DNA from: Alphaproteobacteria bacterium
GTDB lineage: Bacteria > Pseudomonadota > Alphaproteobacteria > MPNO01 > UBA830
Direction of reading: 5' to 3'
Assembly: GCA_964291215.2 (NCBI GenBank)
Contig: OZ219791.1
Coordinates: 2,752,001 to 2,816,000 of the forward strand
Length of the DNA: 64,000 nt
The notes below the pieces were generated by a model, which worked only from the letters and a program-made list of their open reading frames with translations, made no database searches and was not told where the DNA came from. Shown here piece after piece: positions 1 through 64,000 of the stretch. How positions within the stretch are numbered: the first letter of the stretch is position 1; each line of letters begins with the position of its first letter. A program made the position numbers and the translations under genes.

Positions 1-3000
1 TCGGCCACAACGTGATCCAGCACGACCTGCTCCATCTGCAGGAGGCGAATGCCGAACTGCAGATCCTGACGAAACCACCGATCGACACACTCTGGCTCAA
101 TCCACTCGCCTTTCCCCGCAATCCTTACCACCGCCTGGTCAAGCACTACAAAGACGGGCGGCTACAGGCCGGAAACGCCAGTGATCCTGAAATCGACGCC
201 GGGCTCGTCCTGACTCTTCTGCGAAACCAACTGGCCGCGTTCCGTGAACTCGCACGAACTGATCCCGACCTCCTCTCCGCCCTCCATTGGCTCGCCACAT
301 CGAATGGAAACCCGCAAGGCTTCGATGCGGTCTTCCGGTCGGCAAGGGACGCGCCCAGGCCTGGCGCGCAGGAGGCTCAGCGAGCCATCCGGAACGTTCT
401 TGTCGGTCGAGCCTGCACCCACCAGATCGAGCTGGCGATCCCGGAAGCCCAGCGAACCGGTTGGCCGTTCGCCTATGCACTCTCTTGGATGTCGGTAGCC
501 GGCGAGAACTCCGTCATGCCACCCTGGGTCCGCCACCAGTTTCCCGAGGCGGGTGCACTGGTCCGAAGACTCCGCGACACGTCCTGCGTGGATCCCACCT
601 GCGCGTGGTGCCGGTCCTGGAGCGACCCAGCGAGACTGCTCGAGCAGTGGTTCGGCTTCGCGGAGTTCCGGCCGAAGCCGGCGGGCGGGGACGGACGCTC
701 CCTGCAGGGGACCATTGTCGCGGCGGCGCTCGCCAAGTCCTCGATTCTCGGCATCCTCCCGACCGGCACCGGCAAGTCGCTCTGCTATCAGCTGCCGGCG
801 CTGGCCGGCTACCACCGGACCGGCGCGCTCACGGTCGTCATCTCGCCGCTCGTCGCGCTCATGGCCGATCAGGTCGCTAGCCTGAAGCGGCAGGGCATCT
901 CGTCCTGCGTCACCGTCAACGGGCTCTTGTCCCGGCCCGAGCGGCAGGACGCGCTCGATCGGGTTCGCCTCGGCGATGCCTCGATGCTGCTGATCTCGCC
1001 GGAGCAACTCAGAAACCTCTCGGTGCGGTCAATCCTGGAGCAGCGGGAAGTGGGCTACTGGGTCGTCGACGAAGCGCACTGCGTCTCCAAGTGGGGGCAC
1101 GATTTCCGGCCGGACTACCGGTACATCGCCCGTTTCATCCGGGAGTATTCGGGAGACGGCGAACCGGCTCCGCTGATCTGCCTGACCGCGACGGCCAAGC
1201 CGGGAGTTATCGACGACATCTGCGAGCATTTTGAGGAGAGGCTGGGCGTCGACCTCCAGCGGATTGATGGTGGCGTGCACCGGGACAATCTCTCGTTCGA
1301 AGTCATCGAGACCGACAAGACCGGCAAGCTGGGCGACATCGTCGCGGTTCTCGAGAACGCGCTGCCTGCGGAAGGCGTCTCAGGTGCGATCGTCTATTGC
1401 GCGACGAGAAGCGCGACCGAGCGGGTGTCGGGCTTCCTCAAGGAAAAGGGCTACGCCGCTGGCCACTACCATGCGGGCCTGAAGCCGGAAGCCAAGCTGG
1501 AGACGCAGAAGCAGTTCGCGAACGGCACGCTCCGGGTCATCGCCGCCACCAACGCCTTCGGCATGGGAATTGATAAGTCCGACATCCGCCTTGTCGTTCA
1601 TGCCGACATCCCGGGCTCGCTCGAGAACTATGTCCAGGAAGCCGGGCGCGCCGGGCGCGACGGGGAGCCCGCCCGCTGCATCCTGCTCTACAGCAACGAC
1701 GATATCGAGAAGCAGTTCAGCCTCTCGGCGCGTTCGCGTCTCGACAAGCAGGAGATCGCCGCGATCCTGAAGTCCTTGCGACGCCTCGGCCGGCGATCGA
1801 AGCGGAAAGGCGAGGTGATCGCCACGCCAGGCGAGATCGTCAAAGAGGATGTGGACGGCGACTTCGGACGGGAAAGGGATACTGAGGATACCCGGGTGAA
1901 GATCGCTGTCTCGTGGCTCGAAGAGGCGGTGCTGCTCAAGCGCGACGAGAACTTCGTGCGGGTGTTTCCGTCGTCATTGAAGATCCGGACCATCGACGAA
2001 GCGCGCACGCGGATCGACGCCGCCGATACCACCCCGGCCTACCGGACCAGGCTTCTCCGGCTCGTACGCAGCCTGCTGGATACCCCGCCCGACCGTGGCA
2101 TCTCGACCGATGAGCTCTGCGGCGAGTCCGGCCTGACACCGGCGCGGCTGCGCAAGGCACTCCACTTCCTCGAGGCGCTCGGGATCGCCTCCAACGACAC
2201 CGCGATCACGGTCTTCATCCATCTCACTGTGGAGGATTCCTCCAGCAAGCGCCTCGCCGAGGTCTCCGGTCTCGAGAAGGATCTGCTCGACCAGTTCCGG
2301 GAGCTCGCGCCGGACCTCGAGCGGGGCCAGCTGTCCACCCTCAACCTCAGGCTCGCCTCGCAGCAGCTCCGGGATGCGGGTCACACGACGGTCCGACCTG
2401 ACATCGTCGAGACTCTCGTTCGCGGGATTGCGCGGGATGGTCGGGAGGATGCTGAGGGCACTACCAGCTTCCAGGTCCGCAAGATTGACCGCCAGCACCT
2501 CTCTCTCCGGCTGCAGCGCAGCTGGGAAAAGCTCACGCTCACCTCCCGGCTCCGTCGCCGTGCTGCTTCCGTGCTGCTTGCTTCGCTCACCGGTTTTGCG
2601 CCGCCGAACGCTCGCGGCAAGGACGTGCAGGTCGCAACCACCCTCGGCGCTCTTATCTCGGCGCTGACAAGCGATCTCGAGTTGGCGCAGGAGATCACCG
2701 ACCCCTCGAGCCTTCTCGACCATGCCCTGCTGTGGCTCCATGAGCAGGGAGCGGTGACGCTGGGTCGGGGGCTCACCATCTTTCGTCCGGCGATCACCGT
2801 CCGGCTCGAGCCAGGCAGCCGGAAATTTACCGAGACCGACTTCCAGCCGCTCCATATCCACTATGACGAGCAGACGCTCCAGACCCATATCATGGCGGCC
2901 TATGCGGAGCGCGGCCTGGACTCGATGAACGCTGCGCGCCGTCTGAGGAACGATTATTTCACGCTCGACCGGCGGGCATTCGTCGAGCGGTGGCTGCCCC

Positions 3001-4913
3001 GCAGCGCGGCTGCACTGCGCCGTCAGACCACGCCCGAATCCTGGCGCGGCATCGTCGAATCCCTCGGAAACGCCCACCAGGCTCGAGTTGTCGCCGACGA
3101 TCGTGAGCAGACCAGTGTGCTGGTGCTGGCCGGTCCGGGGTCCGGCAAAACACGCGTCCTCGTGCATCGCCTCGCTTACCTGATCCGGGTTCGCAGGCAG
3201 GATCCGCAAGGTATTCTCGCACTCGTCTACAACCGCCACGCCGCGATCGAGATACGACGCCGGCTTGTAGATCTTCTTGGCGACGATGCCCGAGATGTGA
3301 CGGTATCCACATGTCACGGCCTGGCGATGCGCCTGGTCGGGGTAAGCTTCTCCGGGCAGTCCGGTGAAATGTCGGAGAGAGACTTCGACAAGATCCTTGA
3401 GCAGGCGATCTTGCTGTTGAGGGGCAATGGTCTTTCCCGCGACGAGGCCGAGGCGCAGCGCGATACGCTGATCGAGGGTTACCGCTGGATACTGGTCGAC
3501 GAGTATCAGGACATCGGGCCGAATGAGTACGAACTGATCGCGGCTATCGCTGGCCGGTCGGCCGAGGATGAGGACAGCCGCCTCAGCCTCTTTGCCGTCG
3601 GCGACGACGACCAGAACATCTATGCCTTCAGAGGCGCATCCGTCGCATTCATCAGGCGTTTCGAGGAGGACTATGCGGCGCGCCCGGTCCATCTCATCGA
3701 AAACTACCGCTCGACGGCAAACATCATCGATGCTGCGAATTTGCTCATCGCTCCGGCTACGGGCCGCATGAAGGCCGGTCACGACATCGTCGTGAACCGC
3801 AGCCGGCGGAGAGAACATCCCGGAGGCGATCTTGAACGGCTCGACCCCATCGGGAGCGGTCGGGTTCAGATCCTGCGGGCACCCAATGACGAAGCCGTCC
3901 AAGCCGTCCTGGCGGTGAGCGAGCTGGAGCGCTTGTCCCGGCGGATCCCCGACTGGAGCTGGGACAAGGCGGCGGTGATCGCCCGCAACTGGCGTCAGCT
4001 GGGACCGGCCCGGAGTTATTGCGAGACGCATGACATCCCGGTTCAGGCCGCATCCGACGATCCACCGAATGTGTGGCGCCTGCGCGAGACACAGAGCTTG
4101 GTTGACTGGCTCAAGGGGCGGACCGGTTCCCCTGTCCTGGCCGGCGACATTGCGGGCTGGATCGGTCGACAGCCGACCGGGCACTGGTGGTCACTCCTCA
4201 GAGAGGGCCTTGACGAACTCTTTCTTGAGCTCGGTGACCGCGAGACCGACCGCATGGACGTGATCGAGTGGCTTGCCGAATGGGGGCGCAACGCCCGAAA
4301 ACGCCAGACCGGCTTGTTGCTTCTGTCGGCACACCGGGCCAAGGGCCTCGAATTCGATGATGTGGTCATTCTGGACGGAGGCTGGGACCGGCCTTCGAAC
4401 GGCGATGACGGGGACGCCGAGCGCCGGCTCTACTACGTCGCGATGACGCGTGCCCGGCGCAGCCTGGCACTTGTTTCGATGGGAAACCGCCATCCCTTCA
4501 TCGACAATTTGGGCGGACCAGTGGTAACCCATCGCTCCCCGAGCGTGAACGGCCACGATGCGGCGGATTGCGGAAGGATCTACCGGACACTCAACCCGTC
4601 GGAGGTCGACCTGGACTTCGCGGGGCGGCTGGCCAACGGTCATCGGACCCTTCAGGCCCTCGACAATATCGCTGCCGGCGACCCGGTTGGCCTGAAACAA
4701 GACGGCGACCGCTGGCTGATCATTGACCGGCACTACGTTGCAATTGGCTGCCTGGCCAGGAAGTTCGAGCCACCCAAAGGCGCCACCTTCGTCGAAGGCA
4801 GCGCCCATGCAATCACCAGGCGATATCGGTCCGATTCTGCAGAGAGCTTCCAACAACAAATCCGCCAGGAACGGTGGAATGTCGTGCTTCCTGAGCTGGT
4901 CTACACCCCCTAG
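1..4913 (+). CDS. RecQ-family helicase fused to a UvrD/REP-type SF1 helicase (5'-truncated by window edge)
   Basis: RecQ motifs LPTGTGKS, VISPLVALM, VDEAHCVSKWGHDFRPDY, ATNAFGMGIDK, YVQEAGRAGRDG; second helicase LAGPGSGKT, LVDEYQD, VGDDDQNIY, HRAKGLEFD, ERRLYYVAMTRAR; frame open to the window start. Confidence 0.9.
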   Translation, partial: GHNVIQHDLLHLQEANAELQILTKPPIDTLWLNPLAFPRNPYHRLVKHYKDGRLQAGNASDPEIDAGLVLTLLRNQLAAFRELARTDPDLLSALHWLATSNGNPQGFDAVFRSARDAPRPGAQEAQRAIRNVLVGRACTHQIELAIPEAQRTGWPFAYALSWMSVAGENSVMPPWVRHQFPEAGALVRRLRDTSCVDPTCAWCRSWSDPARLLEQWFGFAEFRPKPAGGDGRSLQGTIVAAALAKSSILGILPTGTGKSLCYQLPALAGYHRTGALTVVISPLVALMADQVASLKRQGISSCVTVNGLLSRPERQDALDRVRLGDASMLLISPEQLRNLSVRSILEQREVGYWVVDEAHCVSKWGHDFRPDYRYIARFIREYSGDGEPAPLICLTATAKPGVIDDICEHFEERLGVDLQRIDGGVHRDNLSFEVIETDKTGKLGDIVAVLENALPAEGVSGAIVYCATRSATERVSGFLKEKGYAAGHYHAGLKPEAKLETQKQFANGTLRVIAATNAFGMGIDKSDIRLVVHADIPGSLENYVQEAGRAGRDGEPARCILLYSNDDIEKQFSLSARSRLDKQEIAAILKSLRRLGRRSKRKGEVIATPGEIVKEDVDGDFGRERDTEDTRVKIAVSWLEEAVLLKRDENFVRVFPSSLKIRTIDEARTRIDAADTTPAYRTRLLRLVRSLLDTPPDRGISTDELCGESGLTPARLRKALHFLEALGIASNDTAITVFIHLTVEDSSSKRLAEVSGLEKDLLDQFRELAPDLERGQLSTLNLRLASQQLRDAGHTTVRPDIVETLVRGIARDGREDAEGTTSFQVRKIDRQHLSLRLQRSWEKLTLTSRLRRRAASVLLASLTGFAPPNARGKDVQVATTLGALISALTSDLELAQEITDPSSLLDHALLWLHEQGAVTLGRGLTIFRPAITVRLEPGSRKFTETDFQPLHIHYDEQTLQTHIMAAYAERGLDSMNAARRLRNDYFTLDRRAFVERWLPRSAAALRRQTTPESWRGIVESLGNAHQARVVADDREQTSVLVLAGPGSGKTRVLVHRLAYLIRVRRQDPQGILALVYNRHAAIEIRRRLVDLLGDDARDVTVSTCHGLAMRLVGVSFSGQSGEMSERDFDKILEQAILLLRGNGLSRDEAEAQRDTLIEGYRWILVDEYQDIGPNEYELIAAIAGRSAEDEDSRLSLFAVGDDDQNIYAFRGASVAFIRRFEEDYAARPVHLIENYRSTANIIDAANLLIAPATGRMKAGHDIVVNRSRRREHPGGDLERLDPIGSGRVQILRAPNDEAVQAVLAVSELERLSRRIPDWSWDKAAVIARNWRQLGPARSYCETHDIPVQAASDDPPNVWRLRETQSLVDWLKGRTGSPVLAGDIAGWIGRQPTGHWWSLLREGLDELFLELGDRETDRMDVIEWLAEWGRNARKRQTGLLLLSAHRAKGLEFDDVVILDGGWDRPSNGDDGDAERRLYYVAMTRARRSLALVSMGNRHPFIDNLGGPVVTHRSPSVNGHDAADCGRIYRTLNPSEVDLDFAGRLANGHRTLQALDNIAAGDPVGLKQDGDRWLIIDRHYVAIGCLARKFEPPKGATFVEGSAHAITRRYRSDSAESFQQQIRQERWNVVLPELVYTP

Positions 4914-5490
4914 AGTGTGTCATTACACGTTGAACGGACATCATGCAGCACCGCCTCACTATTCCCTCATCACCTGCCTTCCCTCGGCTGCTCTTGGCGG
5001 ATAGAAACCGGACCGTACCCGCAATGGAAACGCGCCGCCCGGGCGACGACCTGCACCAACGCCAATCGGGATTTCGCATTGAGACGGCAAATTCTCGTCA
5101 CGAGTTGTTGTAGCTGATTCCGATGTTGCTGCTATACTACTGGGTGGGTAAGAACCATCGTGGCGAGTAACTGCTCACCCCCTGATTCCAGCTTGATGTC
5201 GGGGTGACAGCCGATTGGTTTGCAGGGAGGCGGATGACTGTCGGCCGCCTTTGGGAAATTGGGGATCGGGCAGTGGTCAGTGCGCCGCAAGCGACCAAAT
5301 CCGGACGTCCTGTAGATCTGCCGGGTTGGGCCAACCGGCTGCCGGCCTCGCGCGGGCGAAGCCGGAAACTCGGATCGGGAATGCGCCTTCGACACACCGT
5401 CACAACCAACCGGCGCAAACAGATCCTGCTCAAGACGCTTGGCTCGGGTCCAAGACTTGCCCTGCTCGTAGCCCGGAATCTTCAGCATCG

Positions 5491-6022
5491 TGATCCTCTC
5501 CCGTCGAAGTGGTCCATCCTCAGGCTATGGAAAGAGGAGGACCGATGATGGCACGGAAGCGTTACAAGCCCGAGGATATCGTGGGTCTGCTGCGGCAGGC
5601 AGAAGTCCTGCACGGGCAGGTCATGTCGATGGCGGACGCGATTCGACAGTTCAGGATCAGCGAGGCCACTTTCTACAGGTGGGCAAGGAGTATGCCGGGA
5701 TGAGCGGCGATCAGCTTTGCCGTCTGAAGGATCTCGAGAAGGAGAACAAGCGGCGGCGCCGTGCGGTCCCGGACCTGAGCTGGACAAGCAGATTCTCAAG
5801 GAAGCCGTGGGGGGAAACTTCCAGGCCCCTCGTGCCGCCGCCAGTGCATCGACCATGTCTGCGACCGGATCGAGGTCTCGGAGCGCCGGGCCTGCCGGGT
5901 ACTGGGGCAGCACTGCTCGACCCGGCGCTGCATCCTGTGCGGTCGTGACGACGAGGACCGCCTGGTCGCCGACGTGATCGAGCTGACCCGCCGATATGGC
6001 GGTTACGGCTATCGACGGCTCG
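5491..6022 (+). mobile_element. IS3-family (IS407-like) remnant, orfA and start of orfB, frameshifted
   Basis: MARKRYKPEDIVGLLRQAEV...ISEATFYRW, LKDLEKEN, IELTRRYGGYGYRR; begins TGATCC. Confidence 0.75.
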
Positions 6023-6242
6023 CGGCGTCGCTGCACGAGGAGTTCGAGGCAGCCAAGGCCCGGGTCTCGGCGCTGCGCGCGGCCGGCAAGGTGTCCGAAG
6101 AGGTCGATTTCGTGATCCGCGTGTTGTTCACCTTGCTGAGCATCCTGATTGCCGTCCTGCTGGAGAAGACGACCCGCAAGACCAGCGCCAACTCCGGACT
6201 CCCGCCATCGCAGACGGACAAGGACGAGCGGCGGCAAGAGCG

Positions 6243-7441
6243 CTAGTAGTCCACCGGCATTGTATTGATGGTTTTTTTGTGGGTAGTATTTCCGTGTCGG
6301 CATCCGTTGGAATCTGGACAGTGCCGATATCCACACGGGCAGATGCCGAACAGGCAGGCAGCCCCATGCGCAGGTCCGGACAACGGGCATGCCCGCAGGT
6401 CTTCGGCGCAATGACAGGAGCGTGGCCAACTCTCAGGGCAGGAAGCTCTACCGGATGATCCTTTCGGCGCAGGAGCGCCGGGATCTGAAGGCGATCGGGC
6501 ACCGGGGCTGCCTGGCACAGGTCCTGATGCTGAGGGGCGCTTGTCGATGCCGACATTGCGCTGGGCACGGCGACGGTCGAGCGCTTGCGCAAGCGCTGCG
6601 GGGTCCGGAGGCCGCCCTCAGCCGCAAGGAGCAGGTGAACCGTCGGCCGAAACGGGGCGATGGAGGCGAAGCTGGTCTCATCCCCGCCCGAGGGCTGTGG
6701 ACGCTGAAGCTGCTCGCCGGCGTCTGGTGGAGATCGTCGAGCGCATTTCGGAAGAGACGGTCAGGAAGACGCTAAAAAAAAGAGATCAAGCCGTGGCTGA
6801 AGCAGTACTGGTGCATTCCACCGCACCGGAGCGCACAGTTCGTAGCGGCGATGGAGGATGTGCTTGACACTTATCAGCGGGACTTTGCCGGGGACGAGGT
6901 GCTGAGACCAGCCGGCAGCAGACGAAGGAAACCCGCATCCCCCGTCTCGTGCGGCCCGGTCAGCCGGAGGTGGTCGACTATGAATATGAACGAAACGGCA
7001 CGGCCAACCTCTTCCTGGCCTTTGCGCCCAACGAGAACTGGCGCACGGTGAAAGTCACCGACCGCCGCGGGACTGGGCGCACTTCATCCGGGAGCTTGCC
7101 GACGACCATTTCCCCGACAGGAAGATCGTGCTGGACAATCTGAACACGCACAGTCGCTGTATGAAGCCTTCGAGCCCGAGGAGGCGGGTGCGAAAGCGGT
7201 TCGAGTTTCGCTACACGCCCAAGCACGGGAGCTGGCTCAACATGGCCGAGATCGGTGCGCTGTCGCGGCAATGCCTTCGGCGACGCATTCCCGACCGTGA
7301 CACCATGCGGCGGGAGACGGCAGCATGGGTGGAACGGCGCAATGCGGCCGATGTCACTGTCGACTGGCGTTTCACGACGAAGGATGCCCGGACGAAACTG
7401 AAGTCTCTATATCTGTCAATCCAATAATGCCAGACTACTAG
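6243..7441 (+). mobile_element. IS630-family element, copy 1, transposase pseudogene
   Basis: CTAG-flanked inverted ends TAGTAGTC...GACTACTA; DYEYERNGTANLF, LDNLNTH, YTPKHGSWLNMAE, VDWRFTTKDAR; near-identical copies at 18128 and 51541. Confidence 0.9.
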
Positions 7442-7638
7442 TGTAGTGTCCCGTAAATAAGTGTGATATATTTTCGGTCTCTCTCGCAACAGGAGGCCTT
7501 TCGATATGCCCCGCGGCCGCCAACTTCCCCTCTGGTTGCCCACCGAAAATCCACATCCCCTTTCGTATGGGTCGTAACCGCAGATTCGATCTTCGACAAG
7601 CTTGAAAGGTTATATGCGCGTATTTGCAGGACACAACA
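7442..7638. mobile_element. MITE-like element (197 bp) at a duplicated CTAG
   Basis: Imperfect terminal inverted repeats TGTAGTGTCCCGTAAATA / TATTTGCAGGACACAACA with CTAG on both sides (7438-7441, 7639-7642); AT-richer interior, no recognisable ORF. Confidence 0.7.
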
Positions 7639-9213
7639 CTAGGGCGAACCTGCAGATGGGCGCCAACCTCCGGAAGAGCGTTGTCGAGGAGACGGTCACT
7701 GTCGAGGCCTGTGAGGCCTGCGGCGCCGACCTCTCCGAGGCCGCCTGTGTCTCGGCGTCTCGGCTACGTCAGGCGCCTCCATGACGTGCTGCTCTCATGG
7801 GAGCGGGCAGGCATCGCCCATCTGCTGGAACGCCCGGCGCTGCATGTCGACGAAACCGGCTTCCGGGTCGACGGCAGGACCCGATCGCTCCATGTCGTCA
7901 CCGACGGGACGTGCAAGTTCCTGCATCGCAAGCGCGGCAGGCAGGCGATCGAGGAGATCGGCATCATCCCGCGCTACACCGGCACGCTGGTCCACGACTG
8001 CTGGGCCGCATGCCTGGCCTACGATCAATGCACCCCCCCCCCCCCCCAGCTGTGCGGGTCCCACCTGCTCAGGGAACTGACCTTCATCGTCGACTCCAAC
8101 GGCTACCGCTGGGCACGCCTGATGAAGAAACTGCTGCGCGAGATTTGCCACAGGGTTAACCAGAGTACGACCAGGACGCTGACCGAGGCCGAACGCCGCA
8201 GCGTCATCAAGCGATACCGGACCATCCTGACCCGGGGGGCGAAGGAACTGCCTGAAATCCCGCCCCGACAGAAAGGGAAACGCGGACGGATTGCGAACGC
8301 GTACAACCTCCAGGAGCGTCTCGCAAGGCACGAAGAGTCCGTCCTGCACTTCATGAGCGACCTGGACGTCAGCCTCACTAACGACATCGGGAGCAGAAAA
8401 TTCCGATGGCAAAAGTCAGGATCAAGGTCTCCGGATGCTTCCGAACCCTGCTCCACGCCGAGGCCTGGTGCCGAAGCTCAAGCTATCTTACCTCCATGGC
8501 CGCACTCGGCCACAACCCACTCGTCGCCATCCATATCGCACTCGCCGCCGACATGATCAAGATGCACAACGCCAAACCCGCCTCTGCGGAGGGGTGAGCA
8601 GATACGTGGATCGAAGGGATCGACGTATGTCGTGCCGAACGCCGTCGACCCATGCTGCATCGGACAGAATCGACAATCATGGCAGATTCCGGAGACAGGA
8701 AGGCGCTGAGCACATCTCTCCGCGTGCCCCGGAACCGTGGGAACGTATCAAAACGGCCGGCACGGAGAAGCGCCCCGACCGGTGCACGGCTCCTCGTTGC
8801 AGTTCGGCATCGAAGCCCCTGATCGAGGGAAATGGCTGTAGCGGACACCAGGATCGAGGTCGCAAGCATCTCGTCTTTGGCCGCTCGGAACACGATCGCA
8901 GCGGGACGAGAGGGCGAAGGATTGGCACGGGACGCGGTGACGATGCTCCGCCCGGCCAGCCGTGATGAGCCCATGCACCGCAACGCCGCCCGGCGTGTTC
9001 GCCATGATGTCCCCCGGACGGGGTCGACCGAAGTCCTGAAAGGGCTTCGGGTTGCAGGCACTCCCTGTCGCGGCCCTGCCCTTCGCCCCTTGCTCATGGA
9101 CAGGCAGGCGGATAGCGTGGCCGTGCGTTCGATGCGGCTGTTCCGGGACGGCCTCGGCAAGGAAGGTTCCGCGCGCCCCGCCGCAGGTGCCGGCGCCGCG
9201 AAAGGAGAGACCG

Positions 9214-10754
9214 ATGACCCGCCGCCGTCTTCCGATCGGGATCCAGGACTTTCCGACGATCCGGAGCGAGGACTTCTACTATGTCGACAAGACATCGCTC
9301 GTCCGCAAGCTGGTGGACGAGGGGCGCCACTATTTCCTGTCCCGTCCGCGCCGCTTCGGCAAGAGCCTGCTGCTCGACACGCTGGGATCGCTGTTTGCCT
9401 GTCACGAACCGCTGTTCCGGGGACTGGACATCCACCCCCACTGGGACTGGTCGGCGCCGCGGTGCGGCTGAGCTTCGACGGGAAGTACAACGAACCGGGC
9501 GAAATCGAAGGAGACATCATCGAGCAACTTGAAAGCGTGGAGCGCGGGTACGATCTCCCGCCAGCCCGGGCCTCCGATACCGGTCCGAGGCGCCTGCGGA
9601 ACCTCCTCGACCGCCTTCACGGCGCCACCGGGCGGCAGGTGGTGGTGCTGGTGGACGAGTACGACAAGCCGATCCTCGACATGCTCCACGATCCCGGGCT
9701 CGCGACGGCCAACCGGGACTACCTGCGCGGCTTCTACGGCATCGTCAAGGGCAGCGCCAGGCATGTCCGTTTCGTCTTCGTCACCGGCGTCAGCATGTTC
9801 TCCAAGGTCAGCCTGTTCTCGGGTCTCAACAATCTGAAGGACATCAGCCTCGATCCGCGCTTCGCCACGATCTGCGGCTACCGCGAGGAGGATCTGGACC
9901 GGGTGTTTGGCCCTGAACTGGCAGGACTGGACCGCGAGAAGGTCCGCACCTGGTACAACGGCTACCACTGGCGGGGCGGGGAACGGGTCTACAATCCCTA
10001 CGATGTGCTCCTGCTGCTCGACAGCCGCGAGTTCCGCCCCTACTGGTTCGGGACCGGATCGCCGGACTTCCTGTTCCGGACGCTGATGGAGAAGTCGGTG
10101 AGCCCGATGGAACTGGAGGGGCGGCTGGCGGACATGTCCATGGTCTCGAAGTTCGATGTCGGCGACATCGAGGCGCTGCTCTTCCAGACCGGCTACCTGA
10201 CCATCGCCGGGGAGGAGCAGGATGACTTCGACGCCCTCTACCGGCTGGACTATCCCAACCTCGAGGTCCGGATCAGCCTGAACCGCGGACTGCTCGCCTG
10301 GCTGGGCAAGAAGGGGCCGCTGGAGAGGGGGCGGGAGCTCTGCGCGCTGCTGGAGGCGAACGACTTCGCGGGCTTCGGCGAGAGGCTCCGCGCCTGGCTC
10401 GCGGGCATTCCCTACCAGTGGCATGCCAGGGGCGACCTGGCGCGCTACGAGGCCTGGTATGCGAGCCTTCTCTACATGTGCCTGCGCTCTGTCGGGGTGG
10501 ACCTCGGCGTGGAGGAGGCCTCGCATCGCGGCCGTGCGGACATGGTGGTGCGTCTCGGCGGGCAGGTCTTCGTGCTGGAGTTCAAGATGGCCGACGGCGA
10601 GGAGGACGGCGCCGCCGCGCTGGATGCGGCGATGGCGCAGATGCGCGAGCGGGGCTATGCGGAGACTTGGCGCGACCACGACAGACCGGTCCACCTGATC
10701 GCCGTGGCCTGCGAGGCGCGCAACCTTCTCGATATCCGCGCCGAGGCCGCGTGA
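9214..10754 (+). pseudogene. AAA-ATPase-like protein with C-terminal PD-(D/E)XK nuclease domain, frameshifted near 9460
   Basis: MTRRRLPIGIQDF...YYVDKT...FLSRPRRFGKSL in one frame; VLVDEYDKP, TGVSMFSK, WYNGY, GRADM...VLEFK in another. Confidence 0.85.
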
Positions 10755-11204
10755 GCGGCGCCCGCGAACGCCTGCCCGACACCACGAAACGCCCCCCATC
10801 CCGGATCCCTGCACCGAACCGCTCCCGGTCGGTGCGGCCGTCCCGTGCGTCACGGTTTCACCACGCCGCTCGAGGCCTTTCAACCGGACACCGTAAACCC
10901 GTGCCCGCGCGGGAATGATCGTCCTGACCGACCCTCCGGCGGAACTTCGGTTTCAATCGGCCCTCGGTTTCCGGCAGAAGTCCTGCTCATTCGCGGCGCT
11001 ATCGGGGCTCCTCCAGCCGGGAATCCGCAAACGTGTTCCCGCTCCCGGGCGGGCTTCGCGGCTGAGGTCGATGGGAGCCGCCGCGGTGCGTCATCGTTGG
11101 GCCCGAACCTGCCCGTGCAGCAGCAGGCCGACGCGGTGGACATTGAAGGCCACCATCCGGCCGTCCGCCCCACAAGACGAGCACCCGGTCCATTCCGCGT
11201 TGCT

Positions 11205-11245
11205 CTACCCCGACATCAAGCCGGAACCAGGGGGTGAGCAGTTAA
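11205..11245 (-). repeat. Orphan copy of the IS66-type left end
   Basis: CCCCGACATCAAGCCGGAACCAGGGGGTGAGCAGTTA is the near-exact reverse complement of the ends at 5167 and 19348. Confidence 0.7.
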
Positions 11246-11597
11246 AACTCGCTAACATTCCCCCGGACCAGTTGACGGGGGCAGGTCAGTGAGCGGTGCC
11301 GCCAGTCATAGACCAGCTTGGCGATCCGGGTCCGAATCTTCATGTCAATCGTACGCAGAATTGCAGCGGCCATATTCATAGTTCGACTACCCGATCGCTG
11401 CCAGCTCGGCGACATTGCCCCACTTACGCCAGCGCCCGTCGGCACACAGGAACCGGGGCTCGATGTTCGGGCGGCCAAACTTCTTCAAGTGCCGCCGGGT
11501 GCCATACGCCCGGGTCTCGATGCCGTCGCCCGCCTTCGACGAGCGTGCAGCCTTCATGGCCTCATCGGAGCTGTAGTAAATCAATCCGTAGCAGCAG

Positions 11598-12557
11598 TCA
11601 GTCCCAGATTTCTTCCCAGGTGCCCTGCGTTGCGGCCTTCGAATATTCCGTTGCGCGGTTTTCGAAGAAGTTGGTGTGCTCCATGCCGTTGATCATTTCG
11701 TCCATCCACGGCAGCGGGTTCTTTTCGATGCGGTATATCGGCTGGAGTCCGAGTTGGGAAAGGCGACGGTCGGCGATGTAGCGAATATACTGCTTGACCT
11801 CTTTCCCTTCGAGGCCTTCAACCCCTCCCATCTCGAAAGCGAGATCGATAAATGCATCCTCGTGCTCGACCATTTCGGAGCAGATGACGTAAAGCGAACG
11901 CTGCAGATCTTCGGTCCAGATCTCGCGATTTTCCGAGACTAAGGTATGGAACAGCTTGATGATCGATTCGGTATGCAGGGACTCGTCGCGCACCGACCAG
12001 GAAACGATCTGGCCCATGCCTTTCATCTTGTTGAAGCGGGGGAAGTTCATCAGGATGGCGAAGCTCGCGAAGAGTTGAAGGCCCTCCGTGAAGCCGCCGA
12101 ACACGGCCAGGGTACGGGCGATATTTTCGTCGGTGTCGACATCGAACTTCTGCATGTAGTCAAACTTGTCCTTCATCTCCTTGTAGTGAAGGAAAGCTTG
12201 GTATTCGGTCTCCGGCATGCCGATAGTGTCGAGCAGATGGGAATAGGCAGCGATGTGGATCGTCTCCATGTTCGAGAACGCCGACAGCATCATCTGCACT
12301 TCTGTGGGCTGGAAGACGCGCGAATAGCGCCTCATGTAGCAGTTGTTCACCTCGATGTCGGACTGCGTGAAGAACCGGAATATCTGCGTGAGAAGATTGC
12401 GTTCCGCGTCCGAGAGCTTGTTGTGCCAGTCCTTTACGTCGTCGGCGAGCGGAACTTCTTCGGGAAGCCAGTGGACACGCTGCTGGGTCAGCCAGGCATC
12501 GTAGGCCCAAGGATAGCGGAACGGCTTGTATACCGGGTTGGACTCCAATAGCGACAT
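11598..12557 (-). CDS. nrdB: Class I ribonucleotide reductase beta subunit
   Basis: FFTQSD, ETIHIAAY (ExxH plus radical Tyr), TEGLQLF, RDESLH, NFFENRATEY. Confidence 0.95.
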   Translation of the reverse strand: MSLLESNPVYKPFRYPWAYDAWLTQQRVHWLPEEVPLADDVKDWHNKLSDAERNLLTQIFRFFTQSDIEVNNCYMRRYSRVFQPTEVQMMLSAFSNMETIHIAAYSHLLDTIGMPETEYQAFLHYKEMKDKFDYMQKFDVDTDENIARTLAVFGGFTEGLQLFASFAILMNFPRFNKMKGMGQIVSWSVRDESLHTESIIKLFHTLVSENREIWTEDLQRSLYVICSEMVEHEDAFIDLAFEMGGVEGLEGKEVKQYIRYIADRRLSQLGLQPIYRIEKNPLPWMDEMINGMEHTNFFENRATEYSKAATQGTWEEIWD

Positions 12558-12622
12558 GACGGCAGACAGCTCCTTGTCCTGAGGGAAACCCTGTTTCTGA
12601 GAATATTCGGGTGGTCGCCGGA

Positions 12623-14527
12623 TCACTGGCAGCTAAGACATTCCTCGTAGGTGTTGTCGTTCTGACCTTGCGCCGTGAGCGGCAGCGGCTCTTCGTACCC
12701 GTTAGTCGGGGCGACGTCACCATTAACCCCGTTTCCGTTCACGGGAACGGCGACGCTGGTAACGGACTCCGAAGCGTGGCTCTCGGCGCGGGCGACCGAC
12801 CGCGAGCGACAGTAGTAAAGCGACTTGACGCCCTTCTCCCAGGCCCGCCAATGCACCTCGTGAAGCGTCTTCTTGTGCACGTCGGCGGGTAGGAAGATGT
12901 TGAGCGACTGCGACTGGCAGATGAATGCCGCGCGATCTCCCGCATGGTCGATCAACCACCGCTGATCGATTTCAAAGGCGGTCTTGAACACATCCTTCTC
13001 ATCGTCAGTCAGAAAATCGAGATGCTGGACCGATCCCTCCCTGACCGTGATCGACGACCATGTGTCGTCATCGTCGTGACCCTTTTCGGCGAGCAGTCGC
13101 TTGAGGAACTTGTTACGTACCTGGAACGATCCGGAGAGGGTCTTGTGGGTATAGGCGTTGGCGGCGTTGGGTTCGATTCCGGGAGACGAGCCGCCGCAGA
13201 TGATCGAGATCGACGCGGTGGGCGCGATCGCGAGCTTGTTGGAGAACCGGTCCTTCATGCCGTAATCGAGAGCATCGGGACATGGTCCGCGCTCTTCGCC
13301 GAGCAGCAGGGACGCGGTGTCGGCCTGTTCTCTGATGTGCCTGAACATCCGCTTGTTCCAGACCTTCGCCATTACCGATTCGATGGGGACGGACTCGCTC
13401 TGCAGGAAGGAATGAAAGCCCATGACGCCGAGGCCGACGGAACGCTCGCGCATGGCGGCGTAGCTTGCCCGGTCCATGCTCGCGGGCGCCCGCTTGATGA
13501 AATCGCTGAGGACATTGTCGAGAAACCGCATCACGTCCTCGATGAACGTCGGGTGGTCATGCCACTCGAGAAAGCGCTCAAGGTTGAGGGACGACAGGCA
13601 GCAGACGGCGGTGCGTTCGTGGCCGTCCTTGTCGGTTCCGGTCGGAAGCGTGATCTCGCTGCACAGGTTCGACATCTTGACGTCGAGGCCGGCGAGCTTG
13701 TGGTGTTCGGGAACCGCCCGGTTCACGTGATCGATGAAGATGAAATAGGGCTCGCCAGTCTCGATCCGCGTCGACAGCAGCCGGATCCAGAGCGAACGTG
13801 CCGGCATCTTGCGAATGATCGCGTTGTCCTTCGGGCTCTTCAGCGCCCATTCCTCGTCGTTCTCGACCGCGCGCATGAATTCGTCGGTGAGGATGATGCC
13901 GTGGTGCAGGTTGAGCGCCTTGCGGTTCGGATCGCCGCCGGTCGGGCGGCGGATTTCTATGAACTCCTCGATCTCGGGATGGTCGATCCGGATATAGATT
14001 GCCGCCGAGCCACGCCGGAGCGAGCCCTGGGAAATCGCCAGGGTCAGGGAATCCATGACCCGGATGAACGGGATGATTCCGGATGTCTTTCCGTTGGAGC
14101 CGACGCGCTCGCCGATCGAACGCAGGTTGCCCCAATACGACCCTATGCCGCCGCCGAGCGCAGCGAGCCAGACGTTTTCGTTCCAGAGGTCGACGATTCC
14201 ATTGAGGCTGTCCGACGCCTCGTTGAGAAAACACGAGATCGGGAGGCCGCGTTCGGTACCGCCGTTGGACAGCACCGGCGTCGACGGCATGAACCAGAGA
14301 TTGGAGATGTAGTCGTACAGGCGCTGGGCGTGTGGCGAGTCGTCGGCGAAATGGCATGCCACGCGTGCAAACAGATCTTGGCATTCCTCGCCCGGCAGAA
14401 GGTAGCGATCAGCCAGTACGGCCTTTCCGAAATCGGTCAGATTGGCATCGCGGTTGCGGTCGATGTGTACGGTGATGCCTCTTTTCGACTGAAAGATGTC
14501 ATGTGTCTTGTGAACGAGATCCAGCAC
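12623..14527 (-). CDS. nrdA: Class I ribonucleotide reductase alpha subunit (no ATP cone)
   Basis: STPVLSN, PISCFL, SNLCSEI, IAPTASIS, KSLYYCRS, C-terminal ECLSCQ. Confidence 0.95.
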   Translation of the reverse strand: MLDLVHKTHDIFQSKRGITVHIDRNRDANLTDFGKAVLADRYLLPGEECQDLFARVACHFADDSPHAQRLYDYISNLWFMPSTPVLSNGGTERGLPISCFLNEASDSLNGIVDLWNENVWLAALGGGIGSYWGNLRSIGERVGSNGKTSGIIPFIRVMDSLTLAISQGSLRRGSAAIYIRIDHPEIEEFIEIRRPTGGDPNRKALNLHHGIILTDEFMRAVENDEEWALKSPKDNAIIRKMPARSLWIRLLSTRIETGEPYFIFIDHVNRAVPEHHKLAGLDVKMSNLCSEITLPTGTDKDGHERTAVCCLSSLNLERFLEWHDHPTFIEDVMRFLDNVLSDFIKRAPASMDRASYAAMRERSVGLGVMGFHSFLQSESVPIESVMAKVWNKRMFRHIREQADTASLLLGEERGPCPDALDYGMKDRFSNKLAIAPTASISIICGGSSPGIEPNAANAYTHKTLSGSFQVRNKFLKRLLAEKGHDDDDTWSSITVREGSVQHLDFLTDDEKDVFKTAFEIDQRWLIDHAGDRAAFICQSQSLNIFLPADVHKKTLHEVHWRAWEKGVKSLYYCRSRSVARAESHASESVTSVAVPVNGNGVNGDVAPTNGYEEPLPLTAQGQNDNTYEECLSCQ

Positions 14528-14940
14528 GCCTCTTCCTCCTGTCGGGTGACCGATGCGGTCAATACCTCCTACCGTGTCCAGCCACTATTGCCCGCACCCG
14601 TCGGTGGGCCCTGACTGCCGGGAAGCGGTTGCGCTTTCGCCGAAGGCATCCCGGTCCCCTTCGGCGGTTGAGCCCGTCCCGAAAACGTTCCACCTGTGAG
14701 CGTCGGCAGACCGCTTTTCGAACACGAAACACCACACCGAATACGCTGATCGTAACTCAATATCTAGGGGGCTGTCAACAAAAAAATACCACATAACGGA
14801 GTTCTTTCAATTTGGTGCAGTCTTGATCCACAGGCCGCCCGAAAGCCTTGACGGATAACGCCGAAACCGTTTCTCCGCCGTCCTGTGGACAGTGTGGATA
14901 TCCCGATGCCGGCGGCTGGTCGGCGAGTGATTCGCATATC

Positions 14941-15426
14941 TTATCCGGCGAACTCCTGCCCCGTGGTAACGAATCGCTCGAAAGCAGTGAGCGTCTCCTC
15001 CGATACGTGATGCTCGATGCCTTCGGCGTCAGCGCGCGCCGTCTCTTCGCTCACGCCGAGCGCCGCAAGGAACTCGACGACCAGCTGGTGTCGTCGCCGG
15101 GAGGCCTCGGCGATGCGCCGTCCTTCGTCGGTTAGGAAGATCGCGCGGTAGGGTTCGGTCTCGATCCATCCCGCTTCCCGGAGACGACCGACCATGCGCG
15201 CCACCGTGGGGCTGGTGACGCCGAGGCGTCGGGCGATGTCGACGGACCTGGCTTCGCCCGTGGCATCGATCAGGTCGGCAATGAGCTCGACATAGTCCTC
15301 CATCACCTCGGTCTGGCGCGCGGCCCGGACCTGGCGATGATGATCGGCCTGGTCGTCGGGCTCCGGAAGGACCGGCGCCACGGGCGGGCGTATGTCGGTG
15401 GTGTCTATCTTGAGCTTTCCAGGCAT
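14941..15426 (-). CDS. mntR: Manganese-binding DtxR-family transcriptional regulator
   Basis: [37 protein letters not shown]; start approximate. Confidence 0.85.
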
Positions 15427-15662
15427 CCGGTCGCCATGATTTCCAACGGCATTTCCCCGGCCGTCGCCCTGCGGACCCGCATCGCCCGCACCGCAATCCC
15501 GGATGGAACACGCCAGTGCTCCTGCGTCCGTTATCCTACCACAGTTTTCCCGGCCTGCAGCATTCGCGCTTCCTTTTCGTCTGAACCATGGCCGTCCCAT
15601 CGCCATGCATAAACAGCGGTGATCTGGTGTATCATGGGGGAGCCGTTCATGGGGAGGGATAC

Positions 15663-16160
15663 ATGTTGCTCGAAGGATCCTGTCACTGTGGCGCCGTAAA
15701 ATTCACGGTCCAATCCGATACTCCGTATCCGTACAACCGTTGCTACTGCAGCATCTGCCGCAAGACCGCCGGAGGCGGCGGCTATGTGATCAACATCATG
15801 GGCAATGCGGATACACTGAAGGTCGACGGACGGGAGAACATCTCCATCTATCGTTCGGCCAGCAACGACCGTGGCGCTTATGACGAGGACGGGCTCAGCG
15901 GCGCGCATCGCCACTTTTGCTCGAAATGCGGTTCCGCGCTGTGGATCTACGGCCAAGCCTATCCCGATTGGATCTATCCGTTTGCCTCGGCAATCGATAC
16001 GCCGCTTCCGCAACCGCCCGAGAACACCCATCTTATGCTTGCCCACAAGGCGTCATGGGTTGATCTGCAACGCGGCGAACGAGACGCCGTGTTCGAGCAG
16101 TACCCGGATACCTGGATTGCCGACTGGCATCGCAGCCGGAACCTCTTCGGACGGTCCTGA
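15663..16160 (+). CDS. GFA-family (CENP-V-like) zinc protein
   Basis: [27 protein letters not shown]. Confidence 0.85.
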
Positions 16161-16189
16161 AGCGGCCGGCTGACGCCGCTTGCCAGAAC

Positions 16190-17116
16190 ATGGCTGGGCG
16201 CGCAACGAGCGCGGTCGCGGGCGACCAGTCCCCCGGGTCGGACGCCAATCTTGCCGGAAAAAAGCTCTTCTGCTTCGGGCTCGGCTACAGCGCGATGGCG
16301 CTTGGCCGCCGCTTGGACGCCTCGTCCTGGCAGGTCGGCGGCACCTGTCGCAGTGGCGCCAGGCGCAGGGCTCTTGAGGTGCTGGGCCTTGATGCCGCGG
16401 TTTTCGACGGAGCCGCTCCGATGGTTCCACCGCAGGCGCTGACCGGGGCGACCCATGTGCTGGTTTCCGTGCCGCCGGATGCCACCGGCGACCCGGTGCT
16501 GAGATGGCACGCGGACACCCTTGCCGACACCGATGGGCTCCGGTGGGTCGGATACCTGTCTACCACTGGCGTCTATGGCGATTACGACGGTGGCTGGGTC
16601 GACGAGGAATCGGAACTCCGTGCGACCAGCGATCGGGGCCGGCGTCGGATCGCTGCCGAACGTGCCTGGCTGGAGTGGGGGCGGGCGCACGGCGTTGCAG
16701 TGCATGTGTTCCGGTTGGCGGGCATTTACGGCCCGGGACGATCGGCGATAGATCAGGTCCGGCGGGGAACCGCGCGCCGGATCGTGAAGGCCGGACACCT
16801 TTTCTCGCGGATCCATGTGGAGGATATCGCGACGGTTCTTGAGGCTTCTATCGCCTTGCCCGACGGCGGCGCCGTCTACAACGTCTGCGATGACGAGCCT
16901 GCGGCGTCGGCCGATGTGGTCGCCTATGCCTGCATGCTGCTCGGCGTGGAGTGCCCGGTGGGGGTCCCGTGTGCCGAAGCGGAACTGTCACCGATGGCAA
17001 AGAGTTTCTGGGCCGACAACCGGCGGGTCCGCAATGACCGCATCAAGGCGGAATTGGGCGCAACGCTCGCGTTTCCGGACTACCGCAGCGGACTTCGCGC
17101 CATTGCCGGGCTCTGA
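16190..17116 (+). CDS. NAD-dependent epimerase/dehydratase (atypical SDR)
   Basis: FCFGLGYS, YLSTTGVYGD, FRLAGIYGPGR, FSRIHVEDI, YNVCDDEP. Confidence 0.85.
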   Translation: MAGRATSAVAGDQSPGSDANLAGKKLFCFGLGYSAMALGRRLDASSWQVGGTCRSGARRRALEVLGLDAAVFDGAAPMVPPQALTGATHVLVSVPPDATGDPVLRWHADTLADTDGLRWVGYLSTTGVYGDYDGGWVDEESELRATSDRGRRRIAAERAWLEWGRAHGVAVHVFRLAGIYGPGRSAIDQVRRGTARRIVKAGHLFSRIHVEDIATVLEASIALPDGGAVYNVCDDEPAASADVVAYACMLLGVECPVGVPCAEAELSPMAKSFWADNRRVRNDRIKAELGATLAFPDYRSGLRAIAGL

Positions 17117-17179
17117 GTTCGCTGCCGGACGGCGACCAGCTCTCCGCAGCAGGCATCGTTCCCCGGGATCCGTTCCGGG

Positions 17180-17950
17180 TTATTTTTCGACCTTGAGGGC
17201 GAGATCGTCGACCACCAGTTCGAGCCGGGTGAGATCCTGATCCCGCGATAGCCGGTGGTCGCCATCCTTGATCAGGAGCATCTGCACGTCATCTGAAAGC
17301 AGCTGTTCGGCGATTCTCGCTGAAGTCATCCACGGCACGGCTACATCCTTCATGCCGTGGATCAGCGTCACGGGACAGTGAATTGGGATCCGGCGCCGCA
17401 GCAGCAGGCGGTTCCGGCCGTCTTCTATCAGTACCTTGGTTACCGGCCGCGACTCGCCGCCCTCGTCGGGAAGCCTGCAGTATCCGAGACGGTCGAGTTC
17501 TTCGCGCTCCAGCGCGCCGAGGCGATTCCATATCAGGTCCTCGGTGAAATCCGGTGCGGCCGCGACCCCGGCGAGAGCGGCGACGCGTTCCGGCCGGGCG
17601 AGCGCCGCCAACAGCATGATCCAGCCGCCCATCGACGAGCCGACCAGGATCTGGGGGCCCTCTGTGCATGCGTCCAGCACCGCAAGCGTGTCTTCGGTCC
17701 ACAGGCCGATGGTGACGTCGGAGAACTCGCCCGACGACTCGCCGGTTCCCTGGTAGTCGAAACGCACGAATGAGCGGCCGGCTTGCCGACAATGCTGTTC
17801 GAGGCAGGTCGCCTTGGCGCCGAGCATGTCCGACATGTAGCCGCAGAGAAAGACGACTCCGGGTGTGCTGCCGTCGAGTTTCCTGTAGGCGAGTTCCCGG
17901 CCGCCTGGGCGCGGCAGCTTCCGTGGCGGATCTTTCAGCGTCGTTTCCAT
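17180..17950 (-). CDS. Alpha/beta hydrolase (ABHD10-like)
   Basis: RFDYQGTGES, LVGSSMGGW, IHGMKD, DGDHRLS. Confidence 0.85.
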   Translation of the reverse strand: METTLKDPPRKLPRPGGRELAYRKLDGSTPGVVFLCGYMSDMLGAKATCLEQHCRQAGRSFVRFDYQGTGESSGEFSDVTIGLWTEDTLAVLDACTEGPQILVGSSMGGWIMLLAALARPERVAALAGVAAAPDFTEDLIWNRLGALEREELDRLGYCRLPDEGGESRPVTKVLIEDGRNRLLLRRRIPIHCPVTLIHGMKDVAVPWMTSARIAEQLLSDDVQMLLIKDGDHRLSRDQDLTRLELVVDDLALKVEK

Positions 17951-18127
17951 GATTCTTCCACCGGTCCCTGCGGTTGCGTGCGCGCAGGCCGAATATATCC
18001 GCCGCTCACGTGAAACGGGAGTGGGGGCATGTGCGGTGTCGATACTCGAACCCCGGGGCCGCGAATCAGGAGGTGCCTGGACCGGCCCGCGGCCTGTATT
18101 TCTGCGCGAGCAACAGCGCCAGTTCAC

Positions 18128-19319
18128 CTAGTAGTCTGGCATTATTGGATTGAGTGATATAGTGACTTCAGTTTCGTCCGGGCATCCTTCGTCGTGAAAC
18201 GCCAGTCGACAGTGACATCGGCCGCATTGCGGCGCTCGACCCACGCCGCCGTCTCCCGCAGCATGGTGTCGCGGTCGGGAATGCGTCGCCGAAGGCATTG
18301 CCGCGACAGCGCACCGATCTCGGCCATGTTGAGCCAGCTTCCGTGCTTGGGCGTGTAGCGAAACTCGAACCGCTTTCGCACCCGCCTCCTCGGGCTCGAA
18401 GGCTTCATACAGTGACTGTGCGTGTTCAGATTGTCCAGCACGATCTTCCTGTCGGGGAAATGGTCGTCGGCAAGCTCCCGGATGAAGTGTGCCCAGTCCC
18501 GCGGCGGTCGGTGACTTTCACCGTGCGCCAGTTCTCGTTGGGCGCAAAGGCCATGAAAAGGTTGGCCGTGCCGTTGCGCTCATATTCATAGTCAACCACC
18601 TCCGGCTGACCGGGGGGTTTCCTTCGTCTGCTGCCGGCTGGTCTCAGCACCTCGTCCCTGGCAAAGTCCCGCTGACAAATGTCAAGCATGTCCGCCGCCA
18701 CGAACTGTGCGCTCCGGTGCGGTGGAATGCAGCACCAGTACTGCTTCAGCCACGGCTTGATCTCTTTTTTTAGCGTCTTCCTGACCGTCTCTTCCGAAAT
18801 GCGCTCGACGATCTCCACCAGACGGCCGGCGAGCAGCTTCAGCGTCCACAGCCCTCGGGCGGGGACGAGACCAGCTTCGCCTCCATCGCCCCCGTTTTGG
18901 CCGGCGGTTCACCTGCTCCTTGCGGCTGAGGGCGGCGTCCCTCCAGGACGCAGCGCTTGCGCAAGCGCTCGAACGTCGCCGTGCCGATGCCCAGCGCAAT
19001 GTCGGCATCGACAAGCGCCCCCTCAGCATCAGGATTTGTGCCCGGCGCCAGGCAGCCCCGGTGCCCGATCGCCTTCAGATCCCGGCGCTCCTGCGCCGAA
19101 AGGGTCACGCGGTAGAGCTTCCTGCCCCGAGAGTTGGCCATATACGCTGCTCCTGTCATTGCGCCGCTCCCGTTGTCCGGACCTGCACATGGGGCTGCGG
19201 CTGCCTGCCTGTTCGGCATCTTGCCCGTGTGGATATCGACACTGTCCGGATTCCAACGGATGCCGACACAGGAATACAACCCACCAAAAACCATTAATAC
19301 AATGCCGGTGGACTACTAG
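18128..19319 (-). mobile_element. IS630-family element, copy 2, transposase pseudogene
   Basis: Same ends and CTAG flanks as 6243-7441, in reverse orientation. Confidence 0.9.
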
Positions 19320-19347
19320 TCATCTGGAACTGAAGTAAGTATGATTG

Positions 19348-20802
19348 GTAACTGCTCACCCCTTGGTTCCGGCTTGATGTCGGGGTAGAGTAACGAACGG
19401 GTTTTCGTGGAGATTTGACACCCGATTCGTTTAGTGGTGGTCATCGAGAACGACGGGGACCGCCAGTGGGCTACTTTGGATCGAAGGCGACGAGCGGGCT
19501 GTGCCAGCTGCTTCCGGGGCTCCAGCCCCCGCATGATCTGTATGTGGAAACGCATCTCGGAAGCGGCGCGCTGATGAAGCGCAAGGCCGGGTGATGGCGA
19601 CGGGCGGCGCGCGAGGAGTTCGAAGCGGCCAAGATCGCGGCGCTGCCGGCAAGGTGGCGGAAAAGGCCGTCATCCGCGTCCTCGTCATCCTGCTCGACAT
19701 CCTCATCGTCGTCCTTCTGGAGAAGACCACGCACGAGCCGGACTCCGGTCTGCCGCCGTCACAGACGGACAAGAGCGTGCCGGGAGCAACGGCCCGAAGC
19801 CGAACCAGCAGATGGGCGACAACCTGCGCAAGATCATCGTCGAGGAGACGGTCGCGGCCTGCGATACCTGCGGCGCCGGGGACATCGACGGCCCCGTCGA
19901 TCGGGAGCGCCGCACGACATCGTGTTCGAGGTCGCGCCGCGTCGACGCCGAGGAATGCCCGAAGTGCAAGGGCCGGTTCCCCGACAACATCCCGTGCAGT
20001 ACGGCATCCAGGCCCTCGTCATCAACCTGCCGGTCGCCCAGATGCTGTCCCTGCGCCGTCGCGCTCGTGCAGGCGATCTCCGGCATCAAGCTCTCCGAGG
20101 CCTCGGCTATGCTTTCACGATGCGTCATGGGAGGAGGCCGCCGTGGCGCACCTCCTGCAACGCCCGATGTCGATGATTTCGGATCAACAGTAAGTGGCTT
20201 CATGTCGTCGGGACGTGCAAGTTCCCGCACCGCAAGCGCGGGCAAGAGATCGGCCCGTGCTACAAGGGCGTCCTGGGCCTCGTACATGGGCCAGTGTAGC
20301 CACCAGCTGTGCGGCAGCCACCTGCTGCGCGAACTGACCTTTGTCGTCGAGGCTACCGCGCGACTGATGAAGAGCCTGCTCCCTGCCACAAGGTCAACAA
20401 GAGCGCATCCAAGACCCTGAACGACGACGTGCGCAAGCGCTACCGCACCATCAGGGCGCCAGGGAACTGCCCGATATCCCGACGAAAGGAAAACGTGGAC
20501 GCAAGTCCGACGCGCACAACCTGCACGAACGTCTCGTGAAACACGAAAACCTGCGCTTCACAGACGACCCCAACGTCAGCTTCACCAACAATGCCGGAGA
20601 ACAGAAGATCAGGATGGCAAAGGTCAAGGTGTCCGGATGCTTCCGCTCCACGCAAAAGCATGGTGCCAAGCTACCTCACCTCCATGGCCGCACTCGGCTA
20701 CAACCCACTCGTCGCCACCCAGATCGCCCTCGACGGAAAAGCCGCAGACATCATCAACGAGCACTATGGCCAATCAGAACCCAACAAGGGGTGAGTAGAT
20801 AC
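19348..20802 (+). mobile_element. Degenerate IS66-family element with methyltransferase passenger fragment
   Basis: GTAACTGCTCACCCC ... GGGGTGAGTAGATAC ends; fragments HQLCGSHLLREL, SFTNNAGEQKIRMAKVKVSGCFRS. Confidence 0.8.
19466..19594 (+). pseudogene. N-terminal fragment of a Dam/D12-class DNA adenine methyltransferase
   Basis: Own translation from GTG: VGYFGSKATSGLCQLLPGLQPPHDLYVETHLGSGALMKRKAG, resembling motif X (YxGxK) and SAM-binding motif I. Confidence 0.65.
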
Positions 20803-21960
20803 TCAGATTGAAGATCAGCGTGATCCTGTCGAGCCAGCTGTCGCACCACTCTTCCAGCCCCTCCTGCCGCAGCCTCGATCACATCGCGCCTGGAGTGCGC
20901 CCGGCAAAAGCAGAGGATCACCTTGCCATCAAGCTCGCGCGCCAGCTTCTTGCAGGCCGCGTAGCGGTCGCAGACAAGGAAGACGATGCCTTCGGTGGAG
21001 CCGAACAGCATCATGGCCACCCGGGCGCTGCGTGACGAGAGGAAGAAGTCGGCGCTGACCGCGTTCCACGGCCAGGCCTTCTGCGAGCGCCCCGAGGCCT
21101 TCTGGATACGCCAGCTGGTCTCGTGGCGCACCGTCTGATGCTCGAGGATGGCCTGAGCGAGAGGCGCGAACATCGGCTTCATTCTCGTCATGCCGCCAGC
21201 GATCGTTCCCGGCGCCATCGGCAGTCCCTGGTCCTCCAGCCATCGCGAGGCAGGGGCCGCAAGCAGGCGTAGCGCTCACAGAGCACATATCCCCGGACAC
21301 TGGTGCCGAAGAGGGTATTCGCAAACAAGCGCAAAGGGGCCGGCGCGATGATCTCCGCAGGCGCCGATGGACACTGACAACCACGGCGCCCACGGACAAT
21401 CCGGCGGGCATGAGCCTTGACATGGACCTCCATGATCAAGGTCTCGTGGCTGCCGTTGGCAACATGGCGCTCGCCGCAACACGGGCACTGCGATGCCGGT
21501 GAATCATGGCGCTTCTCCTCGAGCTTCGCACGCGGGCCGTGGCCGCTCTTGCCAGGTTGCTGACCCTGCTTGTTCCCGGTGCCTTCCTTCTTCTCGCTCT
21601 TCGACCCGAAGCGCGCCTTCGCGTGCCTGGCACGCGTCCCGCGCAGCTTCGCCAGCTCGCACTCCTGTTCAGCGTTCTTGCGCTTCAGAACGTCCCTTTC
21701 CCGCTCCAGCGCCTGCTTCGCCTCCCGGCAAGCCGCCTTCAACTCCGCACGAGCCGCCTCGAGCTGATGACGAGTGCGGTCGAGATGAAACTTCAATGTG
21801 CCCGCACGGGCAGCAATCTCCGCACAGCGCAAATCACGCATACCCGCATCCGCTCCGCCTCATGGAGCGCCCGCCAGTCAGGCGCCTCGCATCACAAGGC
21901 GCCTGACATGGGCCGTCGCCACCTCCCGTCAGCGGTTGTGCCGCTCCGCACGTCTCGTCG
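20803..21960 (-). mobile_element. Second IS66-type transposase remnant, 3'-truncated
   Basis: Coiled-coil N-terminus, RFGSKSEKK, GQQPGKSGHG, CPCCG, ETSWRI, LVCDRYAACKKL, CRAHSRR. Confidence 0.7.
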
Positions 21961-21971
21961 AAAGACTCCAT

Positions 21972-22280
21972 GGGTGAGAGTTTCGTATGGCACAGTTGCA
22001 GGCTCAGTACCATTTGTTCATCTCACAGTGCCGGGGTGTGATTTGGGCTGATGTTGTCGTTGGCTGGTGCGTCGTCTGCACCGATCATGGCCGTCCACGC
22101 GCTCTCGAAGCGGCCGGCTTCGAGCAGGGCGGAAGATGATTGTCCGCCGACGATGCGCCAGCGCATGCCGGAGCGTTTCATGCGCTGTGTGACGAGGGTC
22201 TTGTTTGCCGTCTCGACAATTCCCGAGCCGGTTGCTTCAGCGCGTGGTAGCGCATGCGGTGGCGATGCTTGCGGAAGAAA
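21972..22280 (-). mobile_element. ISKra4/ISLre2-like 3'-end remnant
   Basis: LVTQRMKRSGMRW motif; about 230 bp matches 48242-48481 in inverted orientation. Confidence 0.55.
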
Positions 22281-22879
22281 GGACAGTTTCCTGTTGTTGG
22301 CAGATCCTCAGAAAGACCGGAACCAACCAGAATCAGCCATCACCGCGTGACCGAACGCTTACAAACAACCCGCCCGCGCGCCGATAACGCCGCCGGCGAC
22401 GATCGCGGACGGCCCCGAAGCCAGAAAACCCGGCACGCTGTGAAACCTCCGGACAGCAGAAGACAGCAAAATTGAATGCAGCATGAGAAACGTCTGGTCT
22501 TGTTAAGGAGGCGCCTTGACGAACCGGATGACATGGTTACAGGAACGAAGGATGGAGAAGTTTGAGGATGTGCCGGACGGCTTTGAGGAGAAGCGTCTTT
22601 CGGCGATGGATACGGGTTCCCGGCGAATCCGGGGGCGATCGCATCAGGTCTCTCCAGCAGCAACTACGTCTGTCGACACTCGAATGTCGCGCGGATCGCC
22701 TCTGCCACCACAGGTCCCCGACACTCGAACATGGTTGCGAGCGCCCGGAGATCGTCAAGGTAATTGTGGTCTCCCCCGAATTTTCGGCGGCAACAATTTC
22801 ATGCGCTACTGCCAACCGCGATCGGCGGCTTTGTGAGCGGGCATTCTCCATTCGGCTTGAGTGCGGGCCTGTTCCCGTT

Positions 22880-24073
22880 TCAGGTTACCCGCGCACGGGC
22901 CTTGTATTTCAGGTCGCACCAGAGTTCTTGCGCGATCACGGTTTCGAGGGTCTCGGCGGCTGCGAGCACGTCCGCCTCGTCGATGTAGAGGGGCGTGAAG
23001 CCGAAGCGCATGATGTCCGGCGCACGGAAGTCCCCGATTACACCCCGGTCGATGAGCGCCTGCATGGCGGAATAGCCGTGCTCGAAGGTGAAGGAAACCT
23101 GCGAGCCGCGTTCGGCCGGGTTGCGTGGCGAGGCAAGCGCGAGGCCGGGACAGCGGGCCTCGACCTCGGCAATAAACAGCTCCGAGAGCGCAATCGAGGC
23201 CCCACGAATGTCCGCCATGTCAACGCCTTCCCATACGTTCAGCGCCTGGTCCAGAATGGCGAGTTGCACGATGGGTGGCGTGCCGACCCGGAGCCGCTCG
23301 GTTGACATGGCGGGACGGTAGTTGATCTCCATGGCGAAGGGCGCATCGTGGCCGAGCCAGCCGGCGAGCGCTGGCTCCACTGCCTCGATGATGTCCGGGC
23401 GGACATAGATGAAGGCCGGGGCGCCGGGCCCGCCGTTCAGGTATTTGTAGGTGCAGCCGGCGGCGAACTCGGCCCGGCACCCGGCCATGTCTATCTGCAC
23501 TGCGCCAGCGCTGTGTGCGAGGTCCCAGATCATCACCGCGCCTGCGGTGTGGGCGGCCCGCGTGACCGCGCCCATGTCGTGCATCCGCCCGGTGCGGTAG
23601 TCGACGTGCGTCAGCATGACCGCCGCCACCTCGTCGGTGATGCTGTTCGGCAGGTTCTCTGGGGCCGGCGTGCGCAACTCGTAGTCCTTGCCGATCGTGC
23701 GGATCAGCCCTTTGGCCATATAGAGGTCGGACGGGAAGTTTCCCGAGTCCGAGAGGATCACCCTGCGTTCGGGGCGCATCTTCAGGGCCGAGGCCAGTGC
23801 CTGATAGACCTTGATCGACAGCGTGTCGCCGGTTGTGATGGAGCCCTCGGGCGCGCCGACCAGCCGGGCGATCCGGTCGCCCACATGCTGCGGCAGCGCC
23901 ATCCAGTCGGCCGTGTTCCATGCCCGGATAAGCTCGCGCCCCCATTCCCTGCCGATCACGGTCTGAGTGCGTTCGAGGGTGCTCTTCGCCAGCGGCCCGA
24001 GTGAGTTGCCGTCCAGATAGATCACGCCTTCGGGGAGGTCGAAAAGTTCTTTCTTGGGAAGCGTCCGGGACAT
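22880..24073 (-). CDS. kynU: Kynureninase
   Basis: IYLDGNSLG, NFPSDLY, WDLAHSAG, GCTYKYLNGGPG, RGSQVS. Confidence 0.95.
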   Translation of the reverse strand: MSRTLPKKELFDLPEGVIYLDGNSLGPLAKSTLERTQTVIGREWGRELIRAWNTADWMALPQHVGDRIARLVGAPEGSITTGDTLSIKVYQALASALKMRPERRVILSDSGNFPSDLYMAKGLIRTIGKDYELRTPAPENLPNSITDEVAAVMLTHVDYRTGRMHDMGAVTRAAHTAGAVMIWDLAHSAGAVQIDMAGCRAEFAAGCTYKYLNGGPGAPAFIYVRPDIIEAVEPALAGWLGHDAPFAMEINYRPAMSTERLRVGTPPIVQLAILDQALNVWEGVDMADIRGASIALSELFIAEVEARCPGLALASPRNPAERGSQVSFTFEHGYSAMQALIDRGVIGDFRAPDIMRFGFTPLYIDEADVLAAAETLETVIAQELWCDLKYKARARVT

Positions 24074-24076
24074 GGC

Positions 24077-24916
24077 TCAGAGGTCTCCGCGCAGATGCCA
24101 GAGTTCGGGAAACAGTTCGACATCCAGCATGCGGCGCAGATAGGGGACGCCGGAGGTGCCGCCGGTGCCGCGCTTCGAGCCGATTACCCGTTCCACTGTG
24201 GTGACATGGTTAAAACGCCAGCGGCGGAAATAATCCTCCAGATCGACCAGCTTTTCGCCGAGTTCGTAGAGCGTCCAGTATTTGTCGATGTTTTCGTAAA
24301 CGATTTTCCATCTTGCTTGGACTTCCGGCACGGCCTGGCGGGGCGTGTCGAGGTTGGGTGCGGGCAGGGCGGCTGTCGAGCCGTCGACAGTCCTGAACAG
24401 CAGGCGGACGACCTCATCGTAGAAGCTTGGCCGCGCCAGTTCGTCCGAGAGCATCCTGTGGATTTCTGGCGTGTGTTCGTGGGGCTTCAGCATGTTCACA
24501 TTCCGGTTGCCCAGCAGATACTCGATCATCCGGTATTGCCAGGACTGCATGCCCGACGACGGCCCGAGCTCCTCCCGGAACCGCGTATAGTCAGCAGGCG
24601 TCATGGTCCGCAGCACGTCCCACGCGCTGTTAAGCTGCTCGAAAATGCGGCTGATCCGCGCTAGCATCTTGAAGAGTTGCGCTGTACGGCCCTTGCGCAA
24701 CTCTTCCCGCGCGGCAACCAACTCGTGAATGACGAGTTTCATCCAGAGCTCGCTGGTCTGGTGCTGGATGACGAACAGCATCTCGTCATGCGCGTCGCTG
24801 AGGGGCTGCTGCTGCCCGAGCAGGCGATCCAACTTCAGATAGTCGCCATAGGACATCTCGTCGGCGAAGTCCGTCTTCGCGCCGTCAACGCTCGGATCGT
24901 AAGCCTCTCCGCTCAT
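24077..24916 (-). CDS. kynA: Tryptophan 2,3-dioxygenase
   Basis: YGDYLKLD, HDEMLFVIQHQTSELW, WRFNHVTTVERVIG, GTGGTSG. Confidence 0.95.
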   Translation of the reverse strand: MSGEAYDPSVDGAKTDFADEMSYGDYLKLDRLLGQQQPLSDAHDEMLFVIQHQTSELWMKLVIHELVAAREELRKGRTAQLFKMLARISRIFEQLNSAWDVLRTMTPADYTRFREELGPSSGMQSWQYRMIEYLLGNRNVNMLKPHEHTPEIHRMLSDELARPSFYDEVVRLLFRTVDGSTAALPAPNLDTPRQAVPEVQARWKIVYENIDKYWTLYELGEKLVDLEDYFRRWRFNHVTTVERVIGSKRGTGGTSGVPYLRRMLDVELFPELWHLRGDL

Positions 24917-24980
24917 CGCTTTTCCCCGTTCTCCGACCCTGGACCTTTATGTCCGATTGTAGTCCGGCCTGGTCACCCTG

Positions 24981-25098
24981 CACGACGGTCCCATGCTAAT
25001 TCGGAGACGCGAAATCCGAATGCGCTGGGGCTCGGATCATCACAGATCGCCTCTTTGATCGCAATTTTCGTGCCGAGAAAGTCCCATCGAGCCTTGGC
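24981..25098. repeat. Repeat A, copy 1 (about 115 bp; direct repeat of 27623-27734)
   Basis: By-eye alignment: 9 substitutions and one 6-bp indel. Confidence 0.85.
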
Positions 25099-25248
25099 GG
25101 TACGATTGCAGCGCGACGCAAACTGTAAAAATCTCGCCAGTCGTCGCCGGATTAGCAGCGTGGGATCACCGTGGATAACGGGCGCACGCTCAGTACGTCT
25201 TGCTCACGTTGGCGGCATCTTACCCGATCGTGCGCAGGTCCTTCCGCG

Positions 25249-26379
25249 TCAGGTACCCAGGTAAGTTGCCAATGCCTCGCAAATGCGCGCTGCGGCCTTG
25301 CCATCACCGTAGGGGTTGGGCGCAGCAGCGATTCGTGCATATTCCTTCTCATCGTCAAGGAGATATTCGCACGCGTCCACAATCGCGTTGCGCTCGGTTC
25401 CGACACGGACTAGGCAGCCGGCTTCAACACCCTCGTTGCGCTCGGTTCGATCGCGCAATACGAGAACAGGTCGATCAAGCGACGGAGCCTCTTCCTGAAC
25501 ACCACCAGAGTCGCTCAGGATAAGGTGAGCGCGCGCCATCAGGTCAATGAAGGAACGATATGGCTGAGGAGGAATCACGTTGAAATTCGGTCTGGCTGCG
25601 GCACAGACTTCCATGATCGCCTTCTGCACGCCGGGGTTCGGGTGCCCAATCAACACCACGTCTGTTTCAGGGCGTCGAGCAGCAAGGTCGACGATTGCGC
25701 CAAGCATGTCACGAATGGTTTCACCAAGGACCTCGCGGCGATGAAGTGTCACCAATACGTACCGGCGGTCGGCTCTGCGTTCGGGCCAGAGCATTGTCGG
25801 CGCATCCATACCGTCGACCCGATTTCGGGTTACAACTTGCAGCAAGGCATCGATGATGGTGTTCCCTGTTACCGTGACCCGGTTTCTTCCTATGTTTTCG
25901 GCATACAGTGCCTCGGCCGCCTGCTTGGTGGGGGCGAAATGCAGATCCGCCAGGCGGGATACCATCTGGCGATTTGCTTCCTCGGGGAACGGAGAAGCAA
26001 GACTGCCGCTGCGCAGCCCGGCCTCTACATGCCCGATCATCACTCTTCGATAATGGCCTGAAAGGGCGCCCATGAGGCAGCTGGTGGTGTCGCCCTGAAC
26101 CAGCACTGCTTCAGGGTTGACGCGATCGAAGGTCTCCTCAAGTTGCCCCAGCAGCGTTGCGCTTAATATGGACAGTGACTGGTCGGGTCGCATCACGTCG
26201 AGTCGCTCGTCCGGCTTGATGCCGAAGAAGTCCAAAATTGAATCGACCATCTCGGAACCATGCTGACCGGTAAGGCATACCACGGGGTTGAGAACCGGGT
26301 GTGAACGCAGTTCGGAGATGACAGGGGCAAGCTTGATCACTTCGGGCCTAGTCCCGAGGATCACGAGCACGGGTTTCAT
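25249..26379 (-). CDS. wecB: UDP-N-acetylglucosamine 2-epimerase (non-hydrolysing)
   Basis: GTRPEVIKLAP, TGQH, VQGDT, HVEAGLRS, PFPEE, SDSGGVQEEAP. Confidence 0.93.
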   Translation of the reverse strand: MKPVLVILGTRPEVIKLAPVISELRSHPVLNPVVCLTGQHGSEMVDSILDFFGIKPDERLDVMRPDQSLSILSATLLGQLEETFDRVNPEAVLVQGDTTSCLMGALSGHYRRVMIGHVEAGLRSGSLASPFPEEANRQMVSRLADLHFAPTKQAAEALYAENIGRNRVTVTGNTIIDALLQVVTRNRVDGMDAPTMLWPERRADRRYVLVTLHRREVLGETIRDMLGAIVDLAARRPETDVVLIGHPNPGVQKAIMEVCAAARPNFNVIPPQPYRSFIDLMARAHLILSDSGGVQEEAPSLDRPVLVLRDRTERNEGVEAGCLVRVGTERNAIVDACEYLLDDEKEYARIAAAPNPYGDGKAAARICEALATYLGT

Positions 26380-27491
26380 CGTGATACCGCTTCTTCCATG
26401 ATCTCACGCGTCCGTTCGGCGATCCGGAGCCAGGAAAATTCCGAGACGGCCTTCTGCCGTGCCGCGTCGCCGAAGGCCTGCCTGCGCTCTGGCGCCTCAA
26501 CCAGTTTGCGGATTGCCGCGCCCAGCGCGTCGGGGGAGTTGGCAGGTGCCAGAAAACCGGTGATTCCATCTGAAATCAGATCCGGGATCCCACCGACATT
26601 GGTGCCAACGAGACTCAGTCCGCAGGCCATGGCCTCAAGGCCGGCGATACTTGTTGCTTCCATGAGCGACGGCAGAACCGCAAGATCGGCGCCGCTGTAT
26701 ATTTCCGGCATGTCGGCGTTGGGTACCGAGCCTAGGAAATGGACCCGTTCGGCGATGTCGAGTTCAGCAAAAATTCTGCCCATGGCGACACGCTCCGAAC
26801 CATCTCCGGCAATTACGATCCTGAAACGTGAATCGGACAGCATTCTGCAGGCTCGCGCAAAATCCGATACTCCGTTCTTCTCCACTAGGCGGCGGGCCAG
26901 CAGGACGACAGTTTCGTCGCTGCTCACATTCCAGGCCCGTCGAGCTCGCTCGCGGGCATCGGCGTGAAGGGAAAACTTTTCAGTATCTACGCCATTGGCA
27001 ACGTAATGGGCAGGACCCGTGTATCCGATCGTGCGAGTAGCGGCCAGGAGCTCGCGACTAGGTGCGATTACTGTGGCCACATGACTGAGTTGCTTGGCGG
27101 TGCGAGCCCTGCGCGTTGCCGAGCCCGCCAGCCGTTTCAGGAAACCCGAGGTGTGATTGGTGAAGACTACGGGGATGTTTCGAATAAATTTCGTTGCCGC
27201 CAAGGGTTTCATGCCATGAACATGGATGACATCGGGTCTTGCCGATGCCACATAGCGGCGTAACCAGATGGCGAGTTGTAGATCGAAGAACGGTTTGCCC
27301 GAAACCCGGAAGTGTTTCCGGTATATGGGAAATCCCAGTGTGTACTCGGCACTATCCTCCTTGCCTTGGCTCGGCGTAAGAACCACGACCTGATCTTGAA
27401 GAATGTCAAGATGACGTGCCAACTCGTAAACGTGAGTAGCGATTCCGCCGATTTGGGGTGGAAATTCGCTGGTAAGAAAGAGGATGTTCAT
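26376..27491 (-). CDS. Glycosyltransferase family 4
   Basis: FPPQIGGI, NGVD, RRLVEKNG, LEAMACG, GGIPDLI. Confidence 0.9.
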   Translation of the reverse strand: MNILFLTSEFPPQIGGIATHVYELARHLDILQDQVVVLTPSQGKEDSAEYTLGFPIYRKHFRVSGKPFFDLQLAIWLRRYVASARPDVIHVHGMKPLAATKFIRNIPVVFTNHTSGFLKRLAGSATRRARTAKQLSHVATVIAPSRELLAATRTIGYTGPAHYVANGVDTEKFSLHADARERARRAWNVSSDETVVLLARRLVEKNGVSDFARACRMLSDSRFRIVIAGDGSERVAMGRIFAELDIAERVHFLGSVPNADMPEIYSGADLAVLPSLMEATSIAGLEAMACGLSLVGTNVGGIPDLISDGITGFLAPANSPDALGAAIRKLVEAPERRQAFGDAARQKAVSEFSWLRIAERTREIMEEAVSR

Positions 27492-27496
27492 ATCCT

Positions 27497-27605
27497 TGAC
27501 CTGCCCCCGTCGACTGGTCCGGGGTGAATCTTAGCGAATTGAGGATTTCTCCGCTAGGCTGGCCGTTCGGCGGAGCGTAGGGAGCCGGGCGGCCAGCCTA
27601 GCGTG
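27497..27605 (-). promoter_or_regulatory. Repeat B, copy 1: putative promoter/leader upstream of GT4, with internal hairpin
   Basis: Homologous to 30385-30454; minus strand has a -10-like GCTAAGAT; perfect 13-bp arms GCTAGGCTGGCCG/CGGCCAGCCTAGC at 27553-27602. Confidence 0.55.
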
Positions 27606-27622
27606 ACGATCGTCTCGGGTGC

Positions 27623-27734
27623 CACGACGATCCCATACTAATTCAGAGACGCGAAATGCGTTGGGGCTCGGCTCATCACAGATCGCCTCCTTGATCGTAA
27701 TTTTCGTGCCAAGAAGGTCCCATCGAGCCTTGGC
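27623..27734. repeat. Repeat A, copy 2
   Basis: Direct repeat of 24981-25098. Confidence 0.85.
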
Positions 27735-27824
27735 AGCACGAAAGCGGGATTCTTTGTCTCCTCTATATCACGATTTCGCCAATAGAATCGCGCGGTCGTG
27801 CATTTTTGGGCAGGCACGAATTAG

Positions 27825-29149
27825 GCAAGCGCTCGTTCGTGCGGTGAGGTGTTGTTGTTTTCGTCCGTTTGACGGGCTTTTGTCAGGGAGTTCCAGCGTG
27901 CACCCGGAGCCGGCGCCGCAAGTCCGACAGGTGGCGGCCAGCCACAAGGGAGCCACTCCGGAGCAGGCCGAAAGCCCGGACCACATCGTCGATCATGATC
28001 CTTGCGCCTGCAAGGGCTGCGGCGCGCCGCTGTCGGATGATGATCGTCACGCAGAACCCGTCTGTCGGTAGGTCTTCGACGTGCCGCAGCCCCTCGAGGT
28101 CACCGAACATCGCTGCCTTTGCGCCGCCTGCGCCACCGTGACAACAGGCGCCTTCCCGCACGGCGCCCCGGTACGGGCCGCGCATCACCGCGTGGGTCTG
28201 TCGCACGCCCGGTTCATTCCCGAGCAGCGCGTCGCCGAGGTCATGAGCGACCTCTTCGCGGTCAGGATCTCAAAGGCCACCATCGCCGCCATGAGCCAGC
28301 GCACCGCCCGGCGCTTCAAGGACTTCCTCGATCATGTCGCAGAGATCATCCGCACCCGGGCACCGGTCAAACACCTCGACGAGACCGGCATCCGCATCGC
28401 CGGCCGGACCCGGTGGCTCGATGTGCCGTGCACCCCGCTGCTCACCATCCTGCGCGTCGCCTCCGGGCGCCGCCACATCGACGAGAAGCTCAACGGCATC
28501 GTCATCCATGACGACTACGCCACCTGCTTCGCTCTCGAGGGCGTGCGCCACGGCGCCTGCAACGCCCATCACCTGCACGAACTCCAGGCCCGATCGAGAA
28601 GGAAGACCGGGCCACCGCGATGCACCTGCTCCTCATCCGTGCCAACAGAGCCGCCCGCTTCGCCCGCAAGAACAACCGCGACATGCCTGCTTCACGGGGC
28701 GCCCGAATCTCGCAAGCCCGGGACAGGATTCTCGAGCGTGCCATCGCTTCCCACGAAGACAGGCCGCCGCTCCAGCCCGCAAGGCGCGGACGACAAAGAC
28801 GCCGCATCGGTCACAACCTCGCGCTCCCGCTCCGCAAACACAAGGACGGGTGCCTGCGCTTCCTCACCGACCCCCGTTCTCCGACAACGAGGCGCGACCT
28901 CCGGATGGGCAAGCTGCGGCAGAAGATCTCGGGCGGCTTTCGCTCCATGCAAGGCGCTTCGCCAACCTGCGATCCGTCATCGCCACCGCCCGAAAACAGG
29001 ACTGGAATGTCCTCGAAACCCTGGCCTACCCCGACCCCATCCAGCTGATCCCGAAACCGCGCTTGTGAAATCCCTCCTCGGCGCCACCACACCGGAACCA
29101 TCAATCCACCGCCTGTGAGCGCTCGCCGAAATCAAACCTGGGCAGTTAC
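27825..29149 (+). mobile_element. Third IS66-type element, degenerate
   Basis: CACKGCG, VTEHRCLCAAC, HLDETGIRIAG, IHDDY, CNAHHLHEL, LRQKISGGFRS; right end CTGGGCAGTTAC; left boundary approximate. Confidence 0.8.
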
Positions 29150-30249
29150 AATAGCTCTTCGTAAACAGAGAGAGTGTCTGCACACATATGTGCAAGGGTG
29201 AAGCGGGCAAGCACATGTGCGCGGGCCCTTGCTGCGAAGACGGGACCCAATGCGGCAAGTGAGAGGCGAATACCGTCAGCGAGGCTATCCGCGTCTCCAG
29301 GAGGGACGAGCCACCCGGTCTCACCGTCAAGGATGATTTCTCGCGCGCCGCCGTGATTGCTGGCAACGACGGGCAGCCCCATGGCTCCGGCCTCGGCCAT
29401 AACACGGCCAAACGCTTCCGGTTCGACCGATGCGGAGACCACGACATCGCTCGCAGCATATGTTGCTGTCATGTTGGCGGCGTGGTTTGCAAAGTGCACA
29501 GGCAGGCCATCCGCGAGTTCCCGCAATTCTCGACGATAACCTTCTCGCCCCCCCCCGGCAAAAACCGCCACGACATTCATATCGTCCAGACGCCGTATCG
29601 CCTCGATCATAATTGGATGACCTTTCAAGCGGGTGAGACGTCCCGGCAGGAGTACTACATATGCCCCTGTCGGAATCCCCCAGGCCGAACGCAGCGCCGC
29701 TTTTTCGCTGGGAGAGACAATAGCAGGGTCGAATACGGCCGGATCAACGCCGCGATACACCACTCTTATGCGACCTGCCGGGCAATCGTAAATGTCGCGC
29801 ATATGTGCAGCGATGAAATCAGAGACCGCGATGACCCGATCGCCACGAACCATGATTCGGTTGTAGGCCCGTTTAGCTGCACTGCTGGCATGGTAGGTAC
29901 CGTGGAAGGTGGTGACGAAAGGAACTCTTGCATGTCGAGCTGCTGCTCTTGCGCTCCATGCCGGGGCACGCGAGCGAGCGTGGACAAGGTCTACCTTTTC
30001 TTGTGCGATCAGGGCTTCCAGTTTGGCCACATTGCGCCAGAGAATAAACGGGTTCTTGGTATCGACGGGTAGGCGGATATGGTGGTTGCCAAGTTCTGCT
30101 GCCATCCGTCCGCCTGCAGAGACAACCAGCGACCTTGCTCCAGCCTCGCGCAAGGCCGAGGCAATCTCAAGCGTTCCCCGTTCAACTCCGCCCGTCTCCA
30201 GCGCAGGGAGGACTTGAAGTACGGTCTTGCCCTCTATTTGCCCCTTCAT
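29146..30249 (-). CDS. Glycosyltransferase family 4
   Basis: VLQVLPALETGGVERG, HARSRAPAW, TTFHG, PGRLTRLKGH, EPEAFGRVMAEA; stop codon lies within the IS66 end. Confidence 0.9.
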   Translation of the reverse strand: MKGQIEGKTVLQVLPALETGGVERGTLEIASALREAGARSLVVSAGGRMAAELGNHHIRLPVDTKNPFILWRNVAKLEALIAQEKVDLVHARSRAPAWSARAAARHARVPFVTTFHGTYHASSAAKRAYNRIMVRGDRVIAVSDFIAAHMRDIYDCPAGRIRVVYRGVDPAVFDPAIVSPSEKAALRSAWGIPTGAYVVLLPGRLTRLKGHPIMIEAIRRLDDMNVVAVFAGGGREGYRRELRELADGLPVHFANHAANMTATYAASDVVVSASVEPEAFGRVMAEAGAMGLPVVASNHGGAREIILDGETGWLVPPGDADSLADGIRLSLAALGPVFAARARAHVLARFTLAHMCADTLSVYEELL

Positions 30250-30384
30250 TGAGGATGAACACGTGGCACAGTGTTTCGTCATAACAGAACGTTGTGATAC
30301 AGGACACCAACCTATAGCGATGAGTCGTCGACAGTCGTCTGCGAGTCGATATCACGCTAGCATTCACTGACAGCAACGGACCAA

Positions 30385-30454
30385 TGACCTGCTCCCGTCG
30401 ACGGGCCCAAGGTGAATGTTAGCGCATTGAGGATTTCTCCGCCAGCCTAGCGTG
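30385..30454 (-). promoter_or_regulatory. Repeat B, copy 2 (hairpin absent)
   Basis: TGACCTGCTCCCGTCGAC...GGTGAATGTTAGCGCATTGAGGATTTCTCCGCCAGCCTAGCGTG aligns with 27497-27605. Confidence 0.55.
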
Positions 30455-30595
30455 GTCGCCATTGCGTCGGGAATCGCCCGGCTTCGATGAAGAACAGTTG
30501 CGGGGCAGCGCGAATTTCTGTATCTGGATCGAAACAAATGTGCTGGCCGATCCTGCTCTCCGACCACAGGGGCTTGGCTGGCAGTCTGGGCGGCT

Positions 30596-31921
30596 ATGAA
30601 CACCACAGCGAAACCCGAAGCCCTCAAGACATTTATCGAAAAGATCGAAAATCGAACGGCGCGGGTCGGCATACTTGGTCTCGGCTATGTCGGGATTCCT
30701 CTTGCCATTGCGATCGCCAGGCAGGGATTTCCGGTCCTCGGCTTCGATGTCCTCAAGAAGCGGACAAGAGAGGTCAATCTCGGCAAGAGCCCGATTAAGC
30801 AGTTTTCCGACGACGAAATCGCGCATATTCTGGCAAGCGGCTTCGAGGCGACGAGCGAGTTTGGCCGGACCGGTGAATGCGACGCGCTCATCATTTGCGT
30901 ACCGACACCGCTCGACACGTCGCGCGAACCCGATCTCAGTTTCGTTACCGCGACCATGGATGTCATATCGCGGCATTTTCGCGCCGGGCAGTTCCTGTCC
31001 TTGGAGAGCACGAGCTGGCCTGGGACGACGCGGGAGGTGTTGCTTCCATATGTCGCGAAGGCCGGGTGCTCGGCCGGCAAGGATTTCTTTCTCGTCTATT
31101 CACCCGAACGCGAGGATCCGGGCAATAGCGACTTCAATACAAAGACGATACCCAAGATCGTCGGTGGTACGACCGAGAACTGCCTTGAGGCCGGGTGCGC
31201 GCTCTATGGCTCCTTCGTCGACACTGTGGTGTCCGTGAGTTCCACCGATACGGCTGAACTGGTGAAGCTCGTCGAGAACATTCACCGGGCGGTCAATATT
31301 GGCCTCGTCAACGAGATGAAGATCGTGGCCGATGCGATGGACCTGGACATATTCGAGGTGATCGATGCAGCAAAGACCAAACCGTTCGGCTTTGAGGCCT
31401 ACTATCCGGGACCGGGCATCGGCGGGCACTGCATTCCTATCGACCCGTTCTACCTCACATGGAAGGCCCGCGAGTTCGGGATCCACACGCGCTTCATTGA
31501 ACTCGCGGGAGAGATCAACGCCTCAATGCCACAATACGTGGTCGACAAGCTCATCCAAGCCTTGAACCAGGCCGGGAAACCGCTGAACGGCGCCAGGGTG
31601 CTGGTCCTCGGCGTTGCCTACAAACGCGATATGGATGACATGCGCGAAAGCCCGTCCGTATTCATCATGGAAAGGCTTCGCGACTGGGGCGCGACCGTGC
31701 ACTATTCCGATCCGAACGTACCGGTATTCCCGACGATGCGCGGACACAGCTTCGACCTCGCGTCAGTTGAACTGACGGCGGAGAATATCGCTGGATACGA
31801 TGCGGTCATGCTGCTGACGGACCACAGTGATTTCGACTACGAGTTGATACGCCGGAACTCGGCAATCCTCATCGACACGCGTGGCAGGTTCCGCAGGTTC
31901 GCAGGCGTGGTGCGGGCATGA
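30596..31921 (+). CDS. Nucleotide-sugar dehydrogenase (UDP-GlcNAc 6-dehydrogenase, WbpA-like)
   Basis: [42 protein letters not shown]. Confidence 0.9.
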
Positions 31922-32195
31922 TCCTTTGGTCCTCTCGTTGATTTCGGGGCCTTGCCCGCCATCCGGACGGCGGCCTCGTCCCGCAGGAAAGTTTCGGCTT
32001 GAACCGCCGGGCGCGGGGCGTATTATCGTCGCCGAGTTGGCAGGAACGTCTTCTGCGACGCTGCGGTCGGGGCAGACGTTTTCGATCCCACGCCGGTGGC
32101 CGGCTGGACTGCCGGCGCGGACTGCAGATGCTCTTTTCCCACAGACAGTCGCCGCGAGAGATTCGGGGACGACCAGACAGGCATGGCTTACAGGC

Positions 32196-34124
32196 ATGAG
32201 TAGCAGCGCGATAAACATCACCTTGCCGGACGGCAGCGTGAAAACCTTCGACGGTCCCGTCAGCGGCACGGCCATCGCCGCCGGCATCGGGCCGGGGCTC
32301 GCAAAGGCCGCGATCGCCATCGAGATCGCCGGCGAGGTCCTAGACCTCGAGCGGCCGATTGCGCGCGACAGCAAGGTTCGCATCATCACCAGGAAGTCCG
32401 AGGAGGCCCTTGAACTGATCCGCCACGACGCCGCGCACGTCATGGCGCAGGCGGTGCAGGAGCTCTACCCGGGAACGCAGGTAACGATCGGGCCGGCGAT
32501 CGAACACGGCTTCTACTACGACTTCGCCCGCGATACGCCGTTCACCACGGACGATCTCGAAAGGATCGAGGCGCGGATGCGCGAGATCATCGATCGCGAC
32601 CAGAACTTCGTCCGCGAGGAATGGGACAGGGACGACGCGGTTCGCCACTTCGAAGGCGAAGGCGAGGCCTACAAGGCGGAAATCATCCGCGACCTGCCGG
32701 CGGACGAGCCGATCTCGGTCTATCGCCAGGGCGACTGGCTCGACCTCTGCCGCGGCCCCCATCTGCCGTCGACCGGACATGTCGGCAGCGGTTTCAAACT
32801 CCTCAAGGTCGCCGGCGCATACTGGCGCGGGGATTCGCGAAACGAGATGCTGCAGCGCATCTACGGCACCGCGTGGCGCGACGAGATGGAGCTGAAGGCA
32901 CATCTTCACCGCCTTGAGGAGGCGGAGCGTCGCGACCACCGCCGGCTCGGTCGCGAACTCGGGCTGTTCCACTTCCAAGAGGAAGCCGCGGGCAGCGTCT
33001 TCTGGCATCCCAAGGGCTGGATGCTCTACCGCACGCTCGAGACCTACATCCGCTGCCGCCTCGCCGCCGCCGGCTATCAGGAAGTGAAGACGCCGCAGCT
33101 GATCGACCGCGCACTGTGGGAGGATTCGGGACACTGGGACAAGTTCCGCGAGCACATGTTCACCGCCGAATCCGAGGACGGCCGCGTGCTTGCGCTGAAG
33201 CCGATGAACTGCCCGGGCCATGTCCAGATCTTCCGCCAGGGCATCACCAGCTATCGCGACCTGCCGTTCCGCATGGCGGAGTTCGGTTCCTGTCACCGTA
33301 ACGAGCCGTCGGGTGCGCTCCACGGCCTGATGCGGGTGCGCGCGTTCACCCAGGACGATGCGCACATCTTCTGCACCGAAGACCAGATCACCAGCGAGAC
33401 CGCTGCGTTCTGCGATCTCCTGATGAGTGTCTATGGCGATTGCGGCTTCAGCGACGTCACAGTGAAGTTCGCCGACCGTCCGCCGGTGCGCGCCGGCGAG
33501 GACGAGGTATGGGACCGTGCCGAGTCGGCGCTCCTCGAAGCGGTCGAAACGGCCGGGCTCGGCTACACGCTGAACCCGGGCGAGGGTGCGTTCTACGGGC
33601 CCAAGCTCGAGTTCGTGCTCCGCGACGCCATTGGGCGGGACTGGCAGTGCGGCACCCTGCAGGTCGATTTCGTGCTGCCGGAACGGCTCGATGCATCCTA
33701 TGTCAGCGAAGCCGGAGAGAAGCGCCGGCCGGTCATGCTGCACCGCGCCATTCTTGGCTCGTTCGAGCGCTTCATCGGCATCCTGATCGAGCACTATGCC
33801 GGGCGCCTTCCCATGTGGCTCGCGCCCGTGCAGGCCGTGGTCGCTACCATTACCTCCGACGCCGAAGCCTGGGCGGGTGAGGTCGTACAGGCGCTCCGCG
33901 ACGCCGGTGTGCGCGTGCGGTCCGACATCCGCAACGAGAAGATCAATTTCAAGGTGCGCGAGCACAGCGTCGCCAAGGTCCCCGTCATGCTGGTCGTCGG
34001 CCGGCGCGAAGCTGACGCGGGCACCGTTGCCTGGCGGACGCTTGCCGGCGGCAGGCAGGAAGTGCTTGCCTTGGAAGACGCCGTCGCTAGACTTGTGGAC
34101 GAGGGTAGCAGTCCGGCGTTATGA
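32196..34124 (+). CDS. thrS: Threonine--tRNA ligase
   Basis: [47 protein letters not shown]. Confidence 0.97.
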
Positions 34125-34187
34125 TACGACGAAACAGCTTCGTGGCCGCCGCGCTGGCCGACAGTTGACAATTCGAGGAGAAAATCG

Positions 34188-34724
34188 ATCGCACGACCCC
34201 CGCTGACCGAGCCGCCCGTGAGGGACGATCGGCTCGTGAACGATTCGATCCAGGCGCCGGAGGTGCGCCTCATAGATGCCGCCGGCGAACAGGTAGGTGT
34301 CGTTTCCCGCGAAGCAGCGCTCGAACAAGCCGCCGACAGCGGGCTGGATTTGGTCATCGTTGCCGTCAATGCCGAACCGCCGGTCTGCAAGATCATGGAT
34401 TACGGCAAATTCAAGTATGACGAGCAGAAAAAACGGAACGAGGCCCGGAAGAAGCAAAAAACGATTGACGTCAAGGAAGTGAAGCTTCGTCCCGGGATCG
34501 ATACCCACGATTACGAGATCAAGATGCGGTCGATGAAGAAATTTCTCGACGAGGGTGACAAGGTGAAGGTCACCATGCGCTTCCGCGGCCGCGAAATGGT
34601 GCACCAGGACATCGGCGCGAAGGTGCTCGACCGGGTGCGGGAGGATCTCGACGGGCGCGTCAAGATCGAGCAGTTCCCCAAGATCGAAGGCCGCCAGATG
34701 GTGATGGTGCTGGCGCCGCGCTGA
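34188..34724 (+). CDS. infC: Translation initiation factor IF-3, non-canonical ATC start
   Basis: GAGGAG RBS 7 nt before an in-frame ATC; [26 protein letters not shown]. Confidence 0.93.
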
Positions 34725-34753
34725 TGGCGGCTCCGGTTCGGCGCCGGCTGCCG

Positions 34754-34939
34754 CTAGTTGTCGGCGGAACTGTCCGAGGCAGGTACGTGGACAAACCTGC
34801 GGCCGCAATACGGGCACTCGACCTCGCCATCCTCCAGCGTAAGGAAGATCCTCGGATGCCCGAGCACACCGTCGCCGTCGCAGGCGACCCTCCGGGCCGC
34901 GGTCTCGACGGTCTCCAGGGGGGGGGATGCTGTCGCCAT
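34754..34939 (-). CDS. Small zinc-finger (zf-CHCC) protein
   Basis: VACDGDGVLGHPRIF...CPYCGRRF. Confidence 0.8.
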   Translation of the reverse strand: MATASPPLETVETAARRVACDGDGVLGHPRIFLTLEDGEVECPYCGRRFVHVPASDSSADN

Positions 34940-35002
34940 GGTCCCGTTGTTCTCCGAGAAGGTCTTTGCCGGAAGCGGACGGCTCGAACCCCTGTTCGCG
35001 CC

Positions 35003-36031
35003 GTGCCGTCGCCCGCATCGTCATGCGGGGGCGATGATAACCGATCCGGCAGGCCGGCAAAAGACGCGGCCGCGGCGGGTCTGCTGCTCGTTATCGCGGT
35101 TCTGGCCGGTTGCGCCGTGCCGCAGGCGGTCCTGCCGGTGCCGCCGCCCGCAGCGTCGCGGATGACGGACGATCGCATCCTTGCCGGCGATGGCGCTGTC
35201 CTGCCGCTGCGCCGCTGGATGCCTGAGGGCCGGCCGCACGCTGTCATCGTCGCGCTCCACGGCTTTAACGACTATTCGAAGGCCTTCGACGCTCCCGCGT
35301 CATACTGGATGTCGCAGGGAATCGCGACCTACGCTTACGATCAGCGCGGCTTCGGCCGCGGTCCGCAGCGCGGACTCTGGGCGGGCCAAGATGTTCTGGC
35401 ATCAGATGCCGCCGCCGCGGTCTCGCTCGTGCGCGGCCGCTATCCCGGTGTGCCGGTCCATGTTCTCGGCGAGAGCATGGGCGGAGCTGTTGCCATGATC
35501 GCCGCCGCGGCGGGACTGTTTGAGGCCGACGGGTTGATTCTGGTGGCGCCCGCTGTCGGGGGTCCGCGCTATCTCGGGCCGGTGCTGCGGGGCTTGTTGT
35601 GGCTCGCGTCGCGCATGGTCCCCTGGTTTCCGGTCACCGCCGAGGGGCTGAGCATCCGTCCCTCCGACAATGCCGGGATGCTGCGCCGGCTTGGACAGGA
35701 TCCGCTGGTGATCAAGCAGACCCGGATTGCAACTGTCGAGGGGCTGGTCCAGGCGATGGACGGGGCGCAGGCGGCTGCGGGGCGCCTCCATATTCCGGCG
35801 CTGTTGCTCTACGGGTCGCGGGACGAACTGGTGCGGTCAAGGCCGTTTCGCGATGCAGTGGCCGCCCTTCCCCCGGAAGCTGGCCACCGGACGGCGGTCT
35901 ACAAGTCCGGCTGGCACATGCTGCTCCGGGATCTTGAAGCGAAGATCGTGCATGACGATATCGCGGCGTGGATCGCGGATCGCCGTGCGCCCCTGCCTTC
36001 CGGCGCCGACCGCGTATGGCAGGGGAAGTGA
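35003..36031 (+). CDS. Lysophospholipase-like alpha/beta hydrolase, probable lipoprotein
   Basis: LAGC lipobox, ALHGFNDY, YDQRGFG, GESMGG, GWHMLLRD; start uncertain. Confidence 0.8.
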   Translation: MPSPASSCGGDDNRSGRPAKDAAAAGLLLVIAVLAGCAVPQAVLPVPPPAASRMTDDRILAGDGAVLPLRRWMPEGRPHAVIVALHGFNDYSKAFDAPASYWMSQGIATYAYDQRGFGRGPQRGLWAGQDVLASDAAAAVSLVRGRYPGVPVHVLGESMGGAVAMIAAAAGLFEADGLILVAPAVGGPRYLGPVLRGLLWLASRMVPWFPVTAEGLSIRPSDNAGMLRRLGQDPLVIKQTRIATVEGLVQAMDGAQAAAGRLHIPALLLYGSRDELVRSRPFRDAVAALPPEAGHRTAVYKSGWHMLLRDLEAKIVHDDIAAWIADRRAPLPSGADRVWQGK

Positions 36032-36181
36032 GACGCGCAGCGGTTCGGGTGAGCCGGACCGTACAGGACGCGTCATCTTCTCGGGTGCGGCTGTCCGGTG
36101 CGTTCCGGCAGTCGCCTTGATGCTCGGCGGTGCCCGGCGCTCCGTGAAGGCGCGGCTTGCTGCCGCGGCTGCCGGGCTCTA

Positions 36182-36942
<761 letters not shown>

Positions 36943-36952
36943 GCGCCACGCC

Positions 36953-38266
36953 TTGAGTCCCACTTGGACAGGAATTGTCGGCCTTCTGGCGCTGTTCGTG
37001 CTGCTCGGCATGCGCATGCCGGTGGCGGTCGTGATGACGCTGCTCGGGATCATCGGCATCTGGGTGCTCAACAGCTGGAGCGCGGCGATGTCGACGCTCG
37101 CTGACGAGGCGTGGGTCATCGTTTCCAACTACGAGTTCATCGTCATTCCCCTGTTCATCCTCATGGGGAACTTCGCTTCGATCTCCGGCATGAGCCGCGA
37201 CCTCTACACGGCCGCCTATTCTTGCCTCGGCCACTGGCGCGGCGGTCTTGCCTCGGCGACGATTGCTGCCTGCGCCGGCTTCGCGGCCCTGTCAGGGTCC
37301 TCGGTCGCCTCGGCCGTGACCATGGGGCGCGTTTCGCTTCCCGAGATGCGGCGCTACAAGTACTCCAACCGTCTCGCCACCGGCGCGATCGCGGCCGGCG
37401 GCACCCTTGGCATCCTGATCCCGCCGAGCACCGGCTTCATCATCTATGCTATCCTCGTGGAGGAGTCGATCGGACGGCTGTTCCTTGCGGGCGTGCTGCC
37501 CGGTCTGCTCCTGACCGTACTGTTCATGATCCAGATAGCGATCATGACGCGCCTCAATCCGGAACTCGGTCCGGCCGGGCCGCGCTCAAACTATCGCGAG
37601 CGGGCCGCGTCCATCGCCCAGGCCGGACCTATGATCGTGATCGTGCTGATCACCATCGGGGGTATCTACACCGGCATCTTCACCCCGACCGAGGCGGCCG
37701 CCGTTGGAGCGATGCTCGCCTTCCTGCTGGCGCTGACCCGTCGGCGGGTTACCGGCGAATCGATGTCGAAGGTGCTCCTGCAGACGGTCCGCACGACAGG
37801 ACTAGCCTTCTTCATCCTGATCGGGGCGCACATCTTCAATCCGTTCATGGCCCTGACCGAGATTCCGTCCGACCTCGCAGCCCTTCTGATCGACGCCGAA
37901 TTGCCGCGCACCGTCATCATGCTGATCATCATGGCGGCCTATGTGGTTCTCGGGACTTTTCTCGAAGGGTTCGCCATGCTGGTGCTGACGCTACCGATCG
38001 TGCACCCGTTGATCGTTGAGCTCGGATACGACTCGATCTGGTTCGGCGTGGTTGTCGTCATCGTCATAGAGATGGGCCTGATCAGCCCGCCGGTGGGCGT
38101 GAACGTCTTTGTCGTGAAGGGGATCGCCGAGGATGTACCGCTGCGGGAGATCTTTGCCGGCATCGTGCCGTTCTGGATCGCGATGATGGTCTGCCTCCTG
38201 ATACTCCTCGCCTTTCCCGAAATCGCGCTGTTCCTGCCCGACACCATGATCGAATCGTTCGACTGA
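36953..38266 (+). CDS. TRAP transporter large permease (DctM-like)
   Basis: IPLFILMG, SGSSVA, GGTLGILIPPS, FTPTEAA, GLISPPVG. Confidence 0.92.
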   Translation: MSPTWTGIVGLLALFVLLGMRMPVAVVMTLLGIIGIWVLNSWSAAMSTLADEAWVIVSNYEFIVIPLFILMGNFASISGMSRDLYTAAYSCLGHWRGGLASATIAACAGFAALSGSSVASAVTMGRVSLPEMRRYKYSNRLATGAIAAGGTLGILIPPSTGFIIYAILVEESIGRLFLAGVLPGLLLTVLFMIQIAIMTRLNPELGPAGPRSNYRERAASIAQAGPMIVIVLITIGGIYTGIFTPTEAAAVGAMLAFLLALTRRRVTGESMSKVLLQTVRTTGLAFFILIGAHIFNPFMALTEIPSDLAALLIDAELPRTVIMLIIMAAYVVLGTFLEGFAMLVLTLPIVHPLIVELGYDSIWFGVVVVIVIEMGLISPPVGVNVFVVKGIAEDVPLREIFAGIVPFWIAMMVCLLILLAFPEIALFLPDTMIESFD

Positions 38267-38667
38267 GGCGCCCCCGAGCACCGCCCTGATGCAAATCCCG
38301 TCATGTGAAGAGAGGCTCGCGACACATCATTGCGGATACGTTAGGTGTCGACTACAGCACCAGACACCAGCGCGGCCCGGAGTTTTGATGTCCATGAACT
38401 CCGTCCCAATTCCGGCACGCGGTCCATCCGGTGCGGGAGAGGCTGCTGCGCCGCCCCATGGCTCGCCTGAAGCCGGAAATTACGGTCAAGAAGACCGGTC
38501 CGAGACGGCGCAAGTCCCGATGCACTCAGATTCTGCATCAGATGGGATCACCGTCACCGCTCTGGAACCGGCATTGACAGTCCCGCACACGCATAGCAAA
38601 CTCCCGTCGGATGCGGTGTGCTGCAGGCCTCCGATCTGTCCCACCGTTTCAATCAAGGGGATGTCCG

Positions 38668-39675
38668 ATGACCAGAATCACGACTTCGATGATCACCGCT
38701 TTTCTTGTCCTTGTCGGCCCATCGCTCGCGGTTGCCGCCGACCTCAAGGTGGCGTTCTTTCCCGGGCCGAAGCATCCGATCAACGCACGCATGCTGGCGC
38801 CGTGGGCCGACGGAATAAACGCCCAGAAGGCCGGTCTGCAAGTGAAGATCTTCGTTGCCGGCAAGCTGGGCAAGGGCCCGGCCAAGCAGTTCAAGCGCGC
38901 GCTTGATCGCGTTGCCGACGCCTCGTTCGGGCTGCAGGGATACACGTCGAAACAGTTCCGCGCGACCACGCTCGTCGAACTTGCGAATATCATGACGAGC
39001 GCCAAGGAAGGCACCCGAGCGCTGAACGCCGCCTATGCGAAATCCGAAGCGCTCCGCAAGGAATATTCCAGGGTGAAGGTGCTGGCGCTCTGGACCATCG
39101 ATCCGCCGATGATCATGACCAAGGACAAGCCGATCAAGACGGTAGCCGACCTCAAGGGCCTCAAACTGCGCACGCCGTCGCAGATGTCGGCGCGCTCGAT
39201 CAAGGCGCTGGGCGCCGTTCCCGTGCCGATGCCGATCACCAAGCTCTACAACGCCCTTGCCCGCGGCACCGTGGACGGGGTTCTGGTCTCTCCAACCGTG
39301 CTGCACACCTTCAAGATCAAGGAGGTCACGCGGCATTTCGCCCATGGCGTTCCGTTCGGCTCGTCGCCGATGTTCATCGTGATGAACCGTGACAGCTGGA
39401 ATGAGCTGTCGTCCGCCCACAAAGACATCATCACCAAGTCCGTGGGGACGAATTGGGGTAATGTCGGCGGCCGGATCTATGACGAGGAGAATGCCAAGGG
39501 CATCAAGTTCCTCACCGGATCGAAGGCGCATAACCTCGTCAAGCTGCCGGACGCCGAAGTTCGCAAGGCGCTGGAGATGCTCGCCAAGCTCGAACAGGAA
39601 GTTGTCGCCGAATGGGAGAAGCAGGGCATTCCGGCGACGGAAATCCTCAAGATTATGCGTGCTGCCGGCGCCTGA
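38668..39675 (+). CDS. TRAP substrate-binding protein (DctP-like)
   Basis: Signal peptide, DLKGLKLRTP, LGAVPVPMP, LARGTVDG. Confidence 0.9.
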   Translation: MTRITTSMITAFLVLVGPSLAVAADLKVAFFPGPKHPINARMLAPWADGINAQKAGLQVKIFVAGKLGKGPAKQFKRALDRVADASFGLQGYTSKQFRATTLVELANIMTSAKEGTRALNAAYAKSEALRKEYSRVKVLALWTIDPPMIMTKDKPIKTVADLKGLKLRTPSQMSARSIKALGAVPVPMPITKLYNALARGTVDGVLVSPTVLHTFKIKEVTRHFAHGVPFGSSPMFIVMNRDSWNELSSAHKDIITKSVGTNWGNVGGRIYDEENAKGIKFLTGSKAHNLVKLPDAEVRKALEMLAKLEQEVVAEWEKQGIPATEILKIMRAAGA

Positions 39676-39738
39676 CGCCGGCGACCGGAAAGATCCCGTC
39701 AGAATCAGGGGGTCTTCCCGGCCCCAGGGGTAGCCGGA

Positions 39739-40053
39739 ATGCTCTACGCGATATATGGCGTCGACGGGGCTGACGCCGACCGCATACGCGCCGAGAACCG
39801 TGAGGCGCACTTCGCCTATCTCGAGCGCTGCAGGGATATTCTCGTGCTCGGCGGGGCGACTCTTGCTGACGACAGCGACGCCCGGACCGGCAGCCTCCTG
39901 ATCATCAACGTCCGGTCGCGCGCCGAGGCCGACGCGTTCGCGGCGGCGGAACCGTTCAACAGGGCCGGCCTGTTTCGCGAGCATGTGGTTACCCGCATGC
40001 GCCGGGGGCAATGGAATCCCGAGGCTGCGCCGGCAACCGCGGAAGGCGACTGA
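39739..40053 (+). CDS. YciI-family protein
   Basis: RAENREAHFAYL, TGSLLI, EPFNRAGLF. Confidence 0.8.
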   Translation: MLYAIYGVDGADADRIRAENREAHFAYLERCRDILVLGGATLADDSDARTGSLLIINVRSRAEADAFAAAEPFNRAGLFREHVVTRMRRGQWNPEAAPATAEGD

Positions 40054-40215
40054 ACGGCGGATCGCTGAAGCAGGCGGGCGCCGATTGATCCGCAGCTTGC
40101 CGCTCCGCCAGCCGCCTGACACCCAGTTACTGCGCGACGTACGGATGGGACGACGACGGCGTGGCAGCGGTCACGTGCCTGTTCCGGAACTGCCGTCGGC
40201 CCGGAGCCGGCAGTT

Positions 40216-40884
40216 TCAGAAATCGAGATCGGTGTAGTGGGGTGGCGGCGGATTGCCCGGCAGGCGGTCTGCCAGGATCGCCCGAAAGGACGGGCGCGAC
40301 TTGATGCGTGCGTACCACTCCTTGACCACAGGATAGTCCGCCCATGGAACGTCATCGAGATAGTCGAGGCAGGATAGGTGCGCGCTTGCAGCGATGTCCG
40401 AGGCCGAGAACATCTCACCTGCCAGCCATTTTCTCCGGTCAAGCAGCGACGAGGCGTATTCCAGGTGGCGCCGGATATTCTCATGGCCGCTGTGGATCGA
40501 GCGCGAATCCGGAGATCCTTGGCCGAGCAGGTGCTTGAGGACCTTCTCGCCGACTAGGCAACGGGTGACCTCGTCGTTGAAACTGCCGGCGAGCCAGCCG
40601 ACCAGCCGTCGGATCTCGGCGCGCGCCGTCGCCGTGCCAGGATAGAGGGCGGGATCGGGGTGCTCTTCCTCCAGATATTCGGCGATTGCCGCGGCATCCG
40701 ACAGGGCCGTTCCCTTGTCGTCCGTGAGAATCGGCACGCCGCCGGCCGGTGTTCCGGCAAGGCCTTCCGAATCCCGCCCCGAAAGATCCTGCGGATGGAG
40801 TTCGAAGTCGAGAGCCTTCTCCCCGAGGACGATCCGGACCTTGCGGCAGGGTGCGGACAGTGGCAGGTGATGCAGCGTGTACAT
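40216..40884 (-). CDS. Glutathione S-transferase family protein (FzlA-like)
   Basis: RKVRIVLGEK, AIAEYLEE, WYARIKSRPSFR, C-terminal HYTDLDF. Confidence 0.85.
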   Translation of the reverse strand: MYTLHHLPLSAPCRKVRIVLGEKALDFELHPQDLSGRDSEGLAGTPAGGVPILTDDKGTALSDAAAIAEYLEEEHPDPALYPGTATARAEIRRLVGWLAGSFNDEVTRCLVGEKVLKHLLGQGSPDSRSIHSGHENIRRHLEYASSLLDRRKWLAGEMFSASDIAASAHLSCLDYLDDVPWADYPVVKEWYARIKSRPSFRAILADRLPGNPPPPHYTDLDF

Positions 40885-41095
40885 GATTGCAATCTAGCCG
40901 GATCGGGGCGCCTCGAAAACAACCCTGGACAGCTTTCCGAACCCGGCATACCGCATGCGCTTTCCTGCTGTCCGCATGCTGGCGGTTCTGAAGGATCGTC
41001 GACAGCGGTTGCCGCCCGGGGGCACTCGGCGTACTATTTCGGCGTGCTGCGGGTCCGTGGCGACTCCCCTGATGGATGCGATCCTCATTTCCGAC

Positions 41096-41851
41096 ATGCC
41101 CGAGCCCGCAATCAAGGTCGAGAAGCTCACGAAGCACTTCGGCGAAATCATCGCGGTCGACGGGGTGAGTTTCAAGGTTCCCGAAGGCAGCGTGTTGGGG
41201 CTCCTCGGTGGCAACGGTGCGGGCAAGACCACGACGATCTCGATGCTGCTCGGGCTGCTGACGCCGACATCCGGTCTCGTCAGCGTACTCGGCGTCGACA
41301 TGTGGAAGGACCGCTACAGGATCCTCTCGCAGATCAATTTCTCGTCGCCCTATGTCGACCTGCCCAAGCGCCTGACGAGCCGCGAGAACCTCCTCGTCTA
41401 TGCCCGGCTCTACGGCCTTCCGCAGCCGGCCCGGCGGGTAGCGGAACTGGCGGATGACCTCGCTATCGGCGACTTCATGGAACGGCCGTTCGGCGAATTG
41501 TCGTCAGGCCAGAAGACCCGCGTGTCGCTCGCCAAGTCGCTCCTTAACAAGCCGAGGCTGCTGTTGCTCGACGAGCCCACGGCGTCGCTCGACCCCGACG
41601 CCGCGGACTGGGTGCGCGGCTATCTGGGCGATTTTCGCAAGCAGCATGGCGGCACCATTCTGCTCGCATCGCACAACATGATCGAGGTCGAACGCATGTG
41701 TGACGATGTGCTGATGATGAAAGCGGGGCGCATCGTCGATCACAACACGCCGACAGCGCTTCTCGCCCGATACGGGCGGGCAAATCTCGAAGACGTGTTT
41801 CTTGACATTGCCCGGAACCGCGATGCGGGCGCCGCGGCAGCCGCTTCATGA
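41096..41851 (+). CDS. ABC-2 type transporter ATP-binding protein
   Basis: GGNGAGKTT, LSSGQ, LLDEPT, SH. Confidence 0.9.
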   Translation: MPEPAIKVEKLTKHFGEIIAVDGVSFKVPEGSVLGLLGGNGAGKTTTISMLLGLLTPTSGLVSVLGVDMWKDRYRILSQINFSSPYVDLPKRLTSRENLLVYARLYGLPQPARRVAELADDLAIGDFMERPFGELSSGQKTRVSLAKSLLNKPRLLLLDEPTASLDPDAADWVRGYLGDFRKQHGGTILLASHNMIEVERMCDDVLMMKAGRIVDHNTPTALLARYGRANLEDVFLDIARNRDAGAAAAAS

Positions 41852-42675
41852 TCCCACCCCTGGGCGACCCGCCCAGCCGCTTGTTCTCGCCCGCGCGCAT
41901 TGTCGCGATGGCGCTACGCTATTTCTACCTGCTGCGCGGCTCCTGGCCACGCATCGTCGAGCTCGGCTACTGGCCGACCATGCAGATGCTCATCTGGGGT
42001 TTCATGTCCCAGTTTCTCGCCGATCACTCCGAATGGTTCATGCGTGCCGGTGGTATCTTGATCGGCGCGGTGCTGCTCTGGGACATCATGTTCCGGTCGA
42101 ACATCGGCGTGACCATCTCGTTTCTCGAGGAGATGTGGTCCCGCAATCTCGGCCAGCTCTTCGCGAGCCCGCTCCGGCCCTATGAGTGGGCCGTGTCCCT
42201 GCTCGTCATCAGCGGCATCCGGACCGTGATCGGCGTGGTTCCGGCTGCGCTGCTTGCCATACCGCTCTACCACTACTCGATCTTCGACATGGGCTTCGCT
42301 CTCATCGCGTTTTTTGTGAACCTCCTGATCTTCGGATCTGCCGTCGGGCTGGCGGTGTCGGGGCTGATCCTCCGCTTCGGGCTCGGAGCCGAGAGTCTCG
42401 CTTGGGCTGCGATATTCGCCGTCGCCCCGCTCAGCGGAATCTACTATCCGATTGCGACGCTGCCGGGTTGGCTGCAGCCGGTTGCGCTGGCACTGCCGTC
42501 GGCGCATGTATTCGAGGGCATGCGGGCGGCTGCCATCGACGGCGTGTTCCTGCTCGACCGGTTCGTCTGGTCGGTGGGGCTCAACGCCGTCTTCCTCGCC
42601 ATCGGGCTCGGCGCGTTTCTCTTCGCGTTCAGCCTGGCCCGCCGCCGGGGACAGTTGATGCAGATGGGCGAATAG
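41848..42675 (+). CDS. ABC-2 type transporter permease
   Basis: Six hydrophobic segments, GIYYPIATLPGWLQ; ATGA overlap with the ATPase gene. Confidence 0.88.
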   Translation: MIPPLGDPPSRLFSPARIVAMALRYFYLLRGSWPRIVELGYWPTMQMLIWGFMSQFLADHSEWFMRAGGILIGAVLLWDIMFRSNIGVTISFLEEMWSRNLGQLFASPLRPYEWAVSLLVISGIRTVIGVVPAALLAIPLYHYSIFDMGFALIAFFVNLLIFGSAVGLAVSGLILRFGLGAESLAWAAIFAVAPLSGIYYPIATLPGWLQPVALALPSAHVFEGMRAAAIDGVFLLDRFVWSVGLNAVFLAIGLGAFLFAFSLARRRGQLMQMGE

Positions 42676-42692
42676 GTGGACAGGAGGCGCTA

Positions 42693-44429
42693 GTGACGGG
42701 AACACCGGACAGTGACGGCCGGACGGCCGGATGGGATCGCGAGGTCGACTTCGTGGTGGCCGGCGCCGGACCGGCCGGCATGGCCGCGGCGCTTGCCGGC
42801 GCAATCGAGGGCCTCGCCGTCCTCGTCTGCGAGAAGTCGGCGCAGGCCGGCGGTACCGGCGCGACATCGGCGGGGACGCTCTGGATTCCCGCCAACAGCC
42901 AGGGGCGCGAGGCCGGCTATACGGACTCCGCTGCCGATGGCGCGAAATATCTCGAAGCCGTCGCCGGCCGGCCCGACGACGATGTCGCCGCGCTGCGCGA
43001 GGTCTATTTCAGGGACGGACCCGGGATCATCGACTACTTCACGGAGCATTCCGAGCTGCGTTTCGTTGCCTGCGGTACCCATCCCGACTACCGCAACAAC
43101 CAGCCGGGGGCCGCGGTCGACGGCCGGGCGATAGTGCCCGAACTGTTCGACGGACGGCTGCTCGGCGCCGAGTTCGAACGCGTGCGGCCGCCGATCGAGG
43201 AGTTCATGCTGTTGGGCGGCATGATGGTCAGCAAGGAGGACATCGGGCTGCTGGTCGACCGTTATCGGACGCCGGGCGGCCTTGTTCACGCGGTGTGCCT
43301 CCTCGCCCGCTACGTTCTTGACCGTCTGCGCTACAGCCGCGGCACCCGGCTGACGATGGGAAATGCCCTCGTCGGGCGTCTCTATTACAGCCTCCGCAAG
43401 CGCAACGTGCCGGTGTTGTTCGAGACCGCCATCGTCGACCTCGTCCGTGAGGACGGGAACGTCACCGGTGCCGTGATCGAGGATGAAAACGGCAGATCCC
43501 GCATCCGTGCCAGAACGGGTGTTGTTCTCGCGACCGGCGGTTTCGCACGCAGTGAGAAATTTCGCGAGATGTTCATGCCTGAAGCGGCGCGCCCGAGATC
43601 TATGACCCTCGGCGAATGTACAGGCGACGGGCTCGGCATGGCGACCGCTGTCGGCGGCCATATCCGCACGGACGGGCACGGGTCGAGTTCGTTCTGGTCG
43701 CCGGTGTCGGTGACTAGGAGGTCCGATGGCAGTGAGGGGCTGTTCCCGCACCTTTCGCTTGACCGCGCCAAGCCCGGGCTGATCGCCGTCAATTCGGCAG
43801 GACGGCGGTTCGTCAACGAGGCCATCTCCTACCACGATTTCGTGGAAGCCATGTACCGTTCGCACGAGATCATCGACACCATGCCCGCCTGGCTGGTCTG
43901 CGACGCGGCCTTCGTGCGGAGTTTCGGGCTCGGCGCCATCCATCCGGGGACGCGGAATCTCCGACCATTCGCCGACAGCGGCTACATCACCCTGTCTCCA
44001 ACGCTTGATGGCCTTGCTGCTGCAATCGGTGTCGACGGCGCCGGGCTCGCGGACGCCGTGACGCGCCACAACCGGCACGCCGAGGACGGGTCGGATCCCG
44101 ACTTCGGCAAGGGCGACGACGCGTTCAACCGCTTCAATGGCGATCCCGGCCGCGTACCCAACCCGTGCCTCGGCCCCATCGCAAGCCCGCCCTATGTTGC
44201 GGTGGCGGTATGGCCGGCCGAGATCGGCTGCAGCATCGGCCTCGCGACGACGCCGGACGGCGAGGTCTTGGACGAGAAGGGCTGCGTAATCCCCGGCCTT
44301 TACGCTTGCGGCAACGACATGTCATCGATCATGAGCGGCAACTACCCGGGACCCGGAATCACGCTCGGGCCGGCCTTTGTTTTCGGCTACCGGGCAGCTC
44401 GGCATGCAGCCGCCCGCACGGGCGCCTGA
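42693..44429 (+). CDS. FAD-dependent oxidoreductase (3-ketosteroid dehydrogenase / FAD_binding_2 like)
   Basis: GAGPAG, GGTGATSAG, VLATGGF, GRRFVNE, IPGLYACGN, YPGPGITLG. Confidence 0.88.
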   Translation: MTGTPDSDGRTAGWDREVDFVVAGAGPAGMAAALAGAIEGLAVLVCEKSAQAGGTGATSAGTLWIPANSQGREAGYTDSAADGAKYLEAVAGRPDDDVAALREVYFRDGPGIIDYFTEHSELRFVACGTHPDYRNNQPGAAVDGRAIVPELFDGRLLGAEFERVRPPIEEFMLLGGMMVSKEDIGLLVDRYRTPGGLVHAVCLLARYVLDRLRYSRGTRLTMGNALVGRLYYSLRKRNVPVLFETAIVDLVREDGNVTGAVIEDENGRSRIRARTGVVLATGGFARSEKFREMFMPEAARPRSMTLGECTGDGLGMATAVGGHIRTDGHGSSSFWSPVSVTRRSDGSEGLFPHLSLDRAKPGLIAVNSAGRRFVNEAISYHDFVEAMYRSHEIIDTMPAWLVCDAAFVRSFGLGAIHPGTRNLRPFADSGYITLSPTLDGLAAAIGVDGAGLADAVTRHNRHAEDGSDPDFGKGDDAFNRFNGDPGRVPNPCLGPIASPPYVAVAVWPAEIGCSIGLATTPDGEVLDEKGCVIPGLYACGNDMSSIMSGNYPGPGITLGPAFVFGYRAARHAAARTGA

Positions 44430-44491
44430 AGCCGGGCGGGGGCATTGCTGCAGAGCGCTGGCGGCGGCAGAGGATAGTCAGGGACGATGCC

Positions 44492-46231
44492 ATGAATGTT
44501 GATCCGGTCACACTTGCCGTCATCAAGGGGCGTCTTGAGCAGATCTCGGACGAGATGGATGCCGCGCTGTTCAGGGCTGCCTTCAGCCCGGTCATTGCCG
44601 AGGCGCGGGACGCCTCGCACGGCATCTACGAGGCAGGGACCGGAGACACGCTCATCCAGGGCAAGGAGGGCCTGCCCATCTTCGTGGGCGTCATGTCGTT
44701 TGCCGTCAAGGCAGTCATCGCGCGGGCGCAGGACGCGGGCGAGATACGCGACGGCGATCTCTGGATCTTCAACGATCCCTATGTCGGCGGTACCCACCTG
44801 TCCGACTTCAAGATCGTGCGCCCCTAATTTCCGCGACGGCCGGCTGTTCTGCTGGCTGGCGTCGGTGGCGCACTGGCACGATGTCGGCGGTGGCGTGCCC
44901 GGCAACTACAGCCCGTCCGCCACCGACTGCTTCCAGGAAGGGTTCGTGCTCCCTCCGGTCAGGCTCGCGGAGGCCAGCGTTCTGCGCGATGATATCGTGG
45001 ATGTCGTCACCGCCAACAGCCGCCTTCCCGGGAGCTCCTACGGCGATCTGATGGGCCAGTTGAATTCCCTCGATCTTGGCGCACGGCGTCTCGGGGACCT
45101 GCTCGACGAGTACGGCGACGAGACCGTCAGCCGCGTCTTCGCCGAACTCAAGCGCCGCTCGGCGCAGCAGATGCGGAGCTTGATCTCCGATCTGCCCGAT
45201 GGCGTGTATTCGGCCGAGGACTTCCTCGAAAATGATGGCATAGAGGACGAGCCCCTCCGGGTGGCGCTCGACCTGACCATCTCCGGCGACCGGCTGATCT
45301 TCGATTTCTCGCGATCGGCCGAGTCGTGTTCGGGGTCGGTGAACATCTCCGAGACGACGGCCATCGCCGCGACCTATGTCGCACTCAAGCATGTGTTCCG
45401 CAACGTGCCTGCCAATGGCGGGGTGCTCGAACCGATCACGTTCGAGATCCCGCCGGACAAGCTGCTGTCCGCGGTCGCACCGCGCCCTGTCGGCGGTTAC
45501 ACGGAAACCATCCTGGCCTGATCGACATCGTGTTCACCGCCTTCGCCGAAGCCGATCTGGAGATGGCGCCGGCCAACGGTTTTGGCACCATCAACGCGGT
45601 TTCGATCAACGGGCGCCGCCCCGGCGAAGCGCGGCCGTGGGTGTTCTTCTCGTTCTTCGGCGGCGGTCTTGGTGCGCATTCGGACGGCGACGGGCTTACG
45701 CACGGCAACGGTTCGATCTCGATGGCCACGATTCCGCCTGCGGAAATCCTTGAGGCGGCGCAGCCCGTGATGTTCACAGAGTGGGGATTGCGTCCCGATT
45801 CGGCGGGGCCGGGCCGACATCGGGGCGGCTTCGGGGCGATCTACGAGATCGAGCTGCTTGCCGACCGGGCGACCGGGTTCGTGTTCGGGGAGCGCGGGTG
45901 GTTCCCCCCGAAGGGTATCGGCGGCGGCGGCGATGGCGCCATTGATGTCGTGATCTACACCCAGGGCGGTGAGGCGCATGTACCGGCGATGACGTCGAAG
46001 GCAGTCGGCATACGGCTTGGGGCAGGGGACCGGATCCGCATCGAATCCCCGGGTGGCGGCGGGTTCGGGCCGGCCCCGGAACGGGATGCTGACGAGGTTG
46101 CTGCGGATGTCCGCGAAGGTCTCGTGAGCGTTGCCGACGCCGCGGCATTCTACGGCGTCGTCGTTGACGAGCGCGGGAATGTCGATGTTCTGGCCACCAA
46201 CTCGCGCCGTCGCGCGATGAAGGTCCCATGA
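44492..46231 (+). pseudogene. Hydantoinase B / oxoprolinase subunit with two single-base frameshifts
   Basis: NDPYVGGTHLSD, HWHDVGG, GPGRHRGG, SPGGGGFG; apparent +1 near 44825 and -1 near 45517. Confidence 0.85.
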
Positions 46232-46779
46232 CCGGGGCTTTTGCAGGCGTCGATGTCGGCGGAACCTTCACTGACGTTTTTTGGCTCGACGAGGACTACG
46301 GGCGGTATCGCGTCGCGAAGGTGCGGTCGACTCCGGACGACCAGTCGCGGGGTTTCATGCGCGGGCTCAAGGAAGCCGGCGGGATCTCGGCCCTTGCGAC
46401 GGTCGTGCACGGCACCACGGTCGGCACCAACGCGCTCCTCCAGCGCATGGGCGCGCCGACCGGGCTGATCACGACTGCGGGTTTCCGCGACGTCTTGGAA
46501 ATGCGCCGCCGCGACCGCCCAGAGATCTGGGGGCTGAGAGGCTCCTACCTGCCGATAATCCCGCGCCGCCTCCGGCGCAAGGTTGCTGAGCGCACGCTGG
46601 CCGACGGTTCGGTCCGTATCGCTGTCGATCCTGATTCGGTGCATGCGACGGCGCAGGAACTGCTCGATGCGGGCGCCGAGTCGCTCGCGATAATGTTCAT
46701 CAATTCCTACGCGAACCCGGCTAACGAGGAGGCTGCGCTTGAGGCCGCCCGCGCCGTGTGGCCGAATGACCGAATGACC
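46228..46779 (+). pseudogene. Hydantoinase A / oxoprolinase subunit truncated by IS256
   Basis: GVDVGGTFTD, HGTTVGTNALL, ITTAGFRD, NSYANPANE; ends at the IS left end. Confidence 0.88.
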
Positions 46780-48028
46780 GGTACTGTAACTTGATGTCTG
46801 GAAATTTGTCTGAGGTTTGCGCTTTGAGGCGTTTCACTGGGGGGCTAGCCCCCCCAGTGAAACGCGGCGCCATCTTGCTATCCCATGGAGTTGGAAAAAT
46901 TCATGGAGGAAGCGAATGGACCTGCGACACACTACGACGATCGGGACTGTTTTGGAACATCTGATCGCAAACGGAGCAACGGATCTGGGGCGGATCTTTG
47001 GTCAGCTCTTCGAGCTTGCGATGCAAATCGAGCGCGAGCAGCACTTGAAAGCGGGCCACCGGACACCGGAACGACAGGGCTATGCCAACGGCTATAAGCC
47101 CAAACGGATCGACACCCCCACTGTTACCGTTCAGGTGCCAAACGGTCACGGGGACGATCCCCCCCAGTCGCTTGAACGCGGCCAGCGATCTTCTCGCGCC
47201 GTAGCCGAGATGTACATCAAGGGTGTTTCCACGCGGCAGGATGTAATGCGTGAGTTCGGGAGCCTGTCCTCTTCTCAGGTCAGCCGGGCCACCAGGTTGC
47301 TCGATGAAGAACTCGCCGCGCAACCGGCCCCTGATGAAATACCTGGATGCGCGCTATGAAAAAGCTCGCCATGACGGCGTTGTGCGCGATGTCGCAGTGC
47401 TCTCGGCCATCGGAATAGGGGCTGCAGGCACGTTCTGGGGCTCTCTGTGGCGCTCTCCGAGGCCGAGGTCCATTGGAGAGCCTTCCTGGAAAGCTTGCTA
47501 GCCCTGCATGGTACGACCTTTATCGTCTCGGATGACCATGCTGGGCTGAAAGCGGCACGACGCGCGGTGCTGGGCGCGGCGATGTGGCAGCGCTGCCAGT
47601 TCCACTTGGCGCAAAACGCCGTGCACCGAACAACGACATCAGGAAACGTATTGGAAAACAGCTCGGAGCCATGCGTCCTCACTCCAAACCGCCGAGGCTG
47701 AACCGGGCGCCCTCGTGGCCAGCTATCGCGACAAGCGTTCAGGCTTCCTGGCTGGAAAACAATGCGGGGCTCGCTGTCTTCACCTTGCCCGATGCTCACC
47801 ACAAGCGTATGCGAACCTCGAACGGCATCGAGCGACCGATCCAGCAAGAGCTCAAGCGGCGCACCTCCAAAGTCAGGGTCTTTCCGAACCTCGCCTCGTT
47901 GGAGCGCCTCTCAACCGCAGTCCTCATCGACGAAAAATGGGAAACCGAAACCAAGGCATACATCAAATGGGAACAGCTCGATGACTGAGAGCTTCACGAC
48001 AATTTCCAGACATCAGGTTGCGTAATCC
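46780..48028 (+). mobile_element. IS256-family element, transposase pseudogene
   Basis: Ends GGTACTGTAACTTGATGTCTGGAAATT / AATTTCCAGACATCAGGTTGCGTAATCC; EMYIKGVSTR, SDDHAGL, WQRCQFH, RTSNGIER, VRVFPN. Confidence 0.88.
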
Positions 48029-48237
48029 CCCAGATCCGTTGCTCCGTTTGCGATCAGATGTTCCAAAACAGTCCCGATCGTCGTAGTGTGTCGCAGGTCC
48101 ATTCGCTTCCTCCATGAATTTTTCCAACTCCATGGGATAGCACGATGGCGCCGCGTTTCACTGGGGGGCTAGCCCCCCAGTGAAACGCCTCAAAGCGCAA
48201 ACCTCAGACAAATTTCCAGACATCAAGTTACAGTACC
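48029..48237 (-). repeat. Inverted copy of the first about 210 bp of the IS256 element
   Basis: Near-perfect reverse complement of 46780-46988. Confidence 0.9.
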
Positions 48238-48241
48238 AACA

Positions 48242-48481
48242 GGGGATCCTCGTCACACAGCGCATGAAGCGCTCCGGCATGCGCTGGCGCATCGTCGGCG
48301 GACAATCACCTTCCGCGCTCTGCTCGAATCCGGCCGCTTCGAGAGCGCGTGGACGGCCATGATCGGTGCAGACGATGCACCAGCCAACGACAACATCAGC
48401 CCAAATCACACCCCGGCACTGGCCGCATGAGATGAACAAATGGTACTGAGTCTGCAACCGTGCCATACGAGAGTCTCACCC
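48242..48481 (+). mobile_element. ISKra4/ISLre2-like 3'-end remnant
   Basis: LVTQRMKRSGMRW; inverted match to 21972-22200. Confidence 0.55.
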
Positions 48482-48830
48482 ACCAAGACGCCACCACCAT
48501 CACCTTGGTGATGGACAACCTTGAACACCCCCCGGCGCTCTCTACGAGGCTTGCCCGCCGGACGAGGCCAGGGCCTTGTGGGACCGCTTCGAGTTCGTCT
48601 ACACCCCCCAAGCACGGCAGTTGGCTGAACGTGGTGGAACTCAACGTCATGATCTGGCAGTGCCTGAACCGTCGCATCGACTGCATCGAGGCGCTGCGCT
48701 GGGAAGTCGCCGCTTGGCAGGCCTCTCGCGACCGCATCCAGGCCAAGGTGGATTGGCAGTTCACCACCGACGATGCCCGCGTGAAACTCAAACCTCTCTA
48801 TACGACATTTTACGAATGACATCACGCTAG
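48482..48830 (+). mobile_element. 3' remnant of a different IS630 element
   Basis: LVMDNL, TPKHGSWLN, VDWQFTTDDARVKLKPLY; ends at CTAG. Confidence 0.8.
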
Positions 48831-48959
48831 GGGCCGTCGCGCTCACCACAGATGCAGGGTGGAAGGATGCCCGTGCCGGATGGATTTCTCCCGCGCCGAA
48901 GCCCTGTTGATCGCCTCCAGCGGCAGGGAGACCTCAACGGGCTTCCTGCGGCGCTTCAT
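48827..48959 (-). pseudogene. N-terminal stub of a DUF1156-type DNA methyltransferase
   Basis: Own translation [43 protein letters not shown] (TGA where W is expected), cut by IS630; ATGA overlap with the upstream ParA-like gene. Confidence 0.8.
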
Positions 48960-49957
48960 GCCGAAAGCCCGATTTTCATCCGGATCAAATCAGCCAGCTT
49001 CTTGAAATCGTGATAGGCCTCGGAAACGGCCGCTGCATGGTTTCCGATCGCGCCGTCGGCCGCGGTAAGGTGGAAAACGGGTTTCCGGGCCTCCTGCGCC
49101 ATGGGAACCAGACTTCGATAGTGCCGGACGGTTGCAAGACAGTTCTTGTCGTTGCTCGGCTTGTCCGGAAAAGACCCGGCGTCGCAGTTCAACAAATGCC
49201 GGCGGTAGGCTTCGGGTATGCGGTTTACCCACTTGTCATAGGCCTGCACCGGCCGGCCAAGGCGTACGCCATGCTGCTGGACGACATATCCCATCGGCTT
49301 CATGCTGCCGCAGGGCAATTCAAAACCGGGCCAGGCCCAATTGTCTCGGCGTTTCGACCATTCGCTCGTCCACCTTGTCAGCGTCGGACCCAGGTTCCTC
49401 AGGCCTTGGAGAGAAAAGAGGTCTGCCCCCAGCGGCGCGATGACGTGATCGGTTGCGACGAGCGCCGAGCGGTTCAGGGCGCCCAGATTGGGGCCGACAT
49501 CCACGAGGATGATCGTCGCGTCGATGGATGCGGCGCCGCTCTGCATGGTCTGCCAGAATGCGGTGAGGATGCGGAACGGGCGGTACAGATTGGATTCGCC
49601 AAGGGCGTTGGGCCATTCGCTGGAAAGGCTGTCCTCGAAACTGGAGAGCGCCAGGTCGCCGGAAATGAGTCCGAGGGTTTCGGTGATCCGTTTCACCTGC
49701 GGTTCCTGCAAGTCTCCCACCTCCATCAACGGCTGGATGCACTGGTAGATGGTCTGGCTCTTTGCGCCGTCCTCCCACAGCGACTCGAGCGCGCGCTCGT
49801 CGAGGAAAGTTGCAGTCAGATTGGCTTGCGGATCGAGGTCGCAGGCCAGTACGCGCTCGCCGATCTCCGACAGCATCCAGGCGAGGTGATAGACTAGGGA
49901 CGTTTTGCCGACGCCTCCCTTGTTGTTGAAAAAGGTCAGGACCGGCGCGGCCATCAT
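48956..49957 (-). CDS. ParA/AAA_31-family ATPase (orphan type)
   Basis: [29 protein letters not shown]; intact. Confidence 0.88.
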
Positions 49958-51177
49958 GCGGCCTCCCCAGCTTCGGGAACTGCCCGTACCGTGGCGAGCA
50001 GGTGCGTCGGCTCGACCGTGAAGTCGAGTTCCGGATGTCCGGCCTCGCGTAACAGGCGTTGCGCGGTCGGTATCCCGATCCCGAATCTCTGCACATAGCC
50101 TAACACCCGCATGGCCTCGGCCAGATTCGGATTGCGGTAGTCCGTCACTCCGGGGCGGGCGAAGTTCTCCTTAGTGACCGACCCGAAGGGTCCGCCGGGA
50201 TTCTGGATTTCGATCCTGTCGTCGAACCAAGTGACGCGGACGGGAGCGTTCGTCGTTTCGTAATCGCGGTGAATGAGCGCGTTCCGTGCGAGTTCCCGCA
50301 AGGCGGTCATGGGGTAGCTGTCCACACGGCGTTCGACATCGTGAGTGGCGATGTCGACCCGGCGAAGGTTGTGCGACCGAAGCTTGTCGTCAAGGCGCGA
50401 TAGCATTTCGGGGATTGTCCCGTCGATTCTTCTCTCGTCGATAACCGGGTCCGAAAGGTCATGCCCCCCGATGCGCAGGAACTGTATGTACCCACCCGGA
50501 ATATAGTCCAGCGGCCTCGTTCCGAGCACCAGCAAACCGAGAATCGTGGCCTGCCCGTCGTCGACGGAAGCAATCATCTTGGCCGCGGCCAAGCGTTCCT
50601 CCAGGCTGCGGTTGTTGGCCCGCAGGAGTTCCCGGTCGATCGCATTGGGCAGATACTCGTCCTCGAACTGGCGTCGATTGAGATCGGCGATGCCGGTGCC
50701 CGGCACCGGCGAAATATCGAAAGGCCGGTCTCCGTGGCGCCGCCTCTCGTTCAGTATACGCTCTTCTTGGGCCGTCGCCACAGCCCGGCGCGGACCGTTG
50801 CGAATGTGGATCGCGCCCCGGTAGCGCACCGGTGGCGAGTCGGACGGCAGGACGGTCACAACGGCGATATCGTGGCCTCGATACCGGCGCTTCTCGGATA
50901 GGATCGGCGGCGGCGGCACGATGTTCCCGTCGCTGCGCATGTCGGCCAGCGCGCGCAGCATCTCGTCGGTGATGGGGGTGCCGGTTGGGACACCGTCGTC
51001 CCCCAGCCCGACGACTGCGATGCCCGGGAGTCCTGAGCCGGGAAGATCGTTGGCGAAGGAGCAGATCGCTTCGCGAAGCCGCGTCGGCGCATTGCCTCCT
51101 AGCGTCTCCTTGAATTCGACCCGCGTGCTTTCCGCGCCCTCGATCAGGCGCGCCAATTCGTCGTCGTCCAGTCTCAT
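49954..51177 (-). CDS. Schlafen/AlbA_2 domain plus HATPase_c_4-type domain protein
   Basis: ESTRVEFKE, ICSFAND, VGLGDDG; ALRELARNALIHRDY, RIEIQNPGG, RNPNLAE, GIGI; intact. Confidence 0.85.
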   Translation of the reverse strand: MRLDDDELARLIEGAESTRVEFKETLGGNAPTRLREAICSFANDLPGSGLPGIAVVGLGDDGVPTGTPITDEMLRALADMRSDGNIVPPPPILSEKRRYRGHDIAVVTVLPSDSPPVRYRGAIHIRNGPRRAVATAQEERILNERRRHGDRPFDISPVPGTGIADLNRRQFEDEYLPNAIDRELLRANNRSLEERLAAAKMIASVDDGQATILGLLVLGTRPLDYIPGGYIQFLRIGGHDLSDPVIDERRIDGTIPEMLSRLDDKLRSHNLRRVDIATHDVERRVDSYPMTALRELARNALIHRDYETTNAPVRVTWFDDRIEIQNPGGPFGSVTKENFARPGVTDYRNPNLAEAMRVLGYVQRFGIGIPTAQRLLREAGHPELDFTVEPTHLLATVRAVPEAGEAA

Positions 51178-51540
51178 GGTCCCGCCTCCGCGGCTTTCCC
51201 GATCGCCGATACGGAGATCGTCCGCGAGACCTCCGCGAAGCCGGGCGGCGGTCCGAAAATCCGCGCCGGGTCGGGAACATAGAGCAGCCGGTGGACAAAG
51301 CCGTCTTCGACGAGCACGGCAGCGAGGATGAACGACCCTCCCGCGTTGAGCGCCGTCAGCATCTTGTTGCGCGTGACCGTGACGGCCTCTGCGTCCGCGC
51401 ACCGGCCCTTGATCTCGGTCAAGCGGAGGCCGCCGGTCTCAGGGTCGCGGCTTTCGATGTCACAACCTCGGTTCTCCGACGCAGCGTCGCGCGGCTCGTA
51501 TCCGAGGCTGCGTTCGCGTTTCATGATAGCCTCCATTGCC

Positions 51541-52734
51541 CTAGTAGTCTAACATTATTGTATTGATGGATATAGTGACTTCAGTTTCGTCCGGGCATCC
51601 TTCGTCGTGAAACGCCAGTCGACAGTGACATCGGCCGCATTGCGCCGTTCCACCCATGCTGCCGTCTCCCGCCGCATGGTGTCTCTGTCGGGAATGCGTC
51701 GCCGAAGGCACTGCCGCGACAGTGCACCGATCTCAATTTCGGCCATGTTGAGCCAGCTCCCGTGCTTCGGCGTGTAGCGAAACTCGAACCGCTTTCGCAC
51801 CCGCCTCCTCGGGCTCGAAGGCTTCATACAGCGACTGTGTGTGTTCAGATTGTCCAGCACGATCTTCCTGTCGGGGAAATGGTCGTCGGCAAGCTCCCGG
51901 ATGAAGTGCGCCCGGTTTCACAGCGGTCGGTGACTTTCACCGTGCGCCAGTTCTCGTTGGGCGCAAAGGCCAGGAAGAAGTTGGCCGTACCGTTGCGCTT
52001 ATATTCATGGTCGACCACCTCCGGCTGACCGGGGGTTTCCTTCGTCTGCTGCCGGCTGGTCTCGTACACCAGCACCTCACCCCCGGCAAAGTCCCGCTGA
52101 CAAATGTCAAGCACGTCCGCCGCCACGAACTGTGCGCTCCGGTGCGGTGGAATGCACCAGTACTGCTTCAGCCACGGCTTGAGCTCTTTTTTTAGCGTCT
52201 TCCTGACCGTCTCTTCCGAAATGCGCTCGACGATCTCCACCAGACGGCCGGCGAGCAGCGTCCACAGCCCTCGGGCGGGGACGAGCAGGGCGACCAGCTT
52301 CGCCTCCATCGCCCCGTTTCGGCCGACGGTTCACCTGCTCCTTGCGGCTGAGGGCAGCCTCCGGACCCTCCAGGACGCAGCGCAAGCGCTCGACCGTCGC
52401 CGTGCCCAGCGCAATGTCGGCATCGACAAGCGCCCCTCAGCATCAGGATTTGTGCCCGGCGCCCCCGGTGCCCGATCGCCTTCAGATCCCGGCGCTCCTG
52501 CGCTGAAAGGGTTACCCGGTAGAGCTTCCTGCCCCGAGAGTTGGCCATATGCGCCGCTCCTGTCATTGCGCCGAAGACCTGCGGGCATGCCCGTTGTCCG
52601 GACCTGCGCATGGGGCTGCGGCTGCCTGCCCGTTCGGCATCTTGCCCGTATCGACACTGTCCGGATTCCAACGGATGCCGACACAGGAATACTACCCACC
52701 AAAAACCATCAATACAATGCCGGTGGACTACTAG
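51541..52734 (-). mobile_element. IS630-family element, copy 3, inside the helicase gene
   Basis: Same ends and CTAG flanks; removing it restores ARAEIES-RAMEAIM. Confidence 0.9.
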
Positions 52735-52763
52735 ATTCGATTTCGGCGCGGGCTAGGGCGGAC

Positions 52764-53590
52764 GTGCAGCGAGTCTAGCTGCTGATCTTGCGGGTGAAAG
52801 TCCCGCAATTCTCAGTTTGGCGCCGTAGCATTGGTTCAGGGGCGACCCTGGACCAGCGAGCTGGGACGTAGGAAGCCGTCGTGGGCTGGCTGGAACTCAG
52901 TGTCCAGCCGGTTCGGTCAGCTAGGGCGGCGAGCAAACCGGAGGGCGAAAGCGAACGGGAAGCCCCGAAATTCCCCACCCACACGAAGCTGATTGTGGGA
53001 TAGACGGTGAACGCCAAGGTTGCTACCCGATGGCCAGTGTCGATGCGGAAGAACTGAGGAACACGCATCGGGTTCCCCGGGGTACAGACGGCGGCAATCC
53101 GGGACAGATCAGCAGTGAAAGACCGGAAGGTGAGGAGGACAGACAGGATGAAGCGACCCGTCAAGGACCGCGTCTATAACCGGGAAACGGGAAAGGACGC
53201 GGAGTCCACCTGACTGGCGGATGAGGTCGCCTAAGCGTTGACGGGCGGGACAACACAACCCGTCCCGAGCGAGGACCTCAGGGCTCAGGTGGCCTATGCG
53301 GCAGGTCAAGTCGGTACTCAGACCGACAGACTGCAAGGCCGAAGGACGGAGCAAACGCTCGGAGATGCCGTGGGTATGGCTGGGTCAGCCTTGACCATGG
53401 CGTGGGAAGGCTCCGCACCGAACTCCAAGTGGGTGCCTGATGCTTGAACCGGGAAAACCGGACGTACGGAATTTTAGGGGGGCTGCTGGAAACGTGGTCT
53501 ATGGCGATTCTGCGAACCCGCCCGCAATCGAAAGAGCGGTGACGGGTAAAGCCTTCGCCTAAGGATGCGCGCGCCAGTGGCCTACCCGAC
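52764..53590 (+). ncRNA. ORF-less group II intron-like RNA (827 nt), antisense to the helicase gene
   Basis: 5' GTGCAG, domain I hairpin GCGGGTGAAAGTCCCGC, partial DV CCGGGAAAACCGGACGTACGG, G-run, DVI ending CCTACCCGAC; removal restores host KEPP-SALARAEIE. Confidence 0.8.
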
Positions 53591-55519
53591 GGTGGTTCCT
53601 TCGTGCCGTCCGGGGGAGGGGGGCGTCGCCCGCCTCTTCCCGGCGGAGAAGTCTCGCGGGCACGACAAGGCCGCGCCGCAGACTTCCGGGGGCAGCGGCG
53701 CGAGGTCCCGCTGGCGCGCAATGTCGGCGAGCCGATGCTCTAGGCGATCTGCCAATGCCTCCGCTTGGCGCCTTACATTCTCCGAGTTCAGCCGGGGATG
53801 CTTGCTCGCCTTCTCTTCCGCCTCCAGATCCAGGGCGCGGTGCTGGAGATGAACGATCTCGCGGCGTATCCGCTCTCTGATCGCCGTTTCGATCCTGTCG
53901 AGTATGGCGAGGCACGGCTCTCCTGCCTCCTCCAGATGCCGGGGGGCTAGGTCGGTGACCGCAAGCGTACGTGCCCGCTCTTCCAGGGGTTCCCTGAGCC
54001 AGGGCGCGCCCAGGGTCTCGCCGATCCCGTCCTGCTCTTCCGCCGTCGGCGCGCGGCAGTCCAGATATGGTGCCGGCCCGCCGTTGTTGGCACTGCCGAC
54101 TTCGTGGAGCCAGACGAATTGCAGCCGTTTGGAGAGCGTCTGCGGCTTGCCGTCCCGTGCCGCCCGGCCATCGCGGATCGCATGGTGCAACGTGACCAGA
54201 ATGCGGGCGTCGTCATGCCGGTCGGTGTCGTCGACCAGCACACTCCGCGCGCCAGAAGCTCGCGATAGCGCTCAAGCGTCAGATCGATCAGGGCATCGAG
54301 CAGTGGATGGCCGGGCGCAACAAGTGCCGCCTGCGGCTGGCCAGGGATGTGTTTCCTGTCGAAACAGATGCGACGATAGCGGGGCAGCACCGGATCGGCG
54401 CGGCCGATCAGACGGTCCCGGTCGCGCAAGACGGGCGGAACCCGCGTGATCTCGGCCCGGCCCGTCTCGCGACGGCGCAGGATGCTGCCGGCTTCCTCAA
54501 AAGCTGCCTCGAAGAAGGGGCGGATGTGGTGGGGTTGGAGCCGCCGCGCCGCCGCCCGCTTCATCTCCTCCTGCACGCCGCGGACCGTGGCTGGGTCGAA
54601 CCCCTCCCGGGTCAGCTTGTTGTGTGCGACGAGATCGTTGATGTTGTCGACATCGACCGCGCCGTCGATCGTCTGGAACAGCCTGTCGGATATCTCCGGC
54701 CGCTCGCCGTAGCGGATGGCTTCCATGAACAGCTCGCGCAGCGGCCGGGCCTCGAACAGTTCGCCGAGCACATCGTAGATCCTGCCGCCCAGGGTTTGCC
54801 GTGTCGTCTCCAGCTTTTCCAGAAGCCGTTGGTACACCGCGCCCTCGCGCGTTTCGTTCGCCACCAGGTTCCACAGGTGGCAGACCTCGGTCTGCCCGAT
54901 CCGGTGAATGCGCGCGAAGTGCTGCTCCGGCCGGTTGGGATTCCACGGCAGGTCGTAGTTGACCATCAGGTGAGCGCCGCGTTGCAGGTTCACCCCCTCG
55001 TCGGCAGCGTCGTTGGCGAGAAGGAAGCGGACGGAGGGATCGTCGTTGAACGCGACGATGGCGGCGCGCCGCCGGTCGCGCGGGACGCTGCCGTGGATGA
55101 CGGTCACACTGTCGGGCGCGCCCGTGCGGTCGCGGATACGGTGGGCGAGATACTCCAACGTGTCGCGCGCCTCGGTGAAGACGACGATCTTGCGGCGCGC
55201 GCCCTGCCGGGGATCGTGGATTGGGGGGTCGTCGAAGATGCGGTCGAGTTCGTGCCATTTGTCATCCTCGCCAGACCGGCGGAGCGCGTTCGCCATGGCT
55301 TCGAGCCGCCGCAGCTCGGCGACCTCGGCTTCAAGTTCGGCGACCGTGCGGGCCGCCGTGGCGCGGTCGACGAGTCGGTCTTCGTGCGCCTCCAGCTCTT
55401 CGCCCGTGGCGTCTTCGAGAGCATCGTTGTCGAGCATAGCTTTCGGCACGGCCGCTTCTCCGACCTCGTGCCCGGCGCGGCCGAGCCGTTCTTCCTCCAG
55501 CCGCGCCTCGAATCGCAAC

Positions 55520-55720
55520 GTCGTGAGGATGGCGGACGGGAAGGCGCCCGACATCAGGGCGGTGGTCATCGATCTCGACGCCTCGTCGGATCGCATCTTG
55601 CCGCACGGCAATCGCTCCCGGGAACGAAGAAGGTCTGGCAGGGTCTCGAGCGGCTGCACCGGGCGATCCAGGTGCGCGACGCACTGGGCAAGAGAAGGCG
55701 GGAATGAGATACCTGTATGA
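55520..55720 (+). mobile_element. IS4-family transposase C-terminal remnant
   Basis: PDIRAVVIDL...LPGTKKVWQGLERL. Confidence 0.6.
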
Positions 55721-55724
55721 GTGT

Positions 55725-56124
55725 GGGATGTTGAAAGGCCTGTCGTGGCGGGACCGCGCAGGGAAAGGAGAAAGCCGAAGCCTGTGATGAACGGTTTGAA
55801 GAAGGGGCCCTGTGAAGGCGGCGAACAAGGGAGCTTCTGCGGAGTTGCTGGAGGAAAGGGCCTCGACCAAGGGGAATTCGGGACACAAAAGCACGCGCCG
55901 AACGCAGTGTCGGGTGCCACAGGCGGCGGACCGGATACGGAAAGCCGCAGAGGTTCGACTGGAAGCGACTGGAGCGCATGACCGAGATTCTTTGGCCGCG
56001 CGCAACAATCCGCCACCCATGGCCGGACCAGCGGTTTGCCGTCAAGCACCCGAGGGCGGATGGATTAACGTCCATGTCCGGATTTGTGCGGGGGGTGCGC
56101 AGTAATGCGCATTCCTACCGTAAC
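55725..56124 (+). ncRNA. Group II intron remnant with most of its RT ORF deleted
   Basis: RT start (QAADRIRKAA) joined to RT end (LWPRATIRHPWPDQRFAVKHPR); DV/DVI-like ATGTCCGGATTTGTGCGGGGGGTGCGCAGTAATGCGCATTCCTACCGTAAC. Confidence 0.75.
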
Positions 56125-56815
56125 TCGGTGACGACATGGAGCGATCGGGTCCTGCCGTCGACCCGGAAGCCGGTTTCGTCGACATGCAGGGCCGGGCGTT
56201 CCGGCAGCTCGGCGATGGCGGCCTGGAGTGCAGCGCGTCATGCAGGCGCCTGACGCAGGCGAGGCAGGTGGCCTCGTAGAGCCTGAGCCCGGAGACCGCC
56301 TGCACCAGCGCGACGGCGCAGGGACAGCATTTGGGCGACCGGCAGGTTGATGACGAAGGCCTGCAGACCGACGCCGTATTGCAGCGGCCCGGGCATGGTC
56401 TCGGGAAACCGCCCCCGGCAATCCGGGCATTCCTTGACCTCGGCGTCGATGCGGCGCTCGATGACCTCGAAGACGATGTCGTACGACGCTCCCGGTCGAC
56501 AGCCTCGACGCCATCGAGGCCGCAGGCCTCGACGGCGACCGTCTCCTCGACGATGGTCTTCCAGAGGTTGTCGCCCGTCTGCAGGTTCGGCTTCGGGCCC
56601 TTGCCGCTGGCGCCCTTGCGCCGCTCGTCCTTGTCCGTCTGCGACGGCGCAAGGCCGGAGTTGGCGCCGGTGGGTCGTCTTCTCCAGCAGGACGGCAATC
56701 AGGATGCTCACCAAGGTGGACAGCACGCGGATCACGTCATCGGCCTCTCCGGATATCTTGCCGGCAGCGCCGCGATCCTGGCCGCCTCGAACTCCTCGCG
56801 CAGCGACGCCGCGTC
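56125..56815 (-). mobile_element. IS66-family transposase remnant, cut by the intron
   Basis: SLREEFEAAR, NSGLAPSQTDK, KECPDCRG, PGPLQYG, LHVDETGFRVDG. Confidence 0.8.
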
Positions 56816-57273
56816 GCCCGGCGGCATCTTCCGGTACCCCGCCGCCTGGCCTTGCGCCTGATGCGCTGACGGTCCGTGCGGTTCCGTCCGACATCGCCGG
56901 CCGAGTGCATCCGCCCGGGCTCGAAGTCGAGCCACCTCGGTGCGGACCCGGGGCGTCACCTGCACGGCGATGCGGCGCCAGTCCCGCAGCAGGTCGTCGT
57001 ACAACGCCGAGGCGCGGCCCGAGACCATCGCCTGACACGGCAGCCCCTTGAGCAGTTCAAGGAGTTCGACATGGTTGGCTTCGGTGCAGTCGTGACGGTA
57101 CCGCCGCTTCGATCGGCGGGTCGCCTGCAGGGGTCGCTGCAGACCAGTTTCGTGCCCCGGAACGCAAGGCCGGCCAGGAACGCGTGGGCGCAGCCGTGGA
57201 TCAGTTCCACCGGATAATCGCACCCGAACCCGTCCAGCGATCGCCGGTCGATCCCGATCGAGCGCAAGGCCGG
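56815..57273 (-). pseudogene. Central/C-terminal part of the Dam/D12-class methyltransferase passenger
   Basis: PALRSIGID, ELIHGCAHAFL, LVCSDP (DPPY site broken by a frameshifting deletion near 57130), RRYRHD, MVSG..SALYDDLL. Confidence 0.65.
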
Positions 57274-58569
57274 GTGATGGCGACGGTCAACGCGGCGCGC
57301 GAGGAGTTCGAAGCGGCCAAGACCGCGGCGCTGCGTGCGGCCGGCAAGGTGGCGGAAGAGGCCGTCATCCGCGTCCTTGTCATCCTGCTCGACATCATCA
57401 TCGTCGTCCTTCTGGAGAAGACCACGCGCAAAACGAGCCGGAACTCCGGTCTGCCGCCGTCACAGACGGACAAGAGCGTGCCGGAAGCAACGGCAAGGGC
57501 CCGAAGCCGAACCGGCAGATGGGCGACAACCTGCGCAAGACCATCGTCGAGGAAACGGTTGCGGCCTGCGACGCCTGCGGCGCTGACATCGACGGCCCCG
57601 TCGATCGGGAGCGCCGCGTCCTCTATGACATCGTGTTCGAGGTCGTCGAGCGCCGCGCCGAGATCAAGGAATGCCCGAAGTGCAAGGGCCGGTTCCCCGA
57701 CAACATCCCGTGCAGTACGGCATCCAGGCCCTCGTCATCAACCTGCTGGTCGCCCAGATGCTATCCCTGCGCCGTCGCGTTCGTGCAGGCGATCTCCGGC
57801 ATCAAGCTCTCCGAGGCAACCTGCCTCGGCTATGCTTTCACGATGCGTCATGGGAGGAGGCCGCCGTGGCGCACCTCCTGCAACGCCCAGCCCTGCATGT
57901 CGACGAGACCGGATTTCGGATCAACAGTAAGTGGCTCCATGTCGTGGGACCCTGACGTGCAAGTTCCCGCACCGCAAGCGCGGGCAAGAGATCGGCCCGT
58001 GCTACAAGGGCGTCCTGGGCCTCGTACATGGGCCAGTGTAGCCACCAGCTGTGCGGTAGCCACCTGCTGCGCGAACTGACCTTTGTCGTCGAGGCTACCG
58101 CGCGACTGATGAAGAGCCTGCTCCGCGAGGTCTGCCACAAGGTCAACAAGAGCGCATCTAAAACCCTGAACGACGCCGGGCCGTGCGCAAGCGCTACCGC
58201 ACCATCAGGGCGCCAAGGAACTGCCCGACATTCCGCCGCCGCCGAAAGGAAAACGTGGACGCAAGTCCGACGCGCACAACCTGCACGAACGTCTCGTGAA
58301 ACACGAAAACCTGCGCTTCACAGACGACCCCAACGTCAGCTTCACCAACAATGCCGGAGAACAGAAGATCAGGATGGCAAAGGTCAAGGTGTCCGGGTGC
58401 TTCCGCTCCACGCAAAAGCATGGTGCCGGGGCTCAAGCTACCTCACCTCCATGGCCGCACTCGGCTACAACCCACTCGTCGCCACCCAGATCGCCCTCGA
58501 CGGAAAAGCCGCAGACATCATCAACGAGCACTATGGCCAATCAGAATCCAACTAGGGGTGAGTAGATAC
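57274..58569 (+). mobile_element. IS66-family element, degenerate; close relative of 19590-20802
   Basis: Collinear with 19590-20802; right end GGGGTGAGTAGATAC. Confidence 0.82.
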
Positions 58570-58688
58570 CTGGTTTGAATGTTCATCCTCAGCCAGTTCG
58601 CGCCGCAGTGCTGGCAAAGCGCAGCCGTCCAGGCGCCGTTCCGGCAGGGTGGCCGTCCAGCGGAAGTGAACGGGTTGCCGCCGGCCGG

Positions 58689-59144
58689 TCAGTTGCGGTT
58701 CTCGTACTGTTCCAGGCCCTCGATGGCGTCGAGATTCTCGGCGCGCCCGCGAAGTTCGATGACATTGCGGTCGGGGTCCCTGACGAAAACCGAGACATGG
58801 CTTCCGCGCTCAAACATTACCGGCCCCTGGGTGATCGTGATGCCGTGCTCCTTGAGCAGCCTGATGGTGTCGGCGATCGAGGATACCCGAAGCGCGAGAT
58901 GCGTCATGCCTGCGTACTTGGTGTCGATATCCATGAGGATGTTGCTGCCGTCATGTTCGGGCGCGGCATTGACGACCAGATTGATCTCGACGTTCTGGGC
59001 GTTGCGGATGATGATCACCGGATCGAAGGTAATCCGCTTCTCAACCTTGAAGCCCAACACCTCGTAGAAGCCCAGCGCACGCTCCGCGTCCGCGACCCGG
59101 ATACCGACATGGTCGACCTGCTCGATGCCGATCGTCTCCGTCAT
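58689..59144 (-). CDS. VOC/glyoxalase-family protein
   Basis: VDHVGIRV, FYEVLGF, THLALRV, FVRDPDRNVIEL. Confidence 0.88.
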   Translation of the reverse strand: MTETIGIEQVDHVGIRVADAERALGFYEVLGFKVEKRITFDPVIIIRNAQNVEINLVVNAAPEHDGSNILMDIDTKYAGMTHLALRVSSIADTIRLLKEHGITITQGPVMFERGSHVSVFVRDPDRNVIELRGRAENLDAIEGLEQYENRN

Positions 59145-60796
59145 GTGTTACTCCTGTCGACCGCCGGAGCGCCGGTTCCGGCGGGCTTCAGCGTTTCGCG
59201 CCCGCGCAGAATGTCCGACATGCGTTCGGCAAACATGATTATCGGCGCGTTGATGTTTCCCCCCACCATGTCGGGGAAGACCGAGCCGTCGATAACGCGA
59301 AGGTTCTCGGCGCCCCGCACACGCAGTTCGGGATCGACAACGGCCGCTTCGTCGCTGTCCGGGCCCATCTTGCAGGTGCCGAGCGGATGATGCGCGGTCC
59401 ACGCCGTGCGCTTGATGAAATCGTCGAGCGGTTCGTCCCGCGGCTGAATTTCGCGTCCGCGGAATTTATCGAGCGCTTCCTGGCGTGCGATCTCCCTCAC
59501 TATCCCGATGCCGTCGCGGAGCGTCTGCCAGTCCTCCGGTTCGGTCAGGAAGTTCTGGTGGATCTGCATGTGATCGGCGGGGTTGGCTGATCTCAGCGTC
59601 AGTTCGCCGACGCTCTTGGGGTGCAGCAGGACTGGCCGCACCATGAAGGCGTCGTTCGGCTTGGGCCGGAGGCCGGGGAACCAGGGTTTGGATTCGGGCG
59701 GAATGAAGCGCGCGAGCAACTGGATGTCGGGTTGCGCGAGTCCGTCTTTCGAATGGATGAAACCCGTGAGCGGGCCCGGCATCTCGGTGGCGAATCCGGT
59801 GCCGAAGAAGTACGCGCGAGCCATGGCAAGCGCAATCCGGTCGTAGCGAAGAAGCCCGACGAATGGACCGTCGCCGTTGCGCTCGTATTCGACGCCGACC
59901 GAGAGGTGGTCCTGGAGGTTGCAGCCCACGCCCTTCGAGTCGATCACCGTATCGATGCCATGCGCCTTCACGCGGTTGCCGTCGCCGATCCCCGACAGCA
60001 TCAGCAGCTGCGGCGAGTTTATGACCCCGCCCGAAAGGATGACCTCGCGCTCCGCCCGCGCCACCGTCGTCCCGCGGCCTCCGGTGGAATACTCGATGCC
60101 CGTCGCCCTCGCGCCCTCGAGAATGACCCGGTGCGCCAGCGCCCGCGTCACCACGGTCAGGTTGGCGCGCTTCATCGCCGGGCGCAGATAGGCGACCGCG
60201 GCGCTGCACCGGCGGCCGTTGCGGATGGTCGACTGGAACGTGCCGAGGCCTTCGTTGGTCGCGCCGTTATAGTCGGACGTGGTTCCGTATCCGGCCGACT
60301 CGCCGGCCGCGAGCCACGCCGCCAGCAGAGGATCAGGATACTTGTTCTCTATCGTCGTCAGCGGGCCTCCGGAGCCGCGATAGTCGTCTTCACCACCTTC
60401 CCAGTCCTCCGATTTCCGGAAATACGGCAGGCACTCGTCATAGGACCAGCCCGTGCAGCCGTTCCGGCTCCAGCGGTCATAGTCCTCGCGGTGGCCGCGC
60501 ACATAGCCCATGGCGTTGATCGATGAAGAGCCGCCGAGCACCTTGCCGCGTGCGCACTCGACCTCGCGCCCGTCGAACTGGGCTTCGGGCTCCGTGAAAT
60601 AGCCCCAGTCGAACAGCCGCTCGAACAGAATCTTGCCCCAGCCGAGAGGGATCGTGATGTAGGGATGGCGGTCGCTGCCGCCGGCCTCGATGACCAGCAC
60701 CCGGGTATCCGGATCCTCGGTCAGGCGGTTGGCAAGCGTGCAGCCGGCCGAGCCGGCGCCGACGATCACGTAGTCATAGCTGTTGCCGTTGCTCAT
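59141..60796 (-). CDS. GMC-family oxidoreductase (choline dehydrogenase-like)
   Basis: YDYVIVGAGSAG, RGKVLGGSSSINAM, NLQDH, HHPLGTCKMG, GNINAP. Confidence 0.92.
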   Translation of the reverse strand: MSNGNSYDYVIVGAGSAGCTLANRLTEDPDTRVLVIEAGGSDRHPYITIPLGWGKILFERLFDWGYFTEPEAQFDGREVECARGKVLGGSSSINAMGYVRGHREDYDRWSRNGCTGWSYDECLPYFRKSEDWEGGEDDYRGSGGPLTTIENKYPDPLLAAWLAAGESAGYGTTSDYNGATNEGLGTFQSTIRNGRRCSAAVAYLRPAMKRANLTVVTRALAHRVILEGARATGIEYSTGGRGTTVARAEREVILSGGVINSPQLLMLSGIGDGNRVKAHGIDTVIDSKGVGCNLQDHLSVGVEYERNGDGPFVGLLRYDRIALAMARAYFFGTGFATEMPGPLTGFIHSKDGLAQPDIQLLARFIPPESKPWFPGLRPKPNDAFMVRPVLLHPKSVGELTLRSANPADHMQIHQNFLTEPEDWQTLRDGIGIVREIARQEALDKFRGREIQPRDEPLDDFIKRTAWTAHHPLGTCKMGPDSDEAAVVDPELRVRGAENLRVIDGSVFPDMVGGNINAPIIMFAERMSDILRGRETLKPAGTGAPAVDRSNT

Positions 60797-60975
60797 CGCG
60801 CTCCTTCTTTCCGTGCGCCCAGGCGCCGCCATTCTGGCCGGTGCTGAGGTTGCCGTCCAGCACCGGGCCCAGGACACGGCCGCATCGCGGGCCGGCGCGT
60901 GAACCGGGATCCGGGCTCGGCCGCGAAGCCGGCTGGAAGCGGCGGCGGGCGCGGATACGGCCCGAGGGGCCGACC

Positions 60976-62316
60976 TCAGCGGCGCTGCCCCGTATCCTTG
61001 AGGCCGCGGAGCGCCTTTTCGGCAGCCTTGGTGTCGGCGATGCCGGCCTTGCGGTCGACCGGGACTGTCTCCTTCTGGCCGGCCTTCGGAAGCTTCTCGA
61101 ACGGGTAGACGGCGATCTTGTCGTTTCCTGCCGACGTGTCGCGGTCGAGGACGAGGTCCCTGGCGTTGGTCTTGCCGCTTCGCATTGCGCGGCCGTGCTT
61201 CTTCGCCGTCTCCAGGTCGAGCCACCACTTGCCGGCCACGTTGCGCCGGCCGAAGCCCATCTTGTCGTCGAGCCAGATCAGGAACCGACGTGACCAGGGG
61301 AGGCGGATCGCGGCCCACATCGCAAGCCGGTGCTGCAGCAGCCCTTCCTTGTTCCAGGGGCACATCTTCATGCACCTGCCGCAGGAGGAACCCTTGAGGT
61401 TCGTGACCCGGTACTTGGTGCATTTCTCGACATCGGGCTTCCAAGTCTCGTAGCCGTTGTAGAGCACTTTCTCCCCGTAGGGGATGGCCTGGGCAGGGCA
61501 TTCGCGGGCGCACTTCATGCACTTGGCGCAGAAGTCCTGCAGCCCGAAGTCTATCGGCTTGTCGACCGTCATCGGAAGGTTGGTCGTGATTATCGCCGTC
61601 TTGTGGCGCGGCCCGACGAACGGGTTGAGCACGAGTTCGCCGATGCGGCTCATTTCGCCGAGCCCGGCCAGCAGCATCAGCGGAATCTGCAGCACATCGC
61701 CGTCGGCGTTGGAATGCGCCTGCGCCTCGTAGCCCAGCCGGCGGATGTAGTCGGCAACGACGACCGAGATCGTCGAGCCCTTGAGATAGGCGCGGTAGCT
61801 CTGGGCACCCGAGATCCAGTCGTCGCCCGAAGACGCCTCAAGGGTCTCCCAGCGCTGGTCGACGACCACGACGATGGCGTATTTGTGCTTCGCCTCTATG
61901 GGCTCACCGTCCATGTCGTGGCTGTACCAGGCCCATTCCGGGCACTCGCAAATGCCGACGATGTCGGCATCGAGGAAGTGGCAGAGCGCCTTGATGTGCT
62001 TCGCCATCCCCTCGGGATCGGAGGGAAGTTCGGCCGGTTCCGCATAGGGATCGCCCCGGTGGGTGGGGACCTGGGTCCAGTGCACATGGCCCATCGCAGC
62101 GTTGAGCGGATTCTTGGTGATAAAGCGGCGTATCTCCTTGCCGGCCGTCGGTCCGAGGTCGCCGAAAAAGGCGCGCACGAAGAATCCGGCCCGTTTCGGA
62201 ACCCGTTCTATGCTGTCGGTGATCAGCGTCGTCGGCCGGTCGACCCGGGGGATCTTCTCCATCGGGAAGCGGCCCATGTAGAGTGGCCGTCCGCGCCGTG
62301 AGAGTATGCCCAGCAT
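60976..62316 (-). CDS. rdhA: Cobalamin/2x[4Fe-4S] reductive dehalogenase, catabolic (cytoplasmic) type
   Basis: ADIVGIC, SYRAY, IRRLGYEAQAH, AGLGEMSRIG, PFVGPRHK, DKPIDFG, CAKCMKCARECP, C..SCGRCMKMCPW; no evident TAT leader. Confidence 0.85.
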   Translation of the reverse strand: MLGILSRRGRPLYMGRFPMEKIPRVDRPTTLITDSIERVPKRAGFFVRAFFGDLGPTAGKEIRRFITKNPLNAAMGHVHWTQVPTHRGDPYAEPAELPSDPEGMAKHIKALCHFLDADIVGICECPEWAWYSHDMDGEPIEAKHKYAIVVVVDQRWETLEASSGDDWISGAQSYRAYLKGSTISVVVADYIRRLGYEAQAHSNADGDVLQIPLMLLAGLGEMSRIGELVLNPFVGPRHKTAIITTNLPMTVDKPIDFGLQDFCAKCMKCARECPAQAIPYGEKVLYNGYETWKPDVEKCTKYRVTNLKGSSCGRCMKMCPWNKEGLLQHRLAMWAAIRLPWSRRFLIWLDDKMGFGRRNVAGKWWLDLETAKKHGRAMRSGKTNARDLVLDRDTSAGNDKIAVYPFEKLPKAGQKETVPVDRKAGIADTKAAEKALRGLKDTGQRR

Positions 62317-62338
62317 TCCTGACCTCCCGGGCGCCGCT

Positions 62339-63148
62339 TCAGGGCAGGCGCACGACGGGATCGTCGCTTCGTGCGCGCCGATCGAGGAAGCGCGCGAGCG
62401 CTTCCCTGAAATAGGGATGGCCGACCGACTCCATCACGTTCTGGATCTCGAATTCCGTGGCTTCCTCGATCGACCGGCGCCAGCCCATGTGGAAACTCTC
62501 CCTGGCCATGGCCTGAAGATGGGTGGGTCCGGCCGCAAGATCTCTGGCGACCGACCAGGCATCGGCCTCGAACCGGTCGCGGCCGTAGATCCGGTTGACG
62601 ATCTGCCACTCAAGCGCTTCGCGAGCGTCAAGGGCGCGGTTGGTCAGCATCAGTTCCATGGCGCGACGGAAGCCGACGATCTTGACCAGCGAATAGCTCG
62701 TCGTGGCATCGTTGGCGAGGCCTATCGAATGCCAAGCACAGAGGAAGCGGGCATCGTCGGTGCACACCACGATGTCCGAACAGAGCGCTATGCCGAGCCC
62801 GGAGCCGGCCGCGACGCCGTTGACGGCAGAGAATACCGGTTTTCGCAACCGCACGATAAGGTGGAACACTTGGTGCCACCACATCGCCAGTTCCCGGAAG
62901 TGGGGGCTGATTCCCTCGTCAGTCGCCGGGATTTCCTTGAGGTTGAAACCCGAACAGAAGGCATCTCCAGCACCTGTGAACATCACGGCTCCGACCGTGT
63001 CGTCGGCCTCGGCCCGAAAAAGTGCGTCATGGGTTTCACGGACGCCCGCAAGATCGAGCGCGTTGGCGTATTGCGGCAGGTTGAACACCACCCTGGCAAC
63101 GCCGTCAGTCACCTCGTAGCGGATGCTGTTGTAAGTTGCAGTGTTCAA
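62339..63148 (-). CDS. fcbB: 4-chlorobenzoyl-CoA dehalogenase homolog (crotonase fold)
   Basis: End-to-end similarity, from memory, to the Pseudomonas CBS-3 enzyme: WWHQ (His90), CAWH (Trp137), GLAND (Asp145), TSYSL, RRAMELMLTNR, PTHLQ, TEFEIQNV. Confidence 0.9.
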   Translation of the reverse strand: MNTATYNSIRYEVTDGVARVVFNLPQYANALDLAGVRETHDALFRAEADDTVGAVMFTGAGDAFCSGFNLKEIPATDEGISPHFRELAMWWHQVFHLIVRLRKPVFSAVNGVAAGSGLGIALCSDIVVCTDDARFLCAWHSIGLANDATTSYSLVKIVGFRRAMELMLTNRALDAREALEWQIVNRIYGRDRFEADAWSVARDLAAGPTHLQAMARESFHMGWRRSIEEATEFEIQNVMESVGHPYFREALARFLDRRARSDDPVVRLP

Positions 63149-63538
63149 GATGGGCCCCGTCTGCGGTTTCGATCATTGAGCGACGCAGGATATGGCGCAG
63201 TACCGCGTCCGTCCAGAGAGGAGATTTGGCGGCTCGCTGCTCAATCCTGCCACGAGGAGCCGTTCTCAGAAGTTCAGGAACACGGAATGATCCGCCGACG
63301 GACTTCCGGGCCGCTTCCTTCCAGGCGTCCGCAGCGCCGCCGGGTTTCCGCCGCACAGGCCGGGAGTCTGGCCGGTCCGGTCGACTCGTCGGGCCGGAGT
63401 CAGCGCGTCGGAAGCACGGGGGCTACGAGCGTCCGTCCGTCCCCCGGCTCCCCTTCTCGCCGGACAGCTGGAACGCGATGTCCGGCGGAACCCTTTCGTG
63501 GACAAGCGCCTTGCCGGCAGGCCGCGCCCCGCTGGCGG

Positions 63539-64000
63539 TCATTCAGCTGCTTCGCGGTGTCCGATCGCCGCATTGACCGCCGGCATGACCTTCTCGGCCA
63601 TCAGCTCCATCGACCGCCTGCCGAGCGCCTTGTCCTCCCAGTCCTTGCCGGCGTAAAGAAGCGTCCCGAATTCCCCGGTTACCTCACGGAACGCCAGCAG
63701 CTGGTCGATCACCGAGTTCACGTCGCCGGCGATGACGAGGCTGTCGACCACGAAGTCCAGCGTCAGCCGGTCGTCGGGGAACTCCCGCTCGGGCTTGAAC
63801 ACCTCATGGCGGTTGGCCTTCTTCAGCTTGGTGAACAGCTGCCTGTAGTAGAACCGGTAAGGGCTGCGTTCGCTGTCCCGCCCGTACTCCAGCGCTGTCG
63901 CATGATCGTCATGGACGAAGATCGAGCGGGCGATCCGCCAGTCGGCGGGATCGGCCGTGCGCCCGGCCTCGGAACAGCCCTGTGCGTAGTTGGTCCAGTG
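63539..64000 (-). CDS. LLM-class (luciferase-like) flavin-dependent oxidoreductase, 3' part only
   Basis: Frame open to the window edge; WRIARSIFV, GEFGTLLYAG, SMELMAEKVMP. Confidence 0.75.
   Translation of the reverse strand, partial: HWTNYAQGCSEAGRTADPADWRIARSIFVHDDHATALEYGRDSERSPYRFYYRQLFTKLKKANRHEVFKPEREFPDDRLTLDFVVDSLVIAGDVNSVIDQLLAFREVTGEFGTLLYAGKDWEDKALGRRSMELMAEKVMPAVNAAIGHREAAE

What the first reader, a model, noticed from the sequence alone, without database searches (positions are those of the whole stretch)
6243..52734. Three IS630 copies share short deletions in a pattern no single genealogy explains
Seen: copies 1 (6243), 2 (18128) and 3 (51541) differ mainly by short deletions. 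Copies 1+2 lack 6 bp in AEIEIG (GCCGA[AATTGA]GATC) that copy 3 keeps. Copies 2+3 lack ATGGAG in AAMEDV and about 20 bp between CCC runs (ETRIPRLVRPG) that copy 1 keeps. Copies 1+3 lack 6 bp in ALGIGT (GGCA[TCGGCA]) that copy 2 keeps. All three pairings share derived deletions, several at 2-4 bp direct repeats, while termini and CTAG flanks are intact. Inference: the same deletions arose independently at microhomology hotspots, or by gene conversion, or through a deterministic consensus artefact.
Basis: partly seen in the sequence, partly recalled or inferred. Interest (0 to 1): 0.7.

Follow-up and report, generated by a model that had tools for sequence, protein, structure and literature searches.

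The report
Six-base deletions spreading through bacterial repeats
In this sponge-associated bacterium most repeated jumping-gene families are riddled with the same 5-7-base deletions, which likely pass from copy to copy without carrying neighbouring letters along, pointing to a possible repeat-destroying process whose enzyme is still unknown.

Summary
The three elements are 3 of 54 full-length IS630 copies in an alphaproteobacterial genome; each copy lacks 6-23 short segments. Across 37 repeat families (731 copies), 561 of 832 shared deletion alleles are 5, 6 or 7 nt (114:295:152), while 4 and 8 nt are rare. Point differences are equally non-tree-like, so copies do recombine. Ordinary conversion is not enough: 175 of 195 deletion sites are shared by four or more copies, yet 55% of substitutions are private. 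A diverged group II intron subfamily carries the main family's deletions but keeps its own diagnostic letters at 117 of 117 scored positions within 20 nt. Single-copy DNA has far fewer. The same IS630 lineage in another genome has none in 8 copies, and both alleles occur in contigs of three runs, so an assembly artefact is unlikely. Best reading (about 50%): when a deleted and an intact copy pair, the 5-7-nt loop is clipped and sealed, a one-way ratchet. No enzyme was identified. Ten literature searches and four look-ups of earlier scan notes found no description.

The parts
6243..7441 (+). IS630-family copy 1, CTAG to CTAG, transposase broken by 17 deletions of 4 nt or more; lies inside an IS66-like remnant
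   Evidence: IS66-like flanks
18128..19319 (-). IS630-family copy 2, 19 deletions of 4 nt or more
   Evidence: laid reads
51541..52734 (-). IS630-family copy 3, 17 deletions of 4 nt or more
6851..6856 (+). 6-nt segment (AAMEDV site) kept by copy 1, lost in copies 2 and 3 and in 35 of 54 copies
6935..6954 (+). segment (ETRIPR site) kept by copy 1; copies 2 and 3 lack 20 and 21 nt, a multi-allelic composite site
18986..18991 (-). 6-nt segment (ALGIGT site) kept by copy 2, lost in copies 1 and 3 and in 23 of 54 copies
7246..7253 (+). junction of the 6-nt loss at the AEIEIG site in copy 1 (same loss in copy 2 near 18314; 24 of 54 copies)
19330..20804 (+). IS66-like copy next to copy 2; this family shows the same 5-7-nt deletions
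46741..48654 (.). repeat block with an IS256/Mutator transposase fragment; the IS256 family analysed shows the same 5-7-nt peak
55512..58572 (.). repeat block with further IS66-like copies

Best explanation
The copies are dead IS630 elements whose shared 5-7-nt deletions likely spread by a homology-dependent, deletion-only micro-conversion: when a deleted and an intact copy pair, the extra 5-7 bases would loop out and be clipped and sealed by a host activity not yet identified, while nearby mismatches are mostly left alone. Shown: the size window, the high sharing, the host specificity, the low level in single-copy DNA, and sharing across an intron subfamily boundary with no co-conversion. Inferred: pairing by RecA (intact); loops above about 4 nt being poor MutS substrates; clipping of the longer strand with the shorter one as splint; release of the heteroduplex before mismatches are repaired; a second clip or replication fixing the other strand. 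A deletion would arise rarely anywhere in the genome, but only in repeats does it find partners, so it ratchets towards fixation and every copy collects the union of the family's deletions.
For: Size: 561 of 832 alleles seen in 2 or more copies are 5-7 nt, 17 are 4 nt, 28 are 8 nt (37 families, 731 copies). Drive: 175 of 195 deletion sites are in 4 or more copies and 11 are private, against 1110 private of 2028 substitutions; one 7-nt loss is in all 5 aligned copies of this genome. After insertion: all 49 group II intron copies lack 7 nt somewhere in the last 90 nt; the domain V/VI model matched only the least-deleted of the copies scanned, and such damage should block self-copying (own knowledge). 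No co-conversion: the 4-copy intron subfamily (102 diagnostic sites, 8% from the main group) shares 25 of its 41 alleles with the main group, 16 polymorphic in both, and keeps its own letter at 117 of 117 scored positions within 20 nt. Deletion-substitution linkage is about half of substitution-substitution linkage below 35 nt (r2 0.17 vs 0.45 at under 10 nt). Templating: in one IS family main-type markers are enriched beside shared deletions (15 of 54 vs 28 of 260 overall); diversity 1-5 nt from a deletion is lower in deleted copies (0.018 vs 0.034); 120 of 175 common sites have a single 5-8-nt allele. Repeat dependence: 77 losses of 5-7 nt in 520 kb of single-copy DNA against the sister genome, 34 in 103 kb of non-coding DNA, versus about 6-22 deletions of 4 nt or more per kb per copy in the eight large families first analysed. 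RecA, MutS, MutL and Pol I frames are open. Bacterial MMR handles loops up to about 4 nt efficiently and a separate loop-repair route exists (PMC2504288, passages).
Against: No enzyme was found: Ku, NucS, Piwi, ATP-dependent ligase, TopIB and Vsr have no match in this genome. Loop clipping explains the lower size limit but not the sharp fall at 8 nt nor the fit to 5 plus 0/1 at each end. 49 of 175 common sites have 2 or more alleles, and deletion sites coincide between families only 80-84% alike (7 of 16 and 13 of 30; about 2 expected), which fits fixed hot sites as well; one of those pairs proved to be a mosaic continuum. The 117 positions come from four related copies and are not independent. 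The rise of deletion load with copy number (rho 0.61, 33 families) is partly built in, since fixed losses are invisible in small families. In the IS630 itself load correlates weakly positively with substitutions (0.25-0.28). Families overlap in part (two are 93% alike) and were capped at 60 or 45 copies.
Confidence: 0.5

Rival explanations
1. Repeat-triggered recurrent cutting: pairing of repeats licenses a host nuclease to cut at fixed, sequence-preferred sites with two-fold geometry (5-nt core, one optional base at each end), so each copy loses the same bases independently, like fungal repeat-induced mutation but by deletion.
For: Sizes 114:295:152 fit 5 + binomial(2, 0.53) (p = 0.18). A self-complementary N-Y-N-R-N core is enriched in discovery (148 of 172, 110.7 expected) and in new families (228 of 277, 179.5 expected). 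Offset alleles occur at one site on different backgrounds. Sites coincide across 80-84% alike families. No co-conversion is expected under this model.
Against: The motif is weak, far too little to pick about one site in 45; the flanking motif did not replicate. Most sites have one allele although end wobble predicts mixtures. Co-conversion beside shared deletions in one family points to physical transfer. 16 of 26 sites with 90% or more local identity are not deleted in the sister family (only 6 copies).
Confidence: 0.27
2. Ordinary history: an old burst of short deletions in a few master copies, spread by transposition in trans (or as passengers) and then scrambled by unbiased gene conversion.
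For: Substitution linkage decays within about 60 nt; deletion load differs among copies more than independence predicts (variance 18.7 vs 4.8); most intron copies sit in IS66-like hosts and could ride along; a broken AEP-TOTE (IEE-like) relic hints at a lost end-joining polymerase.
Against: Cannot give 16 alleles polymorphic in both intron subfamilies with 117 of 117 neighbouring markers unconverted; four intron copies have the same non-IS66 family on both sides, suggesting separate insertions; does not explain the size window.
Confidence: 0.13
3. Intrinsic slippage or microhomology end-joining hotspots that act in any DNA, with selection hiding them in single-copy sequence.
For: Microhomology of 2 nt or more is twice the chance level; this lineage also loses 5-12-nt pieces in single-copy DNA (77 vs 11 at 5-7 nt against the sister genome); A-EJ has been proposed for bacterial pseudogene deletions (PMC6054270, passages).
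Against: 155 of 262 clean alleles have 0-1 nt of microhomology. The 61 of 344 sister-genome ORFs with a frame-breaking indel carry 1-7 indels each, many of 1 nt, not 10-20 per kb. Published pseudogene deletions follow a power law with a 3n bias. The related IS630 in another host has none.
Confidence: 0.07
4. Assembly or polishing artefact in repeats.
For: Confined mainly to repeats; no raw reads were available, only contigs that cannot assign an allele to a locus; the three holding runs are of one study and one may be the source sample.
Against: Short and long alleles both stand in contigs of three runs that differ by 0, 2 and 4 letters over 786 nt of unique flank; a 118-nt contig of depth 1619 spans two deletion junctions without gaps. 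Other single-contig genomes with diverged IS copies show none, and one holds 63 reverse-transcriptase matches, 49 of them over the full profile.
Confidence: 0.03

Closest known systems
Gene conversion among non-functional IS copies (Wolbachia wBm; Cordaux 2009, title seen only in the reference list of PMC3205602; paper not held)
   Same: Dead IS copies in a host-associated alphaproteobacterium exchange sequence, giving non-tree-like sharing.
   Different: Here the exchange is one-directional in outcome, limited to 5-7-nt losses, and in the intron subfamily comes without neighbouring markers.
Large-loop repair, loop-directed removal (PMC2504288, passages)
   Same: Acts on heteroduplex loops beyond the range of MutS; a loop-directed mode removes the loop.
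   Different: Described for loops of 8 to hundreds of nt in yeast extracts and large loops in E. coli; no 5-7-nt window and no genome-wide effect on repeats in the passages read.
Alternative end-joining signature in bacterial pseudogenes (PMC6054270, passages)
   Same: Short deletions in neutral DNA without Ku/LigD, part of them at microhomologies, excess at 6 nt.
   Different: Power-law sizes with 3n bias there; here a 5-6-7 peak, a gap at 2-4 and 8-10, and the same alleles in dozens of paralogues.
Repeat-induced point mutation of fungi (recalled, no call)
   Same: Homology-dependent destruction of all repeat classes regardless of their sequence.
   Different: RIP makes C-to-T changes through a methyltransferase-like protein in the sexual cycle; this makes small deletions in a bacterium.
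IS-excision enhancer, IEE (PMC9943667, passages)
   Same: AEP polymerase with microhomology end-joining that makes deletions at IS elements; a relic of an AEP-TOTE gene is in this genome only, of 5 searched.
   Different: IEE deletions remove the IS and flanks, from a few nt to over 40 kb; here ends and flanks stay and the losses are internal. The relic is broken.
DDE integrase/MuA 5-bp target preference N-Y-S-R-N (recalled; one search found no paper)
   Same: Self-complementary 5-nt core with pyrimidine at 2 and purine at 4.
   Different: Those enzymes duplicate the 5 bp; MuA prefers mismatches, and no excess polymorphism was found at the core. No large family here had a clear 5-7-bp target duplication.

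Membership tests
IS630 | DDE_3 (PF13358) catalytic domain with N-terminal HTH | tested here: met
   HTH_32 E 4e-17 and DDE_3 E 2e-15 on frames of two less-deleted copies; 79-85% identity to copies in another genome
IS630 | TA/CTAG target duplicated at both ends, short terminal inverted repeats | tested here: met
   4-nt duplication in 50 of 54 copies; ends visible. That TA/CTAG marks IS630 is recalled.
IS630 | Two frames joined at an A-rich frameshift site | tested here: inconclusive
   A-run at the frame change is kept here and in the outside relative; frameshifting itself not testable
IS630 | Intact transposase (active element) | tested here: not met
   all 54 full-length copies carry 6-23 deletions; partial copies not examined
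Ordinary (unbiased, tract-based) gene conversion | Linkage decays with distance among paralogues | tested here: met
Ordinary (unbiased, tract-based) gene conversion | Neighbouring markers are co-converted | tested here: not met
   0 of 117 within 20 nt in the intron subfamily; partial co-conversion in one IS family, 15 of 54
Ordinary (unbiased, tract-based) gene conversion | No direction: deletions and substitutions have like frequency spectra | tested here: not met
   folded spectra: 19 of 177 deletion sites vs 596 of 1104 substitution sites with minor count 1
A-EJ / MMEJ / slippage | Junction microhomology required | tested here: not met
   85 of 262 none, 70 of 262 one nt; enriched but not required
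Ku-LigD NHEJ | Ku and ATP-dependent ligase present | tested here: not met
   no match in G000
NucS/EndoMS mismatch cutting | NucS gene; deletions centred on polymorphic sites | tested here: not met
   no NucS_C match in G000; diversity at core 0.029 vs 0.033 background
Argonaute or guide-escape scars | Piwi gene; regular spacing of scars | tested here: not met
   no Piwi in 5 genomes; spacing not more regular than random in 6 families. CRISPR-Cas and TnpB were not searched.
IEE | Intact AEP-helicase gene; excision of the IS | tested here: not met
   only positions 1-35 of 230 match, frame then lost; IS ends intact
Loop-directed large-loop repair | Biochemical removal of the looped strand in a heteroduplex | not testable with these tools
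   inferred
RIP | Repeat-dependent, all repeat classes hit | tested here: met
   26 of 29 further families carry 5-7-nt alleles besides the first set; single-copy DNA low
RIP | Product is C-to-T in a set dinucleotide context | tested here: not met
   product is a deletion; rare C-to-T changes show no strong context

The most novel reading that the evidence does not exclude
This lineage has a host-encoded, sequence-blind defence against repeats: a nuclease-ligase activity that uses one damaged copy as a template to punch the same 5-7-nt hole into every other copy, killing IS families and group II introns genome-wide; a bacterial counterpart of RIP that works by contagious micro-deletion, with a variant tuned to 5-6 nt in a congener.
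Probability: 0.3. Interest if true: 0.93.

Novelty: categorically new. Interest (0 to 1): 0.8.

Why it matters
A third of this genome is repeats, and its large mobile families are being dismantled by one size class of deletion that behaves as if contagious. If right, it is a mutational process and a form of conversion not found in the literature searched, a route by which a bacterium can extinguish an IS and intron outbreak without knowing their sequences, and a possible driver of early genome shrinkage in symbionts. An activity that copies a small deletion between paired DNAs without touching nearby mismatches would also be a useful editing tool. The contrast between hosts with and without the signature makes the responsible gene findable by comparative genomics.

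Tried and rejected
Codon-phase locking (ribosome/RNA route): none in 94 events in called frames. Hairpins, palindromes, folding energy: at background. Flanking motif seen in the first families: did not replicate. Regular spacing: not found. Deletions attracting adjacent deletions: 89 compound sites vs an upper bound of 109 by chance. Mismatch-centred cutting: no excess polymorphism. Footprints of a 5-7-bp-duplicating IS: no clear such family among those with usable ends (ends were poorly defined for many). Reverse transcriptase as cause: the control genome has 63 RT matches and no such deletions in its IS630. Gene searches without a match in G000: Ku, NucS, Piwi, ATP ligase, TopIB, Vsr. UvrBC damage-independent incision is recalled, seen only as a search listing, untested. 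The centre-anchored motif fit picked up codon periodicity and was dropped. Runs X1-X12 hold under a fifth of the words; only X1 and X3 were laid and they are relatives about 5% away, not this strain. The exact-junction comparison between 80%-alike families was not computed because the script machine was lost; an alignment of one pair showed mosaic subfamilies and did not settle it. Literature: 10 searches, listings and abstracts' first lines only, except passages of four papers; no supplements read; most subscription journals are not held. Four look-ups of earlier scan notes gave nothing on this pattern.
Full report
Setting. The window lies in a 6.15-Mb, two-contig genome, 64% G+C, 99% complete. 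Its 16S gene looks alphaproteobacterial by my reading, and the public runs that hold related DNA are sponge or marine metagenomes (two of them laid). About a third of the genome is repeated sequence.

The observation. They belong to IS630. The genome holds 54 full-length copies and further partial ones. Against a union reference each copy lacks 6-23 segments of 4 nt or more; of 826 deletion events 603 are 5, 6 or 7 nt, 126 are 12 or 13 nt, 6 are 4 nt and 16 are 8 nt. The nearest outside relative, 9 loci in another alphaproteobacterial genome at 79-85% protein identity, fixes the direction: 8 of the 9 were aligned, all keep the long alleles and none has a 5-7-nt loss, though their substitutions look mosaic too; one 7-nt loss is present in all 5 aligned copies of our genome.

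Not an artefact. Long and short alleles both stand in contigs of three runs, which differ from the window by 0, 2 and 4 letters over 786 nt of unique flank; one 118-nt contig spans two junctions without gaps. These runs are one study, library types are not on record, and contigs cannot phase alleles to loci. Four IS630 copies of congener G004 show no gaps in 7.4 kb of pairwise alignment. The genome with the sister IS630 has 63 reverse-transcriptase matches, 49 over the whole profile, so high copy number does not by itself produce the pattern.

It is genome-wide in repeats. IS66-like, IS256, a second IS630, an IS1634-like family (labels from translations and my own knowledge, IS66 and IS256 also) and a group II intron all show the peak; 26 of 29 further families carry 5-7-nt alleles, the three without having 4-7 copies. 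Pooled over 37 families and 731 copies (capped at 60 or 45 per family, some families overlapping), alleles seen twice or more number 51, 16, 15, 17, 114, 295, 152, 28, 12, 5 for sizes 1-10. The 5:6:7 ratio fits a 5-nt core with one optional base at each end. A weak self-complementary N-Y-N-R-N core was found in 8 families and replicated in 29 others. Congener G002 has a similar peak at 5-6 nt in a 240-nt repeat (56, 44 and 4 distinct contexts at 5, 6, 7 nt; 20 fetched stretches) and in IS fragments (direction not established there).

Single-copy DNA differs. In 520 kb aligned to the sister genome G001 (93% identical; 687 kb of its 5 Mb fetched), our genome lacks 5-7 nt 77 times and G001 11 times; 8-12-nt losses are also raised (48 vs 9). 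That is 0.15 per kb overall and 0.33 per kb outside ORFs, against about 6-22 per kb per copy in the eight large families. Relatives in two other studies show the same few 5-8-nt differences in 17.5 kb (12 of 38 rows shown). So the lineage makes such deletions everywhere at a low rate, with a broader size range, and repeats amplify the 5-7 class. Selection hides part of the single-copy rate, but frame-broken ORFs are not riddled either.

Why no genealogy fits. Substitutions recombine: their linkage falls from r2 0.45 under 10 nt to about 0.1 beyond 35-60 nt (for the IS630 alone). Deletions behave differently. 175 of 195 sites are in four or more copies and 11 are private, while 1110 of 2028 substitutions are private. 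Their linkage to adjacent substitutions is about half as strong. The clearest case is the intron. All 49 copies have a 7-nt loss in the last 90 nt, so the losses most likely post-date insertion. Four copies form a subfamily with 102 diagnostic sites; 25 of its 41 alleles are shared with the main group, 16 are polymorphic in both, and diagnostic sites within 20 nt of a shared deletion keep the subfamily letter 117 of 117 times, 42 of 42 within 10 nt. These counts come from four related copies. In another family markers beside shared deletions are converted more often than elsewhere (15 of 54 vs 28 of 260), in two others not (2 of 23 vs 7 of 60; 1 of 6 vs 6 of 31).

Mechanism. Two models fit repeat dependence without co-conversion. 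In the first, a deleted copy templates the loss: pairing loops out the 5-7 extra bases, MutS handles loops of that size poorly (PMC2504288, passages), and the loop is cut and sealed, always shortening. It predicts one dominant allele per site (120 of 175), slight local hitch-hiking and a ratchet. In the second, pairing triggers fresh cutting at preferred sites; it predicts the two-fold size geometry, the core motif, offset alleles (49 of 175 sites) and coincidence across 80-84% alike families. I prefer the first (0.5 vs 0.27) because the motif is too weak to define the sites and most sites are mono-allelic; the two may be one enzyme acting on paired and on spontaneously distorted DNA. RecA, MutS, MutL and Pol I have open frames. 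Ku, NucS, Piwi, ATP ligase, TopIB and Vsr were not found; an AEP-TOTE relic is broken. CRISPR-Cas, TnpB and structure-specific nucleases were not searched. The enzyme is unknown.

Comparison and verdict. It works like directional loop repair acting through ectopic pairing, with an outcome like fungal RIP (recalled). It fails defining tests for ordinary conversion, end-joining, NucS, Argonaute, IEE and RIP. Bacterial pseudogene deletions are reported to follow a power law with a 3n bias (PMC6054270, passages), and degraded, converted IS copies are known from Wolbachia (PMC3205602, passages), but ten searches of the open literature found no report of this size window or of spread without co-conversion; subscription journals and supplements were not seen. 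The pattern is shown; the mechanism is inferred.

Noticed in passing
G000, flanks of the 54 IS630 copies, e.g. C1:981687, C1:2134907, C2:2516641: Many copies sit in the same few target sites inside other repeats, and some have a left flank of one target and a right flank of another, which suggests crossovers between copies (rearrangements).
   Followed up: no
IS630 ETRIPR site (window 6930-6955 equivalent) in several copies, and some flanks: Runs of C up to about 18 nt replace the deleted region in a few copies; G runs of varying length flank one common target. Homopolymer expansion at deletion junctions is unexplained.
   Followed up: no
G000:C2:1320040-1325000 (L141); C2:153803 and 155445; C2:1515004 and 1516531: Head-to-tail arrays of the dead group II intron (period about 1.64 kb or 1.53 kb); neighbours in an array differ in which deletions they carry.
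   Followed up: partly
G000 intron family: Deletion load is bimodal (25-39 and 47-57 per copy) with one nearly intact copy (7) at C2:3402932.
   Followed up: partly
L074:1387-2073 (G000:C2:1964090): Broken AEP-TOTE (IEE-like) gene start next to a GNAT-like ORF, found in G000 only among 5 genomes of the genus.
   Followed up: partly
window 12-4913 (+): 1633-aa helicase joining DEAD/Helicase_C and UvrD domains; a DNA-repair-type fusion not examined.
   Followed up: no
window 8832-10754 (+): AAA-ATPase-like plus PD-(D/E)XK nuclease gene in a low-copy repeat block.
   Followed up: no
window 44496-46231 (+): Hydantoinase B/oxoprolinase gene split over two frames; a 1-nt difference near 44826 is seen in two other runs.
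   Followed up: partly
window 48956-51402 (-) and 53947-56049 (-): ParA-like ATPase, Schlafen AlbA_2 with RecG-C domain, and a helicase fragment around copy 3: looks like a decayed defence island.
   Followed up: no
G002: Congener with a 5-6-nt gap peak in its repeats, 8 Vsr matches and 2 weak NucS_C matches; worth a full analysis.
   Followed up: partly
G031 = record OZ220465.1: Genome with the sister IS630 and about 60 reverse-transcriptase matches, many in close tandem, decaying by point changes and not by short deletions; a natural negative control.
   Followed up: partly

What the first reader, a model, noticed from the sequence alone, without database searches (positions are those of the whole stretch)
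58689..64000. Dual-mechanism dehalogenation cluster: hydrolytic FcbB-type next to reductive RdhA-type dehalogenase
Seen: five co-oriented genes, LLM oxidoreductase > fcbB homolog > rdhA > GMC oxidoreductase > VOC protein. fcbB and rdhA are 22 bp apart, and GMC and VOC overlap by 4 bp. The FcbB homolog keeps the His, Trp and Asp catalytic positions. RdhA keeps both Fe-S motifs. Known: FcbB converts 4-halobenzoyl-CoA to 4-hydroxybenzoyl-CoA, and catabolic RdhAs (NpRdhA/BhbA type) remove halogens ortho to a phenolic OH, as in 3,5-dibromo-4-hydroxybenzoate. Inference: the two could act in sequence on polyhalogenated aromatics. FcbB would create the para-OH, RdhA would strip the flanking halogens, and GMC/LLM would feed in halobenzyl alcohols or aldehydes. 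I do not know of a described operon coupling both chemistries.
Basis: partly seen in the sequence, partly recalled or inferred. Interest (0 to 1): 0.8.

Follow-up and report, generated by a model that had tools for sequence, protein, structure and literature searches.

The report
Paired hydrolytic and reductive dehalogenase genes
Two genes predicted to strip halogens from aromatic acids by different chemistries sit 22 bases apart; they come and go as a pair in one bacterial family, and the same two enzyme types were joined separately in another lineage, so they likely work as one undescribed module that funnels halogenated benzoates to 4-hydroxybenzoate.

Summary
Observation confirmed. A 4-chlorobenzoyl-CoA-dehalogenase (FcbB) homologue with every catalytic residue lies 22 bp upstream of a B12/Fe-S reductive dehalogenase. 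That enzyme matches NpRdhA's active domain (TM 0.93; QueG 0.33) and keeps its halophenol-binding residues, but lacks NpRdhA's vestigial domain. The unit is two genes, not five. Of 25 other genomes in the family, 11 have fcbB and 10 of these have the Rdh, adjacent in 9. Relatives lacking both keep LLM, GMC and VOC around an empty site. Burkholderiales carry a second pairing (marR-fcbB-fcbA-two-domain rdhA), and an AU test rejects one origin for the two Rdh groups (p=0.0008). Best reading: a halobenzoate funnel to 4-hydroxybenzoate or its CoA ester. The strict relay (FcbB makes the OH that Rdh needs) is plausible but untested. The GMC/LLM feed-in idea is not supported. Against obligate coupling: most fcbB loci lack an Rdh, rdh was deleted alone twice, and no ligase, thioesterase or electron donor is in the cluster. 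Nine paper searches showed no such operon; reductive-plus-hydrolytic 2,4-dichlorobenzoate metabolism is described physiologically. This scan already noted the pairing on another genome (e1-6790783). Verdict: new variant of known kinds.

The parts
62339..63148 (-). fcbB-type gene: 4-halobenzoyl-CoA dehalogenase homologue, 269 aa, crotonase fold (core of the module)
   Evidence: E 5.7e-103 to 1NZY; catalytic residues kept; dN/dS 0.08 and 0.12
60976..62316 (-). single-domain, signal-less B12/2x[4Fe-4S] reductive dehalogenase of the NpRdhA lineage, 446 aa (core of the module)
   Evidence: TIGR02486 over cut-off; aligns to NpRdhA residues 252-685, E 3e-159; model pLDDT 91.9, TM 0.93 to NpRdhA; S422/Y426/K488/R552 kept
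62317..62338 (-). 22-bp spacer between the fcbB stop and the rdhA start, with a GGGAGG Shine-Dalgarno-like motif at 62328-62323
   Evidence: read directly from the sequence; spacers of about 6-20 bp in 8 of 9 related loci, 128 bp in the ninth
63539..64000 (-). 3' part of an LLM-class flavin monooxygenase gene (368 aa in full); flanking backbone, not part of the variable unit
   Evidence: PF00296; nearest solved structure 3,6-diketocamphane monooxygenase, E 1.7e-24; orthologue at 80% or more in 21 of 25 family genomes, 10 of them without fcbB or the Rdh
59141..60796 (-). GMC oxidoreductase gene (551 aa); flanking backbone
   Evidence: PF00732/PF05199; kept near LLM in 9 of 10 relatives lacking both dehalogenases
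58689..59144 (-). VOC/glyoxalase-family gene (151 aa), overlapping the GMC gene by 4 bp; flanking backbone
   Evidence: PF00903; kept in 8 of 10 relatives lacking both dehalogenases

Best explanation
fcbB and rdhA form a two-gene unit that likely acts as a halobenzoate funnel: FcbB is predicted to swap the para halogen of a 4-halobenzoyl-CoA for a hydroxyl, and the B12/Fe-S enzyme is predicted to remove halogens next to a para hydroxyl, whether FcbB made that hydroxyl or the compound arrived with it, so that both would end at 4-hydroxybenzoate or its CoA ester. Shown: the gene pair, its conservation, its joint absence, the residue sets, and genes elsewhere in the genome for a ligase, thioesterases, PobA, HcrA, BoxB and cobalamin synthesis. 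Inferred: the substrates, the order of steps, co-transcription, whether the Rdh takes the free acid or the CoA ester, and the electron donor (none is encoded nearby, so it would be a shared cellular ferredoxin). The downstream routes would be Hcr then Box for the CoA ester, or PobA for the free acid.
For: (1) Both proteins keep the full catalytic sets of characterised enzymes (residue roles from passages of PMC7565698, and PMC6922536). (2) Family f1: fcbB is in 11 of 25 other genomes and the 80%-or-more Rdh orthologue in 10 of 25, all 10 within those 11. They are adjacent in 9; in G001 they lie on two contigs, with the fcbB match stopping at residue 237 and rdhA starting 130 bp from its contig end. 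(3) Empty sites: in 6 relatives marR is followed directly by the AEC transporter gene, exactly where fcbB-rdhA sits in others; in G004, LLM abuts GMC. (4) Second pairing: marR-fcbB-fcbA-two-domain rdhA in 4 Burkholderiales genome loci and 7 metagenome loci, some of them the same sequence. There it is the only Rdh match at E 1e-20 in 4 of 4 genomes. Among 81 genomes around G462, the close Rdh orthologue occurs in 3, each about 1.5 kb from fcbB. (5) One clade for all 29 fcbB-linked Rdh rows is rejected against 16 others, p-AU 0.00076. (6) In the sister family, fcbB sits next to hcr genes in 5 of 6 loci fetched; HcrA was over the NCBIfam cut-off in 2 of 2 tested. This fits 4-hydroxybenzoyl-CoA as the product. 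(7) The window's genome has an FcbA-like ligase (E 7e-117 to 3CW8), five 4HBT-type thioesterase matches, PobA, HcrA, BoxB, CobN and CobQ over cut-off.
Against: No activity or expression data. Most informative fcbB loci have no Rdh nearby: 39 of 53 genome loci and 14 of 31 metagenome loci. In sister family f2, 11 of 14 genomes have both genes and 0 of 11 have them adjacent. rdh was deleted while fcbB stayed in L049 and L117. Joint absence of neighbours can come from a single deletion, and kin are not independent: the evidence amounts to two pairing events. Catabolic genes cluster anyway, which raises the chance baseline. No fcbA, fcbC, ferredoxin or reductase lies in the window's cluster. The genome's FcbA-like ligase also occurs in relatives without fcbB. 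It differs from the 4-chlorobenzoate ligase at pocket positions 184, 185, 208, 209, 280 and 311, so the natural substrate may not be 4-chlorobenzoate.
Confidence: 0.6

Rival explanations
1. Strict relay: the pair is selected because FcbB turns 3,4-di- or 3,4,5-trihalobenzoyl-CoA into the 3(5)-halo-4-hydroxy compound that only the Rdh can finish.
For: FcbB's predicted product is exactly the substrate class of NpRdhA-type enzymes (PMC10463259 passage: all characterised catabolic RdhAs act on ortho-halogenated phenols). The Burkholderiales operon holds ligase, FcbB and Rdh together, and its Rdh has Gly in place of Phe290, which could open the pocket for a larger para group (inference). JtRdhA accepts bulky para groups such as TBBPA. 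Recalled, not seen: a 4-chlorobenzoate degrader converts 3,4-dichlorobenzoate to 3-chloro-4-hydroxybenzoate and then removes the second chlorine (Adriaens and Focht 1991; not held).
Against: Each gene persists without the other. The ligases keep Ile303 in 52 of 52 aligned rows; from recall, this residue hinders meta-substituted benzoates in the Alcaligenes ligase (paper not held). The V208A and A280G changes might offset it. The window's Rdh keeps Phe290.
Confidence: 0.3
2. The FcbB homologue's natural substrate carries a non-halogen leaving group, or is otherwise not a halobenzoate. The pair then serves some natural substituted benzoate, and only the Rdh is a dehalogenase in vivo.
For: FcbB homologues with invariant A86, W89, H90, G114, W137 and D145 (145 of 145 rows) occur in many uncultured marine and soil lineages. 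Most of their neighbouring ligases have Trp rather than Phe at 184 and Cys rather than Asn at 311.
Against: About 58% identity to the proven CBS3 enzyme (my count from the alignment) with an unchanged active site. Pairing twice with a dehalogenase points to halogenated substrates.
Confidence: 0.12
3. Neighbourhood without a shared pathway: both genes landed in a catabolic region once in an ancestor of this family and are inherited or deleted together only because they are adjacent.
For: The region between LLM and GMC varies a great deal among relatives. The sister family keeps both genes apart. rdh was lost alone twice.
Against: A separate, overlapping fcbB-fcbA-rdhA operon with a different Rdh clade, in genomes where it is the sole Rdh. 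Short spacers are kept down to 72% FcbB identity.
Confidence: 0.12
4. Reverse order, as in 2,4-dichlorobenzoate degraders: the Rdh first removes the 2-halogen of 2,4-dihalobenzoyl-CoA, then FcbB hydrolyses the 4-halogen.
For: This two-step route is described physiologically (PMC3809935 passage, citing van den Tweel 1987). From recall, its reductase gene was not identified.
Against: Both Rdh groups keep S422/K488/R552, which bind a phenolic hydroxyl ortho to the leaving halogen. A 2,4-dihalobenzoyl-CoA has no such hydroxyl.
Confidence: 0.05

Closest known systems
4-Chlorobenzoyl-CoA dehalogenase FcbB of Pseudomonas sp. CBS3 (PDB 1NZY, 1JXZ) and the fcbABC operon
   Same: Crotonase fold, same length, E 5.7e-103, all catalytic residues.
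   Different: No fcbA or fcbC in the cluster (known operons hold all three; PMC516016 passages). The next gene is a reductive dehalogenase. Thr146 is Ala.
NpRdhA, catabolic reductive dehalogenase of Nitratireductor pacificus (PDB 4RAS, 6ZXU); BhbA and JtRdhA
   Same: Matches the active domain (residues 252-685; TM 0.93, 50% identity). F290, F291, F310, S422, Y426, N452, K488, R552 and eight Fe-S cysteines are kept. No Tat motif or membrane helix.
   Different: Lacks the vestigial N-terminal domain and the PDOR reductase domain, and has no ferredoxin or reductase neighbours. Pocket changes are A419G, M423Y and P311I, typical of a wide single-domain subfamily (84 of the 120 homologues listed are 470 aa or shorter).
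2,4-Dichlorobenzoate pathway of Alcaligenes denitrificans NTB-1 (reductive, then hydrolytic dechlorination)
   Same: One organism combines a reductive and a hydrolytic dehalogenation on the way to 4-hydroxybenzoate (PMC3809935 passage and reference list).
   Different: The order is opposite to the one predicted here, it is described at the level of physiology, and I saw no gene cluster for it. The primary paper was not held.
TAT-less cytosolic RDases such as Ros_A3X954 of Roseobacter sp.
   Same: Cytosolic, no Tat signal, two Fe-S motifs; debrominates 2,6-dibromophenol (PMC13101508 passages).
   Different: Not compared by sequence here; no link to fcb genes in the passages seen.

Membership tests
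4-chlorobenzoyl-CoA dehalogenase (FcbB) | Crotonase fold with clear best match to 1NZY | tested here: met
   PF00378; E 5.7e-103 against 1.7e-31 for the next crotonase
4-chlorobenzoyl-CoA dehalogenase (FcbB) | Asp145 nucleophile, His90, Trp137, Trp89, Phe64/Gly114, Glu232 | tested here: met
   Asp145 and His90 roles from PMC6922536 passages and reference titles, the others recalled
4-chlorobenzoyl-CoA dehalogenase (FcbB) | Halide release from 4-halobenzoyl-CoA | not testable with these tools
   needs an assay
fcbABC operon | Ligase and thioesterase genes clustered with fcbB | tested here: not met
   none in the cluster or the stretch beyond 64000; a ligase and thioesterases lie elsewhere
Reductive dehalogenase family (TIGR02486) | Score over the curated cut-off; two four-cysteine Fe-S motifs | tested here: met
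   190.5 against 160.35 bits; motifs at residues 263-274 and 299-320
Cytosolic (TAT-less) RDases, broad definition | No Tat signal, no membrane helix, no rdhB anchor gene | tested here: met
   no Tat motif; highest 19-residue hydropathy 1.19; neighbours are fcbB and GMC; definition from PMC13101508 and PMC12219181 passages
Catabolic RdhA as defined by Fisher et al. 2023 (NpRdhA/BhbA) | Ortho-halophenol site S422/K488/R552 and proton donor Y426 | tested here: met
Catabolic RdhA as defined by Fisher et al. 2023 (NpRdhA/BhbA) | [quoted passage not shown] | tested here: not met
   446 aa, matching only NpRdhA 252-685, with fcbB directly upstream; definition in PMC10463259. It works like NpRdhA but is not filed under this strict definition.
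Catabolic RdhA as defined by Fisher et al. 2023 (NpRdhA/BhbA) | Fused PDOR reductase, or (in some) clustered ferredoxin and reductase genes | tested here: not met
   none among the annotated neighbours of the window or of related loci
Catabolic RdhA as defined by Fisher et al. 2023 (NpRdhA/BhbA) | Cobalamin binding and reductive dehalogenation of ortho-halophenols | not testable with these tools
   the genome encodes CobN and CobQ; activity needs an assay
QueG epoxyqueuosine reductase | TIGR00276 over cut-off; QueG as closest fold | tested here: not met
   28.6 against 200 bits; TM 0.32-0.36 against 0.93 for NpRdhA
Respiratory RdhAB | Tat signal and rdhB membrane anchor | tested here: not met
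   PceA-type matches are far weaker (E 1e-28)

The most novel reading that the evidence does not exclude
An undescribed, twice-evolved hydrolytic-then-reductive relay for natural polyhalogenated benzoates. FcbB installs the para hydroxyl on a 3,4-di- or 3,4,5-trihalobenzoyl-CoA. A B12 dehalogenase then strips the flanking halogens, possibly on the CoA ester, and hands 4-hydroxybenzoyl-CoA to the Hcr/Box route with no oxygen-dependent dehalogenation. This would give FcbB enzymes a natural, non-pollutant role in sponge-associated and soil bacteria.
Probability: 0.3. Interest if true: 0.72.

Novelty: new variant of a known kind. Interest (0 to 1): 0.52.

Why it matters
FcbB is known almost only from pollutant (PCB and 4-chlorobenzoate) degraders, and cytosolic B12 dehalogenases from bromophenol and bromoxynil work. 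A conserved, twice-assembled pairing gives a concrete, two-protein test of what FcbB does in natural halogen cycling and of whether a reductive dehalogenase can act on a CoA thioester. It also supplies a single-domain NpRdhA-lineage enzyme to characterise. If the relay works, it is a compact cassette for fully dehalogenating 3,4- and 3,4,5-halobenzoates. Both chemistries are known, so the novelty is the combination.

Tried and rejected
Five-gene module: rejected, because LLM, GMC and VOC stay in relatives without the dehalogenases. QueG: rejected. My first guesses that the 144-aa gene between LLM and fcbB in relatives is a thioesterase, and that the 312-aa gene after rdhA is a reductase, were wrong: they are MarR and an AEC-type transporter. 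No remnant of either was found in the window's spacers. Promoter/terminator scan: 0 promoter-like sites and 1 terminator-like site inside fcbB, below the shuffle means, so uninformative. No RNA holder was listed among 23 runs. No fcbB match among 72,556 plasmid records at E 1e-60, or in 400 other genomes drawn from the phylum, where at most 6 candidates per genome were scored. A single-sequence fold failed (pLDDT 33); the alignment-based fold worked. The homodimer prediction for the single-domain Rdh was not available, so its oligomeric state is open. The FcbB tree (FastTree) keeps the two Rdh-linked groups apart but leaves the deep branching open. Paper searches showed no operon coupling the two enzymes; most subscription papers are outside the library. 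The older primary papers could not be read. No supplements were consulted.


Full report
1. Observation. fcbB and rdhA are 22 bp apart, with a ribosome-site-like motif in the gap, and GMC and VOC overlap by 4 bp. The gaps LLM-fcbB (390 bp) and rdhA-GMC (179 bp) are wide. The window lies at G000:C2:2752001-2816000 of a 6.15-Mb, two-contig genome, 99% complete; the closest named relatives are uncultured Alphaproteobacteria. Of 4 runs laid, a contig of X3 spans all five genes, and contigs of X4 and X9 (sponge metagenomes of two other studies, about 94-95% identical) bridge the fcbB-rdhA junction. dN/dS is 0.08-0.13 in 9 of 9 comparisons.

2. The enzymes. P0001 matches the CBS3 dehalogenase 1NZY at E 5.7e-103, far above any other crotonase (1.7e-31); identity is about 58% by my count. 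It keeps F64, A86, W89, H90, G114, W137, D145 and E232. P0002 passes the reductive-dehalogenase model (190.5 against 160.35 bits) and fails QueG (28.6 against 200). It aligns to NpRdhA residues 252-685, and its model (pLDDT 91.9) superposes on NpRdhA at TM 0.93, on PceA at about 0.55 and on QueG at about 0.33. It keeps the residues that PMC7565698 (passages) names for binding the phenolic hydroxyl (S422, K488, R552) and donating the proton (Y426), with pocket changes A419G, M423Y and P311I. It has no Tat motif or membrane helix. It lacks the vestigial domain that PMC10463259 (passages) treats as the mark of catabolic RdhAs. It belongs to a broad single-domain subfamily: 84 of the 120 homologues listed are 470 aa or shorter. 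TAT-less cytosolic RDases are known (PMC13101508, PMC12219181; passages).

3. What the unit is. Among 25 other genomes of the family, fcbB is found in 11 and the 80%-or-more Rdh orthologue in 10, all within those 11. The two are adjacent in 9 and on separate contigs in G001. and 38/39 partly see the same genomes, so their counts are not additive. In most relatives the order is LLM-marR-fcbB-rdhA-AEC transporter, with GMC-VOC 2-10 kb further on; the window's genome lacks marR and the transporter there. The LLM orthologue is in 21 of 25 family genomes. I fetched the 10 that lack both dehalogenases: GMC was nearby in 9 and VOC in 8, six had marR directly followed by the transporter, and G004 had LLM 54 bp from GMC. 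So LLM, GMC and VOC are backbone, and fcbB-rdhA is the part that comes and goes. A related marR (about 41-50%) also precedes fcbB in two other fcbB clades, so the empty sites are probably losses (inference).

4. A second pairing. Of the 80 genome loci kept, 17 were not FcbB-like, 9 had the single-domain Rdh adjacent, 1 a remnant, 4 the order fcbB-fcbA-two-domain rdhA, 39 no Rdh with 2.5 kb or more of sequence downstream, and 10 were too short to tell. Of the 80 metagenome loci, the counts were 10 adjacent, 7 of the second type, 14 without and 49 too short. The second type occurs in Burkholderiales/Betaproteobacteria MAGs. Its middle gene matches 4-chlorobenzoate CoA ligase at E 1e-118, and the ligase and Rdh genes overlap in most loci. 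In 4 of 4 such genomes this is the only Rdh match at E 1e-20. Among 81 genomes around G462, fcbB was found in 4 and an Rdh in 10; the close orthologue was in 3, each beside fcbB, while G484 has distant copies of both on different contigs. On a tree of 45 Rdh rows, the window's group is sister to unlinked single-domain orthologues of the same order, not to the Burkholderiales enzymes (which warns of a long-branch join elsewhere). Holding the 29 fcbB-linked rows together is rejected (p-AU 0.00076); the group was defined by gene neighbourhood but named after I had seen the tree.

5. Against tight coupling. Most informative fcbB loci have no Rdh. In the sister family, 11 of 14 genomes have both genes and none has them adjacent; there fcbB lies beside hcr genes in 5 of 6 loci fetched. 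rdh was deleted with fcbB kept in L049 and L117. No ligase, thioesterase or electron-transfer gene lies in the window's cluster or the stretch beyond it. The genome's best FcbA-like ligase is also in relatives without fcbB. It has Trp184 and Cys311 like most environmental fcbB-linked ligases, and 52 of 52 aligned ligases keep Ile303. From recall (paper not held), Ile303 hinders meta-substituted benzoates.

6. How it most likely works. I commit to a funnel (0.6). A halobenzoate is activated by a ligase encoded elsewhere, and FcbB replaces a para halogen by a hydroxyl through the Asp145 aryl-enzyme route (established for CBS3; PMC6922536 and PMC6100074 passages). The Rdh removes halogens ortho to that hydroxyl, or to one already present, at a cobalamin centre fed through two Fe-S clusters. 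The product would leave through HcrCAB and Box as the CoA ester, or through a thioesterase and PobA as the acid; HcrA, BoxB, PobA, five thioesterase matches, CobN and CobQ are in the genome. Every catalytic step is inferred from homology. Rivals: the strict relay as the reason for the pairing (0.3; it overlaps with the funnel), a non-halogen substrate for FcbB (0.12), adjacency without a shared pathway (0.12), and the reverse order (0.05).

7. What is known. fcbABC operons are described without an Rdh (PMC516016 passages), and bhbA lies in a bromoxynil cluster (PMC10463259 passage). A reductive-then-hydrolytic route for 2,4-dichlorobenzoate is described physiologically (PMC3809935 passage). 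Nine searches listed no paper on a cluster joining fcbB and an rdhA; PMC12660952 (passages) does not mention chlorobenzoyl. The library lacks most subscription papers, the older primary papers were not held, and no supplements were read. Earlier notes of this scan report the same pairing on another genome (e1-6790783), the fcbB-hcr operon (e1-6778758) and the short Rdh form (e1-1245382, e1-949048). I had reached the pairing and the second operon before looking, and these notes are not independent support.

8. Verdict. The feature is real and conserved, a new combination of two known enzyme kinds with a directly testable prediction: new variant of a known kind, interest 0.52.

Noticed in passing
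G052:C83:78-2689; L102:6671-9303; L103:6430-9065; L104:7146-9778 (8 genomes of family f4): Tandem pairs of single-domain NpRdhA-lineage genes, 55-59% identical to P0002. In the three pairs examined, both copies keep S422/Y426/K488/R552 and eight cysteines, but the second has an altered pocket (N452A, F310R). They could be an unfused forerunner of NpRdhA's internal duplication, or a heterodimer. A TRAP transporter lies on one side, and cupin and FAA-hydrolase genes on the other.
   Followed up: partly
L096-L100 (sister family f2): fcbB in one cluster with 4-hydroxybenzoyl-CoA reductase genes; HcrA over the NCBIfam cut-off in 2 of 2 tested.
   Followed up: partly
L021, L028, L030, L032, L127, L137, L144, L145, L147, L151: The Burkholderiales-type operon marR-fcbB-fcbA-rdhA, followed in L021 by a periplasmic binding protein, is the more complete and easier system to test; its Rdh has Gly at NpRdhA position 290 in 10 of 10 rows.
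   Followed up: yes
window 44492-58600: The hydantoinase B/A-like genes that flank VOC in G001 and G004 are broken here: B is in three pieces and A stops after about 184 of 679 residues. An IS-rich block of about 12 kb separates them from VOC; window 57001-58600 gives 192 matches over 300 bp in the genome.
   Followed up: partly
L083:9497-11695 and L084:10146-11144 (G000:C2): Two further Rdh-family genes in the window's genome: a two-domain NpRdhA-like protein (732 aa) that keeps the catalytic residues, and a distant 332-aa protein.
   Followed up: partly
L023:10001-12271: FcbB fused to an AMP-binding (CoA-ligase-like) domain in an Acidobacteriota MAG, 756 aa.
   Followed up: no
L042:7327-10804; L044; L177: The order fcbA, VanA-like Rieske O-demethylase (annotated in L042), fcbB; it may point to methoxylated halobenzoates as substrates.
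   Followed up: no
L151:6427-6873: A VOC homologue 57% identical to P0003 lies about 1.3 kb downstream of the Burkholderiales-type Rdh in one locus only; not seen in the other loci of that type.
   Followed up: no
G000:C2, about 2835050-2836558 and 2847824-2849647: Two UbiD-like decarboxylase ORFs and hydantoinase-like genes 19-34 kb beyond the window end, recognised by eye from the translations and not scanned.
   Followed up: no
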